Of a stretch of 64,000 bases of DNA, positions 1 through 64,000 are shown piece by piece. The translations under genes and the position numbers were made by a program. This DNA is from Clostridia bacterium. Its GTDB lineage: Bacteria; Bacillota; Clostridia; TANB77; UBA1234. How positions within the stretch are numbered: the first letter of the stretch is position 1; each line of letters opens with the position of its first letter. The stretch lies in assembly GCA_017518295.1 (NCBI GenBank), contig JAFWVJ010000012.1:338010-402009 (forward strand), in the 5' to 3' direction. Below the pieces are notes generated by a model. It was not told where the DNA came from. It did no database searches and was given only the letters and a program-made list of their open reading frames with translations.

Positions 1-99
1 TATTTCTACTATTATCTATTTTTAAAAAGAGAACCAATAAAACACCATCTAATGAGATTAAAAGAGCTCAAAAATACTTAAATGATTTTTTGAAAGGAA

Positions 100-387
100 G
101 TGCTGAAGATGAGTAAATATGAAACTTGGCATGAAGTAAAAAAAGAATTACGTATATCTAAAGAACAAGAAGCAGAAATCAAATTAGAAGAAGAACTAAT
201 TGAAGCTACAATTGCTGCAAGAAATAAGAAGCAATTGACTCAAAGAGAACTTAGCAAACGTACTTCAATACCGCAATCAACAATTGCAAGAATTGAATCC
301 GGACTAGTATCCCCTAAAATTCAGACATTAAATAAATTATTAATTGCAATGGGATATAGATTAAAAATAGTTGAAATGGATAAATAG
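100..387 (+). CDS. XRE-family helix-turn-helix DNA-binding protein (HigA/antitoxin-like, ~95 aa)
   Basis: ORF track; HTH core LTQRELSKRTSIPQSTIARIESG; followed by hairpin plus T-run. Confidence 0.6.
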   Translation: MLKMSKYETWHEVKKELRISKEQEAEIKLEEELIEATIAARNKKQLTQRELSKRTSIPQSTIARIESGLVSPKIQTLNKLLIAMGYRLKIVEMDK

Positions 388-395
388 GATATAAA

Positions 396-438
396 AAGCC
401 ACACCCATGCTTTGATGCTTGGGAGTGGCTTTATTATT
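396..438 (+). terminator. rho-independent terminator (also usable on minus strand)
   Basis: agccacaccca...tgggagtggct stem followed by ttattatt. Confidence 0.55.
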
Positions 439-499
439 ATGAAATATCAAAAGGGACTATATTATCTGTCACATTTTCATATGTAATACAACAATAAGT

Positions 500-1084
500 T
501 TATTCATAATACATCACTTTTCCGATTCTTTTAACATATGACTTTTTTGTGTTTTTATCAATATAATATAATTTTTTTGAATTATCCCATTTATAGCCAT
601 ATAATTTAAGTAATAGTTTAACATCATCTTTGCTTATTCTTAAAAGTCCTGCTAATTCGTTATGATTCCATAAATTTCTCTTGTATAAAAAATCCATCAT
701 CGCATGTGGATATGGTTTTTCCTTTTCAAAATATCTCTTAATAAAATCAATAAATGCTATAAAGCCACCAAATACTGATATAGCATTTATTATACTTCCA
801 ACCATTTCCCATACTTTAATCCAATCAATTAGAGTCGGCCCACCAGCTAGTGCAATCCCATATTCGATACAAATACAATTATTCTTTATATTATGTGTTT
901 TTATAAAATCATCAATTAAAATACTATCCAAATTTGCATTAAATCTTAATTGATTATTAATAATAATGTATGGTATTTCATTATTAATGAAGCTATTAGA
1001 ATAATAAACATAGTATCTATCATATGAAATTCCACATTGCGGTGCTCCAATCAACTCTCTAATTTGTTTCAAAGTAGATTTCAT
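500..1084 (-). CDS. hypothetical protein (194 aa), last gene of XRE/ImmA-Fic operon
   Basis: long ORF co-oriented and tightly spaced with upstream genes; hydrophobic segment GSIINAISVFGGFIAFIDFI; no recognisable motif. Confidence 0.4.
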   Translation of the reverse strand: MKSTLKQIRELIGAPQCGISYDRYYVYYSNSFINNEIPYIIINNQLRFNANLDSILIDDFIKTHNIKNNCICIEYGIALAGGPTLIDWIKVWEMVGSIINAISVFGGFIAFIDFIKRYFEKEKPYPHAMMDFLYKRNLWNHNELAGLLRISKDDVKLLLKLYGYKWDNSKKLYYIDKNTKKSYVKRIGKVMYYE

Positions 1085-1175
1085 ATTATATTCAATTTCA
1101 TAACATTCTGGCTTATAGTTTTTATCAATACATGATGATATAACATTTGAAGCCTAAATTAATAATTTCATTAAA

Positions 1176-2084
1176 TCATTCCTTCTTCATCATATCATAA
1201 TTCTCTTTTCCAAATTCACATGTATCGCCACAATCTATTAATCTGGGAATCCTTATCCTATCAAAACCTTCAATATCTAAATATGGTTCATAAATAATAC
1301 TCTTATGTAGCTGAGGATAACATATGGCATAACAGCCATTTACAAAATTGGAAACAATTATTCCATCTCCATATTCTATACTATTTCCAAATATTACACC
1401 TTCTCCAGGCAGCAGTGTTTGTCTTTTGAAAGTTTCAAAAAAGTATTCATTCGAATAAGTAAATCCATCTTTGCCATAATAACAATTAACCATGTTCTTC
1501 CCAACACTATCCGCATCAATATTTTTATTTAATACGTTTGAAAAGCAAAACTTGTCAAAACAAAACATGTTGTCTTCTTCAGACAAATCATTATCATAAT
1601 ACACATCCTTAATATTTTCATCAAGTCGCATGCTTTGAAAAGCTCTAAAACAATCTTTAACCCCTATCCAACATGAATCAACATCATTTAAAGTGCCGTC
1701 TTTAACTAAATACAAACCTTTATTTTTGTTATCAGCAAATGCAATTATAAAGTCAGTATCTTGATTATATTTGTTATTAATATCCAATGCTTTATTTACT
1801 ATTTCAGACAATGTAGATGATCCTCTATTTTCAATATAAGCTAAAAGTTCATTAAAATGTTCAACAATTCCAGCTGCACCAACACATAGATTTCTATTTA
1901 TAATTACATTTTTTATAATTCCATATTTATTGATTAAATTAGCGGTATCTCCAATTTTATTAAGCAACTGATCGGATATTTCACTATAATTAATCTTAGT
2001 ATCGGCCAATATATATAAATAATTATTAGTCTTTCTAGCAAATAAAAAACTCAAGTATTTGACCTCACTTCCTGTAATACTCAT
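1176..2084 (-). CDS. hypothetical protein (302 aa), Cys/Asp-rich C-terminal half
   Basis: long ORF in operon; no family recognised by eye. Confidence 0.45.
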   Translation of the reverse strand: MSITGSEVKYLSFLFARKTNNYLYILADTKINYSEISDQLLNKIGDTANLINKYGIIKNVIINRNLCVGAAGIVEHFNELLAYIENRGSSTLSEIVNKALDINNKYNQDTDFIIAFADNKNKGLYLVKDGTLNDVDSCWIGVKDCFRAFQSMRLDENIKDVYYDNDLSEEDNMFCFDKFCFSNVLNKNIDADSVGKNMVNCYYGKDGFTYSNEYFFETFKRQTLLPGEGVIFGNSIEYGDGIIVSNFVNGCYAICYPQLHKSIIYEPYLDIEGFDRIRIPRLIDCGDTCEFGKENYDMMKKE

Positions 2085-2129
2085 AGTGCAATAGTAATTT
2101 ATAATGCCTATAAAGTATTATAGTATTAA

Positions 2130-2531
2130 TTAATAATAAACTCTTTTAATCATTTCAGCTTCATTTTGATATCCTTTTTCCTCAAGTTTTTTTATAAACA
2201 CATCCCACGGCGGTATATTACTCATATAGGGTTTTCCCGGTCCAGAATACATACCTCCGCCAGGTCCTGTATACAGACCGCCACCTGGCCCTGAATATAA
2301 TCCACCTCCAGGAGCAGTTGATAATCCACCACCTGGTCCTCTATATAAACCACCACCTGGTCCTGTGTATAGGCCTCCGCCTGGTCCTGTGTATAGACCT
2401 CCTCCCGGTCCTGTGTATAAACCACCATTAGGTCCCCTATAAGCTCCACCACTTGGTCCTGTATATAATCCGCCTCCAGGAGCAGTTGATAGTCCACCAC
2501 CTGGTCCTGTATATTTATTTCTAGGCCACAT
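2130..2531 (-). CDS. glycine-rich protein with ~10 tandem GPGGGLYTGP-type decapeptide repeats and a short globular C-terminus
   Basis: translation shows (Y/S)(T/R/S)(G/A)P(G/S/N)GG(L/A/M)Y repeated; underlying 30-nt imperfect tandem DNA repeats; no signal peptide. Confidence 0.55.
   Translation of the reverse strand: MWPRNKYTGPGGGLSTAPGGGLYTGPSGGAYRGPNGGLYTGPGGGLYTGPGGGLYTGPGGGLYRGPGGGLSTAPGGGLYSGPGGGLYTGPGGGMYSGPGKPYMSNIPPWDVFIKKLEEKGYQNEAEMIKRVYY
2222..2521. repeat. 30-bp imperfect tandem repeat array (coding, within Gly-rich protein gene)
   Basis: repeated cctggtcctgtgtata(g/a)(g/a)cc(t/a)cc(g/a/t)cc units visible in sequence. Confidence 0.7.
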
Positions 2532-2543
2532 AATTTATTCCTC

Positions 2544-3899
2544 CTATTCTTCAAAAAACAAGTAGTTGTGTAATTCAGAAAGCGAATGTATTATTCTTTT
2601 TTCAACAAATACAATTAATGGAACATAATCGTTTTCTACATCAATCTTAGAAAGTGCATCCAAGTATTCTGCTTTTGATTCCTTATCCACATAAATCGGA
2701 GGAATTCTTTTAAGTCTAAACATCCAATTAAGCATTGCTCTTGATACTCTTCCATTTCCATCCGAAAAAGGATGAATTTTAATAAATCTATATATAAAAT
2801 ATATTACTCTTTCAATATATTCACTAGTTGAAAATTTATTAATATCCTTTATAAAAAAATCAAATTCTTTATCAAGCTTCTTCAATTCATCATCAATTTG
2901 CGAATATGAAATTGGTTGAATAGTACCACTTAATAATACTGCATCATTAGTTCTATAAAGTCCAGAATACTCAGGATAAGGAACATATGAATATAATAAT
3001 TTGTGTAATTTTTTGCATTTGTTGATTGAAAAACTCTCTTTTGTGGTTAAAACATATTTTTGCATTGTATAGTTTCCTAAAGTAAATACAATGCCTTCGT
3101 CTTCGATTTCAAAAAATTTACTCTTAATTCCATTGTACCTTAAATCCGTAAGTATATAAGGAACATCATTTTCATTTATTCCTTCTATGCGATTGTCATG
3201 ATAAATATAATCATTTAAAAATTTAATACCAGTTATTGAATTAAGATCTATCATACAATAGCTCATACTATTAATTGCATTTCCTATCAATAAGAAATCA
3301 TTAGTTGTTTTTATAAACTGCTTTCTTTTACTTTCCGGTTTATATTTTTTAATTCTATCATTAAGAGTATCATAATCTCCTTCAATGAATTTAAAATCGT
3401 AGGCTAACCTAAAAACACAACTTTGAAAACTTACACCAAAATATTCTGCAATATATGTAATAGATTCAAAAGAAATATATCCATTTTCATTCTTATAATA
3501 GTTATATAATTCTTTAACTTTAAAATCAGGCATTAAAAAGCAAGCTGCAAATCTATCTGCGAACTTTTCAATGCTACTATTAGAGTTTTTGAAACATTGT
3601 ATTTGAGCTATATCATTTTTTGCTTTTTTAATGTCTTTGACAAAATGACATAATTCGTGGGCAGCTGTAAATCTTTGTCTAGTCCATGGTCTATTCTTAT
3701 TAATACCTACAACAGTTACATTATCACTATCATTAATAATAATACCTTCTAAATCATCAAAATCAGAAAATGATATAACAACTTCATTGTCTTTTAAAAC
3801 ATTAAAAGGATCAATAGGGAATGAAATGCTGCCATTTTTCTTTTTAATTTTATTTAATTCATGTTTAGCTAGTTCATTAGGAGTTATAGTACCATTCAT
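2544..3899 (-). CDS. fusion protein: N-terminal ImmA/IrrE-family (COG2856) zinc metallopeptidase domain plus C-terminal Fic/Doc (AMPylation-type) domain
   Basis: HExxH motif AAHELCHFV in N-terminal half; Fic motif HPFSDGNGRVSR near C-terminus; adjacent to XRE regulator gene. Confidence 0.75.
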   Translation of the reverse strand: MNGTITPNELAKHELNKIKKKNGSISFPIDPFNVLKDNEVVISFSDFDDLEGIIINDSDNVTVVGINKNRPWTRQRFTAAHELCHFVKDIKKAKNDIAQIQCFKNSNSSIEKFADRFAACFLMPDFKVKELYNYYKNENGYISFESITYIAEYFGVSFQSCVFRLAYDFKFIEGDYDTLNDRIKKYKPESKRKQFIKTTNDFLLIGNAINSMSYCMIDLNSITGIKFLNDYIYHDNRIEGINENDVPYILTDLRYNGIKSKFFEIEDEGIVFTLGNYTMQKYVLTTKESFSINKCKKLHKLLYSYVPYPEYSGLYRTNDAVLLSGTIQPISYSQIDDELKKLDKEFDFFIKDINKFSTSEYIERVIYFIYRFIKIHPFSDGNGRVSRAMLNWMFRLKRIPPIYVDKESKAEYLDALSKIDVENDYVPLIVFVEKRIIHSLSELHNYLFFEE

Positions 3900-3904
3900 A
3901 TAAA

Positions 3905-4237
3905 TTATTTTTCCTTACTTTTATATTCGTTTTTAAGTTTTATAAGATTTAAAATCTCTTTTTTGTCTTTTTCACTTAGTTTTTTAAATCCTCTAGCAAA
4001 TGCAACCTCATGTTCATCTATCTTTGTATTATTAACTAACTCATCCATGCTAATATTATATAATTTAGAAAAATTCATTAGTTCATTAGCATCGATTTTT
4101 CTATTACCATTTTCAATTCTAAGTATAGCATCTCTACCAATATTAAGAATTTGTGCAACTTGTAATTGTGTAAGACCCAAATACTCTCTAGCATTTCTTA
4201 ATCTAATGCCAATCTTCTTGTAATCTAATTGTTTCAT
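3905..4237 (-). CDS. XRE-family HTH transcriptional regulator (ImmR-like partner of ImmA domain)
   Basis: LTQLQVAQILNIGRDAILRIENGNRKIDANEL HTH; 5 nt upstream of ImmA-Fic gene. Confidence 0.75.
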   Translation of the reverse strand: MKQLDYKKIGIRLRNAREYLGLTQLQVAQILNIGRDAILRIENGNRKIDANELMNFSKLYNISMDELVNNTKIDEHEVAFARGFKKLSEKDKKEILNLIKLKNEYKSKEK

Positions 4238-4360
4238 TTATAAACTCTCCTTTACATAATGCAAATATATTATATAACTATATGTTGAAATAGTCAACAT
4301 CATTTTTACTAATTAAGCCACTCCCTTGCCTCTCAGCAAAGGAATGGCTTTTATATTCTC

Positions 4361-4717
4361 TTATGGCTTACACACCTTACATGGTGTTAATCCCATACTT
4401 ATTGCTTGATCTAAAGTTATTTCAGTACATGAAGTCTTTAGATACCTACATCCTTCTTTATGATATTTCGTCCCTGTTTTCGTTCTATAAACAGTATCAC
4501 CTATAATAATACTCTTAAAATCTGTAACTCGTGAAACATTATTTGATGCACCAAGAAAAACACTACTATTATTAGAAGTGTTACTTCCTTTTACTTCTAA
4601 ATACTCAACCTTATTTTGTAATTCATTAATTATTTTTGAATTGTTGTATTGTAAATAACCTAGTAAGGATACAACAATAACAAATATAGTAATAATAGTC
4701 TTTTTCAAATAAAACAC
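4361..4717 (-). CDS. membrane-anchored small protein with C-terminal Cys motif (KYHKEGCRYL...PCKVCKP)
   Basis: N-terminal TM helix; C-terminal YHx3C...PCxxC putative metal-binding module. Confidence 0.5.
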   Translation of the reverse strand: MFYLKKTIITIFVIVVSLLGYLQYNNSKIINELQNKVEYLEVKGSNTSNNSSVFLGASNNVSRVTDFKSIIIGDTVYRTKTGTKYHKEGCRYLKTSCTEITLDQAISMGLTPCKVCKP

Positions 4718-4728
4718 CTCATTTAAAA

Positions 4729-6225
4729 CTATTTCTTTAGCAAATAATTTTTTAAATATAAAATTTCTTTTTTATAAAAAATCATACTTGAAATAAAATA
4801 GATTAATAAAATAATCAAAGAATATGTAATTCCAGCAATTATCCAGGAAAAAATAGAATAATCAACTGTAGGTATTAAATATAAACTAATGCAAATTCCT
4901 ACTAATGAAGAAACTCCAAATACTATAAATTTCTTTAAAAAAATACTTAATTTTCTATTAAGTATATGATTTTTTAGAAAATATACCTGATATATGGTTC
5001 TATAAGTCATTGCCACCAATGTACCAATTGCAATTCCTAATAATCCTAAATAATTAATTAAAACAATAGATACAGCAATATTTATAACAGCCTCTAAATA
5101 AGCTGGTATTTTCATCTTTTTAAACATATTAGCAGAATAAGCCAATGAAAGATGTGGGCTTTTTAAAACATACATTAATTCTGCTACCACTAAAACTATG
5201 CCAAATAGAGGCTCATAGTAATTAATATCAGTTATATTTTTAGTATATATCATTACAAAAGGCGTAATTAGTAATCCAGCGACAGTAAACAAAAATCCAA
5301 CAGCAAAAAAATTAAAGAATTCATATGTGTTAAATTTTTCATTTAATTCTTCGATATTTCCTTTGGCATATAAGTGTCCAATATTAGGCATTATGGCAGA
5401 GGTAATTGACTTAATAGTTTGTGTTAAGCCATTTACAACTAGCTTATATATTGAATAAACTGATACCAATTTTATGTCAGATAAAACTGTAAGTAGAAAA
5501 ACATCTGTGTTAGCATGTATAAAGTAAGCAATATTAATTGCAAAACCATCCCATCTTTGCTTAATAAGACTATTATCTTCTTTTAAAGATGAATCAATGA
5601 TAAAGTACTTTTTTATAAAATGATTAAATACAATTGGTTGAACAATATATAATAATGCGGAAATCATCTTTATAACATGAATACTTGGATAAATATACAA
5701 TGAAACAATTGCCAAAAATATATTTAAAACAAATATAATACTTTGAGTAAAAGAAACTATGTAAACCTTCTTGTCGGCATTTAATAACAATTTTAATGCA
5801 AGAGAAAAATGATACTGCATAAAAAGACCAAAAGACATTATTAATACCAATGTAATTAAATATATATATGAAAAAGATGTTTTTGCAATTAATGGATATA
5901 CAAAAGCAACAATTAAGCTATAAATTATAAATATATATGCAATTTTTCTAAAGAAATGCTTCGTAGTATTAAGAATTGAACTGATTTTACTATTGTCTTT
6001 ATTAAATAAAGGTTTGTAAAAAGCAGCCATAATAACCCCAGAAATGCCACCTTCTAATAAAGATATATAATTTAAAAATTGACCTACCGAAGAAACAAGG
6101 CCATTTACTTCAGAGCCAAAATTATTAAGTATCAATTTAGGCATAATGAAACCACTTAATATTGTTACGAATTGTAATATAAAATTTGAAATAATATTAA
6201 GTAAAACAACTTTATCTTTTTTCAA
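4729..6225 (-). CDS. wzx: oligosaccharide/polysaccharide flippase (Wzx/MOP family)
   Basis: ~500 aa, 12+ predicted TM segments, context in glycosyltransferase cluster. Confidence 0.7.
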   Translation of the reverse strand: MKKDKVVLLNIISNFILQFVTILSGFIMPKLILNNFGSEVNGLVSSVGQFLNYISLLEGGISGVIMAAFYKPLFNKDNSKISSILNTTKHFFRKIAYIFIIYSLIVAFVYPLIAKTSFSYIYLITLVLIMSFGLFMQYHFSLALKLLLNADKKVYIVSFTQSIIFVLNIFLAIVSLYIYPSIHVIKMISALLYIVQPIVFNHFIKKYFIIDSSLKEDNSLIKQRWDGFAINIAYFIHANTDVFLLTVLSDIKLVSVYSIYKLVVNGLTQTIKSITSAIMPNIGHLYAKGNIEELNEKFNTYEFFNFFAVGFLFTVAGLLITPFVMIYTKNITDINYYEPLFGIVLVVAELMYVLKSPHLSLAYSANMFKKMKIPAYLEAVINIAVSIVLINYLGLLGIAIGTLVAMTYRTIYQVYFLKNHILNRKLSIFLKKFIVFGVSSLVGICISLYLIPTVDYSIFSWIIAGITYSLIILLIYFISSMIFYKKEILYLKNYLLKK

Positions 6226-6242
6226 AACTAATCACCTCAATA

Positions 6243-7241
6243 CTATTTTTCAAAACTACATTTATCTGGAAGAATTGTTTCAAATGCATTAATTAGTTCT
6301 CTTTTAGCCTTATCGAAATCAACATTTGGATCATTATCATTCAAACAAATCATTTTATATTTTTGTTTTATAATTGAATTAATTATCTTTTCGTTATTAT
6401 TCGAGATAATAAATGGTTTACCAATTTTATAACTTCTAGGGGAAAAATTACCACTCAAAAGTTGATATTCTCTAATTAAATATTGATTAATATCAGTTTC
6501 GGTTCTAAATTTATGAGAATAAGTTTTTTCAAAAGTGTCTTTCTCTAAATTATAAAGTTCTTGGAATTTTGATTTAAGAAAAGACTGTGGCAAATGAGTA
6601 TATTTGATTCCCACAAAATTCTTAAAATATGAAAAAACAAAAGTTTTAAGATTGTTCTTGCCATATTTTATATTATAATATTTTCCTTTCAAACTCTTCT
6701 TACATTCGCTCTTCTTAAAATACTTTGACAATATGCATTCATTTTTAAACAAAGTTCCACAAAAAGGATCAATCCCAGGGTAAATAACATCTTCGGAAAA
6801 CGAGTCACATGGCAATCCATCTTTAAAAAAATCACTTTGAATGACCTCTTTAATTACAAACATATCATCATTAAAATAAACAAAATGTTCGCTAAGATCT
6901 TCAATATTATGGAAGTTCAATTCAAGTACTTTAGGATTATAAGTAGGTAAATATTTATTATCTATATAATCCTTATGATTAATTATTTTTAATTTTGGAT
7001 TATTAACATTTAAAAAGGCAGGTAAATGACCATAAGTGATAAAAAACACATTGTTTACCCATGGTGCAAATTTTTCAATGCCTCTAAACCAATATTTTAA
7101 TATATCCCAATCTCTATATCTATTAATTGAATCCGATATATCAAGATCGGGTTTAAATTTCTTTTTTTCTTCAAGCCACACAGGATCGCTTCCATCAACC
7201 CACATTAATAAAAAATCAATTTTATGATCCAAAAAAATCAC
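6243..7241 (-). CDS. Stealth-family capsular polysaccharide phosphotransferase (hexose-1-phosphate transferase)
   Basis: CR1-like LLMWVDGSDPVW and CR2-like NRYRDWDILKYWFRGIEKFAPWVNNVFFITYGH motifs. Confidence 0.7.
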   Translation of the reverse strand: MIFLDHKIDFLLMWVDGSDPVWLEEKKKFKPDLDISDSINRYRDWDILKYWFRGIEKFAPWVNNVFFITYGHLPAFLNVNNPKLKIINHKDYIDNKYLPTYNPKVLELNFHNIEDLSEHFVYFNDDMFVIKEVIQSDFFKDGLPCDSFSEDVIYPGIDPFCGTLFKNECILSKYFKKSECKKSLKGKYYNIKYGKNNLKTFVFSYFKNFVGIKYTHLPQSFLKSKFQELYNLEKDTFEKTYSHKFRTETDINQYLIREYQLLSGNFSPRSYKIGKPFIISNNNEKIINSIIKQKYKMICLNDNDPNVDFDKAKRELINAFETILPDKCSFEK

Positions 7242-7300
7242 CTCAAATTAAAGAAATTTTATATAAAAAATAAACAAAGTATGGTATTATCTCTAAACAA

Positions 7301-8456
7301 TTAAGAATTGCAATAATTCTTATGGTATTTTTCTGCTAAAAATAAAGCCAAAACAATGAATAGAACAATATCTCCACCCCTAAATTGAATTAAACCTATA
7401 ATTAGGTAGGTAATATTAAATGCAATATAAGGATTTGAAAAATAATACTTAATATTTTTAACAATGAAAAGAAATATTAAATAAACATAATATATAAAAC
7501 CAAACACTCCAACATCAAGCAACATTTGAAAATAAATGTTGTGAACATTTTCAACAGAATAATTTATAAAACTAATGTCTCTAACAGAATTAATGGCGTT
7601 ACCGCAAACCATAGCCAAACGGGTTTGTCAAAAATGCTCTAAACACATAAGTCCAAATAGTTGTCCTACCAATAATTCCCTTGTCATCTAAAGTATTTAA
7701 TAAGATAAAACGTTTAATAATATAATTTAAAAATCCAATTTTATACATTACAAATAATAAGACTGTAAATAATAATATTAGTATTAAACAATTAATAATA
7801 TTTTTTTTATTAAAAAATTGACTCAAAATAAATATAAATAACATTAAATTACAAATAATACCAGCACGAGATGTATATATAACAGAAGTAATTATACTGA
7901 AAATAAAATATGGAACTTGTCTTTTATCTCTTAAAAATAAAAATCCCATAAGAGCTATCCAGGTTGCTTCTAGATTTGAACCTCCACCAAAAAGGAAACC
8001 TATTTCTCCGCCAATATGTCCATTAATAGATGGAGATGATAAGAATTGAACTATAGTATTTATATTAAAGCAAAACCTAATAATAGTAAAAAACGCAATT
8101 GTTAATGCTACATATTGAAATATTGATAATAGCACACTAGATTCAATGTCACTTGATATATTTATTATTAAAACAATAATGTATAAACCAAATAAATAAT
8201 TTAATATCAAACTATCGAATCCAAATTTTAAATAAGCAAAAGTTGAAATTAAAGAAATAATTAAAAAGAAAAGCAATATTCTCTTCTCAGGCAAAAAAAC
8301 CTTTTCTCTCTTAAGCAAAAACAATAATCCCAATAATGAAAAAAGATGATATAATTTAAAAGCAAAACCATTTAATTGAATAAGATTAATATTTTGTAAA
8401 CAACACGTTAGTATTAATAGATATATATATGCATATCTTATATTTAGTTTAAACAT
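7301..8456 (-). pseudogene. wzy: Wzy-type oligosaccharide repeat-unit polymerase/O-antigen-ligase-like membrane protein, interrupted by a single-nt frameshift near 7600-7618
   Basis: two overlapping ORFs (7599-8456 and 7301-7618) in adjacent frames; deleting one nt gives continuous ...NPFGYGLGNAINSV...VENVHNIYFQMLLDVGVFGFI (Wzy_C-like). Confidence 0.55.
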
Positions 8457-8501
8457 ACCCTACTCCTTATAAAGCAAATCAAATTTACAATATCCCTTGA
8501 A

Positions 8502-9512
8502 TTAATGTAAATGAAGGCTTCTTTTTATTTTCTTAATCTTATTTCTTATCTTAATATATTTATATATTTTATAATAATTATTTTTTAAAGAATATCTAAA
8601 CAATAAACGTAATTCTCCGTTTAAGCTTACTATATTTTCTATTTTCAATATGTTTGATTCTTTTAAATAGTCAATATAAGAATGAATTAGATTTATTTGA
8701 TTTCTTTTATCATTTATTGTAAAAAAATCCGCAGATAACGCATCTCTATAGACCAACATGTATTTTTTTAATATAAATTTACTATCATAGTTCATTACAT
8801 CAAATAATTCTTTTAATTTTTCAACTAAATAAACTTGATTAAAAAACTCTTTATGTTTATAATCGCTAGAGATTCCAAAAGTATTATCAATATAATTATA
8901 ATAGCAATCGTTTGTAAATATTACATTATTAATATATTTGAAATATTCTATATTAAACAATAGATCCTCACCATTTTGATATTTTAAATTAAATCTAATA
9001 TTATTATCATCTATAATTTTTTTAAAATATATTTTATTACAAAGACTATTAAAAAAATTATTTTCAAGTAAATATTCAACCTTTTTTAAATATTCACAAC
9101 CATTATAAGATTTAATATCTAGCAATTTAATAATATTGAAATTTGAAATATAATTAATGCCACAAACCACAATGCTATTATCTTTCAAATTATTGACCAT
9201 AATTTCAATGTAATTCGGTAAAATATGGTCATCGCTATCAACAAACATGATGTATTCACCTGAAGAATTTGCTATGCCTATATTTCTTGCGTTAGCTACA
9301 CCTTTATTATCTATGTTAATTAATTTAACATTATCTTTATTTTTTACTATTTTTTCACAAATAATCTTTGTATTATCTTTGCTTCCATCGTTAACGATTA
9401 TTATCTCTATATTTTTGTAATTTTGATTTATTATTGACTCAATGCACTTTTTAATAGTATTTTGGCTATTAAAAGCAGGAACAATAATAGAAACTAAAGA
9501 ATTACTATTCAT
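8502..9512 (-). CDS. family 2 glycosyltransferase
   Basis: SIIVPAFNSQNTIKKCIESIINQNYKNIEIIIVNDGS...FVDSDD. Confidence 0.8.
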   Translation of the reverse strand: MNSNSLVSIIVPAFNSQNTIKKCIESIINQNYKNIEIIIVNDGSKDNTKIICEKIVKNKDNVKLINIDNKGVANARNIGIANSSGEYIMFVDSDDHILPNYIEIMVNNLKDNSIVVCGINYISNFNIIKLLDIKSYNGCEYLKKVEYLLENNFFNSLCNKIYFKKIIDDNNIRFNLKYQNGEDLLFNIEYFKYINNVIFTNDCYYNYIDNTFGISSDYKHKEFFNQVYLVEKLKELFDVMNYDSKFILKKYMLVYRDALSADFFTINDKRNQINLIHSYIDYLKESNILKIENIVSLNGELRLLFRYSLKNNYYKIYKYIKIRNKIKKIKRSLHLH

Positions 9513-9542
9513 ATATACTCCTTATTTGACAAATTGCCTTAA

Positions 9543-10334
9543 TTACGATTTTCTCATCTTATTTAATATTCTAATTGGAATAATAGATAAAATTATGGGT
9601 TTAAAAATATATATTAACCCTTTTGGATATAAACCTAATAATCTAAATCCTCTTACTCTAATTAAAAACTCATTAATTCTATATTTAAAAATTTGTCTTC
9701 TTTTATAAGCATCTTTATCCAAACGCCAATTATATAAGCATTCTTCTAAATTATACATTTTTACACCTTTTGCAAACATTCTCATAAATAAATCATAATC
9801 TTCAACTCTACAACAAATTTTCTCTTCATTATAACCATTGACAATATCAAAACAATACTTTTTGGCAACAATAGCTGCATGAGTAATAGGGGAATTTTTC
9901 AAAAAATCTTCCTTGCAAATACTTGATTTTCTTATAATTCTGGAATATATACCTCTATCGTCGAACAAATTAACATTACAAGTAACTAAATCAAAATTAT
10001 TATTCTTTAAAAAGTTCAATTGTTTAGAAAGTCTATCTAAAGAACAAAAATCGTCATCGTCCATCCTAGCTATATATTTTCCACGAGAAACCTTTAAACA
10101 GCAATTTAAAGCATGTGCAAGTCCTTTATTTTCATCACTATGTAAAAATATAACATTATTTCTATTCTTACAAATATCTTTTACCCAATTAAAACAGTCA
10201 TTAGTTGAACCGTCATCATATATTATCAATTCAAAGTCTTGAAATGATTGATTAAAAATTGAACTTAGAGACTTTTTTAAATAATCTTTATTCTTTGTAT
10301 TATAAATACTCATTAAAATACTAATTTCTGGCAT
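9543..10334 (-). CDS. family 2 glycosyltransferase
   Basis: ISILMSIYNTKNKDYLKKSLSSIFNQSFQDFELIIYDDGS...MDDDD. Confidence 0.8.
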   Translation of the reverse strand: MPEISILMSIYNTKNKDYLKKSLSSIFNQSFQDFELIIYDDGSTNDCFNWVKDICKNRNNVIFLHSDENKGLAHALNCCLKVSRGKYIARMDDDDFCSLDRLSKQLNFLKNNNFDLVTCNVNLFDDRGIYSRIIRKSSICKEDFLKNSPITHAAIVAKKYCFDIVNGYNEEKICCRVEDYDLFMRMFAKGVKMYNLEECLYNWRLDKDAYKRRQIFKYRINEFLIRVRGFRLLGLYPKGLIYIFKPIILSIIPIRILNKMRKS

Positions 10335-11446
10335 TTTTTTAACCTTTCCAAATAACTGTCTACAAGCTTATTATTTTCAACCAAAATATCAAAATTGCTA
10401 TTTTGTAATTTTGTTTGCATCATTCTATTTGAATTTTTAATTATTAAAATAGAATTAATCCAATCTTCAATTGGAGCATCTAAAGAAATAAAAAATAAGT
10501 TATCATTATAACAATCTAAAGATGGAACATTACTTGAACAAACACATGGCAAATAAGAGCATTGTGCCTCTAACAAAACATTTCCAAACCCTTCATATAA
10601 TGAAGGAAAAATTAATATATCCATTGCTTGATAAAACCTTTCAACGTCCTCTCTTTGACCTAATAACATTACTTTATTATGAATTTTTAAACTATCAATC
10701 AAGTTTTCTATTTCGCCTTTTAAAGGACCATCACCTATTAAAATCAACTTCGAATTAATACTACTCTTTAGAAATTCATTAAATAATTTAATTATAAATT
10801 TGTGATTTTTAACAGTAACAAACCTTCCGACATGTCCTATTACTAATGTATTCTCATCAATTCCTAATTCATTTCTAACTTTTTTCCTAATATCAGCATT
10901 AAATTTATATTTTCCAACATCAATTGCATTATTGATTATAGTTACTTTTCCACTATCAAACGCCTTATTTCCAAACTGATATCTTCCCGCTTTTTCACTG
11001 CAAGCAAAATAATCTGTAGCATATAATTTTGAAAAATGTTTAAGTACATTTTTCATAATATTTCTTTTAAATTCTTTTGGACTAGTTGTACTATGACTAT
11101 GTGCTATCCTCACTTTTACTCTAGCTTTTTTTGCTGCATATAAAGGAAATACTGAAAGTGTATTTATATTTGAATGTACTATTTGGTAATTATTCTCTTT
11201 AAAGATTCTCTTAAGCTCTTTTATATATCTAGGAAGTTTTTGATAAGGTGGACAAATTATTACTCTTCCGCCCAAAGATTCTATTTCTTCATAAGGTATG
11301 TTTGTTGAATCTTCATCACAAATAAAGTCAAACTGAATTTTGTTTCTATCTATATGACGATAATAATTCATTATTACGGCTTCAACTCCACCGCCTAACC
11401 ATTTACCCATTATTTGCGCTACTCTTATAGGCTCTATTTGTTCCAC
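10313..11446 (-). CDS. family 1 (GT4-type) glycosyltransferase
   Basis: GGVEAVIMNY N-terminus; C-terminal EGFGNVLLEAQ motif. Confidence 0.8.
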   Translation of the reverse strand: MEQIEPIRVAQIMGKWLGGGVEAVIMNYYRHIDRNKIQFDFICDEDSTNIPYEEIESLGGRVIICPPYQKLPRYIKELKRIFKENNYQIVHSNINTLSVFPLYAAKKARVKVRIAHSHSTTSPKEFKRNIMKNVLKHFSKLYATDYFACSEKAGRYQFGNKAFDSGKVTIINNAIDVGKYKFNADIRKKVRNELGIDENTLVIGHVGRFVTVKNHKFIIKLFNEFLKSSINSKLILIGDGPLKGEIENLIDSLKIHNKVMLLGQREDVERFYQAMDILIFPSLYEGFGNVLLEAQCSYLPCVCSSNVPSLDCYNDNLFFISLDAPIEDWINSILIIKNSNRMMQTKLQNSNFDILVENNKLVDSYLERLKKCQKLVF

Positions 11447-11549
11447 TTTCTCACTTCCTTTTCGCTAGTCTCATAGCTTTTGAATTCTATCATAATTATG
11501 TTTACTTTTCAAGCATTTTGTTAACTTTTTATGTTGATTTTATTTGATG

Positions 11550-11592
11550 TTTTTTCATTAAAAAAGGAAGCATCCAATTGCTTCCTTAAATT
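11550..11592 (-). terminator. rho-independent terminator after sugar transferase gene
   Basis: aggaagcatccaattgcttcct hairpin with T-run on minus strand. Confidence 0.45.
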
Positions 11593-11629
11593 CCTATTTA
11601 TTGTGGCGACCAAAGGCACCGATACGTAT

Positions 11630-12355
11630 TTACTGAACCCCTGTCTTTTTAACTACAGCCTTAATTGTCTTCAATATACATTGCATATCTAGGCCTACAG
11701 AGGCATTATCTACGTAGTAATACTCTAAATTTAATCTTTCTTGGTAAGTTGTATCATTTCTTCCGTTACATCCCCACCATCCTGTTATTCCAGGTCTCAT
11801 AGCTTCATATCTTGTATGATCTCCACCATGAGCATCTAACTCGCCATTTACTAGTGGTCTAGGTCCTATTAAGCTCATATCTCCTTTTAGCACGTTAAAG
11901 AATTGTGGTATCTCATCTATTGATGTCTTTCTCAATACATTTCCTATTTTTGTGATTCTTGGGTCATTCTTAAGCTTTTGATTTTCTTGCCATTCTTTAG
12001 CAAGTTCTGGACTTTCTTTAAGTAGTTGATCTAAAACGGCATCTGCGTCAGGGCACATACTACGGAATTTATATATCTTTATTTCCTTACCATCTTTTCC
12101 AACTCTTCTTTGTTTATAAAAGATTGGACAAAAGTCTCCACTTGCCATTGTAGCTATTTTAACTCCTACTGCTACAGGAATTAAAAACGCACATCCAACT
12201 AGTCCGCATGCTATATCAAAGCCTCTTTTTACTGCTTTATAACTTAAATCATCTAATCTGTTATATGCTCTTAGTGCTCTTGTCTTACTTTTCTTTAGTA
12301 ATATCTCTGAAGAATTCTGTTCTTCAGCTTCAATTACTTTAGTATCCGCTTCCAA
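11630..12355 (-). CDS. initiating undecaprenyl-phosphate sugar phosphotransferase (bacterial sugar transferase family, WbaP/CpsE C-terminal type)
   Basis: KRGFDIACGLVGCAFLIPV...KIYKFRSM...SLIGPRP motifs. Confidence 0.8.
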   Translation of the reverse strand: MEADTKVIEAEEQNSSEILLKKSKTRALRAYNRLDDLSYKAVKRGFDIACGLVGCAFLIPVAVGVKIATMASGDFCPIFYKQRRVGKDGKEIKIYKFRSMCPDADAVLDQLLKESPELAKEWQENQKLKNDPRITKIGNVLRKTSIDEIPQFFNVLKGDMSLIGPRPLVNGELDAHGGDHTRYEAMRPGITGWWGCNGRNDTTYQERLNLEYYYVDNASVGLDMQCILKTIKAVVKKTGVQ

Positions 12356-12445
12356 TTTATTACAACTCCTACTTCTTTTTATTTCCTCGCTCTTTTGAGC
12401 AGCTTTTACATTATATATTACAAGTTAACATTTTGCAACTAAAAT

Positions 12446-12490
12446 ATATAAAAAAGCACCTCGCACTATTTAAAGTACGAGGCGCCTTTT
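12446..12490 (-). terminator. rho-independent terminator after gtrA-like gene
   Basis: ggcgcctcgtac...tgcgaggtgc hairpin plus TTTTTT on minus strand. Confidence 0.5.
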
Positions 12491-12493
12491 CTT

Positions 12494-12973
12494 TTACACA
12501 GCTTTTTGAGTCTGTTCTTTTTTGTTGAAAACCAGGAACTTGCTCAAAAAGTAATTGGCGACTATCACCAATACTTGCACAACCAACGTCCAAAAAACAA
12601 CCTCTTTATCGCTATTCATTCCCATTGCTGTAATAAATAGCCACATCAAAGCTGCTTCAAGGCCGAGCGTGCTAAGCCGTGCTCCAAAGAACTTAATGGC
12701 TTCTTTAACCACATTCGCACTCTTGCTCTTAAATACAAATCTACGATTCGTCACATAAGCAAAAGTGCATGCTGCAATCCACGAAAGCACAACTGCGATT
12801 TCCAGCTGAATGCCATCTTTAGCATCGAGCACCGTGAAAAGCAGGCCATACTTTACGAGGATAGATACCAAAGTGGTCAGCCCGCCAAAGATGACGTAGT
12901 TGATCACTTCCTGGTACTTCCAGTAAAGACTCCTGAGGATAATAAGCAGTTCTTCAATTCTGTGCCGTTTCAT
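12494..12973 (-). CDS. GtrA-family membrane protein (polysaccharide biosynthesis, flippase-associated)
   Basis: ~150 aa, 4 TM, VINYVIFGGLTTLVSILVKYGLLFTVL; paralog of 16132-16575. Confidence 0.7.
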   Translation of the reverse strand: MKRHRIEELLIILRSLYWKYQEVINYVIFGGLTTLVSILVKYGLLFTVLDAKDGIQLEIAVVLSWIAACTFAYVTNRRFVFKSKSANVVKEAIKFFGARLSTLGLEAALMWLFITAMGMNSDKEVVFWTLVVQVLVIVANYFLSKFLVFNKKEQTQKAV

Positions 12974-13080
12974 GTTGTTTTTCTCCTTTCTTTATCAAGA
13001 AATACTGTTGCTATAGGCACCATTGCAGGAAATTCCTACACTATAATATTATACCATATTATGTTAATTTCTTCAACCGT

Positions 13081-13127
13081 CGTATCGGCGACCATCGAAC
13101 ATCGTATCGGCGGTCATCGACCGCCAT
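13081..13127. repeat. GC-rich palindromic intergenic repeat (REP-like), 1.5 units
   Basis: cgtatcggcgaccatcgaacatcgtatcggcggtcatcgaccgccat. Confidence 0.7.
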
Positions 13128-13225
13128 TTATAATTGTACAAATAATTATTTTGTATTTATTGTATTGACTCATACTCATTTTATGATATAATTATATCAA
13201 TATAATATCAAAAGGAGAGATTTTT

Positions 13226-13519
13226 ATGATAATTAAAGCTTCTGCAAGTTTAAGAAATAAATATGGTGAGATTTCAAAACTAGCTCATAAGACCAATGAG
13301 CCTATTTTTATTACCAAAAATGGCGAAGGTGATCTTGTGCTAATGTCTATTGAAAAGTATGAGAGGTTGATGTCTGAAATTAAATTAATTCCTCATTTAG
13401 TAAGATCAGAAATAGATATCGAAAATGGTAACTATATTACTTATGAAGATTTCAAAAAAGAATTAAACGAAGAATATGAAGATAAAGTTGCCGAGGATGA
13501 TGAAAAATATGAAGTATAA
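13226..13519 (+). CDS. Phd/YefM-family type II antitoxin
   Basis: IFITKNGEGDLVLMSIEKYERL; overlaps start of RelE/ParE-like gene. Confidence 0.75.
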   Translation: MIIKASASLRNKYGEISKLAHKTNEPIFITKNGEGDLVLMSIEKYERLMSEIKLIPHLVRSEIDIENGNYITYEDFKKELNEEYEDKVAEDDEKYEV

Positions 13520-13802
13520 TGTTATCTTATCTAACTATGCTAAAGATAGTATTAAATCTTCTATTGATTATTATAAAACCATTAGTAACAAATATTCAGA
13601 TAGAATTTTAAACTCTGTTCAAAAATGCATAGAAAGAATATCTGAATTTCCAATGATTTATAGAACATTTGATACTAACCCTATTTATAGGCAAGCTGTT
13701 ATTTTAAAAAAATTCGTATTAATATATACAATTAATAATGATAGTATAATAATACATTATTTTTTGGAAGGTACTAATGACTTTGCACCTTTAATAAAAT
13801 AA
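13510..13802 (+). CDS. RelE/ParE-family type II toxin
   Basis: MKYNVILSNYAKDSI...RQAVILKKFVLIYTINNDSIIIHYFLEG; probable start ATG 13510 rather than ORF-track 13476. Confidence 0.7.
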
Positions 13803-13834
13803 AAAAGTGGCGATTACTCGCCACTTATTTTTTG
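13803..13834 (+). terminator. rho-independent terminator (bidirectional)
   Basis: aagtggcgattactcgccactt hairpin plus tttttt. Confidence 0.6.
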
Positions 13835-14329
13835 TCTTCTATTTTTTATCTTATAACCTATTAAATAAATTATTGCTGCTATGCATCCTCCAAATGTATC
13901 AATTAAACAATCGATTGCTAGTCCGCTTCTTCCTGGTACAAAAGTCTGATGAAGTTCATCAGTTATGCTATATAGTAAGCAAATTACTAGTGCAATCAAA
14001 ATTGCCTTTCCTATTTTCATATTCCATGTATGCTTACTTCTTAATGCTAAGATTAGTATAAATGTAAGTATCATATACTCACTCATGTGAGCAATCTTTC
14101 TTATTATTTGATTTACTCTAAATGCTTTATTCGCAAATAGCTTCTTATTTAATTCATCTGTTGCTTTATCTCTTGATCTCATTCCTGTTGCTGTTTCTAC
14201 TATCTTATCTGCCAAGCCTTGGCTTTGTCCGTCGGACTTATCTCCTTGTGTATTTGAAAATGCAAAGATTATCCCCATCCATAAAAGTATTATTAATATG
14301 TATATTATCTTTCTATTCAAGTTTATCAT
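13814..14329 (-). CDS. VanZ-family membrane protein
   Basis: DELHQTFVPGRSGLAIDCLIDTFG; ORF-track start 14359 is extended into a REP element (MATIGRRYEG), likelier start MINLNRK at 14329. Confidence 0.65.
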   Translation of the reverse strand: MINLNRKIIYILIILLWMGIIFAFSNTQGDKSDGQSQGLADKIVETATGMRSRDKATDELNKKLFANKAFRVNQIIRKIAHMSEYMILTFILILALRSKHTWNMKIGKAILIALVICLLYSITDELHQTFVPGRSGLAIDCLIDTFGGCIAAIIYLIGYKIKNRRQKISGE

Positions 14330-14334
14330 CCCTT

Positions 14335-14363
14335 CGTACCGGCGACCAATGGTCGCCACTACG
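14335..14363. repeat. GC-rich palindromic intergenic repeat (REP-like)
   Basis: cgtaccggcgaccaatggtcgccactacg. Confidence 0.7.
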
Positions 14364-14364
14364 A

Positions 14365-15165
14365 TTATAACATTCTTTCTAATATTGGGAAAGTTTTAAA
14401 AAACTTAACGATCATCTTGTCTCTATTTAGATGCTCTTTTTTAGCTCCTTCATTCATATCTATCTTGATATCTGCTAAAGCTCTGCAAGGATTAGTTTTT
14501 GTTAGTAGTTTAAATTTATCTTCGCCTACTAAATTTTTTAAGATATCAAATCCTTTTCTAGCTTTATAGTATCCTGCAACTGAATGTGCATCACTAGCCA
14601 CAAAACTTACTAAGTCTTTTTCCAAAAGTTCTTTTGTAAATGATTCAACTTCTTCACCATATTGACCAGTTAATGAGTTTGCATTCACTTGTAGCAAAGC
14701 ACCCCTTTTAACTAGCTTTATAAGCTCTTGCTTATTTGTTCTAAATCTTTCATATCTTTCTGGATAAGCAAGAACTGGAACTTTACCCATAGATACCATA
14801 CTATCTACAAGTTCTTCCAAATATGTGATTTCATCATCTTTTGTGAAAGTAAGCAAAACATATCTTGTGTCATTTAAACTTATTACATTATGCATTTTGT
14901 CTGGCATGTTTGGAAAAATTGATACTTCTTCACCCAAGTACAAATGCATATTGATTTTGTTCTTTGTAAGTTCGTTTTTGATTTTTAAGATCTTTTCTAA
15001 AAGTTCTTTTCTTGTTAGTACATTACTCTCATTATTGTAGTGAGGCGTGAAACATATAGCTTCAAACCCAACTGACTTAGCCATCTTGATCATCTTTATA
15101 GATTGCTCCAAAGACCTTGAACCATTGTCCACATCAAATATGGCATGACTATGAATGTCTATCAT
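14365..15165 (-). CDS. cpsB: CpsB/YwqE-type Mn-dependent protein-tyrosine phosphatase (PHP domain), capsule regulation
   Basis: MIDIHSHAIFDVDNGSRSLEQS signature; SD aaggag before ATG 15165. Confidence 0.8.
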   Translation of the reverse strand: MIDIHSHAIFDVDNGSRSLEQSIKMIKMAKSVGFEAICFTPHYNNESNVLTRKELLEKILKIKNELTKNKINMHLYLGEEVSIFPNMPDKMHNVISLNDTRYVLLTFTKDDEITYLEELVDSMVSMGKVPVLAYPERYERFRTNKQELIKLVKRGALLQVNANSLTGQYGEEVESFTKELLEKDLVSFVASDAHSVAGYYKARKGFDILKNLVGEDKFKLLTKTNPCRALADIKIDMNEGAKKEHLNRDKMIVKFFKTFPILERML

Positions 15166-15391
15166 ATATAATCTCCTTTGCTCTTGTCCCAAAAGTGCTG
15201 AAAAATCAGACTTTTTATTTAGAAATGGCTTAAAATAGCCATTCGCGGCAAGGCTTAATCATTATATTACTTTTAAAAAATAAATGCAAGTTTTTAAATA
15301 ATTTGTAACAAAAATGTGCGAACTTTAGTTCTGTATGATTCATAAACAAAAACCTCAAGTGCCTTAATATTGGCATTTGAGGTTTTTATTT

Positions 15392-15916
15392 TTAAATAAT
15401 TGCAAGCTTTCGCGAAAGCCATTTTCTTTTTATCTTCTTAAACCATATATGAGCATAGTAATAAAAATGGGCTCCAAGCGTTGCTCCGAGAGTGTCAATC
15501 AGACAGTCTTTTATATTTCCGCTTCTACCTGGAACAAATAGTTGATGGATCTCATCCGTGATGCTATATAAGAAACAAAATCCAATAGCAACTATTATAA
15601 TAGCCTTAAGTGGAAATCTTATAGTAAAGTTTTTGATTGCAGAAGAAACAAATACTGCCAGTATAAAGTAAATCGTAAAATGACAAAACTTTCTAAATAC
15701 CAAATGATAGTTATTAACAAAGTTATCAATTTGCTCTTGTGAATAAGTCCTGTTTACAAGTCCTATACCTCTTAGTATTTTGATTCCAAAAGTAACTGTC
15801 TTTTCAAAAAGTGCTTTAGTTTGATAAGCAGATAGTGATTCTACCGTGCCTGAATAACTAAAAATTAATCCAAGCCAAAAGATTACAAGTATAAGCACAA
15901 TAATCCGTTTTGCCAA
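15392..15916 (-). CDS. VanZ-family membrane protein (paralog)
   Basis: DEIHQLFVPGRSGNIKDCLIDTLG. Confidence 0.7.
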   Translation of the reverse strand: MAKRIIVLILVIFWLGLIFSYSGTVESLSAYQTKALFEKTVTFGIKILRGIGLVNRTYSQEQIDNFVNNYHLVFRKFCHFTIYFILAVFVSSAIKNFTIRFPLKAIIIVAIGFCFLYSITDEIHQLFVPGRSGNIKDCLIDTLGATLGAHFYYYAHIWFKKIKRKWLSRKLAII

Positions 15917-15935
15917 TTGGCTTCACAGCTCCCTT

Positions 15936-16011
15936 CGTATTGGCGACCAATGGTCGCCGGTACCAACAATCATCGATCACGTGTTTTGTATCGGCGGTCA
16001 TTGACCGCCAC
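15936..16011. repeat. GC-rich palindromic intergenic repeats (REP-like, two units)
   Basis: cgtattggcgaccaatggtcgccgg ... gtatcggcggtcattgaccgccac. Confidence 0.7.
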
Positions 16012-16090
16012 AAAAATAAAAGAATTTCATCTGAATATTTATATCATAGTTTATGTTAACATGCAACAATTTTTTCTTAGCATTAAAAAT

Positions 16091-16136
16091 GGCGACCATT
16101 GGTCGCCGGTACCGGCGATCATAGATCGCCATTATG
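16091..16136. repeat. GC-rich palindromic intergenic repeats (REP-like, two units)
   Basis: ggcgaccattggtcgccggtaccggcgatcatagatcgccat. Confidence 0.7.
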
Positions 16137-16575
16137 ATTTGTCTTCTTTCTTAAATACAAACAATTTACTTAGCACATAGTTTCCTATCATTACTAATGC
16201 TTGTGTAACAAGCGTCCAAATAAATACTTCTATCTTACTATTCATTCCTAAGAAGTTTATAAAAAACCACATACAAAGTGCTTCAAGTCCCAATGTGGCA
16301 ACTCTACCACCCATAAACTTTGCCATTTCTTTTGCTATCTTTTCTGACTTACTTTTAAATACAAATTTTCTATTTGTAAAATAAGCAAATGTACATGCGA
16401 TAAACCAAGATAAAAATACTGCTATTTGCACATGTATTTCATTTTTTGGATCTAATATTGTAAATAGTAGCCCATACTTAACAGCCAAAGATACCATTGC
16501 TGCCAAAACTCCAGCTATTAAATAATTAACTATTTCCTCATATTTAAAATATAATTCTTTAAGTTTGTCTATCAT
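16132..16575 (-). CDS. GtrA-family membrane protein (paralog)
   Basis: IVNYLIAGVLAAMVSLAVKYGLLFTIL; 4 TM. Confidence 0.7.
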   Translation of the reverse strand: MIDKLKELYFKYEEIVNYLIAGVLAAMVSLAVKYGLLFTILDPKNEIHVQIAVFLSWFIACTFAYFTNRKFVFKSKSEKIAKEMAKFMGGRVATLGLEALCMWFFINFLGMNSKIEVFIWTLVTQALVMIGNYVLSKLFVFKKEDKS

Positions 16576-16592
16576 GTTTGCTCCTTATTTTT

Positions 16593-17231
16593 TTATATCT
16601 CGACATCTTCTTTTTTAATATCTCTTTGTAGTTCAAATATGACACTTGGTAATGGAACTGTTTTATTGTTCACAACTTTACCACCACATCTTTGATAAAA
16701 GCCTAATGCTTGTTCGCGCACATCACGTGCTTCTAATTTATCTATATCTAGAGTTTTTAAGTAATCCATTGTTACATTTAATACTTTTTCGCCTAAGTGC
16801 ATTCCTCTATGTTTATCATCTACTAGTATCGCAACATCATTACTTAATGTCAAATAATTATTATCTTTTATATCTAAAGGAAATTCTTCATTTAGCATCA
16901 TATTCTTTAATCTTTCTTGTGTACAAAGCACAGCACTTCTATTTTGATTGTATAACATTACTTCCGAAAATCCTATTATAGTATTTTCTTCTGCTAGTAT
17001 AAAACTCGTTATTCTATCTGGTGCATCTTTAAAAGGTTTTTCACTCGGTGCAAAATCTTTTTCTATATAAAACATTCTCAAATTTTCATTTGGAAGTTCC
17101 ACAATAGCTTGTTTCCAACCTTTTAAATCTGTACTTGGTGATTTAATATGAGCATTTTCATCTATGACTTCTTGATTAACTTTTTTAGATTTAACTCTAC
17201 TTAATAAGTCTCTAATATCTTTTAATCTCAT
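16593..17231 (-). CDS. GNAT-family N-acetyltransferase
   Basis: ILVDDKHRGMHLGEKVLNVTMDYLK...ALGFYQRCGG; ORF-track N-terminus (to 17354) runs through a REP element, likelier start MRLKDIR at 17231 with SD gggagg. Confidence 0.65.
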   Translation of the reverse strand: MRLKDIRDLLSRVKSKKVNQEVIDENAHIKSPSTDLKGWKQAIVELPNENLRMFYIEKDFAPSEKPFKDAPDRITSFILAEENTIIGFSEVMLYNQNRSAVLCTQERLKNMMLNEEFPLDIKDNNYLTLSNDVAILVDDKHRGMHLGEKVLNVTMDYLKTLDIDKLEARDVREQALGFYQRCGGKVVNNKTVPLPSVIFELQRDIKKEDVEI

Positions 17232-17247
17232 ATAAATCACCTCCCAT

Positions 17248-17301
17248 TCGTACCGGCGACCATTGCTCGCCGCTACGTATCGGCGGTCATCGACCGCCAT
17301 C
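17248..17301. repeat. GC-rich palindromic intergenic repeats (REP-like, two units)
   Basis: cgtaccggcgaccattgctcgccgctacgtatcggcggtcatcgaccgccat. Confidence 0.7.
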
Positions 17302-17377
17302 ACAATTATATTATACCATACAATTATGTTAATGACAAAAAAATCCGAGGGCACTTGCCCTCGGTTTTCCTCCTTTT

Positions 17378-18079
17378 TTATTTTTTATCACTATATTCAA
17401 TAACGATATCTTCGCCCACAGAAACTCCATCCGGTGCAATCTTTACAGGCTCATCCGTTGTTACATCATTGTTCTTATTACTGATGTAGACAACATTTGT
17501 GGTGCCGATACGTTCCGTTGCAGGACCGTGGTGAACCGTAGCATCGAGCCATACCGTCAGGAAAATGATCAGAAGTGCCAGAATAATCAGGCCCCATACC
17601 GGAAGTTTGGAATCACTCTGCAACCATTTCTTGATATTTTCGCTGTTGAAACGGCTGGGCTTCTTTTCTTCCCGCTTATCTTCCTGCTTATCGGTCTTCT
17701 GTTCCATATAGATCATCCTTTCTTCAACTCTGCTTACCTTCCTATTAACAGAATCGATAAGCTCACTGTTGTTCTGAGAAAGTTTCAGGATGCGATCGAG
17801 CCGGTCATCTTCCATACGCTCAATCTGCTGGTTCTCAGGCTGCTGAACCGGAGCTTTCTGCTCAGTCATAGCTTTCGTGGCATCCGGAGCCTTCTTAGCA
17901 GGGCGACCTCTCTTGGCCGGTGCTTTCTGTTCAGTCGTAACCTTCTTGGTGGTCGAAGCTTTCCTGGTGGTGGTCTTCTTGGCAGTGGTTTTCTTGGTTG
18001 TAGTGTTCGTGGTGCCTTCCTCCTTTTTGTCCATAACCGGGTTAACAGATTCCACAGGGTTGTCAGGTGTCCTTTTCAT
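17378..18079 (-). CDS. hypothetical membrane protein with Lys/Thr-rich N-terminal tail containing an AT-hook-like KRGRPAKK segment; GC-rich codon usage
   Basis: N-terminal TTKKTTAKKTTTRK...AKRGRPAKKAP; single TM LIILALLIIFLTVWL; composition visibly GC-richer than flanks. Confidence 0.5.
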   Translation of the reverse strand: MKRTPDNPVESVNPVMDKKEEGTTNTTTKKTTAKKTTTRKASTTKKVTTEQKAPAKRGRPAKKAPDATKAMTEQKAPVQQPENQQIERMEDDRLDRILKLSQNNSELIDSVNRKVSRVEERMIYMEQKTDKQEDKREEKKPSRFNSENIKKWLQSDSKLPVWGLIILALLIIFLTVWLDATVHHGPATERIGTTNVVYISNKNNDVTTDEPVKIAPDGVSVGEDIVIEYSDKK

Positions 18080-18290
18080 AGCTTGGACCCTCCTTAATTA
18101 ATAATACGTTTGAAATTATATCACAAATTATGTCTACCGTCAATAAATTATGTAAATTGCAAGAACTTACTTTACTTTTTAGTTTTTACCTAATCTTATG
18201 CTTTTTATTGTATGAATATGCAAAAATTAGCTTTTTGCCAAAAACTTTATGTAAATATTTAAATATTTATGATATAATGCACTCGTTAAT

Positions 18291-18387
18291 GGCGAGCAAT
18301 GCTCGCCGATACGAAATTTGGCGAGCATTGCTCGCCTGTACGGAATTGAATTAAGCATCGTACCGGCGGTCAATGACCGCCACTACG
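18291..18387. repeat. GC-rich palindromic intergenic repeats (REP-like, three units)
   Basis: ggcgagcaatgctcgcc x2 plus cgtaccggcggtcaatgaccgccactacg. Confidence 0.7.
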
Positions 18388-18414
18388 AAAATCTAAAAGA
18401 AAGGAAGTGAATAC

Positions 18415-20106
18415 ATGCTTAGATTCTTAAAAAAAGTCATATTTAGTAGAAGCTTTATGACTGCTTTATTAATAATACTTCAACTTGGCTTTTATGCTTT
18501 AATTGGAAGTGTATTAATTGAATATTCAACAATTATACAAGTCATTGCTTATGTTTTAAGCGTTCTACTTGCTATATACATACTAAGTTTAAAAAATGGA
18601 TCTATAGATGTAAAACTTCCTTGGGTAATAATTATTATTCTATTCCCTGTTTTTGGATCAATCTTTTATTTCTTCTTTAGAAATCAAAGAGTTAGAAAAA
18701 AAGTTAGAAAAAATTTAGAAGCTCAAGCTTATGCTACTAAGAAGATTTCTCACTCGCCAGAAGTTATTTATGAAGAATTAAAAATTAAAAACAAAGATGT
18801 TCACAATCAATCTTATTACATATATAAAAATACAAACATGCCTATTTATAAAAATACTGTAAGCACTTATTTTGAAAGTGGCGAAAAATATTTTGATGCT
18901 TTAGTTGAAGAGTTAAACAAAGCACAAAAATTTATTTTTATGGAATACTTTATAATTAAGCAAGGAAAAATGTGGTCTACAGTTTTCAACATATTAAAAG
19001 AAAAAGCAAAAGAAGGTGTTGAAGTTCGTTTATTATATGATGACTTTGGATGTATCAACGATCTTCCTCAATCTTATAAAAAGCATGTTGAAAAATATGG
19101 AATTAAATGCGAAGTATTTAATCCAATTTATCCTATAACTACTCTTGCTCATAATAATAGAGATCATAGAAAGATTGTTGTTATAGATGGTATAGTTGGT
19201 TTTACAGGTGGCATTAATCTAGCAGATGAATATATAAATGTTATAAATAGATTTGGCCATTGGAAAGATACTGGAATTATGATAAAAGGAGATGCTGTAA
19301 AAAGCTTTTCGCTAATGTTTTTAGAAAGCTGGCATATCTATAGAGATGAAGGCGAAGATTACTCTCCTTATCTTCCAGAACTAGAAATCATAGAGCAAAC
19401 TGCTCCTCAAAAGAAAAAAAGATTTAAGAGAAAAAATAAAAAACAAAGAGAAAAGAAATTAAAAGGAAAGAAAAGCTTTTCTGAAACAATTGATATTGCA
19501 AATATTCCAAAAGCAACATCTAAATTTATCTACAAAAACGATTGGGCAAATTCAGAAGAATTTATCCAACCTTACATGACTACTCCAATGGAAGTAGATG
19601 AAATCGTTGGAAGAAATGTGTATGTAAATATTTTAAATTCAGCCAAAGACTACGTATATATAACTACTCCTTATTTGATTTTAGATCCAGAATTAGAAGA
19701 AGCTATAATAAATGCAGCTAAAAGAAGTGTAGATGTTAGAATAATTACTCCAGGAATTCCAGATAAAAAGATTGTATTTGCTGTAACTAGAAGCGAATAT
19801 ACAAACCTATTAAAACATGGCGTTAGAATCTTTGAATACACTCCTGGGTTTATACATGCAAAAAATGTAGTATCGGATGATACTGTTGCAACAATAGGTT
19901 CAATTAATTTCGATAATAGAAGTTTTTATCATAGCTACGAATGTGGAATATTTTTATATAATTCAGATAATGTAGAAATTATTAGAAAAGATTTTATTAA
20001 ATGCGAAAACTTATCTCAAGAAATCACTCTAAAAAATGCAAATAAGATTCCACTAAGTACAAGGATCAAAACTTCTTTATTTAGATTATTTATACCATTA
20101 ATGTAA
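18415..20106 (+). CDS. cls: cardiolipin synthase (phospholipase D superfamily, two HKD motifs) with Lys-rich insertion
   Basis: N-terminal 2 TM; HRKIVVIDG and HAKNVVSDD HKD motifs; KKKRFKRKNKKQREKKLKGKK insert. Confidence 0.8.
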   Translation: MLRFLKKVIFSRSFMTALLIILQLGFYALIGSVLIEYSTIIQVIAYVLSVLLAIYILSLKNGSIDVKLPWVIIIILFPVFGSIFYFFFRNQRVRKKVRKNLEAQAYATKKISHSPEVIYEELKIKNKDVHNQSYYIYKNTNMPIYKNTVSTYFESGEKYFDALVEELNKAQKFIFMEYFIIKQGKMWSTVFNILKEKAKEGVEVRLLYDDFGCINDLPQSYKKHVEKYGIKCEVFNPIYPITTLAHNNRDHRKIVVIDGIVGFTGGINLADEYINVINRFGHWKDTGIMIKGDAVKSFSLMFLESWHIYRDEGEDYSPYLPELEIIEQTAPQKKKRFKRKNKKQREKKLKGKKSFSETIDIANIPKATSKFIYKNDWANSEEFIQPYMTTPMEVDEIVGRNVYVNILNSAKDYVYITTPYLILDPELEEAIINAAKRSVDVRIITPGIPDKKIVFAVTRSEYTNLLKHGVRIFEYTPGFIHAKNVVSDDTVATIGSINFDNRSFYHSYECGIFLYNSDNVEIIRKDFIKCENLSQEITLKNANKIPLSTRIKTSLFRLFIPLM

Positions 20107-20111
20107 ATGAT

Positions 20112-20157
20112 GGCGAGCAATGCTCGCCGTTACGTAGCGGCGGTCATCGACCGCCAT
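20112..20157. repeat. GC-rich palindromic intergenic repeats (REP-like, two units)
   Basis: ggcgagcaatgctcgccgttacgtagcggcggtcatcgaccgccat. Confidence 0.7.
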
Positions 20158-20162
20158 AAAAA

Positions 20163-20192
20163 AACACGCCTTAATAAGGCGTGCTTTTTATT
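20163..20192 (+). terminator. rho-independent terminator (bidirectional)
   Basis: acacgccttaataaggcgtg hairpin plus ttttt. Confidence 0.55.
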
Positions 20193-21503
20193 TTACTTGA
20201 ACATATCAATCACTGAAGGTTTGTAATTGCAAATAACTTCATAAGCGGTCTTGTTGCTAAGAAGTTTTGCAATCCACTCAAAATCTTTTACAACTTCATG
20301 AGGCTTGCTGGGATTTTCGAAGAAGGACTGCACATAAGAAGCAATAACTACTTCCAAATCATATTCATCGACTCCAAATACAGTAGTATAAAGATCAACT
20401 ACTGCATTCAATGTCTCACCATCAAAGTAGTCGATTGTTTCTGTGATTGCAGATGCATAATCCATCTTGATATCATAGAACAGTTCGCTTCTATAAAGTG
20501 CATTGTCTTTGATCCTCTCAATGAGGCCAATAAATCTTTCTTTAAAATCCATACTATCTTCAAGCATAAAGCTTGTACGCAAAATCATGTTGAAGTAGAA
20601 AGTATAAATCTGAGAAAGATTCTGAGGATAAATCTTGCAAAGTGCATCGATTGCATCGATTGCCATCACATCACATACACCGAAGACAAAATCACAAGCA
20701 TCGATCTTTGCCATCAATTTATCCATAAAGGTATCACTATCTTCACAGTATCTCGTATCAAAATCACGAAGCTCAAAGATATCTTCATCAGTAGCACCAA
20801 TCAAGAATTCATTAAAGTTTTCTTTAAAGATTGCTTTAACATCTTCTGCACAGCTTTCTTTGCCACCGATAGCTTTGAAATTTCCAGTTTTGAGAAGATA
20901 GGTAAAATCAGAAAAAGTCCAACTAAGCAGTCTAGTTTCAACCAAATCTTCTTCGGCCATTTTATGAGATACTGCATTAAGCACTGGGCAATTTTTTACT
21001 TTGCTAAATGCTTCAGGAAATGACACTTCACAAAATTCACAAATCCTATAAAGTGCGTTTACAAATCCCTGTCTAAATTCATTATAATAATCGAATTCAT
21101 ACTCTCCATCTTCTACATAAAAATTTTCTTCGCCGTAAAGCAAAAAGATTCTAGAAGAAATCACATAAAGAAGATTCAGACAGTAATTTGTATTGTAGCC
21201 ACGCGGAAGATAAAGATCAACAATCCTCTTAAAGCAACCATAAATCTGATTACCAGTCTCATCTCCGAAATCATAAATTTCTTCTTTAACAATCTTAGAA
21301 ATCAGAGAGTAGTCAAAGAATACTTTGCTAAAGTCTTGCATCTCTTTTTCCATCCGAGATTTATCCACCTCAGAAAGTTCAGGCACATTTTGAGGCGCAG
21401 GTGAAGTTGAAGATTCAGGAAAATTACCAGGAAGTGAATCATACTTACTTTCACTAGGTCTTCCGTCACGAATCTTGCGATTAAAAAAATCCCTCAAGTT
21501 CAT
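20193..21503 (-). CDS. hypothetical protein (436 aa), acidic, Cys-containing
   Basis: long ORF; no recognisable motif; moderately GC-enriched. Confidence 0.5.
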   Translation of the reverse strand: MNLRDFFNRKIRDGRPSESKYDSLPGNFPESSTSPAPQNVPELSEVDKSRMEKEMQDFSKVFFDYSLISKIVKEEIYDFGDETGNQIYGCFKRIVDLYLPRGYNTNYCLNLLYVISSRIFLLYGEENFYVEDGEYEFDYYNEFRQGFVNALYRICEFCEVSFPEAFSKVKNCPVLNAVSHKMAEEDLVETRLLSWTFSDFTYLLKTGNFKAIGGKESCAEDVKAIFKENFNEFLIGATDEDIFELRDFDTRYCEDSDTFMDKLMAKIDACDFVFGVCDVMAIDAIDALCKIYPQNLSQIYTFYFNMILRTSFMLEDSMDFKERFIGLIERIKDNALYRSELFYDIKMDYASAITETIDYFDGETLNAVVDLYTTVFGVDEYDLEVVIASYVQSFFENPSKPHEVVKDFEWIAKLLSNKTAYEVICNYKPSVIDMFK

Positions 21504-21579
21504 AGTCTTTCCTCCTTAATTGTGTCGGAAATAGTAACCATAGAAACAAGAGAGATTATATATCGTTTACAAAATTATG

Positions 21580-22684
21580 TCAATTGATATTTGCTCTTAA
21601 AAAGCTATCCATAAAATCGTTAATTTCGCCATCCATTACAGCCTGAACGTTTCCAACCTCATAATTAGTACGATGGTCTTTAACTAATGTATATGGGCAA
21701 AATACGTAGCTTCGTATTTGGCTACCCCATGCAATTTCTCTTTGGACACCTTTTAAATCTTCTATCCTTTCTTTATTTTCGCGTTCTTTTAATTCTATAA
21801 GCTTAGAAATAAGCATTTTCATGGCATATTCTCTATTTTGAATCTGAGACCTTTGAGTTTGGCAACTAACAATAATATTAGTAGGAATATGTGTAATTCT
21901 AATAGCAGATTCGGTCTTATTAACGTGTTGTCCGCCTGCGCCAGAGCTTCTATAAGTATCTACTTTTAGGTCTTCTGGATTAATCTCAACATGCACGCTA
22001 TCATCTATTTCGGGAATAACTTCTACGCTAGCAAAAGAAGTATGTCTTCTTCCTCCACTATCAAATGGTGAAATTCTAACTAGTCTATGAACTCCACTTT
22101 CACATTTCATATATCCATAAGCATATGTGCCAATAATTCTAAAAGTCACACTTTTGATACCAGCAACGTCACCATCTAAGTAATCGATTTCTTCTAATTT
22201 AAAACCATTTTTCTCAGCCCACATATTATACATTCTATAAAGCATTTGTGCCCAATCTTGTGATTCAGTGCCACCAGCACCAGGATGAATAGTCACAATT
22301 GCATTATTTTTGTCGTGAGGACCACTTAGTAAATTTTCTGTCTCTAATTTATCTACGCCTTTACTTAGCTTTTTAAATGAGCTTTGTATCTCATGAATTA
22401 AACTTTCATCATTTTCTTCATTAGCAAGTTCTATCATAGCATCTAAATCTTCTGCATCAGAAAATAAACTATTATAGTTAGTTACCTTATCTTTTAAAAG
22501 CTTAATTTCTTGAAGTACTTTACTGCTATTTTCTTGATCGTTCCAAAAGCTAGCATCATTAGTTTGAGCTTCTAGTTCTTTTAACCTAGTCTCTTTAGAA
22601 GCAATGTCAAAGAGACTCACCCATTTCTGTAATTCTTTCCTTCAAAGACTTTAGCTTAGGAGCTAGTTCTTCTAATTCAAGCAT
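21580..22684 (-). CDS. prfB: peptide chain release factor 2 with programmed +1 ribosomal frameshift
   Basis: GGQ motif SGAGGQHVNKTESAIRITHIPT, SPF motif SPFDSGGRRHTSF; frame-0 MLELEELAPKLKSLKERITEMGESL then CTT TGA C at ~22606-22612 shifting into main frame. Confidence 0.85.
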
Positions 22685-22708
22685 TCATCTCACATCCTTT
22701 TTTCAATT

Positions 22709-22737
22709 CGTAACGGCGACCAAAAGGTCGCCGCCAT
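22709..22737. repeat. GC-rich palindromic intergenic repeat (REP-like)
   Basis: cgtaacggcgaccaaaaggtcgccgccat. Confidence 0.65.
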
Positions 22738-22738
22738 A

Positions 22739-24073
22739 TTACCTATATTTGTCTAGGTTTGCAAATTTTGTAAATTGTCCAAGCCATGCAAGTTCAACTG
22801 TTCCTATAGAACCTGCTCTATTTTTAGCAAGTATTATTTCTGCCACATTCTTCTTATCTGTTTCTTGATTATATACTTCATCTCTATATATAAACATTAC
22901 CATGTCAGCATCTTGCTCGATAGAACCAGATTCTCTTAAATCTGCTAGCATAGGTCTATGCTCATCTCTTTGTTCCGGAGCACGGCTTAGCTGTGATGCT
23001 GCAATGATTGGTACACCAATTTCTTTTGCAAGCATTTTTAAAGAACGAGAAATATCTGAGATATCTTGTTGTCTACTACTACTTGCTTTTCCAGCATTCA
23101 TAAGTTGTAAGTAGTCGATAACAATTAATTTAATATCATGTTCCATTTTTAGTCTTCTACATCTTGCTCTTAATTCCATTGGAGAATAACCAACAGAATC
23201 ATCTAATAAAATTTTAGCATTTGCTAAAGTTCCAGTAGCATTAGTAAGACTAATCCAGTCTTCATCATCTAATTTTCCATTTCTAATTTTTTGGCTATCT
23301 ATCAAAGCTTCAGATGCCAAAATTCTTCCAGTTAATTCTTCTTTACTCATCTCCAAGCTAAAATATACTACTGCTGCATCTGCTTTCAAAGCAGCATTTG
23401 TAGCCATATTTAGCATAAAAGCAGATTTACCCATTGCTGGTCTTGCAGCAACAATTATGAGTTGTCCTGGACAAAAACCTAAAGTTTTATCATCTAAATC
23501 TTTAAAACCAGATGTTAAACCAACTAAGTTATCTTTCTTATCTGCCATTTCTTGAATATTATCTATTGCTGCACCAAGAGTATCTTTCAAGAATGAATAT
23601 GTTTTTTCACTCTTTCCTTCACTAATTGCAAATAAATTCTTTTCTGCTTTATCTAAAATATCTATAGCTTCTTCATTTTCTTCATAACTTAATCTTGCTA
23701 TTTCATTTGAACTACTAATTAGTTTTCTTAAAATAGATTTTTCTTCGACAATCTTTGCATAGCTTTCTACATTTGCTATTGAATACATAGGATTATTTAA
23801 AGAAACTAAATATTCAAATCCATTTATAGTATCGTATTTACCTCTTAGTTCTAATTGAGATTTTAAAGTTAAAAGATCAACAGGTTCATTTTTGTAAGTT
23901 AAGTCTAGCATTGCACTATAGATTTCTTGATGCTCTGGTCTATAGAAATCTTCTGGTTTTAAGATATCTATTACAGTAAGAATCGCATCTTTATCTACAA
24001 GCATTGAACCTAATACTGCTTGTTCTGCTTGTGAATCACTAGGAGGCATCCTACTAATTATATTTTCATTCAT
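22739..24073 (-). CDS. dnaB: replicative DNA helicase
   Basis: N-terminal QAEQAVLGSML; Walker A ARPAMGKSAF; full DnaB-length. Confidence 0.9.
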   Translation of the reverse strand: MNENIISRMPPSDSQAEQAVLGSMLVDKDAILTVIDILKPEDFYRPEHQEIYSAMLDLTYKNEPVDLLTLKSQLELRGKYDTINGFEYLVSLNNPMYSIANVESYAKIVEEKSILRKLISSSNEIARLSYEENEEAIDILDKAEKNLFAISEGKSEKTYSFLKDTLGAAIDNIQEMADKKDNLVGLTSGFKDLDDKTLGFCPGQLIIVAARPAMGKSAFMLNMATNAALKADAAVVYFSLEMSKEELTGRILASEALIDSQKIRNGKLDDEDWISLTNATGTLANAKILLDDSVGYSPMELRARCRRLKMEHDIKLIVIDYLQLMNAGKASSSRQQDISDISRSLKMLAKEIGVPIIAASQLSRAPEQRDEHRPMLADLRESGSIEQDADMVMFIYRDEVYNQETDKKNVAEIILAKNRAGSIGTVELAWLGQFTKFANLDKYR

Positions 24074-24093
24074 TACTTTACTACCCCTCGTTT

Positions 24094-24162
24094 GGCGACC
24101 AAAGGTCGCATTTCGTATCGGCGAGCATTGCTCGCCATGGCAATCGATGATCGCCGCTACGA
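24094..24162. repeat. GC-rich palindromic intergenic repeats (REP-like, three units)
   Basis: ggcgaccaaaggtcgc...cgtatcggcgagcattgctcgccatggcaatcgatgatcgccgctacg. Confidence 0.7.
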
Positions 24163-24606
24163 TTCAGCTTCTACGCTTACTTTTAATGTGCCCGAAATTC
24201 CTTCAAATAGTTTTATTTCTACATTGTATGTGCCTAAGTTCTTAATCGCATCATCAAGCATTACTTTCTTTTTATCTACTTCTACAAAGTATTTTTTATT
24301 TAATTCATCTGCTATATCTTTACTAGTAACACTTCCAAAAATCTTTCCATTGTCTCCTGCTTTGATTTTAAATATAAGCTCAAAGTCTTTCATTTTTTCT
24401 TTTAATTCCTTTGCAGCAGCCATGCTCATGTCTTTTTTATATTTGTTTGCTTCTTGTTTAGTCTTAAGAGCATTCATGTTTGCTGCATCTGCTATAACAG
24501 CCATCTTTTTCGGTAATAAAAAGTTTCTTGCATATCCATCTGACGCATCAAGAACTTGACCTTTTTTACCAACTGATTTGATGTCTTGTAATAAAATAAC
24601 TTTCAT
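24157..24606 (-). CDS. rplI: 50S ribosomal protein L9
   Basis: MKVILLQDIKSVGKKGQVLDASDGYARNFLLPKKMAV; ORF-track start extended upstream. Confidence 0.85.
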   Translation of the reverse strand: MKVILLQDIKSVGKKGQVLDASDGYARNFLLPKKMAVIADAANMNALKTKQEANKYKKDMSMAAAKELKEKMKDFELIFKIKAGDNGKIFGSVTSKDIADELNKKYFVEVDKKKVMLDDAIKNLGTYNVEIKLFEGISGTLKVSVEAES

Positions 24607-24638
24607 AAGCACCTCCTGTTGGACAGCAATGCTATCCA

Positions 24639-26630
24639 TTACTTTTCATTGTCTTCTTCGCTTTGCTTAATTGCATCTAATAGTAAATCTCTTGCTTTTT
24701 CCATATTTGCATCATAAACTTGTGCGCCAGCTACTGTTTGATGTCCGCCACCGCCTAGTTTTTCTAATACTACTTGTACGTTCATGCTTCCATTTGATCT
24801 ACCACTTATATTTATATACTCTCCTGTATTTACAAGTACAAAAGATGTCTCAATTCCGTTTAATGATATTAGTTCATCAGCTGCTTGAGCTGCAATTTGC
24901 ATTCCATTTGTAATTTCTGGTGGGCAAAATGCTATAGCTACATCACTACGAACTTTTTCTGCTGTTCTAATAATATCTGCTACTGCTACATAAGTATCTA
25001 TATCGTTATCGAATAACTTCTTAACAGCAAATACATCTACGCCAAGTCTCTTTAAGAAAGCCGCTGCTTCAAAAGTTCTTACACCAGTCTTAAATGTGAA
25101 ATTCTTTGTATCGGTTAATATTCCAGCATATAAAGCCTCTGCCTCTACCAAAGGAATATCCATCTTTGCATCAATATATTGCATAATCTCTGTTACTAAT
25201 TCGCAAGCAGATGATGCATATACTTCGTGGAATGTAAGAGTTGGATCTTGAATAAAATCTGCACTTCTTCTATGGTGATCTATCAAAACAACTTTATTAG
25301 TTTTTTCAAGAATCTCTGGTGCTTCTACATAATCGTTTCTGTGAGTATCTGTTACTACCAAAAGTGTATCTGGAGAAATTATTTTTAGCATTTCTTCAGT
25401 AGAAACAAATACATCATCATATGCTTTATCTTTATTTAGTCTTTTAACTAAACCATCTAAAGCAATTCCTTTGCCATTAAATAATATATAAGCATCTTTT
25501 CCTAATGATTTAGCTATTCTATATATACCAAGTGCAGAGCCTAAGCAGTCAGCATCAGGATTTCTATGTCCTATAATACATACATTTTTACTTTCTGTGA
25601 TTAACTCTTGTAAAGCTCCTGCTATAACTCTTGATTTTACTTTTGTTCTCTTTTCTATTTCTTTTGACTTACCGCCAAAGAATTCATACTTAGCATCTCT
25701 TTTGATAATTGCTTGGTCACCACCACGACCAAGAGCAATGTCTAGTGTAGCAAATGCGTTATGCAATTTTTCTGCTTTAGTAGCATTATCTATTACTAAA
25801 GCGATACTTAATGTAATAGGCATATTGTTACTAAATGTGGTTGTTTTGATGCTATCTAATATATCAAACTTATTATCTACAAATTGTTTTAAGTACTTGT
25901 AATCAAAAGATATTAAAAACTTGTTTCTATCTAATTTTACAAACATACCACCTGTGAATGAAAACCATTCTCTAAGTCTTGTTTCAATTGCAGCAATTAG
26001 TTGAGCTTTTTCACTATCTTGTGAACCTTGGATTACTTCATCATAGTTATCTACTAAAATTAATCCAACTACATCTTGTTCATCTTCATATGCTTGATAT
26101 AGTTCATAGAAATCATCTCTATCTATAAAATAAAGCATTAAGCTTTTTTCAGAATATCCACGTTTTCTAATATTAACCATATTGCCAAGTAGTGAATAAT
26201 GTTTGCCATGAATAGTCACATTTCTATTAATACCTGTAAATGAGTCATCAAAATTTTCATTTAATTCTTTTAGTAAGCTTTCAATATATTTCTCCTTATT
26301 AACCCCTTTGAAAATTTCGTCGACACCATTATTATTCCAAAGTATTTCTCCTTGCTCATTTAGAATAAGCGCAGGAAGTGGAAAATCAAGTATTGATTCA
26401 TCTGTATTTAGTTTAACCATGAAGCTGTTTAAGTTACGAATAATTCTCTCAATTGCACTCTTTCTTTTTCTATAAGTAATGTACAAAATAAAGAAATATA
26501 CAAATACAGCACTAATAATTGTGATTGGATGTGGCTTAATCACACATATAGTCACAAGCATAAGTAAAGTTATCAATAAATAGAATCTGTATTTTGAAAC
26601 AAACACTTCACTAAATTTAACTTTTTTCAT
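24639..26630 (-). CDS. gdpP: membrane-anchored DHH/DHHA1 phosphoesterase, c-di-AMP phosphodiesterase GdpP-like
   Basis: 2 N-terminal TM, central degenerate GGDEF-like region, DHH-family core CIIGHRNPDADCLGS...DTHRND, DHHA1 tail GGGHQTVAGAQ; conserved position upstream of rplI-dnaB. Confidence 0.75.
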   Translation of the reverse strand: MKKVKFSEVFVSKYRFYLLITLLMLVTICVIKPHPITIISAVFVYFFILYITYRKRKSAIERIIRNLNSFMVKLNTDESILDFPLPALILNEQGEILWNNNGVDEIFKGVNKEKYIESLLKELNENFDDSFTGINRNVTIHGKHYSLLGNMVNIRKRGYSEKSLMLYFIDRDDFYELYQAYEDEQDVVGLILVDNYDEVIQGSQDSEKAQLIAAIETRLREWFSFTGGMFVKLDRNKFLISFDYKYLKQFVDNKFDILDSIKTTTFSNNMPITLSIALVIDNATKAEKLHNAFATLDIALGRGGDQAIIKRDAKYEFFGGKSKEIEKRTKVKSRVIAGALQELITESKNVCIIGHRNPDADCLGSALGIYRIAKSLGKDAYILFNGKGIALDGLVKRLNKDKAYDDVFVSTEEMLKIISPDTLLVVTDTHRNDYVEAPEILEKTNKVVLIDHHRRSADFIQDPTLTFHEVYASSACELVTEIMQYIDAKMDIPLVEAEALYAGILTDTKNFTFKTGVRTFEAAAFLKRLGVDVFAVKKLFDNDIDTYVAVADIIRTAEKVRSDVAIAFCPPEITNGMQIAAQAADELISLNGIETSFVLVNTGEYINISGRSNGSMNVQVVLEKLGGGGHQTVAGAQVYDANMEKARDLLLDAIKQSEEDNEK

Positions 26631-26757
26631 AAGTCCTCCATAAACTTGTTCAATTCAATAATATATACTGATATTTCAAGCAAATTTTATTACGATACTT
26701 ATACAATGTCAACACAAGTAGGTTTACGAAAAGCTGTATTTTGACTGCTTTTGTAAA

Positions 26758-27639
26758 CTAAAAATGTCTTCCTCCACCGCCGTGAATTCTGCCACTACTT
26801 GAGTGATGTGTTGAAGATCCGCCAGAAAATCCACCACTTCTGCTACTACCACTACCAGTATTTGCTGGTGGTATATATCTACTAGTTGTGTTTTGACTTA
26901 CCAAATGGTCTTCTTTTACTTGCCAATCTACGTTGCATACATAGTTAGCAGCGTTAGTTGCTTGCTTAACTGTTTTTTGATTTCTTCTAACTGCATTTGT
27001 AAATAACGCAGCAAATACAGTTGATATAATTGCAAGTATTCCCCAATGATGGTCGGCTGTTGGATTTATAAATTCCCAAAAAGAAGGTTGATTTAGCTCA
27101 TCTTCATGTACATATTTTTGATCTGGTGTTATAACATATCCTTCATTACTAGATGGAATACCTTGTTCATAATAATACTTTGCATCATCTATAAAAGCTT
27201 TACAACTTGAAAAATAATTAGCTGAAGCAACACCATCAAAACAATCATCTAAAATCTTATCTATTCTCTCATCATCATAATATAAAATAGCATCTCCACC
27301 TGTTGAAATATAAATCTCACGAGTATCCATGTCTATTAAATACAATATTGCATCATATTTATCGCCAATTCCAAAATTATTTTTATCTACAAAATCATCA
27401 GCATATACCATAGCAGTGCCTTGAGGATTTTGATTGATTGTAACTATTGCCATCCCAATATTTGTATCAGCCACATAGTCTTTTACCAAATCTTTTAACT
27501 CAGATTCTTCGGAATCTAAAAGTAAATCGGCATAATCATATACTTTTAATTCTCTATTTACTTCAGGTACATCTGCAAAGCAAATCGAGAAAGCAAAAAG
27601 AACAAAAATAAATACTAAAACAAAACTTATTTTTCTCAT
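26758..27639 (-). CDS. TPM-domain (TLP18.3/Psb32/MOLO-1 family) protein with signal peptide, C-terminal TM and Gly/Ser-rich tail
   Basis: VYDYADLLLDSEESELKDLVKDYVADTNIGMAIVTI; TM ILAIISTVFAALF. Confidence 0.6.
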   Translation of the reverse strand: MRKISFVLVFIFVLFAFSICFADVPEVNRELKVYDYADLLLDSEESELKDLVKDYVADTNIGMAIVTINQNPQGTAMVYADDFVDKNNFGIGDKYDAILYLIDMDTREIYISTGGDAILYYDDERIDKILDDCFDGVASANYFSSCKAFIDDAKYYYEQGIPSSNEGYVITPDQKYVHEDELNQPSFWEFINPTADHHWGILAIISTVFAALFTNAVRRNQKTVKQATNAANYVCNVDWQVKEDHLVSQNTTSRYIPPANTGSGSSRSGGFSGGSSTHHSSSGRIHGGGGRHF

Positions 27640-28886
27640 TTCTTTTTACCTCCTTTCATGTATCTGCTTGGTTTGATTACAAAGTTATAATAGAACAATA
27701 CCAAAAGGATTATTAAGAAAATCAAATATATAAAAGTTGGTGCAGATACTAATGGAAATCTGCTATTTTCTGTGTAGTTATAAAATGACTCACCTATATA
27801 TAGTAATCCAAATAATATAGCAAATAAGCTAATTAACATTATCAAAACTTTTTTAAAACTAATTGGAAAATTACCAACTACTTTTCCAGATTCACCATTC
27901 ATCGCAAATTGATACATTTTATCGTTATATTTAGTATTTAACATCCAAACTGGTAAAAGCCAATATAATACTTCACCTTTATCTTCACTCATATTAACTG
28001 AAGAAATTCTAGGAGCAGCATAAGGAATTGAACTATCTACTTTTTGATTTGAAGAATTAATCATTCTAAGTTGTGCTCTTTCATAAGCTGCTTCTTTATC
28101 TACATCATATTTTTCTGCCAAGAAACCAGATAGATATCTAGAATCAAATTCTTTTTTCTTTGAATAATCAAAAGGTTCGATTGAATCCATTAAATCATCA
28201 TCAAACTTTTGAGAACCATCCACAGGAACATCATCAAAAGAAACAATTACATCTCTATCGAATTTAAATTCACTAGTTTCTGTATATTCGTAATTTCCAG
28301 ATCTCCAAGTTCTAACTGTTGTGCCATAACCAGATTTTTGGACTCTTAAATCACTATCATATGTCCAAAAAGGAATATATACACCAGTTAGTTTTTCTAT
28401 ATTGTTTGGTGATTTAAAACTATTTGGTACAAAAGTTCTAGAATCTATATATTTCATATACTCAGAAACTGCATCTTCTTTTGTAGTTTGAAAAGGAATT
28501 ATATATTGTGGTTTAAAATTACCAACTAATCTATCTTTAATTAGAGTATATCCACCACAATAAACACAAAATGTTGCAGCTGTATTTTTATCAGCAACTA
28601 TTTGTGCACCACAGTTTTCACAAGTATATAAATCGAACTCATCATTATTTATTTCTGATGAATCATCATCTTTATTTTCTTTTACTTTTACATCATAGTT
28701 ATGCTCAATTTGTTCTTTTTGAGCATTCTCGTTATCTTCGTTTTGGTCCTTGTTATTTTCTTCAAATGATTTAATTTGTTCTGCAGTAAATCTTCCTCCA
28801 CAATAATCGCAAACCCATAATTGAGATTTTGGATCAAAAGGAATTTTGGCAGAGCATGTTGGACACTTAGTAGAAAAAACTTCCAT
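27636..28886 (-). CDS. double zinc-ribbon protein with C-terminal transmembrane helices
   Basis: CPTC...CDYCGG and CENCG...CVYCGG; C-terminal TM; likely start MEVFSTK (SD agggag) rather than ORF-track TTG start. Confidence 0.5.
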   Translation of the reverse strand: MEVFSTKCPTCSAKIPFDPKSQLWVCDYCGGRFTAEQIKSFEENNKDQNEDNENAQKEQIEHNYDVKVKENKDDDSSEINNDEFDLYTCENCGAQIVADKNTAATFCVYCGGYTLIKDRLVGNFKPQYIIPFQTTKEDAVSEYMKYIDSRTFVPNSFKSPNNIEKLTGVYIPFWTYDSDLRVQKSGYGTTVRTWRSGNYEYTETSEFKFDRDVIVSFDDVPVDGSQKFDDDLMDSIEPFDYSKKKEFDSRYLSGFLAEKYDVDKEAAYERAQLRMINSSNQKVDSSIPYAAPRISSVNMSEDKGEVLYWLLPVWMLNTKYNDKMYQFAMNGESGKVVGNFPISFKKVLIMLISLFAILFGLLYIGESFYNYTENSRFPLVSAPTFIYLIFLIILLVLFYYNFVIKPSRYMKGGKKK

Positions 28887-28931
28887 TGGATTTCTCCCTT
28901 CATATTTCCTAAACAATTATATATATCAATC

Positions 28932-29117
28932 TTAATTTATAACTTTTTTAATCATCTTTAATGCTTTAGGTCGTTCTATCATAATAGTGTGACCACAACC
29001 TACGCATTCCATTTTAAAGTCTACTCCAACTCTAGTTATTTTCCATTGTTTGGAGCCACAAGGATGCTGTTTTTTTACTTCAACAATATCGCCTACTTTA
29101 AGGTCAATTTGTTCCAT
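28932..29117 (-). CDS. DUF951-family small protein
   Basis: VGDIVEVKKQHPCGSKQWKITRVGVDFKMECVGCGHTIMIERPKALK. Confidence 0.6.
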   Translation of the reverse strand: MEQIDLKVGDIVEVKKQHPCGSKQWKITRVGVDFKMECVGCGHTIMIERPKALKMIKKVIN

Positions 29118-29333
29118 ATTATGTCACCCATTTTCTACAAATTATTCATTAATATTTTATCTAATTAGCATCAATTATTCAACATTTATTTACCTATTCT
29201 AAAAGCTAAAAATCATAATTCTACATAGCTTTATTTTAGCCAAGTTTGATTGACAAATTTAGTTTAAGTAATATATTATTATCTTATGTTTATAAGTGCA
29301 TTCGCACAAATTTTTATAAAAGGAGATTTAAAG

Positions 29334-29834
29334 ATGGGAGAAAGAAAAGAGAAGTTAAAAAATGCTTCAAAAAAAGGTTTATCTGATTTTAAAGAATTTG
29401 CATTAAAAGGCAACATTGTTGATATGGCTGTCGGTGTTATTATCGGTGGTGCTTTTGGAACTATTGTTTCTTCATTAGTTAGCGATATTATAATGCCATT
29501 AATCAGTAGTATTACTGGTGGAATTGATTTTACTAATAAATTCGTTGTATTAGGTTCAAGTGGAGATACTTATGCTACTTTAGAAGCTGCTAAAGAAGCT
29601 GGTGCAAACACATTAAACTGGGGTACTTTCGTTACAAACATTATTAACTTCTTAATAATTGCAATTGTAATGTTTATTATCATCAAAAAAGTATTTGGTG
29701 CTTTACAAAAAGGAAAGAAAAAGGACGAAGCTCCTGCAGAACCTACAACAAAAGAATGTCCATACTGCTTATCTGAAATTCCAATAAAAGCAACAAGATG
29801 TCCTCATTGTACATCTGAACTAGAGAAAAAATAA
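29334..29834 (+). CDS. mscL: large-conductance mechanosensitive channel MscL with C-terminal zinc-ribbon extension
   Basis: FKEFALKGNIVDMAVGVIIGGAFGTIVSSLVSDIIMP; C-terminal CPYC...CPHC; SD aaaggag before ATG 29334. Confidence 0.8.
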   Translation: MGERKEKLKNASKKGLSDFKEFALKGNIVDMAVGVIIGGAFGTIVSSLVSDIIMPLISSITGGIDFTNKFVVLGSSGDTYATLEAAKEAGANTLNWGTFVTNIINFLIIAIVMFIIIKKVFGALQKGKKKDEAPAEPTTKECPYCLSEIPIKATRCPHCTSELEKK

Positions 29835-29862
29835 AATATTTTAATTAAATTATTATTTTAAG

Positions 29863-29912
29863 ATTTAAAAAGCACTATATTTGTTCGTAAAGAATCAAAT
29901 ATAGTGCTTATT
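29863..29912 (+). terminator. rho-independent terminator
   Basis: agcactatatttg...caaatatagtgct hairpin plus ttttttt. Confidence 0.55.
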
Positions 29913-29945
29913 TTTTTATATTATTTATATAATTCTTTTTATTTA

Positions 29946-31250
29946 TTAACCATTGCTCTTCATTGCTTCGATTGCTTTTATCTTTGTTGCTTTTATAGCT
30001 GGATATAAACCAGATATCATACCTACTACAACAGAAAATCCTAAAGCAGCAAAACAAAGCCATGCTGGAATTACAGAAATATTACTTCCAGAAGAGATTC
30101 CAAGTTGTCCTCCAATTTCTGGTGCATACTTATTCAGTATGAATGAAATTCCATAGCTTATTGCAAGACCTAACAAGCCTCCCAAAAATCCGATTATTCC
30201 TGCTTCAAATAAGAATAGTTTTCTAATATCTGTAACCACACATCCTAATACTTTCATAACGCCTATCTCTTTTGTTCTTTCATAAATAGACATTATCATT
30301 GTATTAGCTATACCTATAGCAGATACTAAAAGTGATACTGCGCCAATTCCACCAAGTACTAATTGAATTGTATTAGATATCTCAGTTACATTATCTAATT
30401 CATCTGCTCTACTATATGAATTAAATCCTAATGCTTTAATTTGATCTTGAACCTCTACTACATGGGCAGTATCATCTACGCTTACTAAAACTGTTGAGTA
30501 AGTAAGTTCTTGACTCTTCTTAGAATCTTTATTATTTTTTTGCTTTTCTTTATACCATTTTTTTACTTGCTCTATAGGAGCATAATTTGCATATCCCATT
30601 TCAGAATTAGATTCTTCCATTACTCCAGAAACTATAAGCTTACTATATTTAGGATTTGCTTTTTCTCCATATATTTCATCGAAAGTAATCTTAATATTAT
30701 CTTCCATCAAGTCAACTGGATTTTCATTCGTATAACCAAATATATTATTAGATCTTGGATTATAAAAATTAACCGTATTTTTACCAAATAATACTGCAGT
30801 TGGATTATCGTTTGAAATCATTTCGCCTTGTTCTACTTTTGGTAAATCAAAATATTGAGCCACATCTGGATCAATTCCTGTTATAGAAGCGTATGCTTGA
30901 TATTTTCCAGATTTTAAATAACATTCTACTTGTAAAAGTGGAGTAACTGCACGTACATGATTTATATTTTTTAATTTAGTAATCATCGTATCGTCTAGTT
31001 TATTTTTCTTTTCTATACCTCTTCCAGTTTCTTCATCATATTCAAAAGAATAACTTTCAATTCTTACTAAAGTTAAGCTTCCCCATTCTTCTAATTGCTT
31101 TGTATAACTATCTCTTAAGGCAATACCTAATGAAAGCATTATAACAATAGAAAAAGCACCAATAGCAACACCAACCATAGTCAAAACTGTACGAAGTTTT
31201 CTTCTCCATAAGTTTTTAAATCCCATAGTAGTAAAATCTATTAACTTCAA
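29946..31250 (-). CDS. ABC transporter permease, FtsX/MacB-like
   Basis: N-terminal TM, large periplasmic loop, C-terminal 3-TM FtsX-like bundle. Confidence 0.75.
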   Translation of the reverse strand: MKLIDFTTMGFKNLWRRKLRTVLTMVGVAIGAFSIVIMLSLGIALRDSYTKQLEEWGSLTLVRIESYSFEYDEETGRGIEKKNKLDDTMITKLKNINHVRAVTPLLQVECYLKSGKYQAYASITGIDPDVAQYFDLPKVEQGEMISNDNPTAVLFGKNTVNFYNPRSNNIFGYTNENPVDLMEDNIKITFDEIYGEKANPKYSKLIVSGVMEESNSEMGYANYAPIEQVKKWYKEKQKNNKDSKKSQELTYSTVLVSVDDTAHVVEVQDQIKALGFNSYSRADELDNVTEISNTIQLVLGGIGAVSLLVSAIGIANTMIMSIYERTKEIGVMKVLGCVVTDIRKLFLFEAGIIGFLGGLLGLAISYGISFILNKYAPEIGGQLGISSGSNISVIPAWLCFAALGFSVVVGMISGLYPAIKATKIKAIEAMKSNG

Positions 31251-31309
31251 AAGATATCACCTTCTTTCTATTAGTTCTTTTTAAACAACATTAATTTACT
31301 TTATAATAA

Positions 31310-31450
31310 TTATTTACTAACAGATTTTTTACCGAAAATAATACCTAGAGTAATACCAACTATTGCACAAACAACTAAAACAATTATAAAAACATGTAAG
31401 TTTCCACCATTTGAAGCATTTTCAGCTTCCATCATCATCATTTCTTCCAT
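31310..31450 (-). CDS. uncalled 46-aa hydrophobic peptide (MEEMMMMEAENASNGGNLHVFIIVLVVCAIVGITLGIIFGKKSVSK)
   Basis: read manually from minus strand between permease and upstream gene; single TM; below ORF-track size cutoff. Confidence 0.35.
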   Translation of the reverse strand: MEEMMMMEAENASNGGNLHVFIIVLVVCAIVGITLGIIFGKKSVSK

Positions 31451-31468
31451 AGTTCATATCCTCCTTTA

Positions 31469-33223
31469 TTAAATATCTTCTTCAAATTTTTTCATCAATA
31501 TCTTTTTTGTAATGATAAATGTCAAAACAAAAGATACTAATAAAGTTCCTATTCCTGAAAGAACTATTTGCCAAGTTTCAAAAGTTGTTCCTTGTTCTTC
31601 TGGTGCAGGTATATCTTCACCTATTGGCATATCTATATCTGTTGGTATTTCTTCAGTAAAAGCTTCTCCTTGGAATTCTTTTTTAACAGAGTTAACTCTA
31701 CCACTTGAATCTTCAAAAGATAGAATTAATGTTCCAACATTTATTCCTTCTTTAGTAGGTTTTACTTCTATATCATAATAATCTGAATTACCAGCTTGAA
31801 TGTTACCTATATAGTTTTGTTCTTGCACACCTTCAAAGTCACCTTCTACAGAAGCTTGTAAATTTGAGATTGTAGCTTTTCCCATATTTACATAGTCAAA
31901 AGATAAGCTTGATGGTTGTCCAACATATCCTTCGCTTATATTAATACCATTTATAACTAGTTTTGAATATTCAGTTACTGGAATATTAATAGTCTCAATT
32001 GAGTTATATTCTGCACCATTGTAATCTTCATATTCAAAATTTAGATTTAATTCATAAGAATTAGAAGTCAAATCTTGTTTTGCTTTTAAATCAATTTTCT
32101 TACTAACTGATTGAGAAGCTCCAACGCTTTCTATATAGAATGTGTTACTTCCTCTAGTAATAATAAAGCAACCTTCTTTACTGCTTACAGTTACTTTAAC
32201 ATTACGAATAGCTTTTTCTCTACTTGTATTTTTGAATGTAAATGAAAATGTAAAATCATCACCTGCGACCAAATTATTTGGATTTATGCTATAAGAACTA
32301 ATTATTGTCTTTGGTTTAGCATATTTAACATCATCATTATCTGTTTCTTTATCTCCAGATGACTTTGGTTTTAATTTTACTCCTGTTATATATATCTTCT
32401 TAGAAGCAGTATACTCTTTATCATCAAATCCTTTATAAGTGATTGTGGCTGTGATTGTATTATCTTTTGTTTCTATATCATCAGAGATTACAAAATTAAA
32501 CTTTTGATTAACTGTATTTCTTCCCTCTATAGTGCCTAAATAGCTGTAGTCTTTTGAATCTAAAGGCATAATTCCAGAATCAGTAAATCCTTCTAATTTT
32601 AATTCTACATCTTTAGCATCACTTTCACCTATATTTGATATATCGAAGCTTGCAATAAATCTATCTCCATATTTAAGATTTTGTGAAGATAAAACTATAT
32701 TTGAAACATTAATAATAGGTTTAGATTTTTCTGTAATAATTTTAAAATAAGTAACATCGTCTCTTGTAAATACTTCATTAGATGCATTTTTATATTCTAA
32801 TTTAAGCTTTAATGCATAAGTACCCATTTTGGCTTCTTCAGAAGTTCTTATTTTAAATGTACAAGTTCCTTCTGAATTTGCTTTTAAAGCAACTGTAGTA
32901 GCATATTCTAAAGGTCTTTCATATATTAATGCTTTATTATCTTCTATTTGAGGAGTAATATGTAAGCTCATTGCTTTATCATTACTCTCATTTTTAAATC
33001 TCAATTTAAATTCTATAATTGCTCCAGGTTCAACTTCTGGAATATCTTCAGATTGTTTTATTTTTACTAATGGAGTTTTGGCTTTTGCACTATTTTTACC
33101 TGCATTATATCCATCATCATATCCATCATTATAAGCATCTTCCACTGTTTTTTCATCTGCAAAAGTTAGTGAACTAACTAAAACCATAGTCACTATAATA
33201 AATATTAATCCAAGCTTTTTCAT
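31469..33223 (-). CDS. exported multi-domain protein (repeated beta-sandwich CARDB/DUF11-like modules) with signal peptide and C-terminal TM anchor
   Basis: signal peptide; repeated ~100-aa modules with KxxxxFxIxNxGxxxAxxVxV-like pattern; C-terminal TM; sits between ABC ATPase and permease. Confidence 0.55.
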   Translation of the reverse strand: MKKLGLIFIIVTMVLVSSLTFADEKTVEDAYNDGYDDGYNAGKNSAKAKTPLVKIKQSEDIPEVEPGAIIEFKLRFKNESNDKAMSLHITPQIEDNKALIYERPLEYATTVALKANSEGTCTFKIRTSEEAKMGTYALKLKLEYKNASNEVFTRDDVTYFKIITEKSKPIINVSNIVLSSQNLKYGDRFIASFDISNIGESDAKDVELKLEGFTDSGIMPLDSKDYSYLGTIEGRNTVNQKFNFVISDDIETKDNTITATITYKGFDDKEYTASKKIYITGVKLKPKSSGDKETDNDDVKYAKPKTIISSYSINPNNLVAGDDFTFSFTFKNTSREKAIRNVKVTVSSKEGCFIITRGSNTFYIESVGASQSVSKKIDLKAKQDLTSNSYELNLNFEYEDYNGAEYNSIETINIPVTEYSKLVINGINISEGYVGQPSSLSFDYVNMGKATISNLQASVEGDFEGVQEQNYIGNIQAGNSDYYDIEVKPTKEGINVGTLILSFEDSSGRVNSVKKEFQGEAFTEEIPTDIDMPIGEDIPAPEEQGTTFETWQIVLSGIGTLLVSFVLTFIITKKILMKKFEEDI

Positions 33224-33972
33224 TAATGTATTTCCCCTTCCTTGATACTAATCAATTTGCCATCATGTATTTCTATTACTTTATTTGCATATCTTGTCAT
33301 AGTTGGATCATGTGTAACCATGACTATAGTTTGATTTTTATCTTTTGCCATCTGTTTTATAATATCCATTATTTCTTCTGAAGTTTTACTATCTAAGTTG
33401 CCAGTTGGTTCATCTGCAAAAACTACTTCCGGATCTGCTACAAACGCACGAGCAATACCTACTCTTTGTTGTTGACCTCCTGACATTTGACTAGGTTTAT
33501 GTTTGATTCTTTCTTTTAAACCAACTTTTATTAGCATCTCTCTTGCTTTTGCAGCTCTTTTTTTACTAGGTATTTCTTTAAATATCATTGGCATTTCAAC
33601 GTTTTCTTGAGCCGTAAGCGAGTTTACTAAGTTATATGCCTGAAAAACGAAGCCTAAGTACTTTTGTCTAAATTTGGCAAGTTTATTTTCGCCCATTTTG
33701 GTGACTTCCTGCCCTTTAATAAATACTTGGCCAGAGGTAATCTTTTCTATTCCTGCCATAATATTTAGTAAAGTAGACTTTCCTGAGCCAGAAGAGCCCA
33801 AAAGGCAGCAAAAATCACCCTTGTTGATAGTAAAACTTACTCCATCAAGGGCTAAAACTTTTTCATTACCTACTTTATATATCTTTCTTGCATCTATAAC
33901 TTCAATTATAGGAGTATTATCTGTGTTTGAAACATTCTCTATAGTAGTATTTTTATTGTTTTCTTGCTTCAA
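33223..33972 (-). CDS. ABC transporter ATP-binding protein (MacB/LolD-like)
   Basis: Walker A GSSGSGKST, signature LSGGQQQRVGIARA, Walker B VVFADEPTGNLD. Confidence 0.85.
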   Translation of the reverse strand: MKQENNKNTTIENVSNTDNTPIIEVIDARKIYKVGNEKVLALDGVSFTINKGDFCCLLGSSGSGKSTLLNIMAGIEKITSGQVFIKGQEVTKMGENKLAKFRQKYLGFVFQAYNLVNSLTAQENVEMPMIFKEIPSKKRAAKAREMLIKVGLKERIKHKPSQMSGGQQQRVGIARAFVADPEVVFADEPTGNLDSKTSEEIMDIIKQMAKDKNQTIVMVTHDPTMTRYANKVIEIHDGKLISIKEGEIH

Positions 33973-34283
33973 TTATAATTCTCCTTTCCAATTTTTTAAG
34001 AACCTAAACTATTATAGTAACATAATGTAAATTATGCAATACCTTAAATCACTATTTTATAAGTATAATTACCTTAAAACACATATACTGATAAAATAGC
34101 CTTAATAAGCCATTTTATTGCATTTTATGTAAATTTGTGATATAATATTTGTAGTTTTCTATATTATTTTAGTGGTTTAACTTTTTTGTTTTTCCACGCT
34201 CACGAGTGGATTAATACAATTGTAGACCACTAATTTTATGGGAAACGAAAAAATTATGGCCATAGGCCAAGGAGGAAATCATC

Positions 34284-34883
34284 ATGAAAAAAGGGTACTT
34301 CAAAAACGGGTTCCGGTCTATTCTAAAAATTTTCTGGTTTATTCTCAATTTTGCTGCAAACTTCATTGGCCTTGCCTTTGTGGTTTGCCCCATCATTTAT
34401 GCTTTTGCAAAGCATGTTGATGTGGAAGCAACTCTTGTATCAGTTTGGGACAAAATCGACTCCATTTCTTCGACAGGAATCCTTCCTGTAGATTATCTTT
34501 ATAGAGCTTTAAAAGAGCTGTGGATAATCATCGGGCAAATTCCTATGGGGAATTGGATCCAGATGGGCATTGTTGTAATTGTTGCAATCGAGTCGATTAG
34601 GTATTTTACAAAGCCTATTCGCACTGGATTTGCAAAGTTTACAAATTTGTTCCATAGAGAAAGTAAGGTATTCCCCAAGCTGAAGGGAACAATGTCAAAA
34701 GGAGCATCTTCTTTTGATCCTGATGCCGAAGGATACAAGAACTGGCATCCCGGTGAAAAAGGTCCCATGGACAATGTTCCTCCTGAGCTAATTGAGAAAA
34801 TCTCTCATAGCTCAGAAGAAAGTAAGCCTGATGAAGAAAAGGGTAATGTCGTGAGCATTGCATCTTTTAGAAAGAAGGCTTAA
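34284..34883 (+). CDS. hypothetical membrane protein (199 aa) with GC-rich codon usage
   Basis: 3 predicted TM; SD ggaggaaatc; composition markedly GC-richer than flanks; followed by hairpin terminator and palindromes. Confidence 0.5.
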   Translation: MKKGYFKNGFRSILKIFWFILNFAANFIGLAFVVCPIIYAFAKHVDVEATLVSVWDKIDSISSTGILPVDYLYRALKELWIIIGQIPMGNWIQMGIVVIVAIESIRYFTKPIRTGFAKFTNLFHRESKVFPKLKGTMSKGASSFDPDAEGYKNWHPGEKGPMDNVPPELIEKISHSSEESKPDEEKGNVVSIASFRKKA

Positions 34884-34889
34884 TTCGTT

Positions 34890-34927
34890 TCCCGAATCCC
34901 TCGTGTGCTACACGGGGGATTTTTTTG
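34890..34927 (+). terminator. rho-independent terminator
   Basis: atccctcgtgtgctacacgggggat hairpin plus ttttttt. Confidence 0.5.
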
Positions 34928-35028
34928 AGACTTGGGGACGTTCCCCAGAAGTCTCACGCACGAAATTTCAAACTTGAAAGTGAGACTTGGAGGGAATGTC
35001 CCCAAGTCTCAGTGTTCGCCGCTACGAA
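34927..35028. repeat. two copies of a ~27-bp perfect palindrome (gagacttggggacgttccccaagtctc-type) plus REP-family tail ...cgccgctacg
   Basis: copies at 34927-34955 and 34981-35012; third copy at 41676-41702. Confidence 0.65.
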
Positions 35029-35051
35029 TTTTTATTACAACAAAAAAAGAA

Positions 35052-35567
35052 TTATACATTAGCAAGATATGAGTTAAATGATGTATCGATTCTTTCATCG
35101 ATCATCTTTTCAACATTTTCCTTGCTTAAATCTTCTGCAAGAACTAATTCAGAAACTAAAATTTGTTTTGCATTTGTAAGCATTTTCTTTTCACCAGTAG
35201 CTAAGCCTTTTTCTTTTTGTTTAAAAGTTAGGTTCCTAACTACTTCTGCAACTTCAAATATGTCTCCTGATTTCATTCTTTCCATGTTATCTCTATATCT
35301 CTTGTTCCAATTGCTTGTAACAACTTGAGTATTATTATTAAATACGTCTAATACTCCTTCGCAGCTTTCATTTCCTATTACATCTCTTACACCGATCATC
35401 TCAGCATTCTTAGTAGGAACCATTACTTTGATATCGCCTACAGGCATCTTCATAACATAATATTTTTGTGTCTCGCCTAGAACTTCTCTTTCCTCTATTG
35501 ATTCAATTGTTCCAGCGCCATGCATTGGGTATACGATATTATCTCCAACTTTAAACACCTTGATCAC
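35052..35567 (-). CDS. CarD/CdnL-family RNA-polymerase-binding transcriptional regulator
   Basis: FKVGDNIVYPMHGAGTIESIEEREVLGETQKYYVM. Confidence 0.8.
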   Translation of the reverse strand: MIKVFKVGDNIVYPMHGAGTIESIEEREVLGETQKYYVMKMPVGDIKVMVPTKNAEMIGVRDVIGNESCEGVLDVFNNNTQVVTSNWNKRYRDNMERMKSGDIFEVAEVVRNLTFKQKEKGLATGEKKMLTNAKQILVSELVLAEDLSKENVEKMIDERIDTSFNSYLANV

Positions 35568-35904
35568 ACTCCTGTCTTTCTTTATTTCTTACGGATTTTA
35601 GCTTTTGTATATAAAAATAGTCCTTTTTAGGGGTAAAATAAGACAAGTAAAGAAAACTTTACATGTCAGTAACATACTTGTAACAATCTATGCAATTAGC
35701 TTACAGACTGTGTTTCGAGGACTATTGATTATCAAAATTTAATGAAATCTTACGGATATACAAGATTTCTTTAAAAAGGGTCTTGACTCACGACCCATAG
35801 TTAGTATAACATATCACGCCAAAATTGTCAAAGAATTTATAAAAAATTATGTCAATTTTAATTTTTTAATCGATTTGATATACTCCATGTTATAAATAAA
35901 AAGC

Positions 35905-35950
35905 GTCTAAAATACTAGAAAATCTAGTAATTTAGACGCTAAATATTTAT
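35905..35950 (-). terminator. rho-independent terminator after helicase gene
   Basis: agcgtctaaa...tttagacgct hairpin plus T-run on minus strand. Confidence 0.55.
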
Positions 35951-35962
35951 TAGAATAATAAA

Positions 35963-37981
35963 CTATTCTGAAATAATTTTTGTAAGCTCTTTAGAATAAA
36001 TCACATCAAGCTTATGCATTGCTCTTGTACATGCCACATAAAGTAAATCTCTATCGGATTCGCTTCTATAGTTGTCTACTTCTGCTCCAACAACAATCAC
36101 ATAGTCAAATTCCAAACCTTTTGAAAGTTGTACTGTTGTGATTTTTGCTTTTGCATTTTTCTTTTCATCAATCATGCAAACGTTAACTTTATTTTCTTTT
36201 AGCTCTTTATAAAGTTCATTTGCTTGTTTGGTGTTTTTGCAAACGATTCCGATGTTTCTATACTTCTTATCCGCTTCTTTTATAGCTTGTCTAATATAGC
36301 TACTTACATCTTCAGCCTTAGCAATTGTTACTTCTTCTCCGTGGCGAACCACAGATTCAATATTTGCTAGTTCAGGCTTAATCTTCTTACTAAATTCAAT
36401 AATTTCGTAAGTAGATCTGTAGCTTTTATTAAGCTCAATTACAGAAGCTCCATCAAAGCAACTAATAACATCACCAATAGATGTTCTAATTCCACTAATC
36501 GATTGTGCAATGTCACCCAAAATAGTCTTATTACAATCATACACAAGATTAATTAGTCCAAAGCATACAGGCGAATAATCTTGCATCTCATCGATGATAA
36601 GATGTTTGATTGGCACAATAGGTTTCTTTCCATTAAACCTTGCCTCAATATAAGCCATCGGGAAAAGATCTGCATACTCAAAGCGATTCTTACCATGGAC
36701 AAAGTATTGTTCTTTTCCTGCCCAGCTAAAGAACTCTTCATAAGTTGTAAGTGCATTCTTAAAGTTAAACATCTGATTAATTCTCTGGCGAAGCTCTCTT
36801 TTCTTTAAAACAAGTCCTTCATCAGCTCCGAGAGAAACTATATCTTCAAAGATTATATTTGCTCTTTCAGTAGGTGTATATTTTGAATACTTTAAGAACT
36901 TTTCATATAAGTAGTCTTTTGTTACTTCATAATTACCAACTTTAAACGGAATCGGATTAAAGCAACTATCAATAGAGTTATCTACAAAATGCTTAAGGTC
37001 TGTAAAGAACTCCATTGAAGATTTGTACTTTGCTCTTGCTACATACTTAGGATCATTTCCATCAATAATCTTTTCTGCTTGTTCCCAAGCAGTTTCAAAG
37101 TGGTAATTATCAGGAAGCAAATCTTCTGCAATCTGGTTTGCTTCACATTGCAAGATATTCTCTTCATCAAGTTCCGGAAGGACTCCAGAAATATACTCAG
37201 AGAAAATCTTGTTAGGCGAAATAACCAAGATTTCTTTTGAAGTAAGCTTTCCTTTATACTTATAAAGTAAGAATGCTGCTCTGTGAAGTGCAATAGAAGT
37301 TTTACCAGAACCTGCAGCTCCCTGAATAACAAGTACATTAGAAGTCACATTTCTGATAACACTATTTTGTTCTTTCTGAATAGTAGAAACAATATTGTGC
37401 ATCTTCTGATCCGAAGTCTGAGCAAGACATTCCATCAAAATGTCATCGCTAATATTCGAACCGCTATCTGCATAATAGATGATTTTATCGTCTTCAATCT
37501 TATAATGTCTTTTTAAGATGATCTCTCCAGTGATATCACAAGACGGTGCTTCATATTTAGCTTTTCCAAGTTCATATTCATAGAACATACTCGAAATAGG
37601 CGCTCTCCAGTCATAAACATAAAAGTCAAGACTGCCTTTTTCAAGTAGTGCTCCCAAGCCAATATAAACATTCGTCACTGTTTTATCTTCGTCATCTATG
37701 AAATCAATTCGTGCAAAATAAGGAGATTTTCTCATCCTTTGATATTTTGCATGATCCTTGACATACATATCCCCAGTCATTACTTGCCCTTCAATTTGTT
37801 CTTGGGCTTGCATGATTTCTACTGGGTCAAGTTCATAGATATTCTCCCAAAGCGATCTCTTATCAGAAAGAATAGATAAGCCGAACTGATCTATTTTCGC
37901 TTTTGTTTCATCAAGAAATTTGTCGATTAGCTTAATTACTTTTCGCAAATAGTTCTTTTCTTCCGAACTTGCACGAAACAT
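35963..37981 (-). CDS. UvrD/Rep-superfamily ATP-dependent DNA helicase, HelD (helicase IV)-like
   Basis: Walker A VIQGAAGSGKTSIALHRAAFLLY ~200 aa from N-terminus; long N-terminal extension typical of HelD. Confidence 0.7.
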   Translation of the reverse strand: MFRASSEEKNYLRKVIKLIDKFLDETKAKIDQFGLSILSDKRSLWENIYELDPVEIMQAQEQIEGQVMTGDMYVKDHAKYQRMRKSPYFARIDFIDDEDKTVTNVYIGLGALLEKGSLDFYVYDWRAPISSMFYEYELGKAKYEAPSCDITGEIILKRHYKIEDDKIIYYADSGSNISDDILMECLAQTSDQKMHNIVSTIQKEQNSVIRNVTSNVLVIQGAAGSGKTSIALHRAAFLLYKYKGKLTSKEILVISPNKIFSEYISGVLPELDEENILQCEANQIAEDLLPDNYHFETAWEQAEKIIDGNDPKYVARAKYKSSMEFFTDLKHFVDNSIDSCFNPIPFKVGNYEVTKDYLYEKFLKYSKYTPTERANIIFEDIVSLGADEGLVLKKRELRQRINQMFNFKNALTTYEEFFSWAGKEQYFVHGKNRFEYADLFPMAYIEARFNGKKPIVPIKHLIIDEMQDYSPVCFGLINLVYDCNKTILGDIAQSISGIRTSIGDVISCFDGASVIELNKSYRSTYEIIEFSKKIKPELANIESVVRHGEEVTIAKAEDVSSYIRQAIKEADKKYRNIGIVCKNTKQANELYKELKENKVNVCMIDEKKNAKAKITTVQLSKGLEFDYVIVVGAEVDNYRSESDRDLLYVACTRAMHKLDVIYSKELTKIISE

Positions 37982-38083
37982 CTCTATACCTCCTTTTAAA
38001 ATTATTTTGAGAAGAATATCTATAAAGCCTATTTACTCGCTTGACATATTATCATCTTTTTTACATAATTTCAAGCATTTTGT

Positions 38084-38112
38084 TGACATTACTGTAAACC
38101 TATGATATTCTT
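38084..38112 (+). promoter_or_regulatory. sigma-A-like promoter (TTGACA-17-TGaTATTCT); second candidate TTGACA...CATAAT at 38040-38068
   Basis: near-consensus -35 and extended -10 about 60 nt upstream of small peptide ORF. Confidence 0.4.
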
Positions 38113-38171
38113 TCGATGTCGAAAATATTTTTCGGCCTCGTATCAATTTTTTTGAAAGGAGGATCCACAAC

Positions 38172-38336
38172 ATGGAAAAGCGCACTTCTTCTTGCTCCGC
38201 TACCATGCGGAACGATCGCGTTGATGGCCTGAAGGCCAAAGTTTCTACTACTGGTAAAAATAAGAAGATTAAACTTTCCTACGCTGGCAAATATGGCCAG
38301 GGTTACGATGGCTGTGGTACCCACACGCACAAGTAA
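38172..38336 (+). CDS. uncalled 54-aa Cys-containing peptide (MEKRTSSCSATMRNDRVDGLKAKVSTTGKNKKIKLSYAGKYGQGYDGCGTHTHK), candidate RiPP precursor
   Basis: strong SD aaaggagga 8 nt before ATG; GC-rich codon usage identical to downstream rSAM gene; below ORF-track size cutoff. Confidence 0.45.
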   Translation: MEKRTSSCSATMRNDRVDGLKAKVSTTGKNKKIKLSYAGKYGQGYDGCGTHTHK

Positions 38337-38396
38337 TATTTTTTGAGATATATCTTGTAAGTGTCCTATAACTATGTGAAAACAAAGTTTCTACAA

Positions 38397-38432
38397 AAGA
38401 AGAATGCCTACCTAAGGCATTCTTCTTTTTAT
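38397..38432 (+). terminator. intercistronic hairpin/partial terminator between peptide gene and rSAM gene
   Basis: agaagaatgcctacctaaggcattcttct plus ttttat. Confidence 0.5.
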
Positions 38433-38471
38433 ACATCAACAGCCACATTATGTTAAGGAGGTATTATACAA

Positions 38472-39824
38472 ATGAGATCACCTTGGATGAGTAGTTCGTA
38501 CAAAAAAATGGATGGACTCAGACGTTTCCAGCGGAACATTGAAGGCCAAACCTTCACTATTCTGCTGAACGAAGAGATCGGCTCCTGGATGGTCTTCACC
38601 GAAGAAGACATCAAGCGTTACGATAACGATCAGCTCAATGAGCTGGAAATGGAATCTCTCTACCTGCGCGGCCTTGCTCTTGATGATCAGGGCGAAATGG
38701 TTGAGTTTGACTTCCCCAAGCCCGAAGAATATCCGAGCGTCGTTGTTGTCAACATCACTACTACCTGTAACCTTAGGTGCAAGTACTGCTTTGCTGACTG
38801 TGGCCCCATTAAGGGCGAGTTTATGAGCGAAGAAGTCATGCGGCTCCTTATCGAGCAGATGTTTCAGATGCCCACTCCTCTGGTCACTTTCGAGCTTCAG
38901 GGCGGAGAACCTCTTTGCTTCAAAGATGGCATCGAGAAGTTCTGTGAAATCTCTGAATCCCTCAAGGACAAGTATGGAAAGCGCGTTCAGTACCGCACTG
39001 TGACCAACTGTACTCTGATCGATGACAGGTTCATTGAACTTGCCAAGAAGTACAATATCATCACTGGCGTGAGCCTGGATGGTCCTAAGAAATGTACTGA
39101 CGAGCTTCGGATTCACGCTGATGGTACTGGCGCTTTCGATGATATCATGGCTGGTATCGCACGTCTTCGTGCTGCTGGTCTGGATGTCGATGGTGCTGTG
39201 TGTACTGTGGGACAGCATAACTGCTCTCACCCCAAGGAAGTCGTTGACTTCTTCGCAGAGCAGGGTATCAGTTTCAAGCCGCGTCCTGCAAACAAGCTCG
39301 GCCGTGAACTCACCAACAACACTACGACAAAAGATGGTGAATGGGCCGAATGCTACAAGCAGATGTATTATCGTAGCAAAGAAAAGGGTATCGAGAACTT
39401 CTCTATTCATATCTACGAAGAGAATATCTACACTCCCATTCGCGACTACATCTGCATGCGCTATCCCTGTGGTGCCGCACGAGAAGTTATCTCTGTGAAT
39501 CCCAATGGTGATGTGTTCCCCTGTGATGGTTTCAAGGGTGAAAAAGAGTTCGTTATCGGCAATCTGCTTCAGGAAACCCTGGTTGATATGCTGAATAAGG
39601 ACTGGGTTATCACCCTTAAGAACCGCACGGCCGCCAGTATCCCGCAGTGCAGCAAGTGCATGTTCCGTTCTATGTGCTGTTCCTGCTGCTACTCTGCTTA
39701 TGGCGAGTTCGGAACTATCTACCGCGAAGACCCCACCTGTGCTGATAGGCGCAAGATTTTCATGTTCCTGTTCGATGAATGGATCAGGCAGAACATTTTG
39801 GGCATCATGCCCAAGACTCCCTAA
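38472..39824 (+). CDS. radical SAM/SPASM-domain peptide-modifying enzyme with ~95-aa N-terminal (RRE-like) extension
   Basis: CNLRCKYCFAD CxxxCxxC motif at ~res 100; C-terminal Cys-rich SPASM-like CSKCMFRSMCCSCCY and CPCDGF; GC-rich codon usage. Confidence 0.8.
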   Translation: MRSPWMSSSYKKMDGLRRFQRNIEGQTFTILLNEEIGSWMVFTEEDIKRYDNDQLNELEMESLYLRGLALDDQGEMVEFDFPKPEEYPSVVVVNITTTCNLRCKYCFADCGPIKGEFMSEEVMRLLIEQMFQMPTPLVTFELQGGEPLCFKDGIEKFCEISESLKDKYGKRVQYRTVTNCTLIDDRFIELAKKYNIITGVSLDGPKKCTDELRIHADGTGAFDDIMAGIARLRAAGLDVDGAVCTVGQHNCSHPKEVVDFFAEQGISFKPRPANKLGRELTNNTTTKDGEWAECYKQMYYRSKEKGIENFSIHIYEENIYTPIRDYICMRYPCGAAREVISVNPNGDVFPCDGFKGEKEFVIGNLLQETLVDMLNKDWVITLKNRTAASIPQCSKCMFRSMCCSCCYSAYGEFGTIYREDPTCADRRKIFMFLFDEWIRQNILGIMPKTP

Positions 39825-39840
39825 ATAAGGAAAAGAAAAA

Positions 39841-39880
39841 GAGGCTGCCATAATTTATGGTAGCCTCTTATCTTTTTATG
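39841..39880 (+). terminator. rho-independent terminator after rSAM gene
   Basis: gaggctgccataatttatggtagcctc hairpin plus T-run. Confidence 0.45.
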
Positions 39881-39891
39881 GAGGTGAAAAA

Positions 39892-40512
39892 ATGGGATAC
39901 TATGCTGGTGATTTTGATAGATTCCTTGAAAGTCCTTATGCAATTATTGGACCAAGAGAATCTGGCAAAACAACTATCTTGAAAAGAGTTTTATCACTTG
40001 CTTATGAACAAGGATATACAATTGCTGTTTTTGATAGTTGCACAGATCATAAAGAAAAATCTATTTTGATACATGCTAAAGAAAATTATCCTGACGCAGT
40101 ATATATTCCATCACCAGAGAAAAAAGAAATATTAAACATGTATGCGATACCAGATTTTAAAAAAGGTTTTTATCCTACATCTATTATTGATAAAAAACAT
40201 GATAAAAGGATTTTTCTTTTTGACGTTGCAAAATATCTAGAAGAAGGTTACGACACAGAAGACTTAGAAGAAAGAGCAAGAATTCGGCTTTATTATAGAT
40301 GTCTCGTTCGTCAAGAGCTTTATGCTTTTGCATATTATATGCTAAGTAAAAAGATTCTTATAATTATGGATGAGATAGAACTTTTAGATACTATGTTTGA
40401 AATCATCAATACACTATATCATAATAATAAGCCAATATTACTTGCACTCCACAGTGAAGTTGCACTTTCTGGATTAAAACCATTCTTCGAGGTGATGCAT
40501 CTTGGAGAATAA
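39892..40512 (+). CDS. P-loop NTPase of unknown function
   Basis: Walker A GPRESGKTT; Walker B-like ILIIMDE; AT-rich codon usage. Confidence 0.5.
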   Translation: MGYYAGDFDRFLESPYAIIGPRESGKTTILKRVLSLAYEQGYTIAVFDSCTDHKEKSILIHAKENYPDAVYIPSPEKKEILNMYAIPDFKKGFYPTSIIDKKHDKRIFLFDVAKYLEEGYDTEDLEERARIRLYYRCLVRQELYAFAYYMLSKKILIIMDEIELLDTMFEIINTLYHNNKPILLALHSEVALSGLKPFFEVMHLGE

Positions 40513-41065
40513 ATCATATCCAAAACCTACTGATATGTTGTGTGGAAGTGCATGTCTATATTATCTTGCAACTCAAGTTTTTAATGTGCCATGTGATGAT
40601 TTGCCAAATGATTATATGTGGATAACTGATATTGCTTCTTATGTGATCAAGCATTTTGATAAAAGAGCAACACTATCCTGCTTTGAAAGTAATCTATATA
40701 ACGATTATAAAAAAGCAAACTTCAATATGATTCCTTGCTTTGAAGGATTCAAAAAAGTAGATGCATTTTTAAAAAGCGGAAAAGAAATCGAAGAAAAAGA
40801 AATTACAGAAAAAGAAATAGATACTCTACTCAAAAGATATAGAATAGCTCTTTTAAATGTATCGTCTGCTGTATTTAATCAAGATGCAAAGATGCGAGGC
40901 GGCCATTATATAATTATAATTGGCGAAAAAAATGATGAATATCTTATTGTAAATCCTTGCAAAACAAGTATTACTGAACTTTGGTATCCAAAAGAAATAA
41001 TATTAGATGCAGCTACTTGTTTTGGAAGCTGGATGATAACAATCTTAAACTATAAAAAGAGATAA
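40502..41065 (+). CDS. papain-like cysteine peptidase, C39-like (bacteriocin-processing-type fold), standalone
   Basis: candidate catalytic Cys in LCGSACLYY and His in GGHYIIIIG; overlaps upstream gene by 11 nt. Confidence 0.45.
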   Translation: MENKSYPKPTDMLCGSACLYYLATQVFNVPCDDLPNDYMWITDIASYVIKHFDKRATLSCFESNLYNDYKKANFNMIPCFEGFKKVDAFLKSGKEIEEKEITEKEIDTLLKRYRIALLNVSSAVFNQDAKMRGGHYIIIIGEKNDEYLIVNPCKTSITELWYPKEIILDAATCFGSWMITILNYKKR

Positions 41066-41089
41066 TCCTTTTGGGGATTATCTCTTTTT

Positions 41090-41638
41090 TTAACCTTCTA
41101 AAAATTCACATACTTTTTTAAATACATTATCTCCTCTATTAATTTTAATTGCATACATACCAGCTTTGATTGCACCATCAACATTTTCTTGATTATCATC
41201 TACAAACAAAAACTCTTCTGGTTTTAATTTATAATATTTTATTATTTCTCTATAGAAGTTTAAATGAGGTTTTACTTTATTCATTTTTGCTGAAACGAAT
41301 ATCTTATCTATATGCTTTATATCTAATGTTTCTTTAATATGTTTTTCAATATATGAAATATGATTTGTGCCAATAGCAAATATAATATCGGGATATTTTT
41401 TATTAAGTCTAGAAAATAAGTCTTTATCTTTTATCTCATATAATATATCTATTATATTTTTTGCAGTTTTTAAAGCCTTTGCAGAGTTTGGTTCTATCTT
41501 GTTAACTTGTTTTGCATATTTTTCGTCACTATAATTTTTGCCAAAGAATCTTTCTAACTTATCTTCTACATCAGTTAACTCAATATCCTTTTCTCTAACT
41601 AAAACACCACCATAATCAAAAACAATAACTTTAATCAT
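41090..41638 (-). CDS. HAD-superfamily hydrolase
   Basis: MIKVIVFDYGGVL DxD motif; SD aaaggag before ATG 41638; ORF-track N-terminal extension runs through repeat. Confidence 0.7.
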   Translation of the reverse strand: MIKVIVFDYGGVLVREKDIELTDVEDKLERFFGKNYSDEKYAKQVNKIEPNSAKALKTAKNIIDILYEIKDKDLFSRLNKKYPDIIFAIGTNHISYIEKHIKETLDIKHIDKIFVSAKMNKVKPHLNFYREIIKYYKLKPEEFLFVDDNQENVDGAIKAGMYAIKINRGDNVFKKVCEFLEG

Positions 41639-41650
41639 ATCTGCTCCTTT

Positions 41651-41702
41651 TGTACCGGCGGTCATCGACTGCCATGAGACTTGGGGACGTTCCCCAAGTC
41701 TC
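41651..41702. repeat. REP-like unit fused to 27-bp perfect palindrome
   Basis: gtaccggcggtcatcgactgccat + gagacttggggacgttccccaagtctc. Confidence 0.7.
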
Positions 41703-43071
41703 ATTTTGAAATTGCAACTTCGATTGCTTCTCTTATAGTTCTAACGCCTGTTACTTTAATATTAGGTTTATACTTGATTTGTTTTAAAGCACTTTGTGGA
41801 ACTATAATTTCTTCAAATCCCATTCTCTCAGCTTCTTTAACTCTTTTTTCTAATTGACTAACCGATCTTATTTCGCCAGTTAATCCGACTTCTCCGACAG
41901 CAACCAAATTTTTACTAATCGGCATATTTTTATAGCTTGATGCAAGCGAAAGAGCAATAGCTAAATCTGCAGCAGGTTCATCTAATTTAATACCTGATAC
42001 TACATTTACATATGCATCTTGATTGCTAAGAGGTAAGTTTGCTCTTTTTTCTAAAACAGCAAGTAATAAAACTAATCTATTAAATTCAACTCCTATTCCT
42101 GTTCTACGAGCCATACCATAAGCAGTAGGAGTAACTAATGCTTGAACTTCAATTAGCATAGTACGAGTGCCTTCTAAAGTTGCGACTATTACAGATCCTG
42201 AAGGATTACCAGCACGATCAGATATCATTATATCCGAAGGATCACTTATCTCGCACATACCTTCTTCACGCATTTCAAAAATTCCAACTTCATTTGTTGA
42301 ACCAAATCTATTTTTTGCTCCTCTTAAAACTCTATAAGAGAAAAATCTTTCACCTTCAATATATAAAACAGCATCAACCATATGTTCCAAAACTCTAGGG
42401 CCAGCAATACTACCGTCTTTTGTAACGTGACCAATTATGATTGTAGTGATGTTTTGCTTTTTGCAAGTCATCATTATTTTGGCAGTTACTTCTCTTACTT
42501 GTGAAACACTTCCAGGAGCTGCTGGAATATCATCACTATAGATTGTTTGAATTGAGTCGATGATTACTAAACCAGGCTTAATATTTTCAATCGCTTCATC
42601 TATAAGACTCATCGACGTTTCACCTAAGAAGAAAATACTATCATTATCAATGTTCAATCTATCGGCACGCATTTTTATTTGTGAGCCAGATTCTTCTCCT
42701 GATACATATAAAATAGGACCATTAACTTTGACTTTATCGCAAATTTGCAAAATTAAAGTAGACTTACCAATACCAGGTTCACCGCCTAATAGAACAAGCG
42801 AACCTTGTACCAAACCACCGCCTAAAACTCTATCTAATTCATCATAACCAGTTTTGTATCTTTCATAATTATTTGTTTCTACATCTTTAAGCTTAAGTAT
42901 ATTTGCTTTAGTCGCAGTAGTTCTTGCTCCTAGACCAGAGGTTACTTTTGAATCTGCTACCTTTTGTTCAAAAAATGAATTCCACTCTCCACACGCTGGA
43001 CACTTACCTAGCCACTTAGTGCTTTCATTTCCACAATTATTACATACAAAAATTACCTTACTTTTAGCCAT
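41701..43071 (-). CDS. radA: DNA repair protein RadA/Sms
   Basis: zinc finger CNNCGNESTKWLGKCPACGEW; Walker A GEPGIGKSTL; KNRFG motif; Lon-like C-terminus. Confidence 0.9.
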   Translation of the reverse strand: MAKSKVIFVCNNCGNESTKWLGKCPACGEWNSFFEQKVADSKVTSGLGARTTATKANILKLKDVETNNYERYKTGYDELDRVLGGGLVQGSLVLLGGEPGIGKSTLILQICDKVKVNGPILYVSGEESGSQIKMRADRLNIDNDSIFFLGETSMSLIDEAIENIKPGLVIIDSIQTIYSDDIPAAPGSVSQVREVTAKIMMTCKKQNITTIIIGHVTKDGSIAGPRVLEHMVDAVLYIEGERFFSYRVLRGAKNRFGSTNEVGIFEMREEGMCEISDPSDIMISDRAGNPSGSVIVATLEGTRTMLIEVQALVTPTAYGMARRTGIGVEFNRLVLLLAVLEKRANLPLSNQDAYVNVVSGIKLDEPAADLAIALSLASSYKNMPISKNLVAVGEVGLTGEIRSVSQLEKRVKEAERMGFEEIIVPQSALKQIKYKPNIKVTGVRTIREAIEVAISK

Positions 43072-43126
43072 TACTACTCCTTACCTAATTCGAAAAGAAG
43101 AATCAATTATTTATATCAATCTCTTC

Positions 43127-43672
43127 TTAAACAAAAGTTGAAATCATCACATTTATTATATTATAAATAATAATTTGATTTGAGACTTTCTCTCTTTCTC
43201 TATCATTTAACTCATTATTTTTAAGTTTCAAAATCGTTTTAACAACAAAATCTAGTGAATAAAGTGCCTTTATAACTAAAATTGCACTAGCTAAATACAT
43301 AAATACTGGATCTTGCGAAAATAAAATTATAAATAATACAACGTCAAAAATTAATGCAAATATTATTCCAGTTGCGAAATCAAAAACCATCATAAAATCA
43401 CTATAATTCTTTTTAATTAAAGCTACTATCGAAAGAACTATTTGAATAATAGCAATAAAAAAAGAAAAAATTACAATAATAAAAAATGGTATCGTATCAT
43501 TACTAAGAGGTTTTACTCTTATATCTGTTAATTTGTAACTTAAATACGCGCATATCATTATTATTCCCAACACAAGAGGAATAATATATACAAATATTTT
43601 GGTAAATAATAAAAATGTTTTAGATCTCATTAGTTTTTTCTTAGGTTCATTTTTTTCCATTTTGTCCTCCAC
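43127..43672 (-). CDS. hypothetical multi-pass membrane protein
   Basis: 4-5 hydrophobic helices; no motif recognised. Confidence 0.45.
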   Translation of the reverse strand: MEDKMEKNEPKKKLMRSKTFLLFTKIFVYIIPLVLGIIMICAYLSYKLTDIRVKPLSNDTIPFFIIVIFSFFIAIIQIVLSIVALIKKNYSDFMMVFDFATGIIFALIFDVVLFIILFSQDPVFMYLASAILVIKALYSLDFVVKTILKLKNNELNDREREKVSNQIIIYNIINVMISTFV

Positions 43673-43724
43673 ACTATTGTCTTAAATAATTAGATTTACT
43701 TCAGAAAAGCATAACTATTTCCTT

Positions 43725-45464
43725 CTAATGTAATTTTTTACCAACTATAATATAAAGTGCATGGCTCCATGAAAGTCCTACAATCCAAGCAGGTTTGTCA
43801 GAGTTTCTATCTATTTGCTCTGCTAAAAATCCTTTATCATCCTGGTGCATAGTAACCCAGTTATATAATTCTCTTGCTTTGTCAAAATTTCCTGCTTCTA
43901 TATAGTAAAGTGCAAGCCAAAGTGAAGAAATAATCCAAGCATTTCCTCCCATATAGCCATCATTTGCATATCTTAAATATCCACCATTTGGAAGTTTAAG
44001 GTCATTTTCAATTTTATTTAAAGTATTAATAGCCACTTGATCATCATAATTAACAACATTAAATGGAGTAACCGCTCCCAAAAGTGAAATATCTGTTTCA
44101 CTGTTAAATTTACTTCTAACAAACATATTGTCTTTTACAAATTCATTTTTGATTGCTTCTAATATTTTTGGTTGAAGAATATCTATTTCACAAATCAAAT
44201 GATTATATTCTGGAAAATCCTTAAGCACATCTCTACCCATTTCTAAAGCATAATAAATGCTTCCCGTTGAATATAAATGGCTATCTTTTCTTTCTTCCCA
44301 AAGATCATAGCAAGGTTTAGAAATAAAGTTTTCATTTAAAAAATTAATCATTCCGACAACTGCTTTTTCTACTATTCTAAAATAATCTTTTTTATTTGAA
44401 AGTTTAGAAATACCTATAACCATGCTTGCTGTTTCATCTATTTGAACTCCCCAAGAAGGAGCAAGCTCACCATTTGAATAATATCTTTGTTCAAATAAGC
44501 CGTTTGAAAGTTGAGTCTTTTCTGCCCAGATAGAATAAAATTTATTAACGTCTTCTTCCATGCCGAGTTCCATCATTGCTTCATTTATAAACAAAGCATC
44601 TCTTGGCCAGCAATAGCCATATCTTCCACATTTAGAAAATCTTTCGTCTACATCTGGACTTGCCAAAACAGCCCCAGTAGATTTATTTGTAAGCAAAGCA
44701 TACATTAAAATTGTTCTTTCAATTATATCTATCTCTCTATTTGTAAACTCTTTATTTTCTATATAATAGTTAAGATGGTCTTCTAAAAATTCTCTCCAAT
44801 ATTTTTTGACATCTGAATATAACTCTTCTTCATTTTGCTTTTTTAAAAATTCAATTTGTGCAAAAGATTTCTTAAGTTCACTTTCCAAAGCAATATATAA
44901 TGTAATTTCTTTTGATTCTTCATAAAGAACTGCAGAATCATCCGACATACCAATATAATCTTCTAACTTTAAATCAGCTCTATCTACATTATCTCTTACA
45001 TTATTAATTTGAGATTTAATAATCTTATGATTTGAAGTAGTAGTCATATAAAAATCTGGTGCATATTGAATAAGACTATTTCCAACGCACATACCAGAAA
45101 CTAGTTTATCTGGAGTAGAATTAACTTTTGAATACACCATCAAAGATAAAGGCTGATTAAACTTTATTTTTCTTACTAAGATATTTTTATCTATTAAAGC
45201 ATAATCTCTAATTAATATATCTACATCATTCATTTTTAACTTAGTATAAATGATATTGCCATCATAATACTGATTAACCAAAAAAGCGTATTTAAACCAT
45301 TCAACATGATCGCCATTTGGGTACACAAATCCAAGGCTATATGTATCTATATTTTGAAAATAGTCAATATATGGATAATATAGTCTTATTAATTCTGCTT
45401 TCTCATCTAAGCAAGCAAGTATATTTCCATTACCAATAATGGCTTTGTTGAAATACTTTTCCAT
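43725..45464 (-). CDS. glycoside hydrolase family 15-like (glucoamylase/trehalase-type (alpha/alpha)6 barrel) protein
   Basis: AIIGNGNILACLDEKAELIRLYYP N-terminus; CWPRDALF and LWEERKDSH segments. Confidence 0.65.
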   Translation of the reverse strand: MEKYFNKAIIGNGNILACLDEKAELIRLYYPYIDYFQNIDTYSLGFVYPNGDHVEWFKYAFLVNQYYDGNIIYTKLKMNDVDILIRDYALIDKNILVRKIKFNQPLSLMVYSKVNSTPDKLVSGMCVGNSLIQYAPDFYMTTTSNHKIIKSQINNVRDNVDRADLKLEDYIGMSDDSAVLYEESKEITLYIALESELKKSFAQIEFLKKQNEEELYSDVKKYWREFLEDHLNYYIENKEFTNREIDIIERTILMYALLTNKSTGAVLASPDVDERFSKCGRYGYCWPRDALFINEAMMELGMEEDVNKFYSIWAEKTQLSNGLFEQRYYSNGELAPSWGVQIDETASMVIGISKLSNKKDYFRIVEKAVVGMINFLNENFISKPCYDLWEERKDSHLYSTGSIYYALEMGRDVLKDFPEYNHLICEIDILQPKILEAIKNEFVKDNMFVRSKFNSETDISLLGAVTPFNVVNYDDQVAINTLNKIENDLKLPNGGYLRYANDGYMGGNAWIISSLWLALYYIEAGNFDKARELYNWVTMHQDDKGFLAEQIDRNSDKPAWIVGLSWSHALYIIVGKKLH

Positions 45465-45490
45465 TTTTTCTCCTTAGTTATTTATAATTA

Positions 45491-46474
45491 TTAAAATTCA
45501 TTACCTAAAGCAAAAAAGCCATACAATAAATATACAATTATAACAAAAAATGCTAATCCAATAAGCCTTTTTGAATGTTCTTTAAAATTTATTGTTTTAA
45601 CATAGTCTTTATATGTTTTTACAAATTCTACTAAAACAAGAATAGATACAATTCCTAATGCTAAATAAATACAGCTTATGCCAATATGCCCATTATTAAT
45701 TAACAATTCACTTATCGATTCTATAAATAAAATAATAATTATAGGTACGGAAGATGTTACCATAAAAATAAGTTCTAAAAGTGCATTTTTCTTTGAATAC
45801 TCTTTAGCAAACAAAAGAATAAAGTTTGATAAAATGTAATAAGCAAACAAGATAGATACAAACAATCCAAGTATAAAGTAAAAAATGTTATTAATTTCTA
45901 ATTTTCTAGTTTTCTCATTTGAAGAAGTAGTATTAAATAGTTTATCATCGTAATTCACTTTAGGTATTGTTCTAGAATAAGAACTAGTAGGATCTTTTTC
46001 TACAATTCTAATTCTACTAATAGAACCATAGTCTTCGTATAAAGATACTATTTCTATGTCATATCTACAAGTATTCTTAATAATATTTGCTGAAATGTTG
46101 TCATATTCAGAATTTATATCTTCACTTGCTTCAAGTCCGTAATAATAAAGTATAATTTTGCCATAATTATCTATTTCTTCTTGATTCATGTTATGATGTG
46201 TTACTTGCGCGATAAGTGCTTTTGTTTCTGAAGGTTTTCTATTTGTTCCCGCAAACATATAATACATTGAATTATATGAGCTAATATAATATGTATTTAG
46301 CTGATGCGTTGAATTACTGCAATTACTGTCTCCAACAGAAATGATAATAAGGATTACGCCAATAAGTAAAGCAATTATTGATAGTAATATCTTTATTATT
46401 ACTGTTATTTTTTCACATTTTCCAAGTATATTATCTTCTTCATCCTGAACTTTAGTATCATTAGTATCTTCCAC
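45491..46474 (-). CDS. hypothetical membrane protein
   Basis: N-terminal TM, C-terminal multi-TM; no motif. Confidence 0.45.
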   Translation of the reverse strand: MEDTNDTKVQDEEDNILGKCEKITVIIKILLSIIALLIGVILIIISVGDSNCSNSTHQLNTYYISSYNSMYYMFAGTNRKPSETKALIAQVTHHNMNQEEIDNYGKIILYYYGLEASEDINSEYDNISANIIKNTCRYDIEIVSLYEDYGSISRIRIVEKDPTSSYSRTIPKVNYDDKLFNTTSSNEKTRKLEINNIFYFILGLFVSILFAYYILSNFILLFAKEYSKKNALLELIFMVTSSVPIIIILFIESISELLINNGHIGISCIYLALGIVSILVLVEFVKTYKDYVKTINFKEHSKRLIGLAFFVIIVYLLYGFFALGNEF

Positions 46475-46486
46475 CTATATGGCCTC

Positions 46487-47419
46487 CTATTTAAAATACT
46501 CCATTCTTTCTTTTCTATTATACTTAACTAACTTCATATGTATTAATACGATTAACAAATTAAATACAAAGAATATGCCAATTAAAAGTAAAAAGTTTGC
46601 AAAATAAACTTGCATAGGCTGCGTTGAATCAAAGTTCATTAATTTCATTACTTTTGATTCAAAATTCATCAATAGAAAAACGCGAATAAGGAAAAACAAA
46701 AAATATACAAAGTACGATGCACCTAACACTATTTTACAAGTTTCTAACTTAATCGAATGTGTGTGCATAATTTCAAATTCTTCTGCCTTTGGATCACCTT
46801 TAATCAGCGATCTAATTAAATAATAAAAATATTCTTCATGGATCCTTTGAGAAATTCTTTTTTCTATTATAATACTTCCAACCATAAGAACTGATGATAA
46901 TATTAAAAATGAAAGACTAATTACAAACATTGTGTTAGATGAAACATCTATAGATAATCCAATATTGGTATTCATTAAAGGATTAAAAAATATAATACTT
47001 GCAATAGACAAAACAATTAAAATTGCTGAAAAAGCGATAAGTAATTTATATAAAATACCAAAGAGCGATCCTGGTTTATCATTTCTAGTTTCTATATTAT
47101 TAAAATTAACCATTTGTCTATTAAATACAGAGTCAATCAACTTTTTGGTTTTATTTATTTCTGGATTTGGATCTTCAGTTTCAAAGTAATCATTAACATC
47201 GCTTATTTGCTTTTTACTCATAAATCTTGCCATCATTTCGTTGAGCTCTGAATTAACCAAATTATAGCTATTAATTAACTTTTCACTATCTTCGCCAGTA
47301 TATTTTGATACTTTTTTTAAATAGTCAATTTCAAAATCTACAGTTTCCTGATTTGGTATTCTATATGATAAAAAAGGATTATATTCTGAATTAACATATC
47401 CATAGTCTTCATAAGCCAT
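46487..47419 (-). CDS. hypothetical membrane protein
   Basis: similar architecture to 45491-46474 (soluble N-domain, C-terminal TM bundle). Confidence 0.45.
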   Translation of the reverse strand: MAYEDYGYVNSEYNPFLSYRIPNQETVDFEIDYLKKVSKYTGEDSEKLINSYNLVNSELNEMMARFMSKKQISDVNDYFETEDPNPEINKTKKLIDSVFNRQMVNFNNIETRNDKPGSLFGILYKLLIAFSAILIVLSIASIIFFNPLMNTNIGLSIDVSSNTMFVISLSFLILSSVLMVGSIIIEKRISQRIHEEYFYYLIRSLIKGDPKAEEFEIMHTHSIKLETCKIVLGASYFVYFLFFLIRVFLLMNFESKVMKLMNFDSTQPMQVYFANFLLLIGIFFVFNLLIVLIHMKLVKYNRKERMEYFK

Positions 47420-47439
47420 ATTAAATAATCATCCTCCAA

Positions 47440-48687
47440 TTATTCTTTTCCTAATAATTTAAACATCTCTTTTTTGTACGCTTCTACTCCTGGTTGATTA
47501 AATGGATTTACTCCAAGCATATAGCCAGAAATTCCGCATGCTCTTTCAAAGAAATAAATTAGCCAACCAATATTAAATTCATCTAATCTATCTATCTTAA
47601 TTCTAATGTTTGGCACATTACCATCAACGTGCGCTTTGATAGTTCCTTCCATAGCCATATGATTAACATCATTTAAAGACTTAGCAGATAAAAAGTCTAA
47701 ATCTTTATCTGATTGAACAGGTATTTTGTAATCTCTATATGGATTTGCTATATCGATTACAGTTTCAAACATCATTCTTTGTCCTTCTTGTATATATTGT
47801 CCCATAGAATGAAGATCAGTAGTATTATCTACACCAGCTGGAAAGATTCCTTTACCATCTTTTCCTTCACTTTCGCCAAAAAGCTGTTTCCACCATTCTG
47901 TAAAATAATGAAGTTTTGGTTCATAATTAACCATTATCTCTATATTTCTTCCCTTTTTAAGAAGAGCATTTCTTAAAATTGCATATGTATATGCTTCATT
48001 ATCTAATAAGTTTTCATATTTTTGCATTGCTTGTGAAGCGCCTAGCATTAATGTATCTATATTTATTCCAGCAACTGCAATTGGAAGAAGTCCAACTGGA
48101 GTAAGCACAGAATATCTACCACCTATATTATCTGGTACAATAAATGTTTCGTAGCCTTCATCCATTGCTTCTCTTTTTAGAATTCCTTTTTCTTTATCTG
48201 TTGTTATATATATTCTTTCTCTTGCACCATCTTTACCATATTTTTGAGTTAATAATTCTTTTAGTATACTAAATGCAATCGCAGGCTCAGTAGTAGTTCC
48301 AGATTTAGAAATAACATTTATAGAAAAATCTCTATCTTTTATAAATTCTACTAAATCATTTATATAATCAGGGCTCATATTGTTTCCCGCAAACAAAACA
48401 TTCTTTTGTCTAAATGTATGTGAAAGAGCTTCTATTACAGCTCTCGCACCCAAATATGATCCACCAATACCTACGACTACTAAATAATCAGAATCTCTTC
48501 TAATCTTCGCTGCCGCTTGTTTTAATCTTTCTATTTCTTCTTTATCATATTCTAAATTAACCCAGCCTAAAAAATCTGATCCTTCGCCAGTTTTATTGGT
48601 TAATTTTTCATGTGCTTCTTGAACTTTTTTTGCATACTTACTAATTTCACTATCTGTAATCATAGAATTTTCGTAAATTAGTTCCAT
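47440..48687 (-). CDS. pgi: glucose-6-phosphate isomerase
   Basis: [19 protein letters not shown] and downstream SIS motifs; start MELIYEN (ORF-track extended). Confidence 0.85.
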
Positions 48688-48862
48688 ACATTTTCGCCCT
48701 TTCTTTCGTACAAAATAATCCAAAATAATTATATCATAATGAGTTACAATAAACACAACTTTTTTAGTTAAAATATGATACATTCTGTTGTGTGTAACTT
48801 TTTAAAAGTAGGAGGTCCCGCAGGGATGGTGAGGCTGGCTTTTAAAAAGTTATACACAATAG

Positions 48863-48896
48863 GATGCAGCAAAAAAGAACCGCTAAAAATAGCGGT
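48863..48896 (-). terminator. rho-independent terminator after DivIVA-like gene
   Basis: agaaccgctatttttagcggttct hairpin plus tttttt on minus strand. Confidence 0.55.
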
Positions 48897-48904
48897 TCTA
48901 GTGA

Positions 48905-49324
48905 TTATTGTAACTTTGTTAAATCATCTGAAAATTTTGTGATTAATTCTTTTGCTTTATCTTTAAGCATTGCAAGTTCTATCTTTGCATCTATAAGCTT
49001 TTCACGTTGTTCTTCTATTAAAACATCAATATCTTGCTTTTCTTTTTCTGATTGTTTTCTAGCATCTTCAATTATTTGCTTTGCTTGTTGCTCAGCTTTC
49101 AATAAAACATCTGAAATGTTTGCTTTTGATGCATCTAGTTCTTTCTTTTCTTTTAAAAGTATTTGAACTTTCTCATTTAACTTAATATTTTCATTCTTCA
49201 TTTCTTGAAGTTGCTTTGTTTGCTCCATAAGCTCTTTTTCATAGTCATCTTTTATAGAAGCTATATAGCTTTCAACTTCTTTTTTATTTAAACCAAATAA
49301 ACCTTTTGGTAGATTTTCATCCAT
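48905..49324 (-). CDS. DivIVA-domain coiled-coil protein
   Basis: N-terminal GLFGLNKKEVESYIASIKDDYEKEL DivIVA-like motif then coiled coil. Confidence 0.65.
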   Translation of the reverse strand: MDENLPKGLFGLNKKEVESYIASIKDDYEKELMEQTKQLQEMKNENIKLNEKVQILLKEKKELDASKANISDVLLKAEQQAKQIIEDARKQSEKEKQDIDVLIEEQREKLIDAKIELAMLKDKAKELITKFSDDLTKLQ

Positions 49325-49363
49325 ATTGTACCTCCTAAAAAACTAAAGGACATAAAACTCTAT

Positions 49364-51694
49364 TTACATTGCTTTTAAAATCTTCTCAATTCCATTATAC
49401 ATAGCTTGAGCTGCGTTCTTTTGGAATGATTTTGTCTTTAGTCTTTCAAGTTCGGCATCATTTGAAATGAAACATACTTCACATAATATAGAAGGACATG
49501 GTGTTTTAGATAATATATGCAAATCGCTTCTATTTACTACGCCTCTATTTACCGTATCTAGCTTGTTTACAAGCTCTTTTACAATAATTTCAGCACATTC
49601 TTTACTAGTTATGTCACCAAAATTACTCTCTGTTTCGTTGTTATAATATAGTACCATTGTACCAGAATAAGATTTATTTTCAAGAGAATTATTGTGAATA
49701 CTTATAATAAAGTCTGGATTTACTTTTGTAGCATATGCAACACGATCTTCTCTATTTAGATAAGTATTATCGTCTTGCCTATCTATGTAAACTTCAATAT
49801 CATCTCTTTCTTTTAATAAATCATATAAATAAAGTGCAATCTTTAAATTATATATTTTTTCTTGTGCATCACCATTGCATGCACCAGGGTCTGATCCACC
49901 ATGACCAACATCTATTAATATCTTCTTTTTAATTTCTGTATCTCCAGATTCTGTTTCTGGCTTTGTAACTTTGTCATCGGTATTTTTTCTAATTGTAATC
50001 ACCACATTATCTATAGATTGACGAACAGCATATTTGCAGTTTCCTGTATCCATAATAGTAATTGTTTTATTTGCCACTACTACATTGTTTACAAAGTCAT
50101 CTTCTGGACTCATTGATCCTTCGCCAAAATCATATTCATCATTGTAAGTAATAACATATTTAAACTTCTTTTCATCTTGCTCAAAAGATAAATCAGAAAT
50201 CTTAACATTTTGAAGTGTAATTTGGCTATTTGATGTATTCTTTTTATATTTTATATTTTTATAAGTGCTCTCTTTAACTTCTATTTGAAGCTCTGATGTT
50301 CTTTTATATATGTTGTAATCACCTTTACTAGCTAAGTCTAATACTATTCTTACAGAAGACTTTGTATATTGAGAAAATCTTACTGATGTTATAATTGAAT
50401 TTTTTAAACTTATTTCTGTTGGTCCAGAAACATTTAACTTAGCATCAGGAATATCTATTACTACCCTATTTGGATTAGTAAGAAGCATATCATCATAAGC
50501 AATCTTGCCAGTGAATTTAATCTTAATTCTTCCAGATGATGTGCTATATTTAATTGAATCTATTGTTACATCATAATTTATTTCTTCATCATCAGTTTCT
50601 TCATACTCATGTTCATTAAATACAACTGTATCATTATTGGTATCTGGATTAGATGGATTTTCATTTACAGTCGTTTCACTTTTTGTTTCTTCTGAATTAC
50701 TAGTAGGTGTCTCAGTCTTAGTTTCATCTGCATTAGGTTCTTCTGTCTTTATATCTTCTTTAACTTCTTCAGAAGTTTTTGGATCCTCTTTTATAGGTTC
50801 TTCAACCTTTGGTTCTTCTTTAACCGGCTCTTCTACTTTTGGCACTTCTTTAATTGGTTCTGGTGTATCATCACCAGGAATCTTAAATTCTTCTGCCATT
50901 GCATAATAAAGTTTAGTTCTATCTTTTGACATTACTACTACATAGTCAGTTTCACTTCTTAAATCTATTACTATCCTATTAGTACCATTTCCTTGATTTC
51001 CAAAACGAACTGCCGAAACCATTCCGGAATCAAACTTAGCATTTGTAGTATCAAAAGTGAAATTGCAGTTTTCAATATCTATTACCAATCTAAAGTCATT
51101 TTGATCATCTTTTGGCAAGCTAAAATATTTATATCCAGTAATCTTTCCACTTGCATACATAATCATACAATTAACGTCATTTACAGTAGCAAAGCCAACG
51201 CTCGTTATATTTGTTTTTTGAAATTTAATATCTACTGTATAAGTTTCTTGATTCCAATCAACTAATAAATTTGCTTGTTCAGATATAAATCTTACTGGAA
51301 CCATTGTTTTATCATTTATTATCTTAGCCGGTACATCTAATGTAATTGCTTTTCCATTTACTTTTGCTTCTTTATTATCTATCCAAAGTGAAATTGTCTT
51401 ATCATCAAAAGTAACATCAACTCTTCTTTCGCTATTTATCCAATCTACTTTGCCACCAAGATATTCAAAAACTTCTCTTACTGGCACCAAAGTTCTATTG
51501 TCTAATATAATTGGAGGCATTTGGCCTTCACTTGGTGTAAATTTATCATTATTAAGCATTAAAGTAATATCTCTCACATTATATTCATGTGGCACACCAT
51601 CATATATTAAATTAGTCACGCTAGCTGCATAACAACTAGAAACCAATAAACTTATAAATATTAAAATAATTATCATTGGTATTTTTTTAATCAT
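49364..51694 (-). CDS. N-acetylmuramoyl-L-alanine amidase (Amidase_3) with N-terminal copper-amine-oxidase-like domain and Pro/Glu/Lys-rich linker
   Basis: C-terminal ILIDVGHGGSDPGA...; N-terminal TLVPVREVFEYLGGKVDW; EEPVKEEPKVEEP linker. Confidence 0.75.
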   Translation of the reverse strand: MIKKIPMIIILIFISLLVSSCYAASVTNLIYDGVPHEYNVRDITLMLNNDKFTPSEGQMPPIILDNRTLVPVREVFEYLGGKVDWINSERRVDVTFDDKTISLWIDNKEAKVNGKAITLDVPAKIINDKTMVPVRFISEQANLLVDWNQETYTVDIKFQKTNITSVGFATVNDVNCMIMYASGKITGYKYFSLPKDDQNDFRLVIDIENCNFTFDTTNAKFDSGMVSAVRFGNQGNGTNRIVIDLRSETDYVVVMSKDRTKLYYAMAEEFKIPGDDTPEPIKEVPKVEEPVKEEPKVEEPIKEDPKTSEEVKEDIKTEEPNADETKTETPTSNSEETKSETTVNENPSNPDTNNDTVVFNEHEYEETDDEEINYDVTIDSIKYSTSSGRIKIKFTGKIAYDDMLLTNPNRVVIDIPDAKLNVSGPTEISLKNSIITSVRFSQYTKSSVRIVLDLASKGDYNIYKRTSELQIEVKESTYKNIKYKKNTSNSQITLQNVKISDLSFEQDEKKFKYVITYNDEYDFGEGSMSPEDDFVNNVVVANKTITIMDTGNCKYAVRQSIDNVVITIRKNTDDKVTKPETESGDTEIKKKILIDVGHGGSDPGACNGDAQEKIYNLKIALYLYDLLKERDDIEVYIDRQDDNTYLNREDRVAYATKVNPDFIISIHNNSLENKSYSGTMVLYYNNETESNFGDITSKECAEIIVKELVNKLDTVNRGVVNRSDLHILSKTPCPSILCEVCFISNDAELERLKTKSFQKNAAQAMYNGIEKILKAM

Positions 51695-51812
51695 TTGTTA
51701 TTTTCCCTTCCAATTTGTATAAATCGACTCTATGACGCATACAAATTCAGTATAATTATATTATAAAAATTGGCTTAATATCAATGTTTGTAACACTTTC
51801 GTAACACAAAAA

Positions 51813-51895
51813 AGTGGCAACCTTTAGGTCGCCACTACTGTTTCGTATCGGTGAGCATCGCTCAACATATGGCGACCGGTGGTCGCCGCTACAGC
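51813..51895. repeat. GC-rich palindromic intergenic repeats (REP-like, three units)
   Basis: agtggcaacctttaggtcgccact ... cgtatcggtgagcatcgctcaacat atggcgaccggtggtcgccgctacag. Confidence 0.7.
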
Positions 51896-53199
51896 TATGG
51901 ATTAACTACTATATTTCCTGAGCTTCCAACTACTTCAATTAAGTCACCACTAGATGTTTCTTCTACTATAGCATCTCCAGATTCACTATTTTCTTGATTT
52001 TGAGCTTCTTCAGCAGCTTTTTTAGCAATTACTCCTGGAAGTTCTTCTAATTTAGCTTTTCTTGCAATTGCCTTATTGCTTACATTTTCGTAATATAATT
52101 CAATATAACAATTTGCTGATTCAATATTAAATACTTCTAAGTCAGTTCCCTCAAAGCCATCTCTCACATCTTCAACATAAATAAATATTGCATAATCATT
52201 TGACATTACTATATCTGAAAATGTTCCTTTGTCTTGATTTAGAACTGCATCTTCAATTGCAGTAGCAAGTTCTGTAGGAATCAATCCAAACATATATGTA
52301 TAAGAACCTTCGATTGCTCTTGTTGCAAACAATTTAGAAAGTGTAGATAGTTCTCCATTTGCTATTTGGCTAAATGAACCAATATAATCTAAGCCTACTG
52401 CATATCTTGTAACTTCTTCATAACCAACGTTTGCAAATGTAAATGCTTCTTCTACTGTTTTTCCTTCTTCAATGCCTTGCTTAATTGAAGCCATTGCTTC
52501 TTGAGCTTTTAATTTAGCATTTAAAGTTGCTGTAACTTCTGGATCAACTACTTCACCAGAAACATCTCCTGAAACATCACCAGAAGTATCTCCTGATGGA
52601 TGTTCAATTGGAACCATAAATACTCTATAATCAACTGTCTTAGCTAAGTCTTCTGCTTTTTGTCCTTCATCTAGTGAAAGAGCATAAGCATTTCTTAAAT
52701 AAGTTGGGCTTTGATTTAAATAACTAAAGTAATAATCTTGTACACCTTCTGGTACTTTACCTAGATTATATGAATCATTACGAAGTTTATCTTTTAGAGC
52801 AATTTCTTTTTGAACTCTATAATATTCATCAGCAGTTAAATTGTAGTCTCTTAATAGAATTTCTTCATCTCCGCTTTCTAGTGGAGCAGGCATTTCGCCT
52901 GATTCTAATTCAACCCCAGCATTTTCAGCCCATTTATTATATAGCTTACTAATATAGAATTGAGAAAGCATTGTGTCATAGCTTTCTGTATATTGGCTAT
53001 TATCTTCGTAATACCAAACTTTTCCATAACTTGCAAAATCAGCTAAATCATATGTGCTTTTGCCGATTGTAAGAACTGTTGTATCATTAGCGTCAGCTGC
53101 AATTAAGGCAATAATTGCACCAACGATAACAAATAATCCAATAATTAGTATAATAATTTTGCTTTTTTCCATAATTTCCTCATTTCCTCCCGAAATCAT
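51895..53199 (-). CDS. membrane-anchored hypothetical protein (possible SurA/PrsA-like chaperone N-domain), with SGDTSGDVSGDVSGEV micro-repeat
   Basis: single N-terminal TM; position immediately downstream of mfd. Confidence 0.4.
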   Translation of the reverse strand: MISGGNEEIMEKSKIIILIIGLFVIVGAIIALIAADANDTTVLTIGKSTYDLADFASYGKVWYYEDNSQYTESYDTMLSQFYISKLYNKWAENAGVELESGEMPAPLESGDEEILLRDYNLTADEYYRVQKEIALKDKLRNDSYNLGKVPEGVQDYYFSYLNQSPTYLRNAYALSLDEGQKAEDLAKTVDYRVFMVPIEHPSGDTSGDVSGDVSGEVVDPEVTATLNAKLKAQEAMASIKQGIEEGKTVEEAFTFANVGYEEVTRYAVGLDYIGSFSQIANGELSTLSKLFATRAIEGSYTYMFGLIPTELATAIEDAVLNQDKGTFSDIVMSNDYAIFIYVEDVRDGFEGTDLEVFNIESANCYIELYYENVSNKAIARKAKLEELPGVIAKKAAEEAQNQENSESGDAIVEETSSGDLIEVVGSSGNIVVNP

Positions 53200-56100
53200 C
53201 TAAGATATCACTATCTTCAAAAATTTTAGCACGTCTTTAAGTGTATCACTTTCAGTTTTTGATTGCAACTTTAAAGTTACTACAGGCGCATTATGGCCTG
53301 AAAAGAATATCTTACTCTTAAAATTGTCTATCAAAATCTGCACTTTTTCGTCAGTAAATATACTATTATCCAAAAACGTAAATACTACTTTATCGTCATT
53401 TTGCATCATCTTGGTAACACCAAGTTTTCTAGCATAAGTCTTTATTCGAGCAATCTCTAATAAATTAAACATCTCTGGTGGCATTTCGCCATATCTATCG
53501 ATTAATTCATCACAAACTTCACTAATTTGCTCTTCTTCGGTGATATTTGCTATATCTTGATAAGCTTCTATCTTTTGGCTATTTATGCTTATATATTCAT
53601 CAGGTATATATGCAGATACTTTTAAATCGATAATAATTTCAAATGGTTTATCAACATCAATGCCTTGTAATTCTTTAACCGCTTCTTCTAAAAGCTGTGT
53701 ATACATCTCATAACCAACTTGTGCCATATGACCTGATTGCTCCGGTCCTAAAATATTTCCAGCACCTCTTATTTCTAAATCACGAAGAGCTATCTTAAAT
53801 CCAGAACCAAACTCAGTAAACTCTTTAATTGCTTTTAGTCTCTTTTCGCTTACTTCAGACAAAACTTTATTCTTTCTATATGTGATATAAGCATATGCAG
53901 TTCTATCTGACCTTCCAACTCTTCCTCTTATTTGATAAAGTTGTGCTAAGCCCAATCTATCTGCATCTTCTATTATCATAGTATTTGCATTTGGTATATC
54001 AATACCAGATTCCATAATAGTTGTACATATTAATACATCGATATTCTTAAGAGCAAAGTCTTCCATGATATTTTCTATTTCTTTACCACTCATCTTACCA
54101 TGAGCAAATGCAACTCTTGCTTCTGGTACTAGTCTACTTATCTCTTGAGCTTTTGCTTCGATATTTTCAACCTTATTATATAGATAAAATACTTGTCCTT
54201 CTCTTTCTAGTTCTTTTATAATTGCTTCTTTAATAACATCGATATCATATTCTAATACATATGTTTGAATTGGCTTTCTATTTTGTGGTGGATCATAAAT
54301 AACACTCATATCTCTTATTCCTACAATACTCATATGAAGTGTTCTAGGAATTGGTGTAGCAGTCATGGTTAATACATCTACATTATTTTTAAGTTCTTTT
54401 ATCTTTTCTTTGTGAGCTACTCCAAAACGATGCTCTTCATCTATTATTAATAAACCTAAATCTTTAAAAGTAACATCATTACTTAATATTCTATGAGTTC
54501 CTATTAATATATCTATACTTCCGGTTTTAAGCTTCTTAACAATATCATTTTTTTGCTTTGTTGTTTTAAATCTATTTAATACTGATACTTCTATAGGATA
54601 ATCTTTCATTCTTTCTTTAAAAGTTTCATATTGTTGCTGTGCAAGTACTGTAGTTGGACAAAGATAAGCAACTTGCTTTCCATCCATTACTGCTTTAAAA
54701 GCTGCTCTTAAAGATACTTCTGTCTTACCATAACCTACATCGCCACATAAAAGTCTATCCATAGGTCTTTCAGATTCCATGTCTTTTTTAACTTCAGCTA
54801 TACATCTTAATTGATCATCTGTTTCTTCAAATGGAAAACTTTCTTCAAAATCATTTTGCCAAACTGTATCTTCACTAAACTTATAACCTACTTGTTTACT
54901 TCTTTTGGCATATAGTTCAATTAAGCCTTTTGCAATATCTCTTAAGCTTTGTTTTACTCTAGATTTAGTCTTTTCAAAATCTTTGCTTCCGAAGTCTATT
55001 TAGCTTTGGCTTACTATCTTCGCCACCGCCCATGTATTTACGTATACAGTCTAATTGGTTAGTTGGTACATATAATACATCTTCATCTTTATATTCAATT
55101 TTTAAATAGTCTTTTCTAATATTATCTATTACTAAAGTATGTATTCCTATATACTTTCCTATACCATGTGATTGATGTACTACGTAGTCTCCTGGTTTTA
55201 AATCAGCAAATACAACTTTACTTCCTTCTTGGAATGCTTTTGTTTTATAAGATTTTTTCTTTTCTTTGATTACATTATTTTCTTCACCAGCTACAATGCA
55301 AAGATTTATATCTTCTAGCATATATCCCGAACTTAAATTACCTTGCATTATCATAACTGGTACTTCTAAAGCATTCGGGTTTTCAATTGCTTCTTCAAAT
55401 AATTTAGTATCGTTATTCTCTAATATAGCAGTATTTATCTTATGCTCCAAAAACATCGTAGCAAGTGATCTACACTTTGATATAACTCCTCCTAAGATTA
55501 AGAGTTTGTTTCCTCTTTCTCGTGATTCTTGAATTTCCTGAAGGAATATATCCAAGCTGCCACGAAAAAAGTTCACCTCCCTACAGTTAAAACTGTATCC
55601 GTTTCTTTTTGCAAGCATATTTTCATCTATTCTAAATAGATTTATTGCATTAATTTCTTCTAAATTAATTGCAACTTCACTAAATGAAGACATTTGGTTT
55701 GTATAACTAGGAACTACTCCATGTTTTTCTAAATAGTCTTCAATTATTTCTTTGTTCTCATATTCTATTGATTGAGCTTTTGATTTTATTCTAACTGGTT
55801 CATCTACAAATATTGCTACATCTTTTGGAAAGAAATCTAAAATTAAAGAAGTCTTATCAAAGAAAAACTCAAAATACTTTTCTATTTTGCTTTGATAATT
55901 TCCACTTCTAATTTCTTCTATATCTTCTAGTATTTCTGGATATCTATCAAGTACATGATTCTTTTTAGCATTATAAGTATCATAAATCTTATCTGCAATT
56001 TCTCCTAAATTGTTTTTATCTACTAAGAATTCTTCAACAGGAAAAATTGAAATACTATTTAATGCACTAATTGATCTTTGAGAAATAGCATCAAATGTAC

Positions 56101-56710
56101 GAATTGAATCTATTTCATCTCCCCAAAATTCAATTCTTATTGGATTTTTTTCTGTAATAGGATATACATCTATTATTCCTCCACGCACTGAAAAAAGACC
56201 TTTACCATCGCAAAGGTCGGCGCGTTCAAATCCAATATTTATTAACTGTTCTTTTATTTTTTCTAGGCCATATTCTTTTCCTACTTCTATATGAAGCACA
56301 TTTTCAAATAGCTTTTGCTTATTTATTGTTTTTTGCATCAATGCTTCTATAGTTGTAAGTATTATTCCATTTTGAGAATTATATAAATCCGAAAAGCATT
56401 TTAGTCTTTCCATAGTCACATCTTTATTCATTGTGTCTATGTCATAATATACTATTTCTCTTTTTGGAAAAACTTGTACAGTTTCATCTTCAAAAAACTC
56501 CAAGTCTTTTTGCATCTTTTTAAGTTCTATTTCATTATATGTTAGAACTATTACTGGCTTTTTTGAATAGAATCTTGTTGCATATATAAAATGTGCTTTT
56601 GCTGATTCAGATAACCCAGAGATGTTTATTGGAAAATTACTTTTATTTACATCTTCGATATAATCTTGAAACTTCTTTAATTTTGGAAGAAGTTTTGCTA
56701 ATTGCTCCAT
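53200..56710 (-). pseudogene. mfd: transcription-repair coupling factor Mfd, split by a +1 frameshift near 54988-54994
   Basis: N-part (54974-56710) and C-part (53200-54780, MESERPMDRLLCGDVGYGKTEV) are contiguous Mfd; removing one nt restores ...KLNRLGSKDFEKTKSRVKQSLRDIA... Confidence 0.8.
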
Positions 56711-57012
56711 AAAGACTCCTTTTTTTATTTTTATGTACTTTTGCTATATATATATGTATTCAAAAATAATTGCGTCGCCCTACAAAGTCACTAATTATCG
56801 AATGCTAATAGCAACTAATAAAAATTTTCGGGACCCGCTTACATTCCGCTTCGCTCATTCGCCCCAAAAATTTTTTAAGTTGATCTATGCATTCAATATT
56901 AAGTGCTTTGTGTTCTTTGGCAGGTTATTTTTTCATACATACATATATAGCAAAAGCTCTATTAAAATAAACAATACAATATTGCTATATTAACATAAAT
57001 ATGCCGAAATTT

Positions 57013-57050
57013 CAATAAAAAAGCCCCCAACTTTAAGTTGAGGGACTTTT
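57013..57050 (-). terminator. rho-independent terminator
   Basis: agcccccaactttaagttgagggact hairpin plus T-run on minus strand. Confidence 0.5.
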
Positions 57051-57053
57051 ATT

Positions 57054-57860
57054 TTACTCGGCCGGAACAAAATATTTGGTCCGAACCCATCCATAGACTT
57101 GCTGACCATTTTCTTTGACGTACAGCACATAGGCAAATTCGCCATCATTTTGGATTACTGTGACAATGTCTCCAGAATGTATGATAGCAAGTTTTTTGGT
57201 CTCAAGATCAGGTTGCTCTCGAATACCTACAGATACCCCATCGTGGTCATACATAACCATCCACCTAGTTCCATAGGTTCCAGGAGAAGTTATATAGCCA
57301 TTACCACCTTCAAACCTGAAATTTTCGCCAAACTGTACCGCACCGTTATAGTCGTACATGCCTACATCAACTTTTTTGACGAAACAGGTGCCAGGGATAC
57401 GTTTCTCGGTATTAAGCTGACATACAAGCCATTCGTTTGTCTCATAGATAACAAACAATGTCTCTCCAGCACTTACCTTTTGACCATTTGTATGCCCTGA
57501 CCATGGATCAGTGTAGACATTCAGGCTTCCACTTGCTATTTGGATTCTGTAGCCATTAAGCACACAAAATGATTTAAGTACATAACCTGTTTGAGGTTCT
57601 GCACTCAATCCACTTTGATAGCAGTCAACTACATACCAATCATAGTATTCACCAGTAATGTAAAGTTCATCCATGTTATTACACTTGTAGAGCCTAGTAG
57701 AACGAGTATCGGGCTGTTCACGAACGCTTACTGTGGTGGAAATGACTGTTGCAGTACCATACCACTGAGTATAAGCATCCGAAAGAGTAGAGTTAATAGG
57801 GAAAAGAACCAAAAGCATGCTTAACAGGATATACGAGATGTACCGTTTCATTTTTTTCAC
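57054..57860 (-). CDS. secreted hypothetical protein (signal peptide; Trp/Tyr/Gly-rich, SH3b-like repeats possible); GC-rich codon usage
   Basis: signal peptide MKKMKRYISYILLSMLLVLFPINSTLSDA; composition GC-richer than flanks. Confidence 0.5.
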   Translation of the reverse strand: MKKMKRYISYILLSMLLVLFPINSTLSDAYTQWYGTATVISTTVSVREQPDTRSTRLYKCNNMDELYITGEYYDWYVVDCYQSGLSAEPQTGYVLKSFCVLNGYRIQIASGSLNVYTDPWSGHTNGQKVSAGETLFVIYETNEWLVCQLNTEKRIPGTCFVKKVDVGMYDYNGAVQFGENFRFEGGNGYITSPGTYGTRWMVMYDHDGVSVGIREQPDLETKKLAIIHSGDIVTVIQNDGEFAYVLYVKENGQQVYGWVRTKYFVPAE

Positions 57861-58008
57861 TCCTTTTAAATATTTATAGTGTAGGAATCGGTGAAATTTT
57901 GGTTACCACTGCTATTTTATCAAAAAATAAGTTATTTTTCAAGTATTATGTCAACTTTTATGTATTATTTAAGCTCCGGCTATGTGTTTTCACCACCGGA
58001 GCTTACTA

Positions 58009-58677
58009 TTATTGCTCATTTAATATTAGCTTTTTTCTATGAATATTATAATCATCTAGCTCTTCTTCTGGTACTACACTTTTTATTACTTGTACCACAT
58101 AATTTGGATTTAAGTTATTTTTGCTTCCTGCCAAACAATGAACTTTTACAATTATTGTATTGTAGTTTAAATCCACAACTTGCAAATCAATTATTAATGG
58201 CTTAATGTCGATTTCTTCTTCCTTACCATTTTTAGCTTGTTTAGTAACTAATACTTGCTCTTTATTAAATGCTTCATTTAGTTTAGCAACTATTTCTTCA
58301 TTATTGTTAGTTGATACTAAAATTGATATTTCATAATTCGCTTCTGTAACTAACGACATTAATCCTTTTGCTTTTTCTAATTTTTCACATGTTAATACTT
58401 TAAATCCATCTGGAAAGTTTTTATTTAGTTCGTCGATAACTTCTTGGCATTCAACATCTCCATTTAATTCCAAATCAAAATATTCACATTCAGAAGTTAC
58501 TCCAACTGCAAGCGGAAGTGCAAATGCTAATTGAACTCTTGGATTGAAGCCACTAGAAAACTTAATTGGTAAATTCGTTTTCTTTATGCATCTTGTAAAA
58601 GTACGCATTGTATCTAAGTGTCCAATATACTTAACTTCATCTCTTTTTTCAAATTTCATTCTATATATCATACACAT
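58009..58677 (-). CDS. TIGR03936-family radical-SAM-linked protein (DUF2344)
   Basis: size, position overlapping 3' end of TIGR03960-type rSAM gene, KYIGHLDTMRTF N-terminus. Confidence 0.6.
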   Translation of the reverse strand: MCMIYRMKFEKRDEVKYIGHLDTMRTFTRCIKKTNLPIKFSSGFNPRVQLAFALPLAVGVTSECEYFDLELNGDVECQEVIDELNKNFPDGFKVLTCEKLEKAKGLMSLVTEANYEISILVSTNNNEEIVAKLNEAFNKEQVLVTKQAKNGKEEEIDIKPLIIDLQVVDLNYNTIIVKVHCLAGSKNNLNPNYVVQVIKSVVPEEELDDYNIHRKKLILNEQ

Positions 58678-60551
58678 ACTCCTTTCGTTTCAAAGCATAC
58701 TCCGCATCCAAATTTAGCTGCTCCACATCCTGCACATTTTGCTCTACAATTTGGTGTTACTTTTTCTGCCATTGCATTATTAAATTCTTTTTTAAAGAAT
58801 TCTTTTGATACCATTATATTTATATGTTCCCATGGAAGTATTTCTTCTAATGGTATTTCTCTTCTTGAATAAAAGAATGGATCTATATTGCAATCTTTAA
58901 ATGCTTGCATCCATTTATCATAATCAAAAAATTCTCCCCACGCATCAAAGTTGCATCCTAATTCATGTGCTCTTAATAGAACTTTGTTTAATTTTCTATC
59001 TCCTTTTGCAAGCACAGCTTCTAACGTAGATGTCTTACTATCATGCCAATTATATTTGATTGCTCTATTTGTTAAATTTGTTTTTAAGAATTCTTGCTTT
59101 TTATTTATTGTCTCTACATCATCTTGCTTGCACCACTGAAATGGTGTAAATGGTTTTGGTACAAATGTAGACGTACTAACTGTTACAATCAATCCTTTTG
59201 TTCTTTCTTGTTTTGGTATAGAATAATATACTTCAACTATTTTATTTGCTAAATCTACTATTCCTTGAAGATCATCGTACGTCTCTGTTGGTAATCCAAT
59301 CATGAAATACAATTTAACATTATTCCATCCGCTTCTAAAAGCTAGTTCGCAACCTTTTAATATATCTTCTTCTGTTATTCCTTTATTTATAACATCTCTT
59401 AATCTTTGAGTACCTGCTTCTGGTGCAAATGTCAATCCAGATTTTCTTACATTATTAACTTCATCTAAAAGTTTTAAACTTACAGAATCTATTCTTAAAG
59501 AAGGTAGTGATAAATTTACATTCTTTGGTTTAAATTCACAAATTAAATCATCTGCTAATTTAAAAAATCCTCTGTAATCAGAAGTTGAAAGTGATGATAA
59601 AGCAAGTTCTTCATATCCCGTATTTTTGATCAAGTTTCTAGCATTTTCTTCTAATACTTCAACTGATTTTTCTCTTACCGGTCTATATAAAAATCCTGCT
59701 TGGCAAAATCTACAACCTCTTATACATCCTCTAAAAATTTCTAGCATTGGTCTATCATGAACAACACTCAAATATGGTACCATCCATTTTTCTGGATAAG
59801 TTACTTTATCTAAATCTTTTATTATTCTTTTTGTAACTATTTCTTTTGCATTTTTATTATTTGGTTTTATTTCTTTTATTGTTCCATCTTCGTTATAACT
59901 TACATCATAAAAGCTTGGAACATACACACCTTCTATATTTGCTATTCTTTCTAAAAACTTTATTCTAGGCTCTTTTGCTTCTTTCCATTTAATCCACTCA
60001 TCAGTTACTTCTAAATTTAATTCTTCACCTTCGCCTAAAACAATAAAATCAAAAAAATCAGATATAGGTTCTGAATTATATGAACAAGGTCCACCTGCCA
60101 TTACAAATGGATCATTTTCACCTCTATCTTTTGATAAAAGTGGTACACCACCTAATTCAAGCATATTTATAATATTTGAATAGCTCATTTCATATTGAAG
60201 AGTAAAACCAATCATATCAAATTCATTTAGATTAGTTTTAGTTTCTAATGAGAAAAGCTTAATATTATTTTCTCTCATTAGTTTTTCCATATCTACCCAT
60301 GGTGCAAATGCTCTTTCACAATATGTATCATTTCTTCTATTATATAAATCATATAAGATTCTTAAACCTAAATGCGACATACCAATCTCATATACATCTG
60401 GAAAACAAAAACAATATCTAAATTTAATATCTTTTAAATCTTTTTTGCACATATTTAATTCTTCACCAGTATAACGAATTGGTTTTTCAACTTGCTTTAA
60501 TAATTTATCTATATTCAAAGAGCTTTCCTCCCTACTTGTAGTGGCGGTCAT
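58668..60551 (-). CDS. TIGR03960-family radical SAM protein (N-terminal B12-binding-like domain)
   Basis: FRGCIRGCRFCQAG CxxxCxxC; ~627 aa. Confidence 0.75.
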   Translation of the reverse strand: MTATTSREESSLNIDKLLKQVEKPIRYTGEELNMCKKDLKDIKFRYCFCFPDVYEIGMSHLGLRILYDLYNRRNDTYCERAFAPWVDMEKLMRENNIKLFSLETKTNLNEFDMIGFTLQYEMSYSNIINMLELGGVPLLSKDRGENDPFVMAGGPCSYNSEPISDFFDFIVLGEGEELNLEVTDEWIKWKEAKEPRIKFLERIANIEGVYVPSFYDVSYNEDGTIKEIKPNNKNAKEIVTKRIIKDLDKVTYPEKWMVPYLSVVHDRPMLEIFRGCIRGCRFCQAGFLYRPVREKSVEVLEENARNLIKNTGYEELALSSLSTSDYRGFFKLADDLICEFKPKNVNLSLPSLRIDSVSLKLLDEVNNVRKSGLTFAPEAGTQRLRDVINKGITEEDILKGCELAFRSGWNNVKLYFMIGLPTETYDDLQGIVDLANKIVEVYYSIPKQERTKGLIVTVSTSTFVPKPFTPFQWCKQDDVETINKKQEFLKTNLTNRAIKYNWHDSKTSTLEAVLAKGDRKLNKVLLRAHELGCNFDAWGEFFDYDKWMQAFKDCNIDPFFYSRREIPLEEILPWEHINIMVSKEFFKKEFNNAMAEKVTPNCRAKCAGCGAAKFGCGVCFETKGVCV

Positions 60552-60594
60552 TGACCGCCATTACGAATTATGATGGTCATTGACCGCTGTTACG
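60539..60594. repeat. GC-rich palindromic intergenic repeats (REP-like, two units)
   Basis: gtggcggtcattgaccgccattacg...atggtcattgaccgctgttacgg. Confidence 0.7.
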
Positions 60595-60673
60595 GTGATT
60601 ATATAATTTTTTTGGCTATTTTTCAATAAAAAAGGCTGGGAATAGCTCCCAGCCTCAAATGAGTGTATACGTT

Positions 60674-60982
60674 TTACAAACTGTAAAAAGTATGAAGTGC
60701 ATTTTCAACATCATGATGAGCAAGACTAGCTTCTCTACGATACTTAATTGCAGCCCATCTTTTGATAACTCTTTCTTCAAGATATACCAGAGCATCTCCT
60801 GAGTAGGTAGCTCTTATCTCAGCAACATAAGCTAAGAGCCGTTTGGAATTTTCATCTACTTTTTGCATCTTTTGCTCATATGCTTTTTTTCTTTCTGCTT
60901 CACTTAATATAGATGCAGCAATCTTATCTCGGCAGATTTTATTTTGCTTATCTTTTTCTTTTTGTGAATTATATTTAATCAT
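60674..60982 (-). CDS. hypothetical small protein (102 aa)
   Basis: ORF in 5-gene co-oriented cluster next to tRNA-Leu. Confidence 0.4.
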   Translation of the reverse strand: MIKYNSQKEKDKQNKICRDKIAASILSEAERKKAYEQKMQKVDENSKRLLAYVAEIRATYSGDALVYLEERVIKRWAAIKYRREASLAHHDVENALHTFYSL

Positions 60983-60994
60983 TTCTCATTCTCC

Positions 60995-61375
60995 TTATAA
61001 TATAAATTCATTAAGAGAATGATTATGATCTTCACAAAAACTAATAAGTGCTTCTTCCCATCTTTTTTCACATTCTTTAGAAGGAAGTGTAGCTAGCATA
61101 TTGCAAATCATTATATTGGCATTGGTAAGATTCTTATTAAAATTCCGGCTTTCCCATGTTTTTATAAGAACTGCAGCAGGTTTTTCAGCAATTGTTCCAT
61201 CAAATGCTCTATGCATATAGTTAATGAACTTAAGCATTTCTGCTTTTCTAGCTTCTAAGTTATTCTGTCTTCTCAAAAAACGTTCACGAGCAGACTGATC
61301 TTTTTCAGCTTCTTCCATAGATATCTTTACACTCCAGCCACCACACGTATGGTAGCCCCCATAAGTTGAACCCAT
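60995..61375 (-). CDS. hypothetical small protein (126 aa)
   Basis: ORF in 5-gene cluster. Confidence 0.4.
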   Translation of the reverse strand: MGSTYGGYHTCGGWSVKISMEEAEKDQSARERFLRRQNNLEARKAEMLKFINYMHRAFDGTIAEKPAAVLIKTWESRNFNKNLTNANIMICNMLATLPSKECEKRWEEALISFCEDHNHSLNEFIL

Positions 61376-61591
61376 TCTTCCTGCATACCTCCTAATCTTA
61401 ATGATGAAAGAATTTTTTAAAGTAGTCGTAGGCTTTTAGAAATTAGAGTTGGTACTAAGCATTCATAAATAGCTTATAAAATCTTTTTGTAGAACCTTGT
61501 TAGTTTATCATTTTATTAAAATTATGTCAATCAATACTTTTACAATAAAAAAATGTCGCACAATTTGTGCGACATTTAATTTAAGGTAAAA

Positions 61592-62014
61592 TCAGTATGT
61601 ATAGAATTTATTCGGATCCGTTTTTTTGGAAATGGTATTCTTCATGGTAGCAATAAATGTCTCCCAAAAACCCGTTTCGACATCAACTCCTGCCTGCCTA
61701 AGTTCTTCAATGCAGCGAATGAGCTTTCCATAAGGATTCATTCTCATTCCAAGTACATTTAACCTAAGCCGTTGCATCAAAGCAGGTGCCCTTTCCCCTT
61801 CAACGCTATAAATGGCGTTTTCAAGCTTTTTGATCATTTCATCTTCAGCTTCTAGGTTAGCTAGCTTTTTGTCGGCCATTTTACCGGCTCGAACTACATT
61901 TTTGTCCTCTTTTAACATTGAAACAGTTCGATCCTCTCTCCAATATCCATAGGTTCTTGAATTTAGCCGGACTTCCATGCTCAACCTCCTTATCCTTTTA
62001 TCTGTTTTATCCAA
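61592..62014 (-). CDS. hypothetical small protein (140 aa)
   Basis: ORF in 5-gene cluster; overlaps next gene by ~25 nt. Confidence 0.4.
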   Translation of the reverse strand: MDKTDKRIRRLSMEVRLNSRTYGYWREDRTVSMLKEDKNVVRAGKMADKKLANLEAEDEMIKKLENAIYSVEGERAPALMQRLRLNVLGMRMNPYGKLIRCIEELRQAGVDVETGFWETFIATMKNTISKKTDPNKFYTY

Positions 62015-62433
62015 TCATTTATAGCATAAGCTACAGATGTAATGGATTCATCAGAACCTTTGACCATCTCTTCGATTGTCTTTGCAGTGTTTTCATCACC
62101 ATTACGCCTAAACACATCAAGCATATTGTAAAGATACTGAAGCCTAAAGATATGGAAGATTCCATCGGGACTTGAAACCTTGATTTCCCAGTCACGGCCG
62201 CCCCACCAGTTATCATGGTACTTAAAAACACCATCAATGGTAAGAACACCGTATCCAGAATACTCGGTTTCGACCCTCTCATAAACTTCGATTTCTTTGG
62301 TACCAATGCCAAATGAATTTGCATATTTTTTAGCAATCAGTTCATAGGCATTTTGCGCTTCTTTAGCAATCCGCTGAAAATCATTGAGCATCAAAAGATC
62401 ATTTACAGAGAGGTTCATAATAATGCTATCCAT
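61990..62433 (-). CDS. hypothetical small protein (147 aa)
   Basis: ORF in 5-gene cluster; abuts upstream gene. Confidence 0.4.
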   Translation of the reverse strand: MDSIIMNLSVNDLLMLNDFQRIAKEAQNAYELIAKKYANSFGIGTKEIEVYERVETEYSGYGVLTIDGVFKYHDNWWGGRDWEIKVSSPDGIFHIFRLQYLYNMLDVFRRNGDENTAKTIEEMVKGSDESITSVAYAINDWIKQIKG

Positions 62434-62790
62434 TTAATATGCCTCCGTTTTCGAATTGTTGTTGTAAAGAACCTCTGGTTTAACACCATAACCACAACTT
62501 ACAGAAACACGCTCACGGTTAAAGTTCATAATAACTTTCCACGGGAAAGCTCTGGGACTAATCCCACAAGATTTTGCTATGTCAGTAAGAAAAGCACAAG
62601 GATAAGTATCGGTAGTAATAGAGAAATAGGGGCATCTTGAAGTCTCCTTCTCGATTGCCTGGGCCAAACTCGTTTCGAACAGGTCGATATTACAGATTCC
62701 GCAATGGAGATTGCGAAGTCCATCGGCCCACCATTTTGCGGCAACCTTAATGTACTCTTTCACCTTGAAAATCCCCTCCATATGAAGCAT
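62434..62790 (-). CDS. hypothetical Cys-containing small protein (118 aa)
   Basis: first gene of 5-gene cluster; CGICN...CPYF...CAF...CGYG cysteines. Confidence 0.4.
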   Translation of the reverse strand: MLHMEGIFKVKEYIKVAAKWWADGLRNLHCGICNIDLFETSLAQAIEKETSRCPYFSITTDTYPCAFLTDIAKSCGISPRAFPWKVIMNFNRERVSVSCGYGVKPEVLYNNNSKTEAY

Positions 62791-62939
62791 TTAGTCAATA
62801 TAATTGCCTACCTAGGGATTAAAAAAATTATATTGCCATTTGATATTGTATCATATGGTTAACATAAATGCAAGGTAAAAAAGCAAAAAAAGAAAGCCCA
62901 AAGACAATTGTGAATTCAACGTCTAAAGACCTTCTATAA

Positions 62940-63027
62940 TGGTGCTCGAGACCGGAATCGAACCGGTACGGTTTATTCAACCGCAGGATTTTAAGTCCTG
63001 TGCGTCTGCCTGTTCCGCCACTCGAGC
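62940..63027 (-). tRNA. tRNA-Leu (anticodon TAA), CCA encoded
   Basis: acceptor GCTCGAG/CTCGAGC, anticodon loop CUUAAAA, long variable arm, T-arm ACCGGTTCGATTCCGGT, ACCA 3' end. Confidence 0.85.
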
Positions 63028-63036
63028 ATATATAAA

Positions 63037-63078
63037 TAAAAGACAAGACTCATAATAACATCTTGTCTTTTAAAAGTC
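63037..63078 (-). terminator. rho-independent terminator after 63110-63424 gene
   Basis: aaagacaagatgttattatgagtcttgtcttt hairpin on minus strand. Confidence 0.4.
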
Positions 63079-63109
63079 AATAAATTTACTAAATATTTGT
63101 TCTTAAAGA

Positions 63110-63424
63110 TTATTTCTTTTTGTACTCAGAACATACCTCTACATGACCATATGTAGGGTTTCCTTCACTAAAAGAATTATATGTGTAATTGCAACCAGCA
63201 TTATTATCCCAGTTTCCATCTTGATCTCTAAAGCAGAAATTTAAATCTGCTCCTGTTGGAATAGTAACTTCTGTTTTATAACAATATTTAAGTTTTCTCA
63301 TTTTGCATTCAGCTACACCTTCCCAAGTTTCACCAATGCCATAGTGTAAATAGATAGTTTTAGCTCCATCTAATGATCCGTTATATTTAAGTGTTAAATT
63401 TTCTTCTTTTGGTCTTCTTCCCAT
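63110..63424 (-). CDS. small protein with CBM25/26-like carbohydrate-binding fold
   Basis: IYLHYGIGETWEGVAECKM...FCFRDQDGNWDNNAGCNY pattern. Confidence 0.4.
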   Translation of the reverse strand: MGRRPKEENLTLKYNGSLDGAKTIYLHYGIGETWEGVAECKMRKLKYCYKTEVTIPTGADLNFCFRDQDGNWDNNAGCNYTYNSFSEGNPTYGHVEVCSEYKKK

Positions 63425-63830
63425 CTTTTTTCTCTCCTTAAAATCGTATAAATTTTAAACTTATTTTAATTTTAATCTAACAAAAAATTTTTTTCAATAT
63501 TTTTTATCTTTTTTATATTAATTTTTTGTTACAAACAAAACTCTTGTTTTTCAACGCTTTGAAGGCAATTGTTATAATAAAAAAAGTCTAAAAAAATAAT
63601 AAATTATAAAATAATTATATTTTTTCTATATAAAATATGTTTTTTTCTATTTATTTGAATTTTTTATTAATTTAGATTTTTTATTATTTAATTTAGTTTT
63701 TTATTTTGTTTTTATTCTTTTTTATATTATTTTTTTAATTTTATTAGTATTGTATTTTTATTTAAATAAATATAGAATTAAAATATCAACAGCACATTAC
63801 TATGGTGCTAAATAAATAGGAGGAATAAAT

Positions 63831-64000
63831 ATGGGAAAATTTGTTATTAAAACATCAGATGCTGGTTGCAAATTTAATCTTGTTGCAGGTAATGGTCAAA
63901 TAATTGGTACTTCTCAAGTTTATAGTTCAATGGATGCTTGTAAAAATGGAATTGAAAGTGTAAAAACTAATGCTCCAGTAGCAGGTATTGAAGATCAAAC
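63831..64000 (+). CDS. YegP/DUF1508-family protein (partial, runs off window)
   Basis: MGKFVIKTSDAGCKFNLVAGNGQIIGTSQVYSSMDACKNGIESVKTNA; SD aggagg at 63816. Confidence 0.6.
   Translation, partial: MGKFVIKTSDAGCKFNLVAGNGQIIGTSQVYSSMDACKNGIESVKTNAPVAGIEDQ

Follow-up and report, generated by a model that had tools for sequence, protein, structure and literature searches.

A five-gene block on the minus strand

Five genes follow one another on the minus strand of the window, by which we mean the whole 64-kb stretch of DNA analysed here (Table 1). They encode an XRE protein, a fusion of an M78 peptidase with a Fic domain, a Gly/Tyr-repeat protein, a proteasome-like hydrolase and a 194-aa protein. 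The gaps between them are, in order, 5, 12, 45 and 91 nt; measured to TTG, the more likely start of the fourth gene, the third gap is 75 nt. The five ORFs and their motifs had been listed in an earlier note; all are real and their coordinates hold. Two strong hairpins bracket the block. The hairpin at 4315-4350 is predicted to mark the end of an upstream 118-aa gene, isolating the promoter of the module, and the one at about 392-433 probably terminates both this block and the convergent HigA gene. No significant RNA structure was detected by folding energy in two internal gaps of the block, and the gene order is the same in all 24 contigs examined for this species. It is plausible that in this genome the five genes are transcribed together, given one promoter with its operator and no internal terminator. 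The HigA-like HTH gene at 100-387, previously taken for an orphan, has a partner at the window edge. A 120-aa toxin of the Gp49/HigB type (PF05973) begins outside the window, and its C-terminal 37 residues are encoded at positions 3-116 (frame 3).

Table 1. Positions in the window of the genes, domains and signals of the block
Feature	Position	Strand	Details
XRE gene	3905-4237	-	110 aa
Codons for F80-A-R-G-F84 of the XRE protein	3986-4000	-	predicted peptidase recognition and cleavage site
M78::Fic fusion gene	2544-3899	-	451 aa
CapP/ImmA/IrrE-like Zn-metallopeptidase and helical linker, residues about 1-190	3330-3899	-	HExxH 3645-3659; E111; Cys102 3594-3596
FICD-like class II Fic domain, residues about 215-451	2547-3257	-	D235-N-R-I-E239-G 3180-3197; catalytic HPFSDGNGRVSR 2739-2774
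Gly-repeat gene	2130-2531	-	133 aa
302-aa ORF	1176-2084	-	ATG 2084; likelier start TTG 2054, giving 292 aa
Ntn hydrolase, 292 aa from TTG 2054 (ORF to ATG 2084)	1176-2054	-	proteasome-beta-like, N-terminal Ser, C-terminal beta-rich domain
194-aa ORF	500-1084	-	one predicted membrane helix, residues 94-116
Predicted operator	4282-4300	-	perfect 7-5-7 palindrome ATGTTGA-ctatt-TCAACAT; overlaps the -35 hexamer
Promoter-like site TTGACT-17-TATAAT	4269-4297	-	11/12 matches; 32 nt 5' of the XRE start codon
Hairpin	4315-4350	-	15-nt arms, 87% complementary; -26.5 kcal/mol, z -6.4
Hairpin, then U5 on the minus strand	about 392-433	.	-22.9 kcal/mol, z -6.6

An ImmR/CapH-type repressor and its predicted operator

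The XRE protein matches HTH_3 (1.8e-10) and the PADLOC capH profile (1.6e-12, residues 6-104), and its closest solved relative by sequence is the DNA-binding domain of ICEBs1 ImmR (7e-8). Judged by sequence, it is an ImmR/CapH-type repressor with an N-terminal HTH and a C-terminal helix carrying FARGF. The best-conserved stretch of the protein is FARxF..L...D..EI..LI..K (59 distinct partners, at least 80% in each marked column), in which FARxF falls at about the same residue number as the cleavage site of CapH. CapP cuts CapH between F82 and R83, at the start of the C-terminal dimerisation helix of CapH (bioRxiv 10.1101/2022.04.27.489752). The XRE partner sequence holds no inhibitory Glu motif of the Fic-antitoxin type.

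The predicted operator is the only perfect ATGTTGA-N5-TCAACAT site within the window. The same palindrome is found once per locus, 50-72 nt 5' of the XRE start, in 20 of the 26 loci whose XRE protein is at least 57% identical, and it is retained across those loci although the flanking DNA is unrelated. The accompanying TTGACT-17-TATAAT is the top-scoring promoter site in 1-5000 of a scan that overall was not above chance; the call carries weight because the site is conserved together with the operator.

A metallopeptidase fused to a Fic domain

The fusion protein matches Peptidase_M78 (2.6e-18, residues 60-165), PADLOC capP (1.2e-28, covering only profile positions 5-151 of 242) and PDC-S04 (3.7e-20). 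It has the M78/COG2856 fold, with HExxH (HELCH, residues 81-85) and a downstream Glu as Zn ligands, and none of the 67 fusion sequences departs from the M78 catalytic residues. Likewise, all 67 carry a Cys between H85 and E111, a candidate CapP-like switch residue (Cys102), which lies on strand 98-103 of the predicted model (pTM 0.87).

The C-terminal half has a Fic fold (match 8.7e-14, residues 291-393) and not the GAF domain of CapP/IrrE. Its catalytic motif, HPFSDGNGRVSR at residues 376-387, fits HxFx(D/E)GN(G/K)RxxR; H376, F378, G381-R384 and R387 are present in 67/67 fusion sequences and D380 in 66/67. DNRIEG (residues 235-240) aligns with TVAIEG of FICD, which places an inhibitory helix in cis, ahead of the Fic core. 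The inhibitory E239 is found in all 67 sequences and G/N240 in 66; in 66 the motif opens with Asp instead of Ser/Thr. The domain is thus predicted to be catalytically intact and FICD-like, with an inhibitory Glu in cis, and differs in this from class I Fic toxin-antitoxin systems, where the Glu helix comes from a separate antitoxin. In FICD the inhibitory Glu favours de-AMPylation. Because that Glu is also invariant here, the Fic domain may not be a simple toxin.

Other Fic families match less well. With 24.6 bits, the fusion falls far short of the cut-off of 550 for the SoFic equivalog NF046030 (NCBIfam) and so is no equivalog, and the PADLOC SoFic profile matches only residues 286-441. VbhT gives a weak match (5.5e-5), as does NCBIfam mob_myst_B (1.9e-8), whose score of 34 is far under the cut-off of 124. 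The fusion is not described in the literature searched.

A variable repeat protein and two neighbouring genes

The third gene contains a 24-nt tandem repeat of 10.5 copies (2263-2514). Its product (32% Gly, 14 Tyr) consists of a MWPRN head, about 12 xGPGGGLY units and a conserved tail, PYMSNIPPW..F.K.LE..GY. In at least 15 loci with a fusion 50-62% identical to that of the window, a homologous repeat gene lies directly 3' of the fusion gene, overlaps it by 1-29 nt and encodes from 1 to about 11 units (65-145 aa). Within this species, a 109-aa variant occurs alongside the 133-aa form. As the third gene of the module, the Gly/Tyr-repeat gene is specific to one clade, and its number of repeats is highly variable. 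Relatives of the repeat protein without Fic are found on four proteobacterial prophage-like contigs, and some relatives lack Tyr.

The fourth gene probably starts at TTG 2054, since GAGG lies 8 nt upstream and 8 of 9 matches begin with MSF or MSY. Its 292-aa product has the alpha-beta-beta-alpha fold of the proteasome beta subunit and is a Ser-nucleophile proteasome-like Ntn hydrolase of a large uncharacterised family. Among the 156 family sequences listed, 147 start with M-S/T/C and 129 have Ser as the nucleophile. D18, K48 and G62, invariant in 62 diverse members, would match proteasome Asp17, Lys33 and Gly47, an equivalence drawn from order and spacing, not from superposition. The window protein has no Pfam match, and PF00227 was hit in one of the 62 relatives, at only 1.5e-3. 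The known proteasome homologues include HslV, Anbu, BPH, connectase, and new families such as FC1-FC5 (Fuchs, Alva and Lupas 2021, PMC8665760). The 292-aa protein shares with them the beta-subunit Ntn fold and a nucleophile directly after Met, and its family the invariant Asp 17 residues past the nucleophile, the Lys and the Gly. Unlike them, the family has about 14 extra residues ahead of the Lys, a further beta-rich domain of about 100 aa at the C-terminus and, in 8 of the 62 members scanned, TPR repeats. Elsewhere, family members stand in defence islands and mobile elements with no XRE or Fic, their neighbours being CBASS, restriction-modification and nSTAND genes and a relaxase.

The 194-aa protein reaches a Kyte-Doolittle maximum of 2.0 at residues 94-112. 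It matched no family in Pfam, NCBIfam, PADLOC or PHROGs, and only its own cluster among 5.8 billion proteins; it is a species-level orphan membrane protein and possibly a co-transcribed neighbour. The view of the earlier note that the downstream genes have no recognisable family stands as far as Pfam is concerned for the 292-aa and 194-aa proteins, but the former has a clearly recognisable fold.

The XRE and fusion genes travel as a pair

The XRE and M78::Fic genes are found paired in over 110 protein clusters and some 60 complete loci. In nearly all fusion loci an XRE homologue lies immediately 5' of the fusion gene, in the same orientation; the non-classical pair noticed earlier is real and conserved. 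Identity to the XRE protein of the window tracks identity of the fusion across loci. The sites of the module are unrelated between genomes (chromosomal, prophage, plasmid), and three IMG/VR contigs carry it. On a Bacillus pumilus phage-like plasmid it sits between a lysis cassette and an integrase, with a separate ImmA gene and HTH regulator genes nearby. Because the sites differ among genomes and include prophage-like contigs and this plasmid, the module is not a common housekeeping family, a possibility raised at the outset.

Downstream genes and neighbours vary among loci, with no conserved cargo, and in 18 of the 62 complete loci no ORF follows nearby on the same strand. The sole recurrent downstream partner in the 62 is the Gly/Tyr-repeat gene, in one clade, and the 292-aa and 194-aa genes are present in no other fusion locus. 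All five genes had been proposed to act as one functional unit; the conserved unit is the first two or three genes only, and the last two are unrelated neighbours. A census of 143 neighbours of fusion loci yielded 3-4 type I methyltransferases and 3 PDC-S01.

A candidate stress switch with a Fic effector

On balance we think it probable, if not strongly so, that genes 1 and 2, with gene 3 in this clade, are a self-contained, autoregulated and horizontally mobile cassette of stress switch and toxin, with Fic as the effector. The XRE protein, presumably a dimer, would bind the palindrome over the -35 box and repress its own operon. The N-terminal half of the fusion has the fold and residues of a CapP/ImmA/IrrE-type Zn-peptidase and may be kept latent by a putative Cys-switch strand. 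By analogy, it could be triggered by single-stranded DNA, DNA damage or phage infection. The triggered peptidase would cut the repressor between Ala and Arg of the conserved FARGF, at the start of its C-terminal helix, and the operon would be derepressed, giving more fusion protein. The Fic half, at the GAF position of CapP/IrrE, would AMPylate a cellular target and halt growth, with abortive infection or a toxin-antitoxin effect as the outcome. The repeat protein, translationally coupled in this clade, would most likely modulate Fic, as antitoxin or competing substrate. The hydrolase and the membrane protein are separate genes, here perhaps riding on read-through transcription.

In favour of this explanation are the conserved pairing, the spread over unrelated sites, the one operator over the -35 box in each locus, the position of FARxF, the FICD-like Fic half, the variable downstream genes and the precedents of the Xre-COG2856-toxin prediction and SoFic. 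Some observations count against it, namely the invariant inhibitory Glu, the repeat-protein relatives that lack Fic or Tyr, the co-directional layout without conserved cargo, unlike the usual one of CapH/CapP, and the only modest defence-gene content around fusion loci. In a rather unlikely alternative, Fic is a regulatory or sensor domain that replaces GAF and controls the peptidase or repressor by nucleotide binding or reversible (de)AMPylation, making the cassette a pure stress regulator. The location of Fic where the GAF domain sits, a pTM suggestive of a fixed inter-domain arrangement and the invariant FICD-type Glu, which supports de-AMPylation, all agree with such a role. Yet a regulator with a single operator at its own promoter and no conserved cargo would regulate only itself, which is hard to explain, and the full catalytic motif is invariant.

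That all five genes form one system, with an ImmR/ImmA-like switch controlling the repeat protein, the hydrolase and the membrane protein as CapH/CapP does with CBASS, seems to us distinctly improbable. The single strand, the bordering hairpins, the unstructured internal gaps, the lone operator and promoter and the identical arrangement in 24/24 contigs of this species argue for it, as does the presence of the 292-aa family in defence islands elsewhere. These local signs are countered by the other loci: the 292-aa and 194-aa genes are missing from all of them, the 292-aa family occurs without XRE/Fic, the 194-aa protein is a species-level orphan, and 18 of 62 loci end without a nearby downstream same-strand ORF. 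We give very little credence to a classical type II pair, in which XRE neutralises Fic by direct binding, as has been proposed for the "mobile mystery proteins A/B" and Xre-Fic pairs, and M78 is vestigial or has another substrate. Pointing that way are the mob_myst_B match, although it is well below its cut-off, and the 22 Fic/Doc-xre pairs in the count of Makarova et al. (PMC2701414). The invariance of the M78 catalytic residues in 67/67 sequences shows, however, that this domain is no vestige; the inhibitory helix, furthermore, lies in cis and does not come from the partner. Under the stress-switch reading that we prefer, this small, mobile cassette from gut Clostridia looks like an unstudied stress-triggered toxin or defence switch.

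Comparison with known systems

The module resembles CapH/CapP (Lau et al., bioRxiv 10.1101/2022.04.27.489752) in having an XRE repressor with a C-terminal oligomerisation helix beside an M78 peptidase, a conserved Cys on the strand following the HExxH helix, and an F-x-R motif near the residue number of the CapH cut. Among PADLOC profiles, capH and capP match the two proteins best. One third of CapP proteins have a cysteine-switch strand over the active site. ImmR/CapH-type repressors bind the promoter they control, and here the palindrome over the -35 box of the module itself is a candidate site for such binding. In contrast to CapH/CapP, the GAF domain is replaced by Fic, and the module is not divergent from a regulated operon, as CapH/CapP usually is, but co-directional with its downstream genes, with the upstream gene on the same strand.

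ImmR/ImmA (ICEBs1, phage phi105) and DdrO/IrrE (Deinococcus) share the logic of a repressor and a COG2856 peptidase, and the order repressor then peptidase on one strand, whereas the peptidase here has an extra enzymatic domain. Unlike ImmR/ImmA, the cassette does not serve an element as its switch for lysogeny or excision; a separate ImmA gene accompanies it on the B. pumilus plasmid. Class II Fic proteins (human FICD/HYPE, C. difficile Fic, BT_2513, SoFic) share HPFxDGNGRxxR and the in-cis inhibitory helix before the core, but begin the inhibitory motif with Ser/Thr instead of Asp and have TPR or winged-helix N-terminal partners instead of an M78 peptidase. SoFic has been described as a toxin acting in abortive infection, with a small antitoxin, AS1, encoded downstream (PMC12249575). 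A small protein is likewise encoded directly 3' of the Fic gene here, although it is a hypervariable Gly/Tyr repeat of one clade only.

Three-component Xre-COG2856-toxin systems were predicted by Makarova, Wolf and Koonin 2009 (PMC2701414). As in these, repressor/antitoxin, dedicated protease and toxin would share one mobile operon of patchy distribution that includes phages; the Xre, the COG2856 protease and a toxin-type domain are all present, two of them fused, with Fic as the putative toxin. The toxins listed there, RelE and PIN, are on separate genes, whereas Fic is fused to the protease, and we found no mention of a protease-Fic fusion. The module is most likely a three-component toxin-antitoxin or abortive-infection switch in which protease and toxin are one protein.

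The conserved unit pairs a repressor with a peptidase-Fic fusion

The earlier note had placed five minus-strand open reading frames in this block, and the coordinates bear this out. Likewise, Pfam and PADLOC matches support its reading of the first two as an XRE regulator and an ImmA/IrrE domain fused to Fic. The fusion, named "ImmA/IrrE family metallo-endopeptidase" by NCBI (MBR3280617.1) in this uncultured Clostridia MAG, matches PADLOC capP at 1.2e-28 (residues 11-166) and the Fic candidate PDC-S04 at 3.7e-20. Strong hairpins bracket the block upstream (-26.5 kcal/mol, z -6.4) and downstream (-22.9 kcal/mol, z -6.6, followed by U5), and folding of its two internal gaps found no significant structure. 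Following the flanking HigA gene to look for an "empty site" or an alternative arrangement turned up neither: the 24 contigs read are all arranged alike. Beyond a strong hairpin upstream of the module lies the gene of a 118-aa protein, which matched the C-terminus of phrog_14556 (2.2e-9).

Coordinates of the features (window positions unless a contig is named)
Feature	Position	Strand	Remarks
Gp49/HigB-type toxin (PF05973), 120 aa	3-116, frame 3	plus	last 37 residues; start outside window edge
HTH antitoxin gene	100-387	plus	
Downstream hairpin	~392-433		
194-aa membrane protein	1084-500	minus	
Gly/Tyr-repeat gene	2531-2130	minus	133 aa
24-nt repeat array	2263-2514		unit number varies
24-nt repeat array, contig L088	2345-2674		unit number varies
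24-nt repeat array, contig L106	6829-7026		unit number varies
M78::Fic fusion	3899-2544	minus	451 aa; Peptidase_M78 2.6e-18 (residues 60-165), Fic 8.7e-14 (residues 291-393)
XRE protein	4237-3905	minus	110 aa; HTH_3 1.8e-10; PADLOC capH 1.6e-12 across full length
Promoter-like site TTGACT-17-TATAAT	4297-4269	minus	top-scoring within 1-5000
Palindrome	4282-4300		unique in the 64-kb window
Upstream hairpin	4315-4350		
118-aa protein	4361-4717	minus	hydrophobic N-terminal stretch; C-terminal Cys-rich motif YHKEGCRYL...PCKVCKP
Phd/YefM antitoxin and ParE toxin pair	~13226-13802	plus	

A protein search with the fusion scored 8000 candidates, of which 829 matched at E<=1e-3. Among the 120 matches listed, almost all have both Pfam domains (43-69% identity) and most come from metagenomes. 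Both M78 and Fic occur in more than 110 clusters at 90% identity, again mostly metagenomic and including human gut. In a contig search with the alignment of the whole fusion, generic Fic matches to the HPFxDGNGR pattern overwhelmed the result; the contigs L001-L080 are such matches and were rejected as fusion orthologues. Viral contigs searched with the single fusion protein gave no match, and an alignment of the N-terminal half succeeded for metagenomes and viral contigs alike. About 100 loci were pooled from genome look-ups, the metagenome search with the N-terminal alignment and the viral search.

In nearly every fusion locus an XRE homologue lies immediately upstream on the same strand, 34-70% identical to the XRE of the window, a figure that tracks the identity of the fusion. 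Insertion sites include ruvAB-queA-tgt/leuS, a polysaccharide cluster and polC, and IMG/VR contigs hold three full fusions. A phage-like plasmid of Bacillus pumilus carries a 31%-identical fusion between a lysis cassette and an integrase, with a separate ImmA gene of its own and HTH regulator genes nearby. This locus, from a cultured organism (FUA2119 plasmid NZ_CP154914.1, positions 4594-6329), has an M78::Fic gene for 467 aa and, overlapping it upstream, a gene for a 111-aa protein with no detectable similarity to the window XRE (E 0.2).

Downstream of the fusion, the Gly/Tyr-repeat gene is the sole recurrent family among 62 complete loci with downstream sequence. It is found in 12 loci, the window and three partial loci, all within the clade whose fusions are 50-62% identical to that of the window. 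No same-strand ORF lies nearby downstream in 18 of the 62, and the remaining loci carry unrelated genes; the 292-aa and 194-aa proteins were found in no other fusion locus. The 143 neighbours surveyed with Pfam and PADLOC around 35 non-redundant loci were a mixed set (a few type I methyltransferases, PDC-S01/DUF4143 ATPases, recombinases, polysaccharide genes and transporters), and neither this survey nor clustering of downstream ORFs revealed conserved cargo. Together, the partner, site, downstream and neighbourhood data show that the module moves as a cassette of two genes, or three in one clade, rather than as the five-gene module first proposed.

In contig L121 the fusion gene is directly followed by a gene for a hydrophobic protein of about 120 aa (7418-7771), and then by one for a 132-aa protein that, by eye, has a TIR-like N-terminus. 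A hydrophobic protein with, by eye, an alike N-terminus (MYxLxSxINxFIR...NPFE) is encoded at 9387-9749 of contig L090, in a defence island holding a homologue of the 292-aa protein.

Catalytic and inhibitory residues are conserved in the fusion

The AlphaFold2 model of the fusion, built from 67 sequences, is of high confidence, with a pLDDT of 88.8 and a pTM of 0.87. PDB sequence and profile searches with the M78 half returned no match, and its relationship was resolved by fold comparison alone. Across the 67 sequences H81, E82, H85 and E111 are invariant, and every one has a Cys between H85 and E111, on strand 98-103 of the model. The Fic half is nearest by sequence to human FICD (1.6e-13). 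Its segment YIYHDNRIEG aligns with FICD HIYHTVAIEG, where the inhibitory motif of class II, TVAIEG, lies. All 67 sequences keep N236 and E239, 66 keep D235 and 66 keep G/N240, and each defining position of the Fic motif is kept in 66 or 67.

A palindrome overlaps the repressor promoter

We lined up the DNA upstream of XRE genes at least 57% identical to that of the window. The flanks are otherwise unrelated, and share a perfect palindrome, ATGTTGA-N5-TCAACAT, that covers part of the -35 hexamer, with the -10 TATAAT after it. In its strict form it occurs in 20 of 26 loci, once each, 50-72 nt 5' of the start codon; neither the window nor the available flanks of the other loci showed a second target. 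These in-silico data argue strongly for a repressor that controls its own promoter.

The best solved relative of the XRE protein by sequence is the DNA-binding domain of ICEBs1 ImmR (7e-8). The top conserved stretch in 59 distinct XRE partners is not the HTH but FARxF..L...D..EI..LI..K, at residues 80-103. CapP cuts CapH at F82/R83, where the C-terminal dimerisation domain of CapH has its first helix (Lau et al., bioRxiv 10.1101/2022.04.27.489752). From this conserved stretch and the CapH position, we infer that the XRE protein would be cleaved at FA|RGF.

The Gly/Tyr-repeat protein varies in unit number

The gene of the 133-aa protein contains 10.5 copies of a 24-nt tandem repeat, and the protein has 32% Gly and 14 Tyr. 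Its homologues share a WPRN head, 1 to ~11 xGPGGGLY units (65-145 aa in all) and the tail PYMSNIPPWPVF.KELE.RGY, and in homologous loci the repeat gene and the fusion gene share 1-29 nt. The same species holds both 133-aa and 109-aa forms, and all changes in unit number are in frame. Relatives occur in four proteobacterial prophage-like contigs with units STSQYGGM, MGPGGGLS, TGAGGGLS or YTGPGGGM; thus Tyr is not universal, and every unit still has a hydroxyl residue. A similarity search with the window's fusion found no Fic neighbour in these four contigs. The idea that the repeats are specifically sites of Tyr-AMPylation is weakened by these Ser/Thr units without Tyr and by the lack of a Fic neighbour detectable by similarity. 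One proteobacterial relative (contig L198, 2847-5459) lies divergent from an XRE-M78 fusion of 383 aa and a DUF4411 gene; this single case links the repeat family to an M78 peptidase a second time, independently. Given that SoFic has a small antitoxin, AS1, encoded downstream (PMC12249575), we hypothesise that the repeat protein may modulate Fic, as an antitoxin or a competing substrate.

The adjacent genes and flanking toxin-antitoxin pairs

The earlier note saw no recognisable family in the 302-aa and 194-aa proteins, both labelled hypothetical by NCBI. Indeed, neither matches Pfam, NCBIfam, PADLOC or PHROGs, but the former is proteasome-like by fold comparison, by which alone it was resolved, PDB sequence and profile searches with its family giving no match. 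It most likely starts at TTG 2054, giving 292 aa: GAGG lies 8 nt before this codon, and eight of nine homologues found start with MSF or MSY at the equivalent position. An exhaustive profile search gave 588 representatives (50% identity) at E<=1e-3 and 290 at E<=1e-10. The protein starts M-S/T/C in 147 of 156 listed members, and D18, K48 and G62 are invariant across 62 diverse ones, 8 of which have TPR repeats and one of which touches PF00227 (1.5e-3). Several members reach 360-500 aa, which hints at partner-binding variants. We rejected the FAR of the N-terminal MSFLFARK as a peptidase site because the family consensus is MSFxYAxK and FAR is not conserved.

Three homologue contexts examined were two defence islands and one mobile element: beside MqsA/SocA and nSTAND3; among restriction-modification, GmrSD and CBASS genes; and between a relaxase and MobC/NikA. 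No M78::Fic gene lay beside the homologue in any of the three, and a search of viral contigs for the family found none. Many proteasome homologues, including the Firmicute clusters FC1-FC5, have been catalogued without function or context (Fuchs, Alva and Lupas; PMC8665760), and the present family is large and functionally blank. The 194-aa protein is a species-level orphan with one predicted membrane helix (residues 94-116).

The HTH gene at the window edge, taken before for an orphan HigA-like gene, is not one: longer contigs of the same species show an overlapping Gp49/HigB-type toxin gene, and the orphan look arises because the toxin start falls outside the window. The end of the toxin gene overlaps the antitoxin gene, here taken as 109-387, forming a HigB/HigA-type pair at window 1-387. 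Pfam labels on a same-species contig (L086, 98-674) identify the Phd/YefM-ParE pair. Thus three toxin-antitoxin-like modules, the Fic cassette included, lie round one polysaccharide cluster.

Interpretation

The reading with the best support makes the cassette an autoregulated, self-contained three-component Xre-COG2856-toxin system in which a FICD-like Fic domain, fused to the protease, serves as toxin. The analysis establishes which domains are present, that their catalytic residues are conserved, that the gene pair is inherited together and is mobile and, in silico, the operator. On a presumed signal the M78 half would cleave the repressor, and the Fic half would be toxic through a putative target. 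Three alternatives are less probable. All five genes could form one functional system, as their order on one strand between two hairpins might suggest; the composition of the other loci argues against it. The XRE and fusion genes could also be a plain two-component toxin-antitoxin pair; the invariant peptidase residues argue against it. Or Fic might be a regulatory domain in place of GAF, consistent with its position in the fusion; the near-invariant Fic motif and the lack of conserved cargo speak against this.

A wider joint reading, which we consider improbable, would see in the XRE, M78::Fic and repeat genes an immunity or addiction module of a new, self-contained kind. One polypeptide would combine a CapP-like protease activated by stress with a FICD-like AMPylase/de-AMPylase. 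The hypervariable repeat protein, with one hydroxyl residue per 8-residue unit, would be part of the module as a substrate with many sites, or as a buffer, and so determine at what threshold or when Fic becomes toxic. On a separate point, the Ser-nucleophile proteasome-like gene would represent an uncharacterised standalone defence-island family.

If the three-component reading is true, the fusion would be a clear natural example of a toxin carrying its own antitoxin-specific protease, joining in one protein two well-studied mechanisms, Fic-mediated AMPylation and the ImmA/CapP way of cutting a repressor. This common family is unstudied, and extends to phage-like and plasmid records. The proposal is directly testable through the palindrome as predicted operator, the predicted FA|RGF cut and point mutations E82Q, C102, E239G and H376A.

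Our literature search for an M78-Fic fusion found no description; Makarova et al. 2009 (PMC2701414) made a general prediction of Xre-COG2856-toxin systems. In CapP, an HTH-like linker joins the peptidase domain to a GAF domain, and one third of CapP proteins have a Cys "switch" on the strand above the active site (Lau et al., bioRxiv 10.1101/2022.04.27.489752). The fusion has Fic where CapP has GAF, and all 67 fusion sequences compared have a candidate switch Cys.

Follow-up and report, generated by a model that had tools for sequence, protein, structure and literature searches.

The window (the whole stretch of 64,000 nucleotides from a Clostridia bacterium that was analysed) carries near its left end a gene for a glycine-rich repeat protein, positioned behind genes for an XRE-family repressor and an ImmA-Fic protein and within a block bounded by two hairpins. 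In the order of transcription, the features of the block outside the repeat gene are as follows.

4315..4350, no strand assigned: hairpin with 15-nt arms and the same AAGCCAC.CCC stem as the hairpin at 395..432, just on the upstream side of the operon promoter, marking the end of the preceding gene and the edge of the block
4269..4297, minus strand: putative operon promoter TTGACT-17-TATAAT, the best sigma-70-like consensus match (11/12), immediately upstream of the XRE gene
3905..4237, minus strand: XRE-family HTH repressor, CapH-like, 110 aa (Pfam HTH_3, 1.8e-10; PADLOC capH, 1.6e-12)
2544..3899, minus strand: fusion protein of 451 aa that joins an ImmA/IrrE (M78) metallopeptidase to a Fic domain (Pfam Peptidase_M78, 2.6e-18; Fic, 8.7e-14)
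3645-3659, minus strand: HELCH zinc site (HExxH) of ImmA-Fic, as in M78 members
3180-3197, minus strand: DNRIEG, an inhibitory-helix-like motif within the Fic protein itself
2739-2774, minus strand: Fic motif HPFSDGNGRVSR, which matches HxFx[D/E]GNGRxxR
2540..2545, minus strand: Shine-Dalgarno sequence AGGAGG, 8 nt upstream of the ATG of the repeat gene
1176..2084, minus strand: orphan gene downstream on the same strand, 302 aa, no family match
500..1084, minus strand: orphan gene downstream on the same strand, 194 aa, one hydrophobic segment, lineage-specific
395..432, no strand assigned: GC-rich hairpin with 16-nt arms that follows the final gene of the block and probably acts as a terminator in both directions

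The gaps in the operon are only 5 and 12 nt, with the repeat gene starting 12 nt downstream of ImmA-Fic. Because the Shine-Dalgarno sequence overlaps the TAG stop of ImmA-Fic (2544-2546), translational coupling to ImmA-Fic is suggested, and in the window the repeat gene appears to be the third, translationally coupled cistron of the XRE/ImmA-Fic operon. The first-pass annotation, made from the letters of the stretch, had called the gene co-operonic with ImmA-Fic, and this view was strengthened by the short gap, by the ribosome-binding site over the stop codon and by the recurrence of the module in ~14 sequence-distinct loci. In the recurring modules the junctions range from -8 to about +30 nt, ImmA-Fic is only 51-65% identical to the protein of the window, and XRE homologues with 62-69% identity hold the same position. 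The HExxH and HPFxDGNGRxxR motifs of ImmA-Fic are invariant in five homologues, and its PADLOC matches are capP (1.2e-28), PDC-S04 (3.7e-20) and SoFic (5e-12). The promoter assignment is to be read with the observation that sigma-70-like sites in the region are as numerous as expected from shuffled sequence. The 302-aa gene shares the terminator-bounded block with the repeat gene; it and the 194-aa gene were considered as conserved parts of the module and set aside, as no homologue of either was present in any related locus that we retrieved.

The repeat gene itself is organized as follows.

2130..2531, minus strand: repeat-protein gene, an ATG open reading frame of 133 aa, 13.2 kDa, pI 9.4 and 32% Gly
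2508..2531, minus strand: N-cap pseudo-unit MWPRNKYT, with W2 and R4 invariant in the family
2244..2507, minus strand: array of eleven octapeptide units in register, residues 9-96, repeating every 24 bp in the DNA
2205..2243, minus strand: C-cap GPGKPYMSNIPPW (residues 97-109), with Y102, P107 and P108 conserved
2133..2204, minus strand: two-helix C-terminal tail, with AlphaFold2 helices at residues 109-118 and 122-132

In the correct register, the protein is divided into 13 octads: the N-cap pseudo-unit, then eleven canonical GPGGG[L/M/A][Y/S]T units, then a C-cap whose opening GPGKPYMS resembles a unit. Unit 3 (GPSGGAYR) bears the Ala signature of the family, whose anatomy is a WPR[DN]x[YS]T N-cap, eleven octapeptides built around an unvarying GG-[L/M/A] core, a PYxSNxPP[WR] C-cap and a two-helix tail with a conserved L-x(3)-G pattern. 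At 2263-2514, Tandem Repeats Finder detected 10.5 copies of a 24-bp period with a score of 173. The first-pass annotation had read the array as ~10 decapeptides encoded by a 30-bp repeat. The real period is 8 residues or 24 bp, and the in-register count gives eleven units; ‘GPGGGLYTGP’ reads as ten residues because the GP of the next unit was counted twice. Its other remarks on the protein agree with our results. The N-terminus MWPRNKYT has no hydrophobic leader and hence no signal peptide, which supports a probable cytoplasmic location of the window protein, and the short C-terminal tail is structured in the AlphaFold2 prediction. The DNA units have diverged synonymously, their mean identity being 69% at the nucleotide level versus 76% at the amino-acid level; 57% of the same-residue codon pairs among the units differ in codon, and the longest exact repeat inside the array is 19 nt.

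An array of this kind could in principle be a low-complexity artefact, a tandem repeat that is open by chance and either codes for nothing or has no function. The lack of database annotation and a second long open reading frame would fit such an explanation, but the overlapping alternative-frame ORFs at 2222..2554 (minus strand) and 2166..2294 (plus strand) are by-products of the repeat. When the annotated frame was compared with orthologues, dN/dS was 0.03-0.12, with dS saturated; the non-repetitive caps and the tail are conserved in hundreds of clusters, and the Shine-Dalgarno sequence is strong. The conserved caps, the hundreds of clusters and the dN/dS values refute the artefact, to which we assign a negligible probability. 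Positions 2130-2531 thus encode a genuine, selectively constrained protein of ~13 kDa.

The protein belongs to a family that is large, unnamed and horizontally mobile. At 50% identity, 965 clusters reach E<=1e-3 and 368 reach E<=1e-10. GTDB species genomes contain at least 56 members among the matches listed, spanning Clostridia, Actinomycetota, Bacteroidota, Proteobacteria, Cyanobacteria and one Methanospirillum (archaeal) MAG; this search used a degenerate DNA pattern, and about half of its matches were GC-rich chance matches, which were filtered out. Repeat identity is 80-88% between Clostridia, Bacteroidota and Pseudomonas. The window protein matched no family in Pfam-A, NCBIfam, PHROGs or PADLOC at E<=0.1, and the two homologues scanned (P0003 and P0055) had no match in NCBIfam. 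Sequence searches of the PDB, with the single sequence and with a profile, returned only a low-complexity match to the GANGGLNN repeats of Plasmodium RON2. No match to the family was found among INPHARED phages, and full-text literature searches with the repeat and cap strings returned nothing relevant.

The number of units was determined in 48 complete members, a sample that demanded only the first two units and therefore has no length bias. Eleven units were present in 35 of the 48, and eleven is both the mode and near the maximum. Among these 35 members, Ala occupies unit 3 in 27, and Leu occupies units 6, 8 and 10 in 35, 34 and 35, respectively. Taken together, the results demonstrated that the units are orthologous across phyla, position-specific and not interchangeable, and that their number is fixed. 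The earlier suggestion that selection or another force keeps the number of repeats from slipping freely is therefore upheld by position-specific orthologous units and a modal count of eleven. Members with 3-10 units also exist, some of them in isolates and in four independent assemblies. Secreted sister architectures with other caps have apparently ~11 units when five proteins are counted by eye (an automated parse, whose register was shifted, counted 12-13).

AlphaFold2 predicted a compact structure for the window protein (pLDDT 95.2, pTM 0.88), in which DSSP assigns neither helix nor strand to the repeat region and residues 2-3 of the N-cap bridge to residues 103-104 of the C-cap. A 5-unit form was not folded with confidence, its repeats having a pLDDT of ~30 from an alignment of only 18 sequences. 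AlphaFold2 may be over-confident where repeats are regular. Comparison of the predicted fold with the PDB returned no analogue, and solved polyproline-II (PPII) bundles (3BOG, 6F45, 7NX1 and others) were not matched. Across the relatives, a Cys in the N-cap and a Cys in the C-cap are both present in 29 and both absent in 170, with 15 discordant (Fisher 5e-23, phylogeny ignored), and 25 of the 29 relatives having both carry a hydrophobic leader. From the prediction and the covariation, we infer that the array forms one compact, non-alpha/non-beta domain with the N-cap touching the C-cap; we call it closed because of the one predicted bridge and the Cys covariation. A strict closed ring of exactly 12 units was also considered, and this idea was softened since 3-10-unit members occur.

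Within each unit, positions 1, 2, 7 and 8 are uniform inside one protein and differ among lineages (identity 0.81 within a protein versus 0.59 between proteins), while positions 3-6 show an identity of 0.85 within versus 0.87 between proteins. The prediction and the covariation suggest that the fold is built by positions 3-6, with positions 1, 2, 7 and 8 making up a periodic surface. Gene conversion instead of selection could account for the concerted pattern of that surface. We therefore take the repeat protein for neither an elastomer nor an enzyme; our best guess of its function is a rigid scaffold with a periodic surface that serves in binding or display. Other roles were set aside: DNA mimicry (pI 9.4, without an acidic surface), PrP-type metal binding (no His) and ice binding via a Thr ladder (many hosts are gut anaerobes).

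The first-pass annotation had instead compared the repeat with the elastic beta-spiral of flagelliform silk and proposed the Tyr of every unit as a target of the neighbouring Fic. On this explanation the protein would be AMPylated in every unit and serve as an acceptor or AMP sink. The tight gene coupling, the retention of the pair through ~50% divergence of ImmA-Fic, the catalytically canonical Fic motif and the mostly hydroxyl residues at positions 7 and 8 (Y/S and T) speak for it. The silk analogy finds no support, given the period of 8 rather than 5, the fixed and capped unit number and the compact predicted fold (pLDDT 95). Whole lineages have Ser at position 7, an all-Phe variant (L137) has Phe and another locus (L078) has Asp, and the replacement of Tyr by Ser or Phe weakens the case for Tyr-AMPylation by Fic.

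The distribution of Fic bears on the same explanation. A search for repeat genes beside Fic genes, which the first-pass annotation had suggested, was successful in part: the pairing recurs in ~14 loci of one clade, but ~90% of the sampled family loci are without Fic. Among the matches listed, Fic adjoins only 6 of ~57 species-level family loci (the 56 members plus the 3-unit L071), and none of 21 more distant ImmA-Fic homologues (33-49% identity, with enough downstream sequence) carries the repeat gene. On the other hand, a family member in a Desulfobulbaceae MAG (L040) has a stand-alone, unrelated SoFic (8e-65) directly upstream, and this independent pair keeps the idea alive for this clade. 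Because the linkage is confined to one clade, a functional link to Fic/ImmA is suggested from gene order only. With the gene also found as a lone integron cassette, we consider a silk-like, Fic-AMPylated acceptor unlikely.

The gene moves as single-gene cargo in an integron cassette, at prophage ends, on plasmids and in defence islands. Homologue P0098 (locus L247) is an integron cassette among seven attC-like ~150-nt repeats spaced 520-740 bp apart, with CcdAB and DUF645 in the neighbouring cassettes; the window copy is no such cassette and sits in an operon. In IMG/VR proviral contigs, an integrase, terminase or portal gene lies near family members, and E. faecium plasmids carry an IS-truncated copy. 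Defence neighbours of the family include ThsB, SoFic, RosmerTA, RloC-like PDC-S06, NsnA and Type ISP R-M, a list compiled with no matched control. These neighbourhoods raise the possibility that the gene is autonomous cargo whose product works alone, for instance against phages or defence systems or as a binder that protects from stress, that it simply settles behind genes that are expressed, and that its Fic neighbourhood is historical and not functional. The single-gene cassette has its own Shine-Dalgarno sequence, a Streptococcus mitis copy lies between nrdE and nrdF with 27-nt gaps, and other copies follow ThsB, RmrT-RmrA, a Zn-ribbon ORF or a permease, with RloC-like PDC-S06 adjoining in four loci; integrases and terminases occur nearby in the proviral contigs, and exported versions exist. 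However, the Firmicute clade keeps the three-gene order with near-zero spacing in ~14 loci whose flanks are wholly different, which exceeds what hitch-hiking usually leaves, and one locus (L162) indicates that the repeat gene can be lost from the module. We regard autonomous cargo as possible but rather doubtful for the window.

The operon may also be viewed as a toxin-antitoxin system, in which the repeat protein would be a toxin neutralised by Fic AMPylation in a type VII-like manner, the logic by which MntA AMPylates HepT, or a protein that inhibits the Fic or the ImmA domain. In favour of this view, RosmerTA-type systems use ImmA-domain proteins as a hub antitoxin that is paired with many unrelated toxins, and the order of their genes varies (PMC10440598). 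In locus L003 the repeat gene comes third, after a complete RmrT-RmrA pair, in which RmrT is a separate DUF5986 protein (9.4e-26). Most family members stand alone without a plausible neutraliser, and PADLOC gave no match of the window repeat protein to RmrT or to any other of its models. The tail, ending in KKLEEKGYQNEAEMIK, lacks the class I Fic antitoxin (VbhA-like) motif [S/T]xxxE[G/N], and the Fic protein bears its own E-G motif (DNRIEG). A toxin-antitoxin role is thus quite improbable.

As the best explanation of the whole, we tentatively propose, at somewhat less than an even chance, that a scaffold of a mobile family has been wired behind an ImmA-controlled Fic enzyme. A stress or phage signal would cause the ImmA domain to cleave the XRE repressor, by analogy with CapH/CapP and ImmR/ImmA, for which repressor cleavage by the paired protease upon DNA damage or a phage signal is established. 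Cleavage would derepress the operon and lead to joint production of the scaffold and the auto-inhibited Fic AMPylase. The scaffold may then act as an acceptor or regulator by binding either the Fic domain itself or a ligand that is abundant or repetitive. A bolder version, which we think has only a small chance of being right, combines an unseen closed glycine-packed fold in which 5-6-unit halves pair, a mobile (counter-)immunity cassette, and a Tyr/Thr ladder whose AMPylation by Fic switches binding; the Fic partnership would then be limited to the gut-Firmicute clade represented by the window.

Should the prediction prove right, the repeat protein represents a widespread small-protein family described in no database or searchable paper, with a repeat architecture and a fold class without a solved counterpart. 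The fixed unit number, the conservation across phyla and the occurrence as a self-sufficient integron cassette and in defence islands make the proposal directly testable. A 400-bp gene would give protein design a new scaffold, as Gly-rich non-alpha/beta folds are rare, and the XRE/ImmA-controlled bacterial immune or addiction modules might be extended by one component.

Among known proteins, flagelliform silk (GPGGX), a proposed beta-spiral elastomer, resembles the repeat protein in its GPGG core and in being rich in Gly, Pro and Tyr. It is an extracellular protein without caps in which a pentapeptide recurs tens to hundreds of times, whereas the repeat protein has an 8-residue period, eleven position-specific units, caps and a compact predicted fold in the bacterial cytoplasm. 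Instead of a silk-type 15-bp period with freely variable copies, we found 24 bp, with eleven units as the mode and practical maximum. The prion octarepeat PHGGGWGQ likewise spans eight residues and places an aromatic residue behind P-x-GGG, as in the repeat family; it is flexible and binds Cu via His, while the repeat family has no His and is unrelated. Pentapeptide-repeat proteins (Qnr, MfpA), often of unknown function, are likewise widespread regular scaffolds of short tandem units that act by binding and not by catalysis. They differ in their 5-residue period, right-handed beta-helix, variable length and acidic DNA-mimic surface, whereas the window protein has a pI of 9.4 and no predicted beta structure. 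Gly-rich PPII bundles are known from the snow-flea antifreeze protein (3BOG), phage S16 gp38 (6F45), ALK/LTK and the Obg N-domain (bioRxiv 10.1101/2023.11.25.568672; PMC13243192). Like the repeat protein, they are very Gly-rich, compact (here as predicted), free of DSSP helix or strand and tolerant of varied flanking domains, as the secreted sister architectures show for the repeat family; they place a Gly facing the core at every third residue, and a period of 8 is no multiple of 3. For the operon, the closest systems are CapH/CapP, ImmR/ImmA, SoFic and RosmerTA, in which RmrA is an HTH plus Zn-peptidase antitoxin and RmrT is variable. The two upstream genes of the window match capH and capP, and the Fic half matches SoFic and PDC-S04. 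The differences are that the window has its protease fused to Fic and its HTH encoded by a separate gene, and that the cargo under this regulation is new.

The repeat gene lies at 2130-2531 on the minus strand, starts with ATG, and encodes a protein of 133 residues (13.2 kDa, pI 9.4; Gly 32%, Pro 12%, Tyr 10.5%) whose sequence shows no hydrophobic leader. Tandem Repeats Finder reported a single array at 2263-2514 with a period of 24 bp (10.5 copies, score 173), and since the period is 24 bp, the unit is an octapeptide and a decapeptide is excluded. The N-terminus MWPRNKYT stands directly before eleven canonical units, in the order GPGGGLST, APGGGLYT, GPSGGAYR, GPNGGLYT, GPGGGLYT (twice), GPGGGLYR, GPGGGLST, APGGGLYS, GPGGGLYT and GPGGGMYS, and the array is followed by GPGKPYMSNIPPWDVFIKKLEEKGYQNEAEMIKRVYY. 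The first-pass annotation had described about ten decapeptides encoded by a 30-bp repeat; its unit 'GPGGGLYTGP' takes the last GP from the following unit. The observation is real but was mis-measured, the array being eleven units of 8 residues and 24 bp. That the DNA units are synonymously diverged was correct: different codons are used in 57% of the same-residue codon pairs between units, unit-to-unit identity is 69% for DNA and 76% for protein, and the longest exact repeat inside the array is 19 nt. Units 8-9 repeat units 1-2 (GPGGGLST-APGGGLY), and 19 nt of their DNA agree exactly at an offset of 168 nt (7 units), which hints at an old lineage-specific internal duplication or a conversion tract.

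The possibility had been raised that the protein is an artefact absent from related genomes. A word-indexed protein search with the repeat protein instead returned 996 clusters. When 1.84 billion representatives were searched exhaustively with a profile, 965 clusters passed E<=1e-3 and 368 passed E<=1e-10. All family members found share an N-cap motif before the array (W-P-R-[DN]-x-[YS]-T), a C-cap motif after it (P-Y-x-S-N-x-P-P-[WR]) and a tail motif (L-x(3)-G-x(4)-A-x-[LI]-I). The repeat protein has no model match in Pfam, NCBIfam, PHROG or PADLOC and no sequence match in PDB, and the family motif strings were not found in a full-text literature search. The window comes from a Clostridia MAG (NCBI proteins MBR3280614-17). 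To sample species, one genome per GTDB species was scanned with a degenerate DNA pattern that asked for the N-cap plus two leading GGG triplets and nothing further, and at least 56 true family members were recovered among at least 120 matching stretches listed. The hosts among the matches listed are Clostridia, Bacilli (including Streptococcus mitis and Sporosarcina), Bacteroidota, Actinomycetota, Alpha-, Beta- and Gammaproteobacteria (including Pseudomonas oleovorans), Chloroflexota, Cyanobacteria, Verrucomicrobiota, Planctomycetota, Myxococcota, Acidobacteriota, Armatimonadota and one Methanospirillum MAG. Against eleven-unit orthologues, the repeat region has a dN/dS of 0.03-0.12 with dS saturated, and 80-88% of its residues are identical even when the comparison is with Bacteroidota and Pseudomonas. 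The repeat ORF is a real gene and a member of a large unnamed family.

The DNA-pattern sample carries no bias towards long arrays. Exactly eleven units were found in 35 of its 48 complete members, twelve in one, and 4-10 in the remainder; four further members with a GDG or GR variant apparently have eleven by eye count. Position 6 of the unit depends on the index of the unit: in the 35 eleven-unit members it is Ala in unit 3 (27 members, and the window protein bears this signature in GPSGGAYR), Leu in units 6 (35), 8 (34) and 10 (35), and a mixture of Leu and Met in units 2, 4, 5 and 11. Because this index-specific conservation spans phyla, the units are orthologous and ancient; the structure of the array is fixed and does not slip freely. 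The earlier suggestion that the repeat number is maintained is borne out. In a 249-protein set, unit numbers cluster near 5-6 and 11-12, and it is a possibility that the half-size proteins pair up; short forms could also arise by repeat collapse in short-read metagenome assemblies. Arithmetically, five units plus a cap pseudo-unit are half of eleven plus the cap. A sister architecture (P0148, P0171, P0184, P0145 and P0159) is secreted and starts either with an FKBP-like or PEGA-like domain or with just a leader; Cys-containing caps (CxGYSGPGGPC ... GPGGPC ... WNRPSPxCK) replace the WPR/PPW caps, and the C-terminal GPGGG[LA][YS]T units of these five proteins number about 11 when counted by eye (12-13 by automatic parse, which used a shifted register).

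AlphaFold2 on 64 aligned eleven-unit sequences predicted a single compact domain (mean pLDDT 95.2, pTM 0.88, lowest of five models at least 81), with no DSSP helix or strand in the repeat region and two terminal helices. Residues 2-3 are bridged to residues 103-104, a predicted closure read from this one reported bridge and from a method that may be over-confident on repeats. Among 214 family sequences, 29 combine a Cys just before the WPR cap with one in the C-cap (Y-C-S-N), 170 lack both and 15 have one of the two (Fisher 5e-23, kinship between sequences ignored). A hydrophobic leader is present in 25 of the 29, which fits a disulfide expected in exported forms. This covariation lends independent support to the predicted N-to-C closure. 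With a 5-unit alignment of only 18 sequences, pLDDT was about 30 in the repeats; members with 5-6 units include P0077 and P0111, and the 5-unit form has no confident AlphaFold2 fold. A silk-like or elastic nature, as first suggested, is not supported by a period of eight residues, a fixed number of units and a compact predicted domain.

Within the unit, positions 3-6 (G-G-G-L) have a similarity of 0.87 between proteins and 0.85 within them, whereas positions 1, 2, 7 and 8 have 0.81 within a protein and 0.59 between lineages. The flavour of the unit is protein-wide (among others GPGGGLYT, GPGGGLST, GVGGGLYT, LPGGGLST, SQYGGLST, YNGGGLDT, GPGGGLSI/V, all-Phe GPGGGLFT). We read this as a constant scaffold with a lineage-specific periodic surface, a pattern suited to a module for binding or display; the uniformity within a protein may alternatively have come about by gene conversion.

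Family neighbourhoods are highly diverse. In uncontrolled raw counts within two genes on either side at 52 loci, defence genes come up repeatedly, with Fic at 5, M78 peptidase at 5, GmrSD_N/NsnA at 3, AAA_13/RloC-like PDC-S06 at 3 (a fourth, L108, being excluded as a near-duplicate of L101), SIR2_2, TIR_2 and Panacea at 2 each, and Type ISP R-M and SNF2 also present; phage integrases are found at 4. In Pseudomonas oleovorans DSM 1045 (L024 1400-2577) a ThsB TIR protein (3e-122) lies on the same strand 83 nt 5' of the repeat gene, in a Desulfobulbaceae MAG (L040) SoFic (8e-65) lies 76 nt 5' of it, and in L003 it follows a complete RmrT-RmrA (RosmerTA) pair. In Streptococcus mitis KLC01 (L104 3564-3965) it sits between nrdE and nrdF of the class Ib ribonucleotide reductase operon, 27 nt away from each. 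In L247 79-3728 (GCA_003349745.1) a nine-unit repeat gene is a cassette flanked by a repeat of about 150 nt, present in seven copies 520-740 bp apart; DUF645, CcdAB, DUF3465 and DUF6404 cassettes adjoin, and the array bears the hallmarks of a chromosomal integron. The 150-nt repeat resembles Vibrio VCR attC sites, and the database protein P0098 of this cassette is over-called into the attC site. Phage defence is a known function of integron cassettes (bioRxiv 10.1101/2024.07.02.601719). The gene also occurs in sixteen IMG/VR contigs (integrase in five, terminase or portal nearby) and as an IS-truncated copy in Enterococcus faecium plasmids; it was not found in curated phage genomes. Given the diverse neighbourhoods and the cassette, viral-contig and plasmid copies, members of the family behave like single-gene cargo that is self-sufficient and is carried in mobile and defence regions.

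In the window, the gene is the third cistron of the following block.

4315-4350, hairpin, upstream border of the block
4297-4269, minus strand, best promoter-like site, consensus-like match
3905-4237, minus strand, XRE gene, capH match 1.6e-12
2544-3899, minus strand, ImmA-Fic, 451 aa; N-half capP (1.2e-28) and Peptidase_M78, C-half Fic, PDC-S04 and SoFic
2130-2531, minus strand, repeat gene
1176-2084, minus strand, orphan gene, 302 aa, without family match
500-1084, minus strand, orphan gene, 194 aa, one hydrophobic segment, without family match
395-432, hairpin like that at 4315-4350, downstream border of the block

The hairpin stems are near-identical (AAAGCCACACCCATGC / AAGCCACTCCCTTGC) and bracket the five genes exactly; they could be sibling terminators or borders of an inserted island. 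The two orphan genes have no homologue in about 250 fetched loci and occur in the MAG lineage of the window only (23-25 contigs). An XRE HTH gene at 100-387 (plus strand) and a HigB-like Gp49 gene just beyond the start of the window (L001 10145-10778) form a probable toxin-antitoxin pair that flanks the block and fits a variable accessory region. On the other side, upstream of the block, 4361-4717 (minus strand) encodes a 118-aa protein whose N-terminus has a hydrophobic segment and whose C-terminus has the motif YHxxxC...CxxC (phrog_14556 C-terminus match, 2.2e-09), and 4729-11446 is a surface-polysaccharide cluster (glycosyltransferases, Wzy_C, Stealth protein, a 498-aa multi-pass membrane protein), at whose edge the accessory block is inserted.

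XRE and ImmA-Fic are separated by 5 nt and ImmA-Fic and the repeat gene by 12 nt, with an AGGAGG before the repeat gene that overlaps the ImmA-Fic TAG stop. Three motifs of ImmA-Fic are invariant in five homologues: HELCH, HPFSDGNGRVSR and, upstream, D-N-[RK]-[IL]-E-G. The last of these resembles the inhibitory helix that Engel et al. 2012 reported for class II Fic proteins. By analogy with ImmR/ImmA, CapH/CapP and the ImmA proteins described as an antitoxin hub (PMC10440598), a stress or phage signal would probably lead the ImmA protease domain to cleave XRE and derepress the operon.

Among about 57 species-level family loci, a Fic-type gene is upstream in about six: ImmA-Fic is directly 5' in L019, L065, L077 and L127 and, frameshifted, in L071, and SoFic is 5' in L040. 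Reciprocally, among 30 full-length ImmA-Fic homologues from metagenomes, the repeat gene is directly downstream in 4 of 5 that are at least 52% identical (not in L162) and in none of the 21 that are 33-49% identical and whose sequence extends at least 450 nt further downstream. The XRE/ImmA-Fic/repeat module is kept in loci whose proteins have diverged by up to about 50%, its junctions measuring -8 to about +30 nt, and further copies of it carry seven units (P0065, where in four assemblies the module has a two-component system on one side and argS on the other), six (P0111) or five (P0077, ImmA-Fic 65.5% identical to that of the window). Since the module is kept while the genes downstream are never conserved across related loci, its recurrence argues for co-function of the three genes in the clade of the window. 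The co-operonic arrangement and maintained unit number first proposed are supported and now extended. The Fic link is a capture specific to this clade, not a partnership of the whole family. The main rival, autonomous action of the repeat protein with Fic incidental, has the lone cassette copy in its favour and the conserved module against it; we consider it rather unlikely. In more distant XRE/ImmA-Fic modules (L170, L171, L184, L188) the place right after ImmA-Fic is taken by other small ORFs of 54-98 aa and not by the repeat gene, and this place may be a variable third-gene slot.

The Tyr of each unit had been proposed as a candidate target of Fic. At this position 7, about a quarter of lineages have Ser, one has Phe and another has Asp, which weakens Tyr-AMPylation as the purpose of the family. 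Position 8 varies less and is mostly Thr, and besides Tyr, Fic enzymes modify Ser and Thr. That the protein is a Fic target, in one clade only, seems improbable.

Taken together, we tentatively favor a rigid, closed, periodic binding scaffold, carried as single-gene cargo and here co-induced with an ImmA-gated Fic enzyme. Neither the family nor its fixed octapeptide architecture nor the fold predicted for it has a counterpart in the databases and literature searched.

Follow-up and report, generated by a model that had tools for sequence, protein, structure and literature searches.

GC-rich hairpin repeats of the REP/BIME-like class in an uncultured AT-rich Clostridia bacterium of the ruminant gut

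A 64,000-nt stretch of DNA (hereafter the window) from an uncultured AT-rich gut bacterium of ruminants (Clostridia, 30.6% GC) contains a genuine family of short GC-rich repeats that fold as hairpins. It is confirmed here as ~26 units in 15 intergenic clusters, of which a covariance model applied with its filters off recovers ~23–26. Their REP/BIME-like identity, proposed in an earlier note on this DNA, is supported by several features that agree: a GTAG-type tag 5′ of a GC hairpin, subfamilies with compensatory stem changes, a strictly extragenic location, alternating orientation, abutment on stop codons, and presence/absence differences between sister species. As the whole explanation we consider it likely that the repeats are GTAG-tagged REP elements in BIME-like clusters, non-autonomous and spread by a RAYT-type transposase. 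The known REP/BIME class is thus extended to a bacterial group from which such repeats had no earlier description.

Results

The basic unit is ~25 nt long and consists of a head YGTAGY, the arm GGCGNNC, a loop AT(T/C), the arm GNNCGCC and a tail AT; oriented, it reads YGTA(G/Y)Y-GGCGNNC-AT(T/C)-GNNCGCC-AT. The units have the 7-bp stem GGCGNNC/GNNCGCC in common. The three stem variants described earlier account for 5 + 6 + 4 = 15 perfect hairpins, as opposed to none in 100 dinucleotide-preserving shuffles per variant, but there is also a fourth, GGCGATC/GATCGCC, at 16114, 24139 and 15965. Loops, previously put at 2–4 nt, almost always measure 3 nt; two units have a 4-nt loop, and a 2-nt loop does not occur. 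The conserved flanks CGTA(T/C)C and (C/T)TACG are indeed present, but are a single head, YGTA(G/Y)Y, seen from opposite strands.

Under an orientation rule that favours GTAG, and so biases head statistics towards it, 43 of 50 aligned heads contain GTA and 22 contain exact GTAG (fourth position: G 23, C 12, T 11, A 4); among window heads, exact GTAG occurs in 7 of 19 and GTAC/GTAT in 9 of 19. In the same oriented alignment the loop consensus is ATT/ATC/AGT, and the AT tail is seen in 34 of 50 units. Stem positions 5 (AU 25, CG 13, GC 11) and 6 (AU 15, CG 14, UA 13, GC 6) co-vary strongly. Paired cells make up 98.6% of the stem, a value matched by 0 of 500 shuffles, and pairing drops to 26–45% once the stem partner is slid. 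Folded as RNA, the hairpins have energies of −13.1 to −19.6 kcal/mol (z −4 to −5).

Complete elements are built either as head-hairpin-GGTACR or as two units tail to tail via AT, with GTAG at one end and GTAC/T/A at the other. A hand count over the 18 elements in which both ends can be read gives 12 with GTAG at just one end and none with GTAG at both; thus, one DNA strand bears the tag 5′ of the hairpin. The strand calls of the covariance model do not bear out the head-to-tail arrangement that had been described, since neighbouring units are mostly inverted, on opposite strands. They meet heads-in, with TACGTA in common and a period of 27, or tails-in, with AT in common and a period of 19 (24120/24139; loci L076, 2399/2418, and L154, 2075/2094).

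Table 1. Hairpin repeats of the window and their surroundings
Position	Strand	Composition	Context
11599..11626		Degenerate unit GGCGACC AAA GGCACCG + GATACG; E 0.36, weak alone	3 nt past stop codon of Bac_transf gene; outside range of earlier note
13081..13127		Two units: degenerate 13087-13103; perfect CGTATC-GGCGGTC ATC GACCGCC-AT	Divergent gtrA/phd spacer
14335..14363	-	Single complete element CGTAGT-GGCGACC ATT GGTCGCC-GGTACG; RNA fold −19.6 kcal/mol	1 nt past cpsB stop, then directly vanZ Shine-Dalgarno AAGGGA
15936..16011		Three units: 15942-15958, 15965-15981 (degenerate), 15993-16009	gtrA-vanZ spacer
16091..16134		Two units: 16091-16107, 16114-16130; GGTACC joint	gtrA stop TAA (16132-16134) occupies head position, CATAAT
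17249..17300		Heads-in dimer, TACGTA in common: 17255-17271 (hybrid stem GGCGACC/GCTCGCC), 17282-17298 (perfect)	Between terminator (17345-17364) and acetyltransferase gene Shine-Dalgarno
18291..18387		Three units: 18291, 18320, 18365	cls 5′ leader, right after -10-like box TGATATAAT
20112..20157		Heads-in dimer, junction GTTACGTAGC	5 nt past cls stop; upstream of bidirectional terminator 20165-20183
22709..22733	+	Single unit, 4-nt loop	5 nt past dnaB stop
24094..24161		Three units: 24094-24110; tails-in doublet 24120-24136 / 24139-24155	rplI (L9) TAG stop (24159-24157) inside head CGTAGC (24161-24156, - strand)
24616..24640	-	Decayed, AT-enriched, still-pairing hairpin GTAAT-GGATAGC ATT GCTGTCC; E 0.018; tentatively a family member	Between gdpP stop (TAA within head) and L9 Shine-Dalgarno
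34927..35010		Second hairpin family GAGACTTGGGGAnnnTCCCCAAGTCTC, two copies: 34927-34955, 34982-35010; fold −20.6 kcal/mol	
35010..35021	-	REP remnant: head CGTAGC + left arm GGCGAAC	Truncated by GAGAC-type hairpin
41651..41675	+	Single unit TGTACC-GGCGGTC ATC GACTGCC-AT	Between radA stop and true HAD start; adjoins GAGAC-type hairpin
41676..41702		Third GAGAC-type hairpin copy	Immediately follows REP 41651-41675
51814..51893		Three units: 51816-51833 (4-nt loop), 51850-51866 (degenerate), 51871-51887 (perfect)	Head TGTAGC 1 nt past TAG stop of upstream gene
60538..60594	+	Two units: TGTAGT-GGCGGTC ATT GACCGCC-ATTACG; degenerate 60572-60588 + GTTACG	Between terminator (60634-60654) and radical-SAM gene Shine-Dalgarno

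Every locus listed in the earlier note is present at its coordinates, and to its count of at least 13 two clusters are added, 11599-11626 and 24616-24640 (Table 1). The repeats are intergenic, as had been claimed: 88.3% of the window is coding, so that confinement of all 15 clusters to spacers has a probability of ~1e-14 under random placement, and the covariance model found no well-scoring unit inside any gene of the window. Of 19 clusters, 9 have a stop codon no more than 5 nt away, compared with 3.1 expected under random placement inside each cluster's own spacer (P ~5e-5). The stop codon of rplI (L9) is supplied by a REP head, and those of gdpP and gtrA coincide with REP heads (TAG/TAA); GTAG REPs that abut or supply stop codons have been reported previously (PMC3733652). 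As the earlier note observed, the repeats run into mechanically listed ORFs, at 13814-14359 (VATIGRRYEG...) and 16593-17354 (...RRYVAASNGRRYEW...), and the start called for the HAD gene (41704) looks lengthened through a REP. The sense strand carries GTAG in 9 of 10 orientable elements, and the GC skew of the + strand (−0.17) indicates that this sense (-) strand is the lagging-strand template. The concentration near gtrA/vanZ/cpsB was upheld (21 units within 11.6–24.6 kb), but the proposed association with GC-rich cargo genes is weak, a REP adjoining only 2 of ~7 GC-rich genes.

The repeats also occur beyond the window; confinement to it, which the earlier note would have taken as refutation, does not apply. 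Nine more units, copies outside the training set, lie in the 9.9 kb to its left, which brings the total to ~35 over 74 kb, a high density. Other rumen contigs, both AT-rich ones and some of 55–66% GC, contain related units. At DnaB-orthologous loci of sister species, REPs are absent from two of three intergenic regions and held in common in one. The spacers of the closest relative (DnaB 83% identical) measure 12 bp and 37 bp, as opposed to the REP-filled 32 bp and 83 bp of the window. The REP that follows dnaB (22709..22733) has an orthologue in this closest sister species (L217 11335-11367); the 24094..24161 cluster is missing from the L9-dnaB spacer in 5 of 5 sister loci. In 94 kb from five relatives the covariance model gave one match. 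Metagenomic copies of the strain are all 99.98–100% identical, and thus no within-species transposition event was seen among them.

The earlier note reported no RAYT in the window, and we likewise found no RAYT/PF01797 gene there, in the adjoining 9.9 kb or in any REP-bearing locus fetched: the precomputed Pfam lists lack PF01797, and motif and HMM scans of the window and fetched loci were negative. No relative of E. coli RayT was detectable in the same sequence. A single Y1 transposase family (P0148 and relatives) was found in AT-rich rumen Clostridia; it has a different flanking hairpin, and the GGCG REP model gave 0 matches around its genes. In such AT-rich contigs from the rumen, PF01797 proteins of 248 aa form a family that is both abundant and mobile, with an identical protein in 8 contexts; its flanking hairpin, GGAGACAAGGGGACGGTTCTCTTGTCTCC, has no GTAG tag. 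Three window hairpins (GAGACTTGGGGACGTTCCCCAAGTCTC) resemble GGAGACAAGGGGACGGTTCTCTTGTCTCC, and two of the three adjoin GGCG REPs.

Discussion

The target bound by RAYTs is GTAG together with the hairpin, on a single strand (PMC8266576). We infer that the units, being non-autonomous, would spread as folded single-stranded DNA; tag and hairpin would be recognised by a RAYT-type Y1 HUH transposase from a gene in another part of the genome, with the lagging-strand template favoured. The REPs end up in intergenic DNA, very often on or just past a stop codon. Effects at the RNA level may follow: the hairpin of a transcribed unit could protect the 3′ end of the upstream cistron, a hairpin a few nucleotides from the stop could hinder terminating ribosomes, and a unit could occasionally act as a terminator stem.

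The same REP-like repeats might instead be moved by a single-strand transposase other than a classical RAYT, either a TnpA of the IS200/IS605 kind or the hairpin-flanked Y1 enzymes of COG1943 type that are common in rumen Clostridia, in which case they would resemble palindrome-associated elements (PATE). The abundant 248-aa family and the window hairpins that look like its own are in keeping with this, as is the finding that subclass 1.1 (IS200-type) Y1 is common in Clostridia and other subclasses sparse (PMC6006769). However, these Y1 genes have their own flanking hairpins, with no GGCG REP nearby, and the GTAG-type tag marks RAYT substrates, not IS200/IS605 ends (PMC8266576), which makes another transposase unlikely. 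We also doubt that the repeats are a decaying relic, multiplied in an ancestor or brought in with a since-lost RAYT, immobile now and retained in some cases merely because the hairpins are harmless or useful. The lack of a transposase in the window, left flank and fetched loci fits such a history, as do the absence of polymorphism among strain copies, the degenerate or truncated units (11599, 13087, 15965, 24094, 24616, 35010, 51850 and 60572) and the orthologous REP, which must be old given a DnaB identity of only 83%; yet ~20 of 26 units keep a perfect 7-bp stem and near-identical heads and tails, their density is high, and two spacers acquired REPs since the split from the closest relative.

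It is very improbable that the units never moved, and arose in the host as RNA hairpins (to punctuate operons, terminate or stabilise transcripts) or as operator sites for a DNA-binding protein, copied by local duplication. Many do lie at 3′ ends of genes, and one copy (L222 4541-4570) has the build of a bidirectional terminator, AAAAAAGGCGGCCAATGGCCGCCTTTTTTT. Four units fill the spacer that separates a binding-protein gene from the gene for its permease, an arrangement similar to that of the E. coli malE-malF REPs. Most units, however, have no T-run, and true terminators adjoin them (17345, 20165, 60634); some stand upstream of promoters or in divergent spacers (13081; L222 947-1003), and sister species have the same operon junctions without units. 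Moreover, the unpaired head, loop and tail are kept at unrelated loci in genomes of 28–66% GC, and the free compensatory change of the stem speaks against a sequence-specific duplex operator.

Among the systems closest to the window repeats is the superfamily of GTAG-tagged REPs (Di Nocera, De Gregorio & Rocco 2013, PMC3733652), above all the REPs of RAYT group 3, which are perfect palindromes of 5–8 bp with 3-nt loops; that of Stenotrophomonas maltophilia has an 8-bp stem and a 3-nt loop (PMC8266576). Like the superfamily, the window repeats have a short GC-rich stem-loop tagged by a tetranucleotide at one end (stem 6–9 bp, loop 2–3 nt in the superfamily), subfamilies whose stem changes are complementary, occurrence singly, as dimers or in groups, with HH/TT arrangements, and an extragenic location mostly 3′ of genes, with the TAG of the tag serving as stop for flanking ORFs. 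They differ in a tag degenerate at position four (positions 2–3 in the superfamily), in the one nucleotide between tag and stem, in a partly complementary GGTAC at the opposite end, and in their low-GC Clostridia host, whereas the survey in PMC3733652 records GTAG repeats from Proteobacteria, Cyanobacteria, Chloroflexi and the PVC group alone.

With the E. coli REP/BIME and RayT (REPtron Ec; PDB 4ER8) they have in common clusters of alternating orientation whose linkers are short and fixed, a single strand on which GTAG stands 5′ of the hairpin, and a location in 3′ UTRs and the spacers of operons. At ~35 nt the E. coli REPs are longer, and their imperfect, bulged stem is needed by RayT (PMC8266576), whereas the window stems are perfect; the window clusters showed no recognisable IHF or other linker motif, and no RayT gene was found in the window and fetched loci. 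Inverted doublets and a lineage-specific, partly vertically inherited distribution (one orthologous copy here) recall REPIN-RAYT systems (Bertels & Rainey 2011, PMC3116915; Bertels et al. 2017, PMC5581495), but the doublet spacer is just 2 nt, the halves usually differ in stem variant and hence form two hairpins and not one long one, many units are single, and the defining single-copy RAYT was not found in the window and fetched loci. RAYT reported from Clostridia are of group 1 only. TIRYT (Di Nocera 2013)/COG1943 'RayT' (PF01797) genes do occur in AT-rich rumen Clostridia (contigs of 32–39% GC) with GC-cored flanking hairpins, a style that three window hairpins follow, but the hairpin of these genes, GGAGACAAGGGGACGGTTCTCTTGTCTCC, is not GGCGNNC.

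Among low-GC Gram-positives, BOX, RUP and SPRITE of Streptococcus pneumoniae and bcr of Bacillus cereus are dispersed intergenic repeats with secondary-structure potential; they are 100–200 bp modular or MITE-like sequences with terminal inverted repeats, not 25-nt GTAG hairpins. The hairpin family at 34927..35010 is not a GGCG REP, but adjoins one.

The repeats form a real family of the REP/BIME type

The repeats of the window are a real family of the REP/BIME type, as the earlier note had proposed, and thus represent a known class of system and no new kind. The window itself has a GC content of 30.6%. Identical contigs come from metagenome assemblies of ruminant gut, the strain being present in roughly 20 metagenomes (ERZ28019129, the XIEF21 samples and SRR12529319 among them), and the encoded proteins have been deposited under the label 'MAG: Clostridia bacterium' (MBR3280640.1 and others). 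The three stem variants first described proved to be real, with 5, 6 and 4 perfect hairpins (15 in all) versus 0 in 100 dinucleotide-preserving shuffles for each variant. A fourth variant, GGCGATC/GATCGCC, and two clusters (Table) had been missed; they were recovered, together with several degenerate units, by reading each locus and by a fuzzy search of the window. A covariance model, built from 50 units and run on the window with filters off, recovers the same places and nothing convincing within genes. In total, about 26 units are present in the 64-kb window, where their density is uneven (21 units in 13 kb), and 9 in the adjoining 9.9 kb. The latter, which lie to the left of the window in five clusters and were not used in model building, show that the family is not confined to the window; by the earlier note, confinement would have spoken against its reading. 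Four of these nine units follow the terminator of a solute-binding-protein gene and precede the Shine-Dalgarno sequence of the cognate permease gene. A search of Rfam returned no family matching the repeats, its sole match being a tRNA.

Table. Forms and positions of repeat features in the window
Feature	Form	Position	Strand	Remark
Missed cluster		11599-11626		fuzzy search and locus reading
Missed cluster	decayed hairpin, pairing kept	24616-24640		
Single unit, one head	head-hairpin-AT			
Single unit, two ends	CGTAGT-hairpin-GGTACG	e.g. 14335-14363	-	
Tails-in doublet	units share AT	24120/24139		period 19
Heads-in doublet	units share TACGTA	17255/17282 and 20112/20139		period 27
Second palindromic family	GAGACTTGGGGAnnnTCCCCAAGTCTC, 12-bp stem	34927-34955, 34982-35010, 41676-41702		-20.6 kcal/mol

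Structure of the unit

When the units are oriented with the best head on the left, their alignment is very clean and reads tt-YGTA(G/Y)Y-GGCG-NN-C-A(T/G)(T/C)-G-NN-CGCC-AT, with stems of 7 bp and loops of 3 nt. The head contains GTA in 43 of the 50 oriented units, exact GTAG in 22 (7 of the 19 in the window) and GTAC or GTAT in 18, counts that lean toward GTAG because the orientation rule itself favours it. The loop is ATT, ATC or AGT in 37 of the 50 units, and the tail is AT in 34. The two central stem positions vary freely while complementarity is kept: one uses three standard pair types (AU 25, CG 13, GC 11) and the other four (AU 15, CG 14, UA 13, GC 6). Pairing at these positions was not forced, because the filter used for selecting units tolerated two stem mismatches. 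Changes on both sides of the stem account for 60 cells, versus 17 in shuffles; pairing holds in 98.6% of cells overall, the covariation score was reached by 0 of 500 shuffles, and sliding the partner by 1-3 columns lowers pairing to 26-45%. The family is thus divided into subfamilies with complementary stem changes, as is characteristic of REPs.

As RNA, single units fold with -13.1 kcal/mol and two-ended units with -19.6 kcal/mol, and as DNA with -8.1 and -12.2 kcal/mol, respectively (z about -4 to -5.7 for RNA and DNA), while doublets fold as RNA into two separate hairpins. The unit therefore also shows another hallmark of REPs, the stable stem-loop of a short (20-40 bp), GC-rich palindrome.

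Arrangement of units within clusters

The units had been described as lying head to tail. This is not so: the strand calls of the covariance model alternate within clusters (13101-, 15934/15985, 16083/16106, 17247/17274, 20104/20131, 24112/24131 and 51808/51842/51863), some of the calls differing by only a few bits owing to near-symmetrical units. With linkers of only 2-12 nt, the clusters show the alternating orientation and regular linkers that make them BIME-like. Known BIMEs also have linker motifs to which IHF, gyrase or Pol I bind. Among 18 elements with two readable ends, tallied by eye, exactly one end is GTAG in 12 (the other being GTAC, GTAT or GTAA), and none has two GTAG ends. The complete element is therefore asymmetric, with GTAG 5' of the hairpin on one strand only.

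A case of local tandem amplification of a REP plus its flanks was seen in contig L154 (12-116), where a 37-bp block, TTATAATGTAGC-GGCGACCATTGGTCGCC-AAGGAATA, stands three times in tandem without a mismatch.

Comparison with known elements

The family resembles the GTAG-tagged REP superfamily (PMC3733652) in its stems (6-9 bp in the superfamily), its loops (2-3 nt) and its subfamilies with complementary stems, and likewise in the presence of HH/TT dimers and groups, the location after genes and a tag that supplies TAG stops. Perfect palindromes are shared with the REPs of group 3 RAYTs (REP-associated Y1 transposases) such as that of S. maltophilia, whose stem measures 8 bp and whose loop 3 nt (PMC8266576). 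The family differs from GTAG-tagged REPs, however, in the phylum of the host, the degenerate fourth position of the tag, the partly complementary GGTAC at the far end, and the sharp contrast in composition with the host genome. GTAG repeats are listed only for Proteobacteria, Cyanobacteria, Chloroflexi and the PVC group (PMC3733652), and the REP/RAYT literature examined either leaves Firmicutes unmentioned or, for Clostridia, mentions only group 1 RAYTs; REP/RAYT biology has so far been almost entirely proteobacterial work. The host range of this class of elements is thereby extended to an uncultured rumen Clostridia lineage of 30% GC, in which a GTAG-type REP/BIME family is dense and well preserved. 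The family also has practical consequences for annotation.

Other classes of short palindromic repeats fit less well. MITEs are 50-400 bp long, end in the inverted repeats of an IS and are framed by target-site duplications, whereas the units measure 25-33 bp and have no visible flanking direct repeats. An integron attC site would carry RYYYAAC...GTTRRRY core sites recognised by IntI; the ends of the units are CGTAG/GGTACG, and the gene tables contain no Pfam match to a recombinase. A CRISPR array, in which repeats alternate at regular intervals with unique spacers, is at odds with the lack of regular spacing and of any cas Pfam match in the same tables. Units also flank the core genes rplI, dnaB, prfB and radA, which counts against both attC sites and CRISPR. 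The family is not one of intrinsic terminators either, since a T-run is missing in most REPs and canonical terminators adjoin them as separate structures (17345, 20165 and 60634). T-rich sequence follows only a few units (13109, 16091, 16114 and 24095, and 4547 of L222, the locus to the left of the window). In the same locus, at 4541-4570 (window coordinate about -5350), two convergent genes are separated by a 26-bp gap taken up entirely by AAAAAAGGCGGCCAATGGCCGCCTTTTTTT, a headless REP-type core built as a bidirectional terminator-like hairpin.

Position relative to genes and replication strand

Genes called from the identical metagenomic contigs, with Pfam scans for the last 8.5 kb, make the window 88.3% coding, yet all 15 clusters are intergenic (random-placement probability about 1e-14), which is the extragenic location typical of REPs. 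Of the 19 clusters in the window and the adjoining 9.9 kb on the left, 9 are no more than 5 nt from a stop codon; 3.1 would be expected if each cluster were placed at random within its own spacer (P about 5e-5). The head CGTAGC includes the TAG stop of rplI (24159-24157), and the stops of gdpP (GTAAT) and gtrA (CATAAT) are in the same head register. Outside the window, the last eight residues of a GGDEF protein are a translated unit; REPs translated as protein tails are already known. Closeness to start codons or Shine-Dalgarno sequences, although striking by eye, is not significant (10 observed versus 7.0 expected, P = 0.06). In E. coli, REPs within about 15 nt of the stop codon reportedly affect translation of the upstream gene, and the present family offers a natural test of whether hairpins of stop-codon-adjacent REPs tune operon expression in the Gram-positive RNA-decay setting, that of RNase J/Y.

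The repeats also complicate gene calling, for which they may serve as a model. Translations bear out the claim that ORF calls running through repeats acquire false N-terminal extensions, and the repeats also change gene 3' ends and provide the rplI stop codon. The called start of the HAD gene (41704) likewise passes through a REP; judging by the sequence, its true start is likely to be at 41638, where AAAGGAGCAGATATG is followed by MIKVIVFDYGG.

In 9 of 10 orientable elements, GTAG is on the sense strand of the neighbouring gene. Throughout the window the GC skew of the + strand is -0.17. It follows that the - strand, on which 85% of the genes lie, has the sequence of the leading strand and serves as template for the lagging strand. 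The strand bias of GTAG fits targeting by replication strand as well as selection at the RNA level, and the two cannot be told apart in the window.

Several features of the neighbouring genes are worth recording. Near-identical promoter-like stretches (TTAACA, 16 nt, TATAAT/TATAGT, with TG) stand beside REPs on the - strand at 13040-13076 and 17305-17338, upstream of paralogous gtrA and acetyltransferase/gtrA units; a phd/parE toxin-antitoxin pair separates the duplicate gtrA-vanZ modules. The REP at 22709 lies just upstream of the Shine-Dalgarno sequence of prfB, where (22621-22700) a short upstream ORF (MLELEELAPKLK...) precedes the called 346-aa frame, the arrangement of a programmed +1 frameshift. 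An association of the repeats with GC-rich genes, suggested earlier, is weak. Such genes (41-49% GC in a 31% GC genome) are found at 38172-39824, 2130-2531, 12494-12973, 17378-18079, 57054-57860 and 62434-62790, and are possibly foreign DNA. GC content peaks in a radical-SAM/SPASM gene (48.9%) and a 54-aa ORF that closely precedes it (47.3%); together they have the look of a peptide-maturase pair.

Gain and loss among relatives

Five syntenic loci were identified via DnaB orthologues of 83, 80, 79, 77 and 70% identity. In the closest relative (83%), the gdpP-rplI and rplI-dnaB spacers are 12 and 37 bp long, both without a REP; in the window they are 32 bp, with one decayed unit, and 83 bp, with three units. 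The rplI-dnaB spacer is REP-free in all five relatives (24-123 bp). At the orthologous site after dnaB, the closest relative does have a REP, TAATATTAAT-GGCGGCC TAT GGTCGCC-AT, while unrelated palindromes are found there in the 77-80% relatives and none in the 70% relative. The covariance model has one match in 94 kb of relatives versus about 26 in the 64-kb window. It is only between species that orthologous sites differ in whether a REP is present; no polymorphism was seen within the species, all metagenomic copies being 99.98-100% identical. Lineage-specific expansion with occasional old shared copies, which this comparison suggests, is the pattern shown by REP families.

The spacer after dnaB attracts different hairpin repeats in different lineages. 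The palindromes of L218 (11333-11663), L219 (11333-11495) and L220 (11333-11454), three of the sister-species loci, read TTGCAAT..GGGGACAGACC..ATTGCAA, with five tandem copies in L218, and some contain GGGGACAG, a fit to the GGGGWSAS motif reported for TIR-flanked tyrosine transposases. In L220, mfd is one 1157-aa gene. In the window (53200-56710, - strand) gene calling splits it around 54975 into two ORFs (578 and 526 aa) 193 bp apart; the 193 bp still read as Mfd sequence in another frame, a frameshift that is present in all identical metagenomic copies.

Related repeats in other genomes

At least eight other AT-rich contigs, one of them a Clostridia MAG from roe-deer omasum, carry units that have other stem variants (GGCGCAC, GGCGAAC, GGCGGCC and GGCGATT) and share the head, loop and tail. 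The same core with GTAC/GTAG ends extends to other base compositions, namely the Clostridiales MAG RUG340 (59% GC), contigs of a viral collection (56-66% GC) and soil contigs (about 55% GC). A collection-wide contig scan with CGTAYCGGCGRNCANNGNYCGCC produced, among the matches listed, mostly chance occurrences in GC-rich genomes, the informative ones being L076, from an AT-rich Clostridia MAG, and RUG340.

In RUG340 (about 59% GC), at least seven contigs (L019, L039, L043, L062, L083, L084 and L014) carry inverted dimers, CCGTACC-GGCGAGCAGTGCTCGCC-N12-GGCGAGCACTGCTCGCC-GGTACGG, whose outer flanks are conserved, making a longer composite element on the same core. The soil metagenome contigs (L124-L201, about 55% GC) have GTACC-GGCGGTC ATA GACCGCC-GCTAC with several different flanks, often in 3-4 copies per contig (for example, L173 and L200), a soil REP family with the same core in unrelated organisms. 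Soil contig L168 (5.3 kb), with two inverted matches 4 kb apart, had been a candidate composite element; it proved to be a mirror-image duplication in which nonsense ORFs overlap, and most likely arose as an artefact of assembly.

We consider it unlikely that the GGCGNNC hairpin with its GTAG/GTAC tag defines a single REP superfamily across base compositions (AT-rich rumen Clostridia of 28-39% GC, Clostridiales of about 59% in RUG340, rumen-derived contigs of 56-66% and soil bacteria of about 55%), either moving horizontally with an undescribed lineage of Firmicute RAYTs or serviced by hairpin-flanked COG1943 Y1 transposases. If true, it would contrast with the picture of REPIN-RAYT systems as strictly vertical and confined to single lineages, and recognition by an enzyme would preserve a GC-rich hairpin despite the mutational bias of a genome with 30% GC.

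Search for the transposase

The absence of a RAYT from the window, stated in the earlier note, was confirmed by Pfam lists and by motif and HMM scans, and neither the Pfam lists nor the scans revealed a PF01797 gene in the window or the 9.9 kb beside it. Across the window and all fetched loci, tblastn, a scan for the HUH...YxxxNP motif and two HMMs (enterobacterial RayT and the COG1943 family) matched only the E. coli control. Homologues of E. coli RayT in a protein search came from Enterobacteriaceae only, and a PDB search with RayT returned only 4ER8. Mobilisation of the family by a Y1 transposase, like any role at the RNA level, is presumptive.

Two leads were set aside. In a REPtron or REPIN-RAYT system the genome encodes a RAYT (PF01797, with HUH and Tyr motifs), typically with its REPs on either side. 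In L173, pairs of REPs bracket about 1 kb in the manner of a REPtron; the enclosed ORF encodes a 247-aa hydrophobic membrane protein without an HUH motif. A COG1943 Y1 probe found a real and mobile 248-aa PF01797 family in AT-rich rumen Clostridia. The hairpins on either side of these genes are GGAGACAAGGGGACGGTTCTCTTGTCTCC, and nothing near the genes scores with the REP model; the same holds for their relatives on viral contigs. One member, P0148, is identical in eight genomic contexts (L209-L216). Each copy stands between two 29-nt hairpins in inverted orientation, preceded by a promoter-like TTGACA/TATAGT stretch and by stuttered partial copies of the hairpin. P0148 behaves like an insertion sequence.

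The second palindromic family of the window (Table) resembles the hairpins around P0148; an exact search for its GAGAC hairpin in viral contigs gave no match. Of its three copies, two are in direct contact with GGCG REPs, and one apparently cuts a REP short. REPs are said to attract other insertions, a tendency that these REP-abutting hairpins fit.
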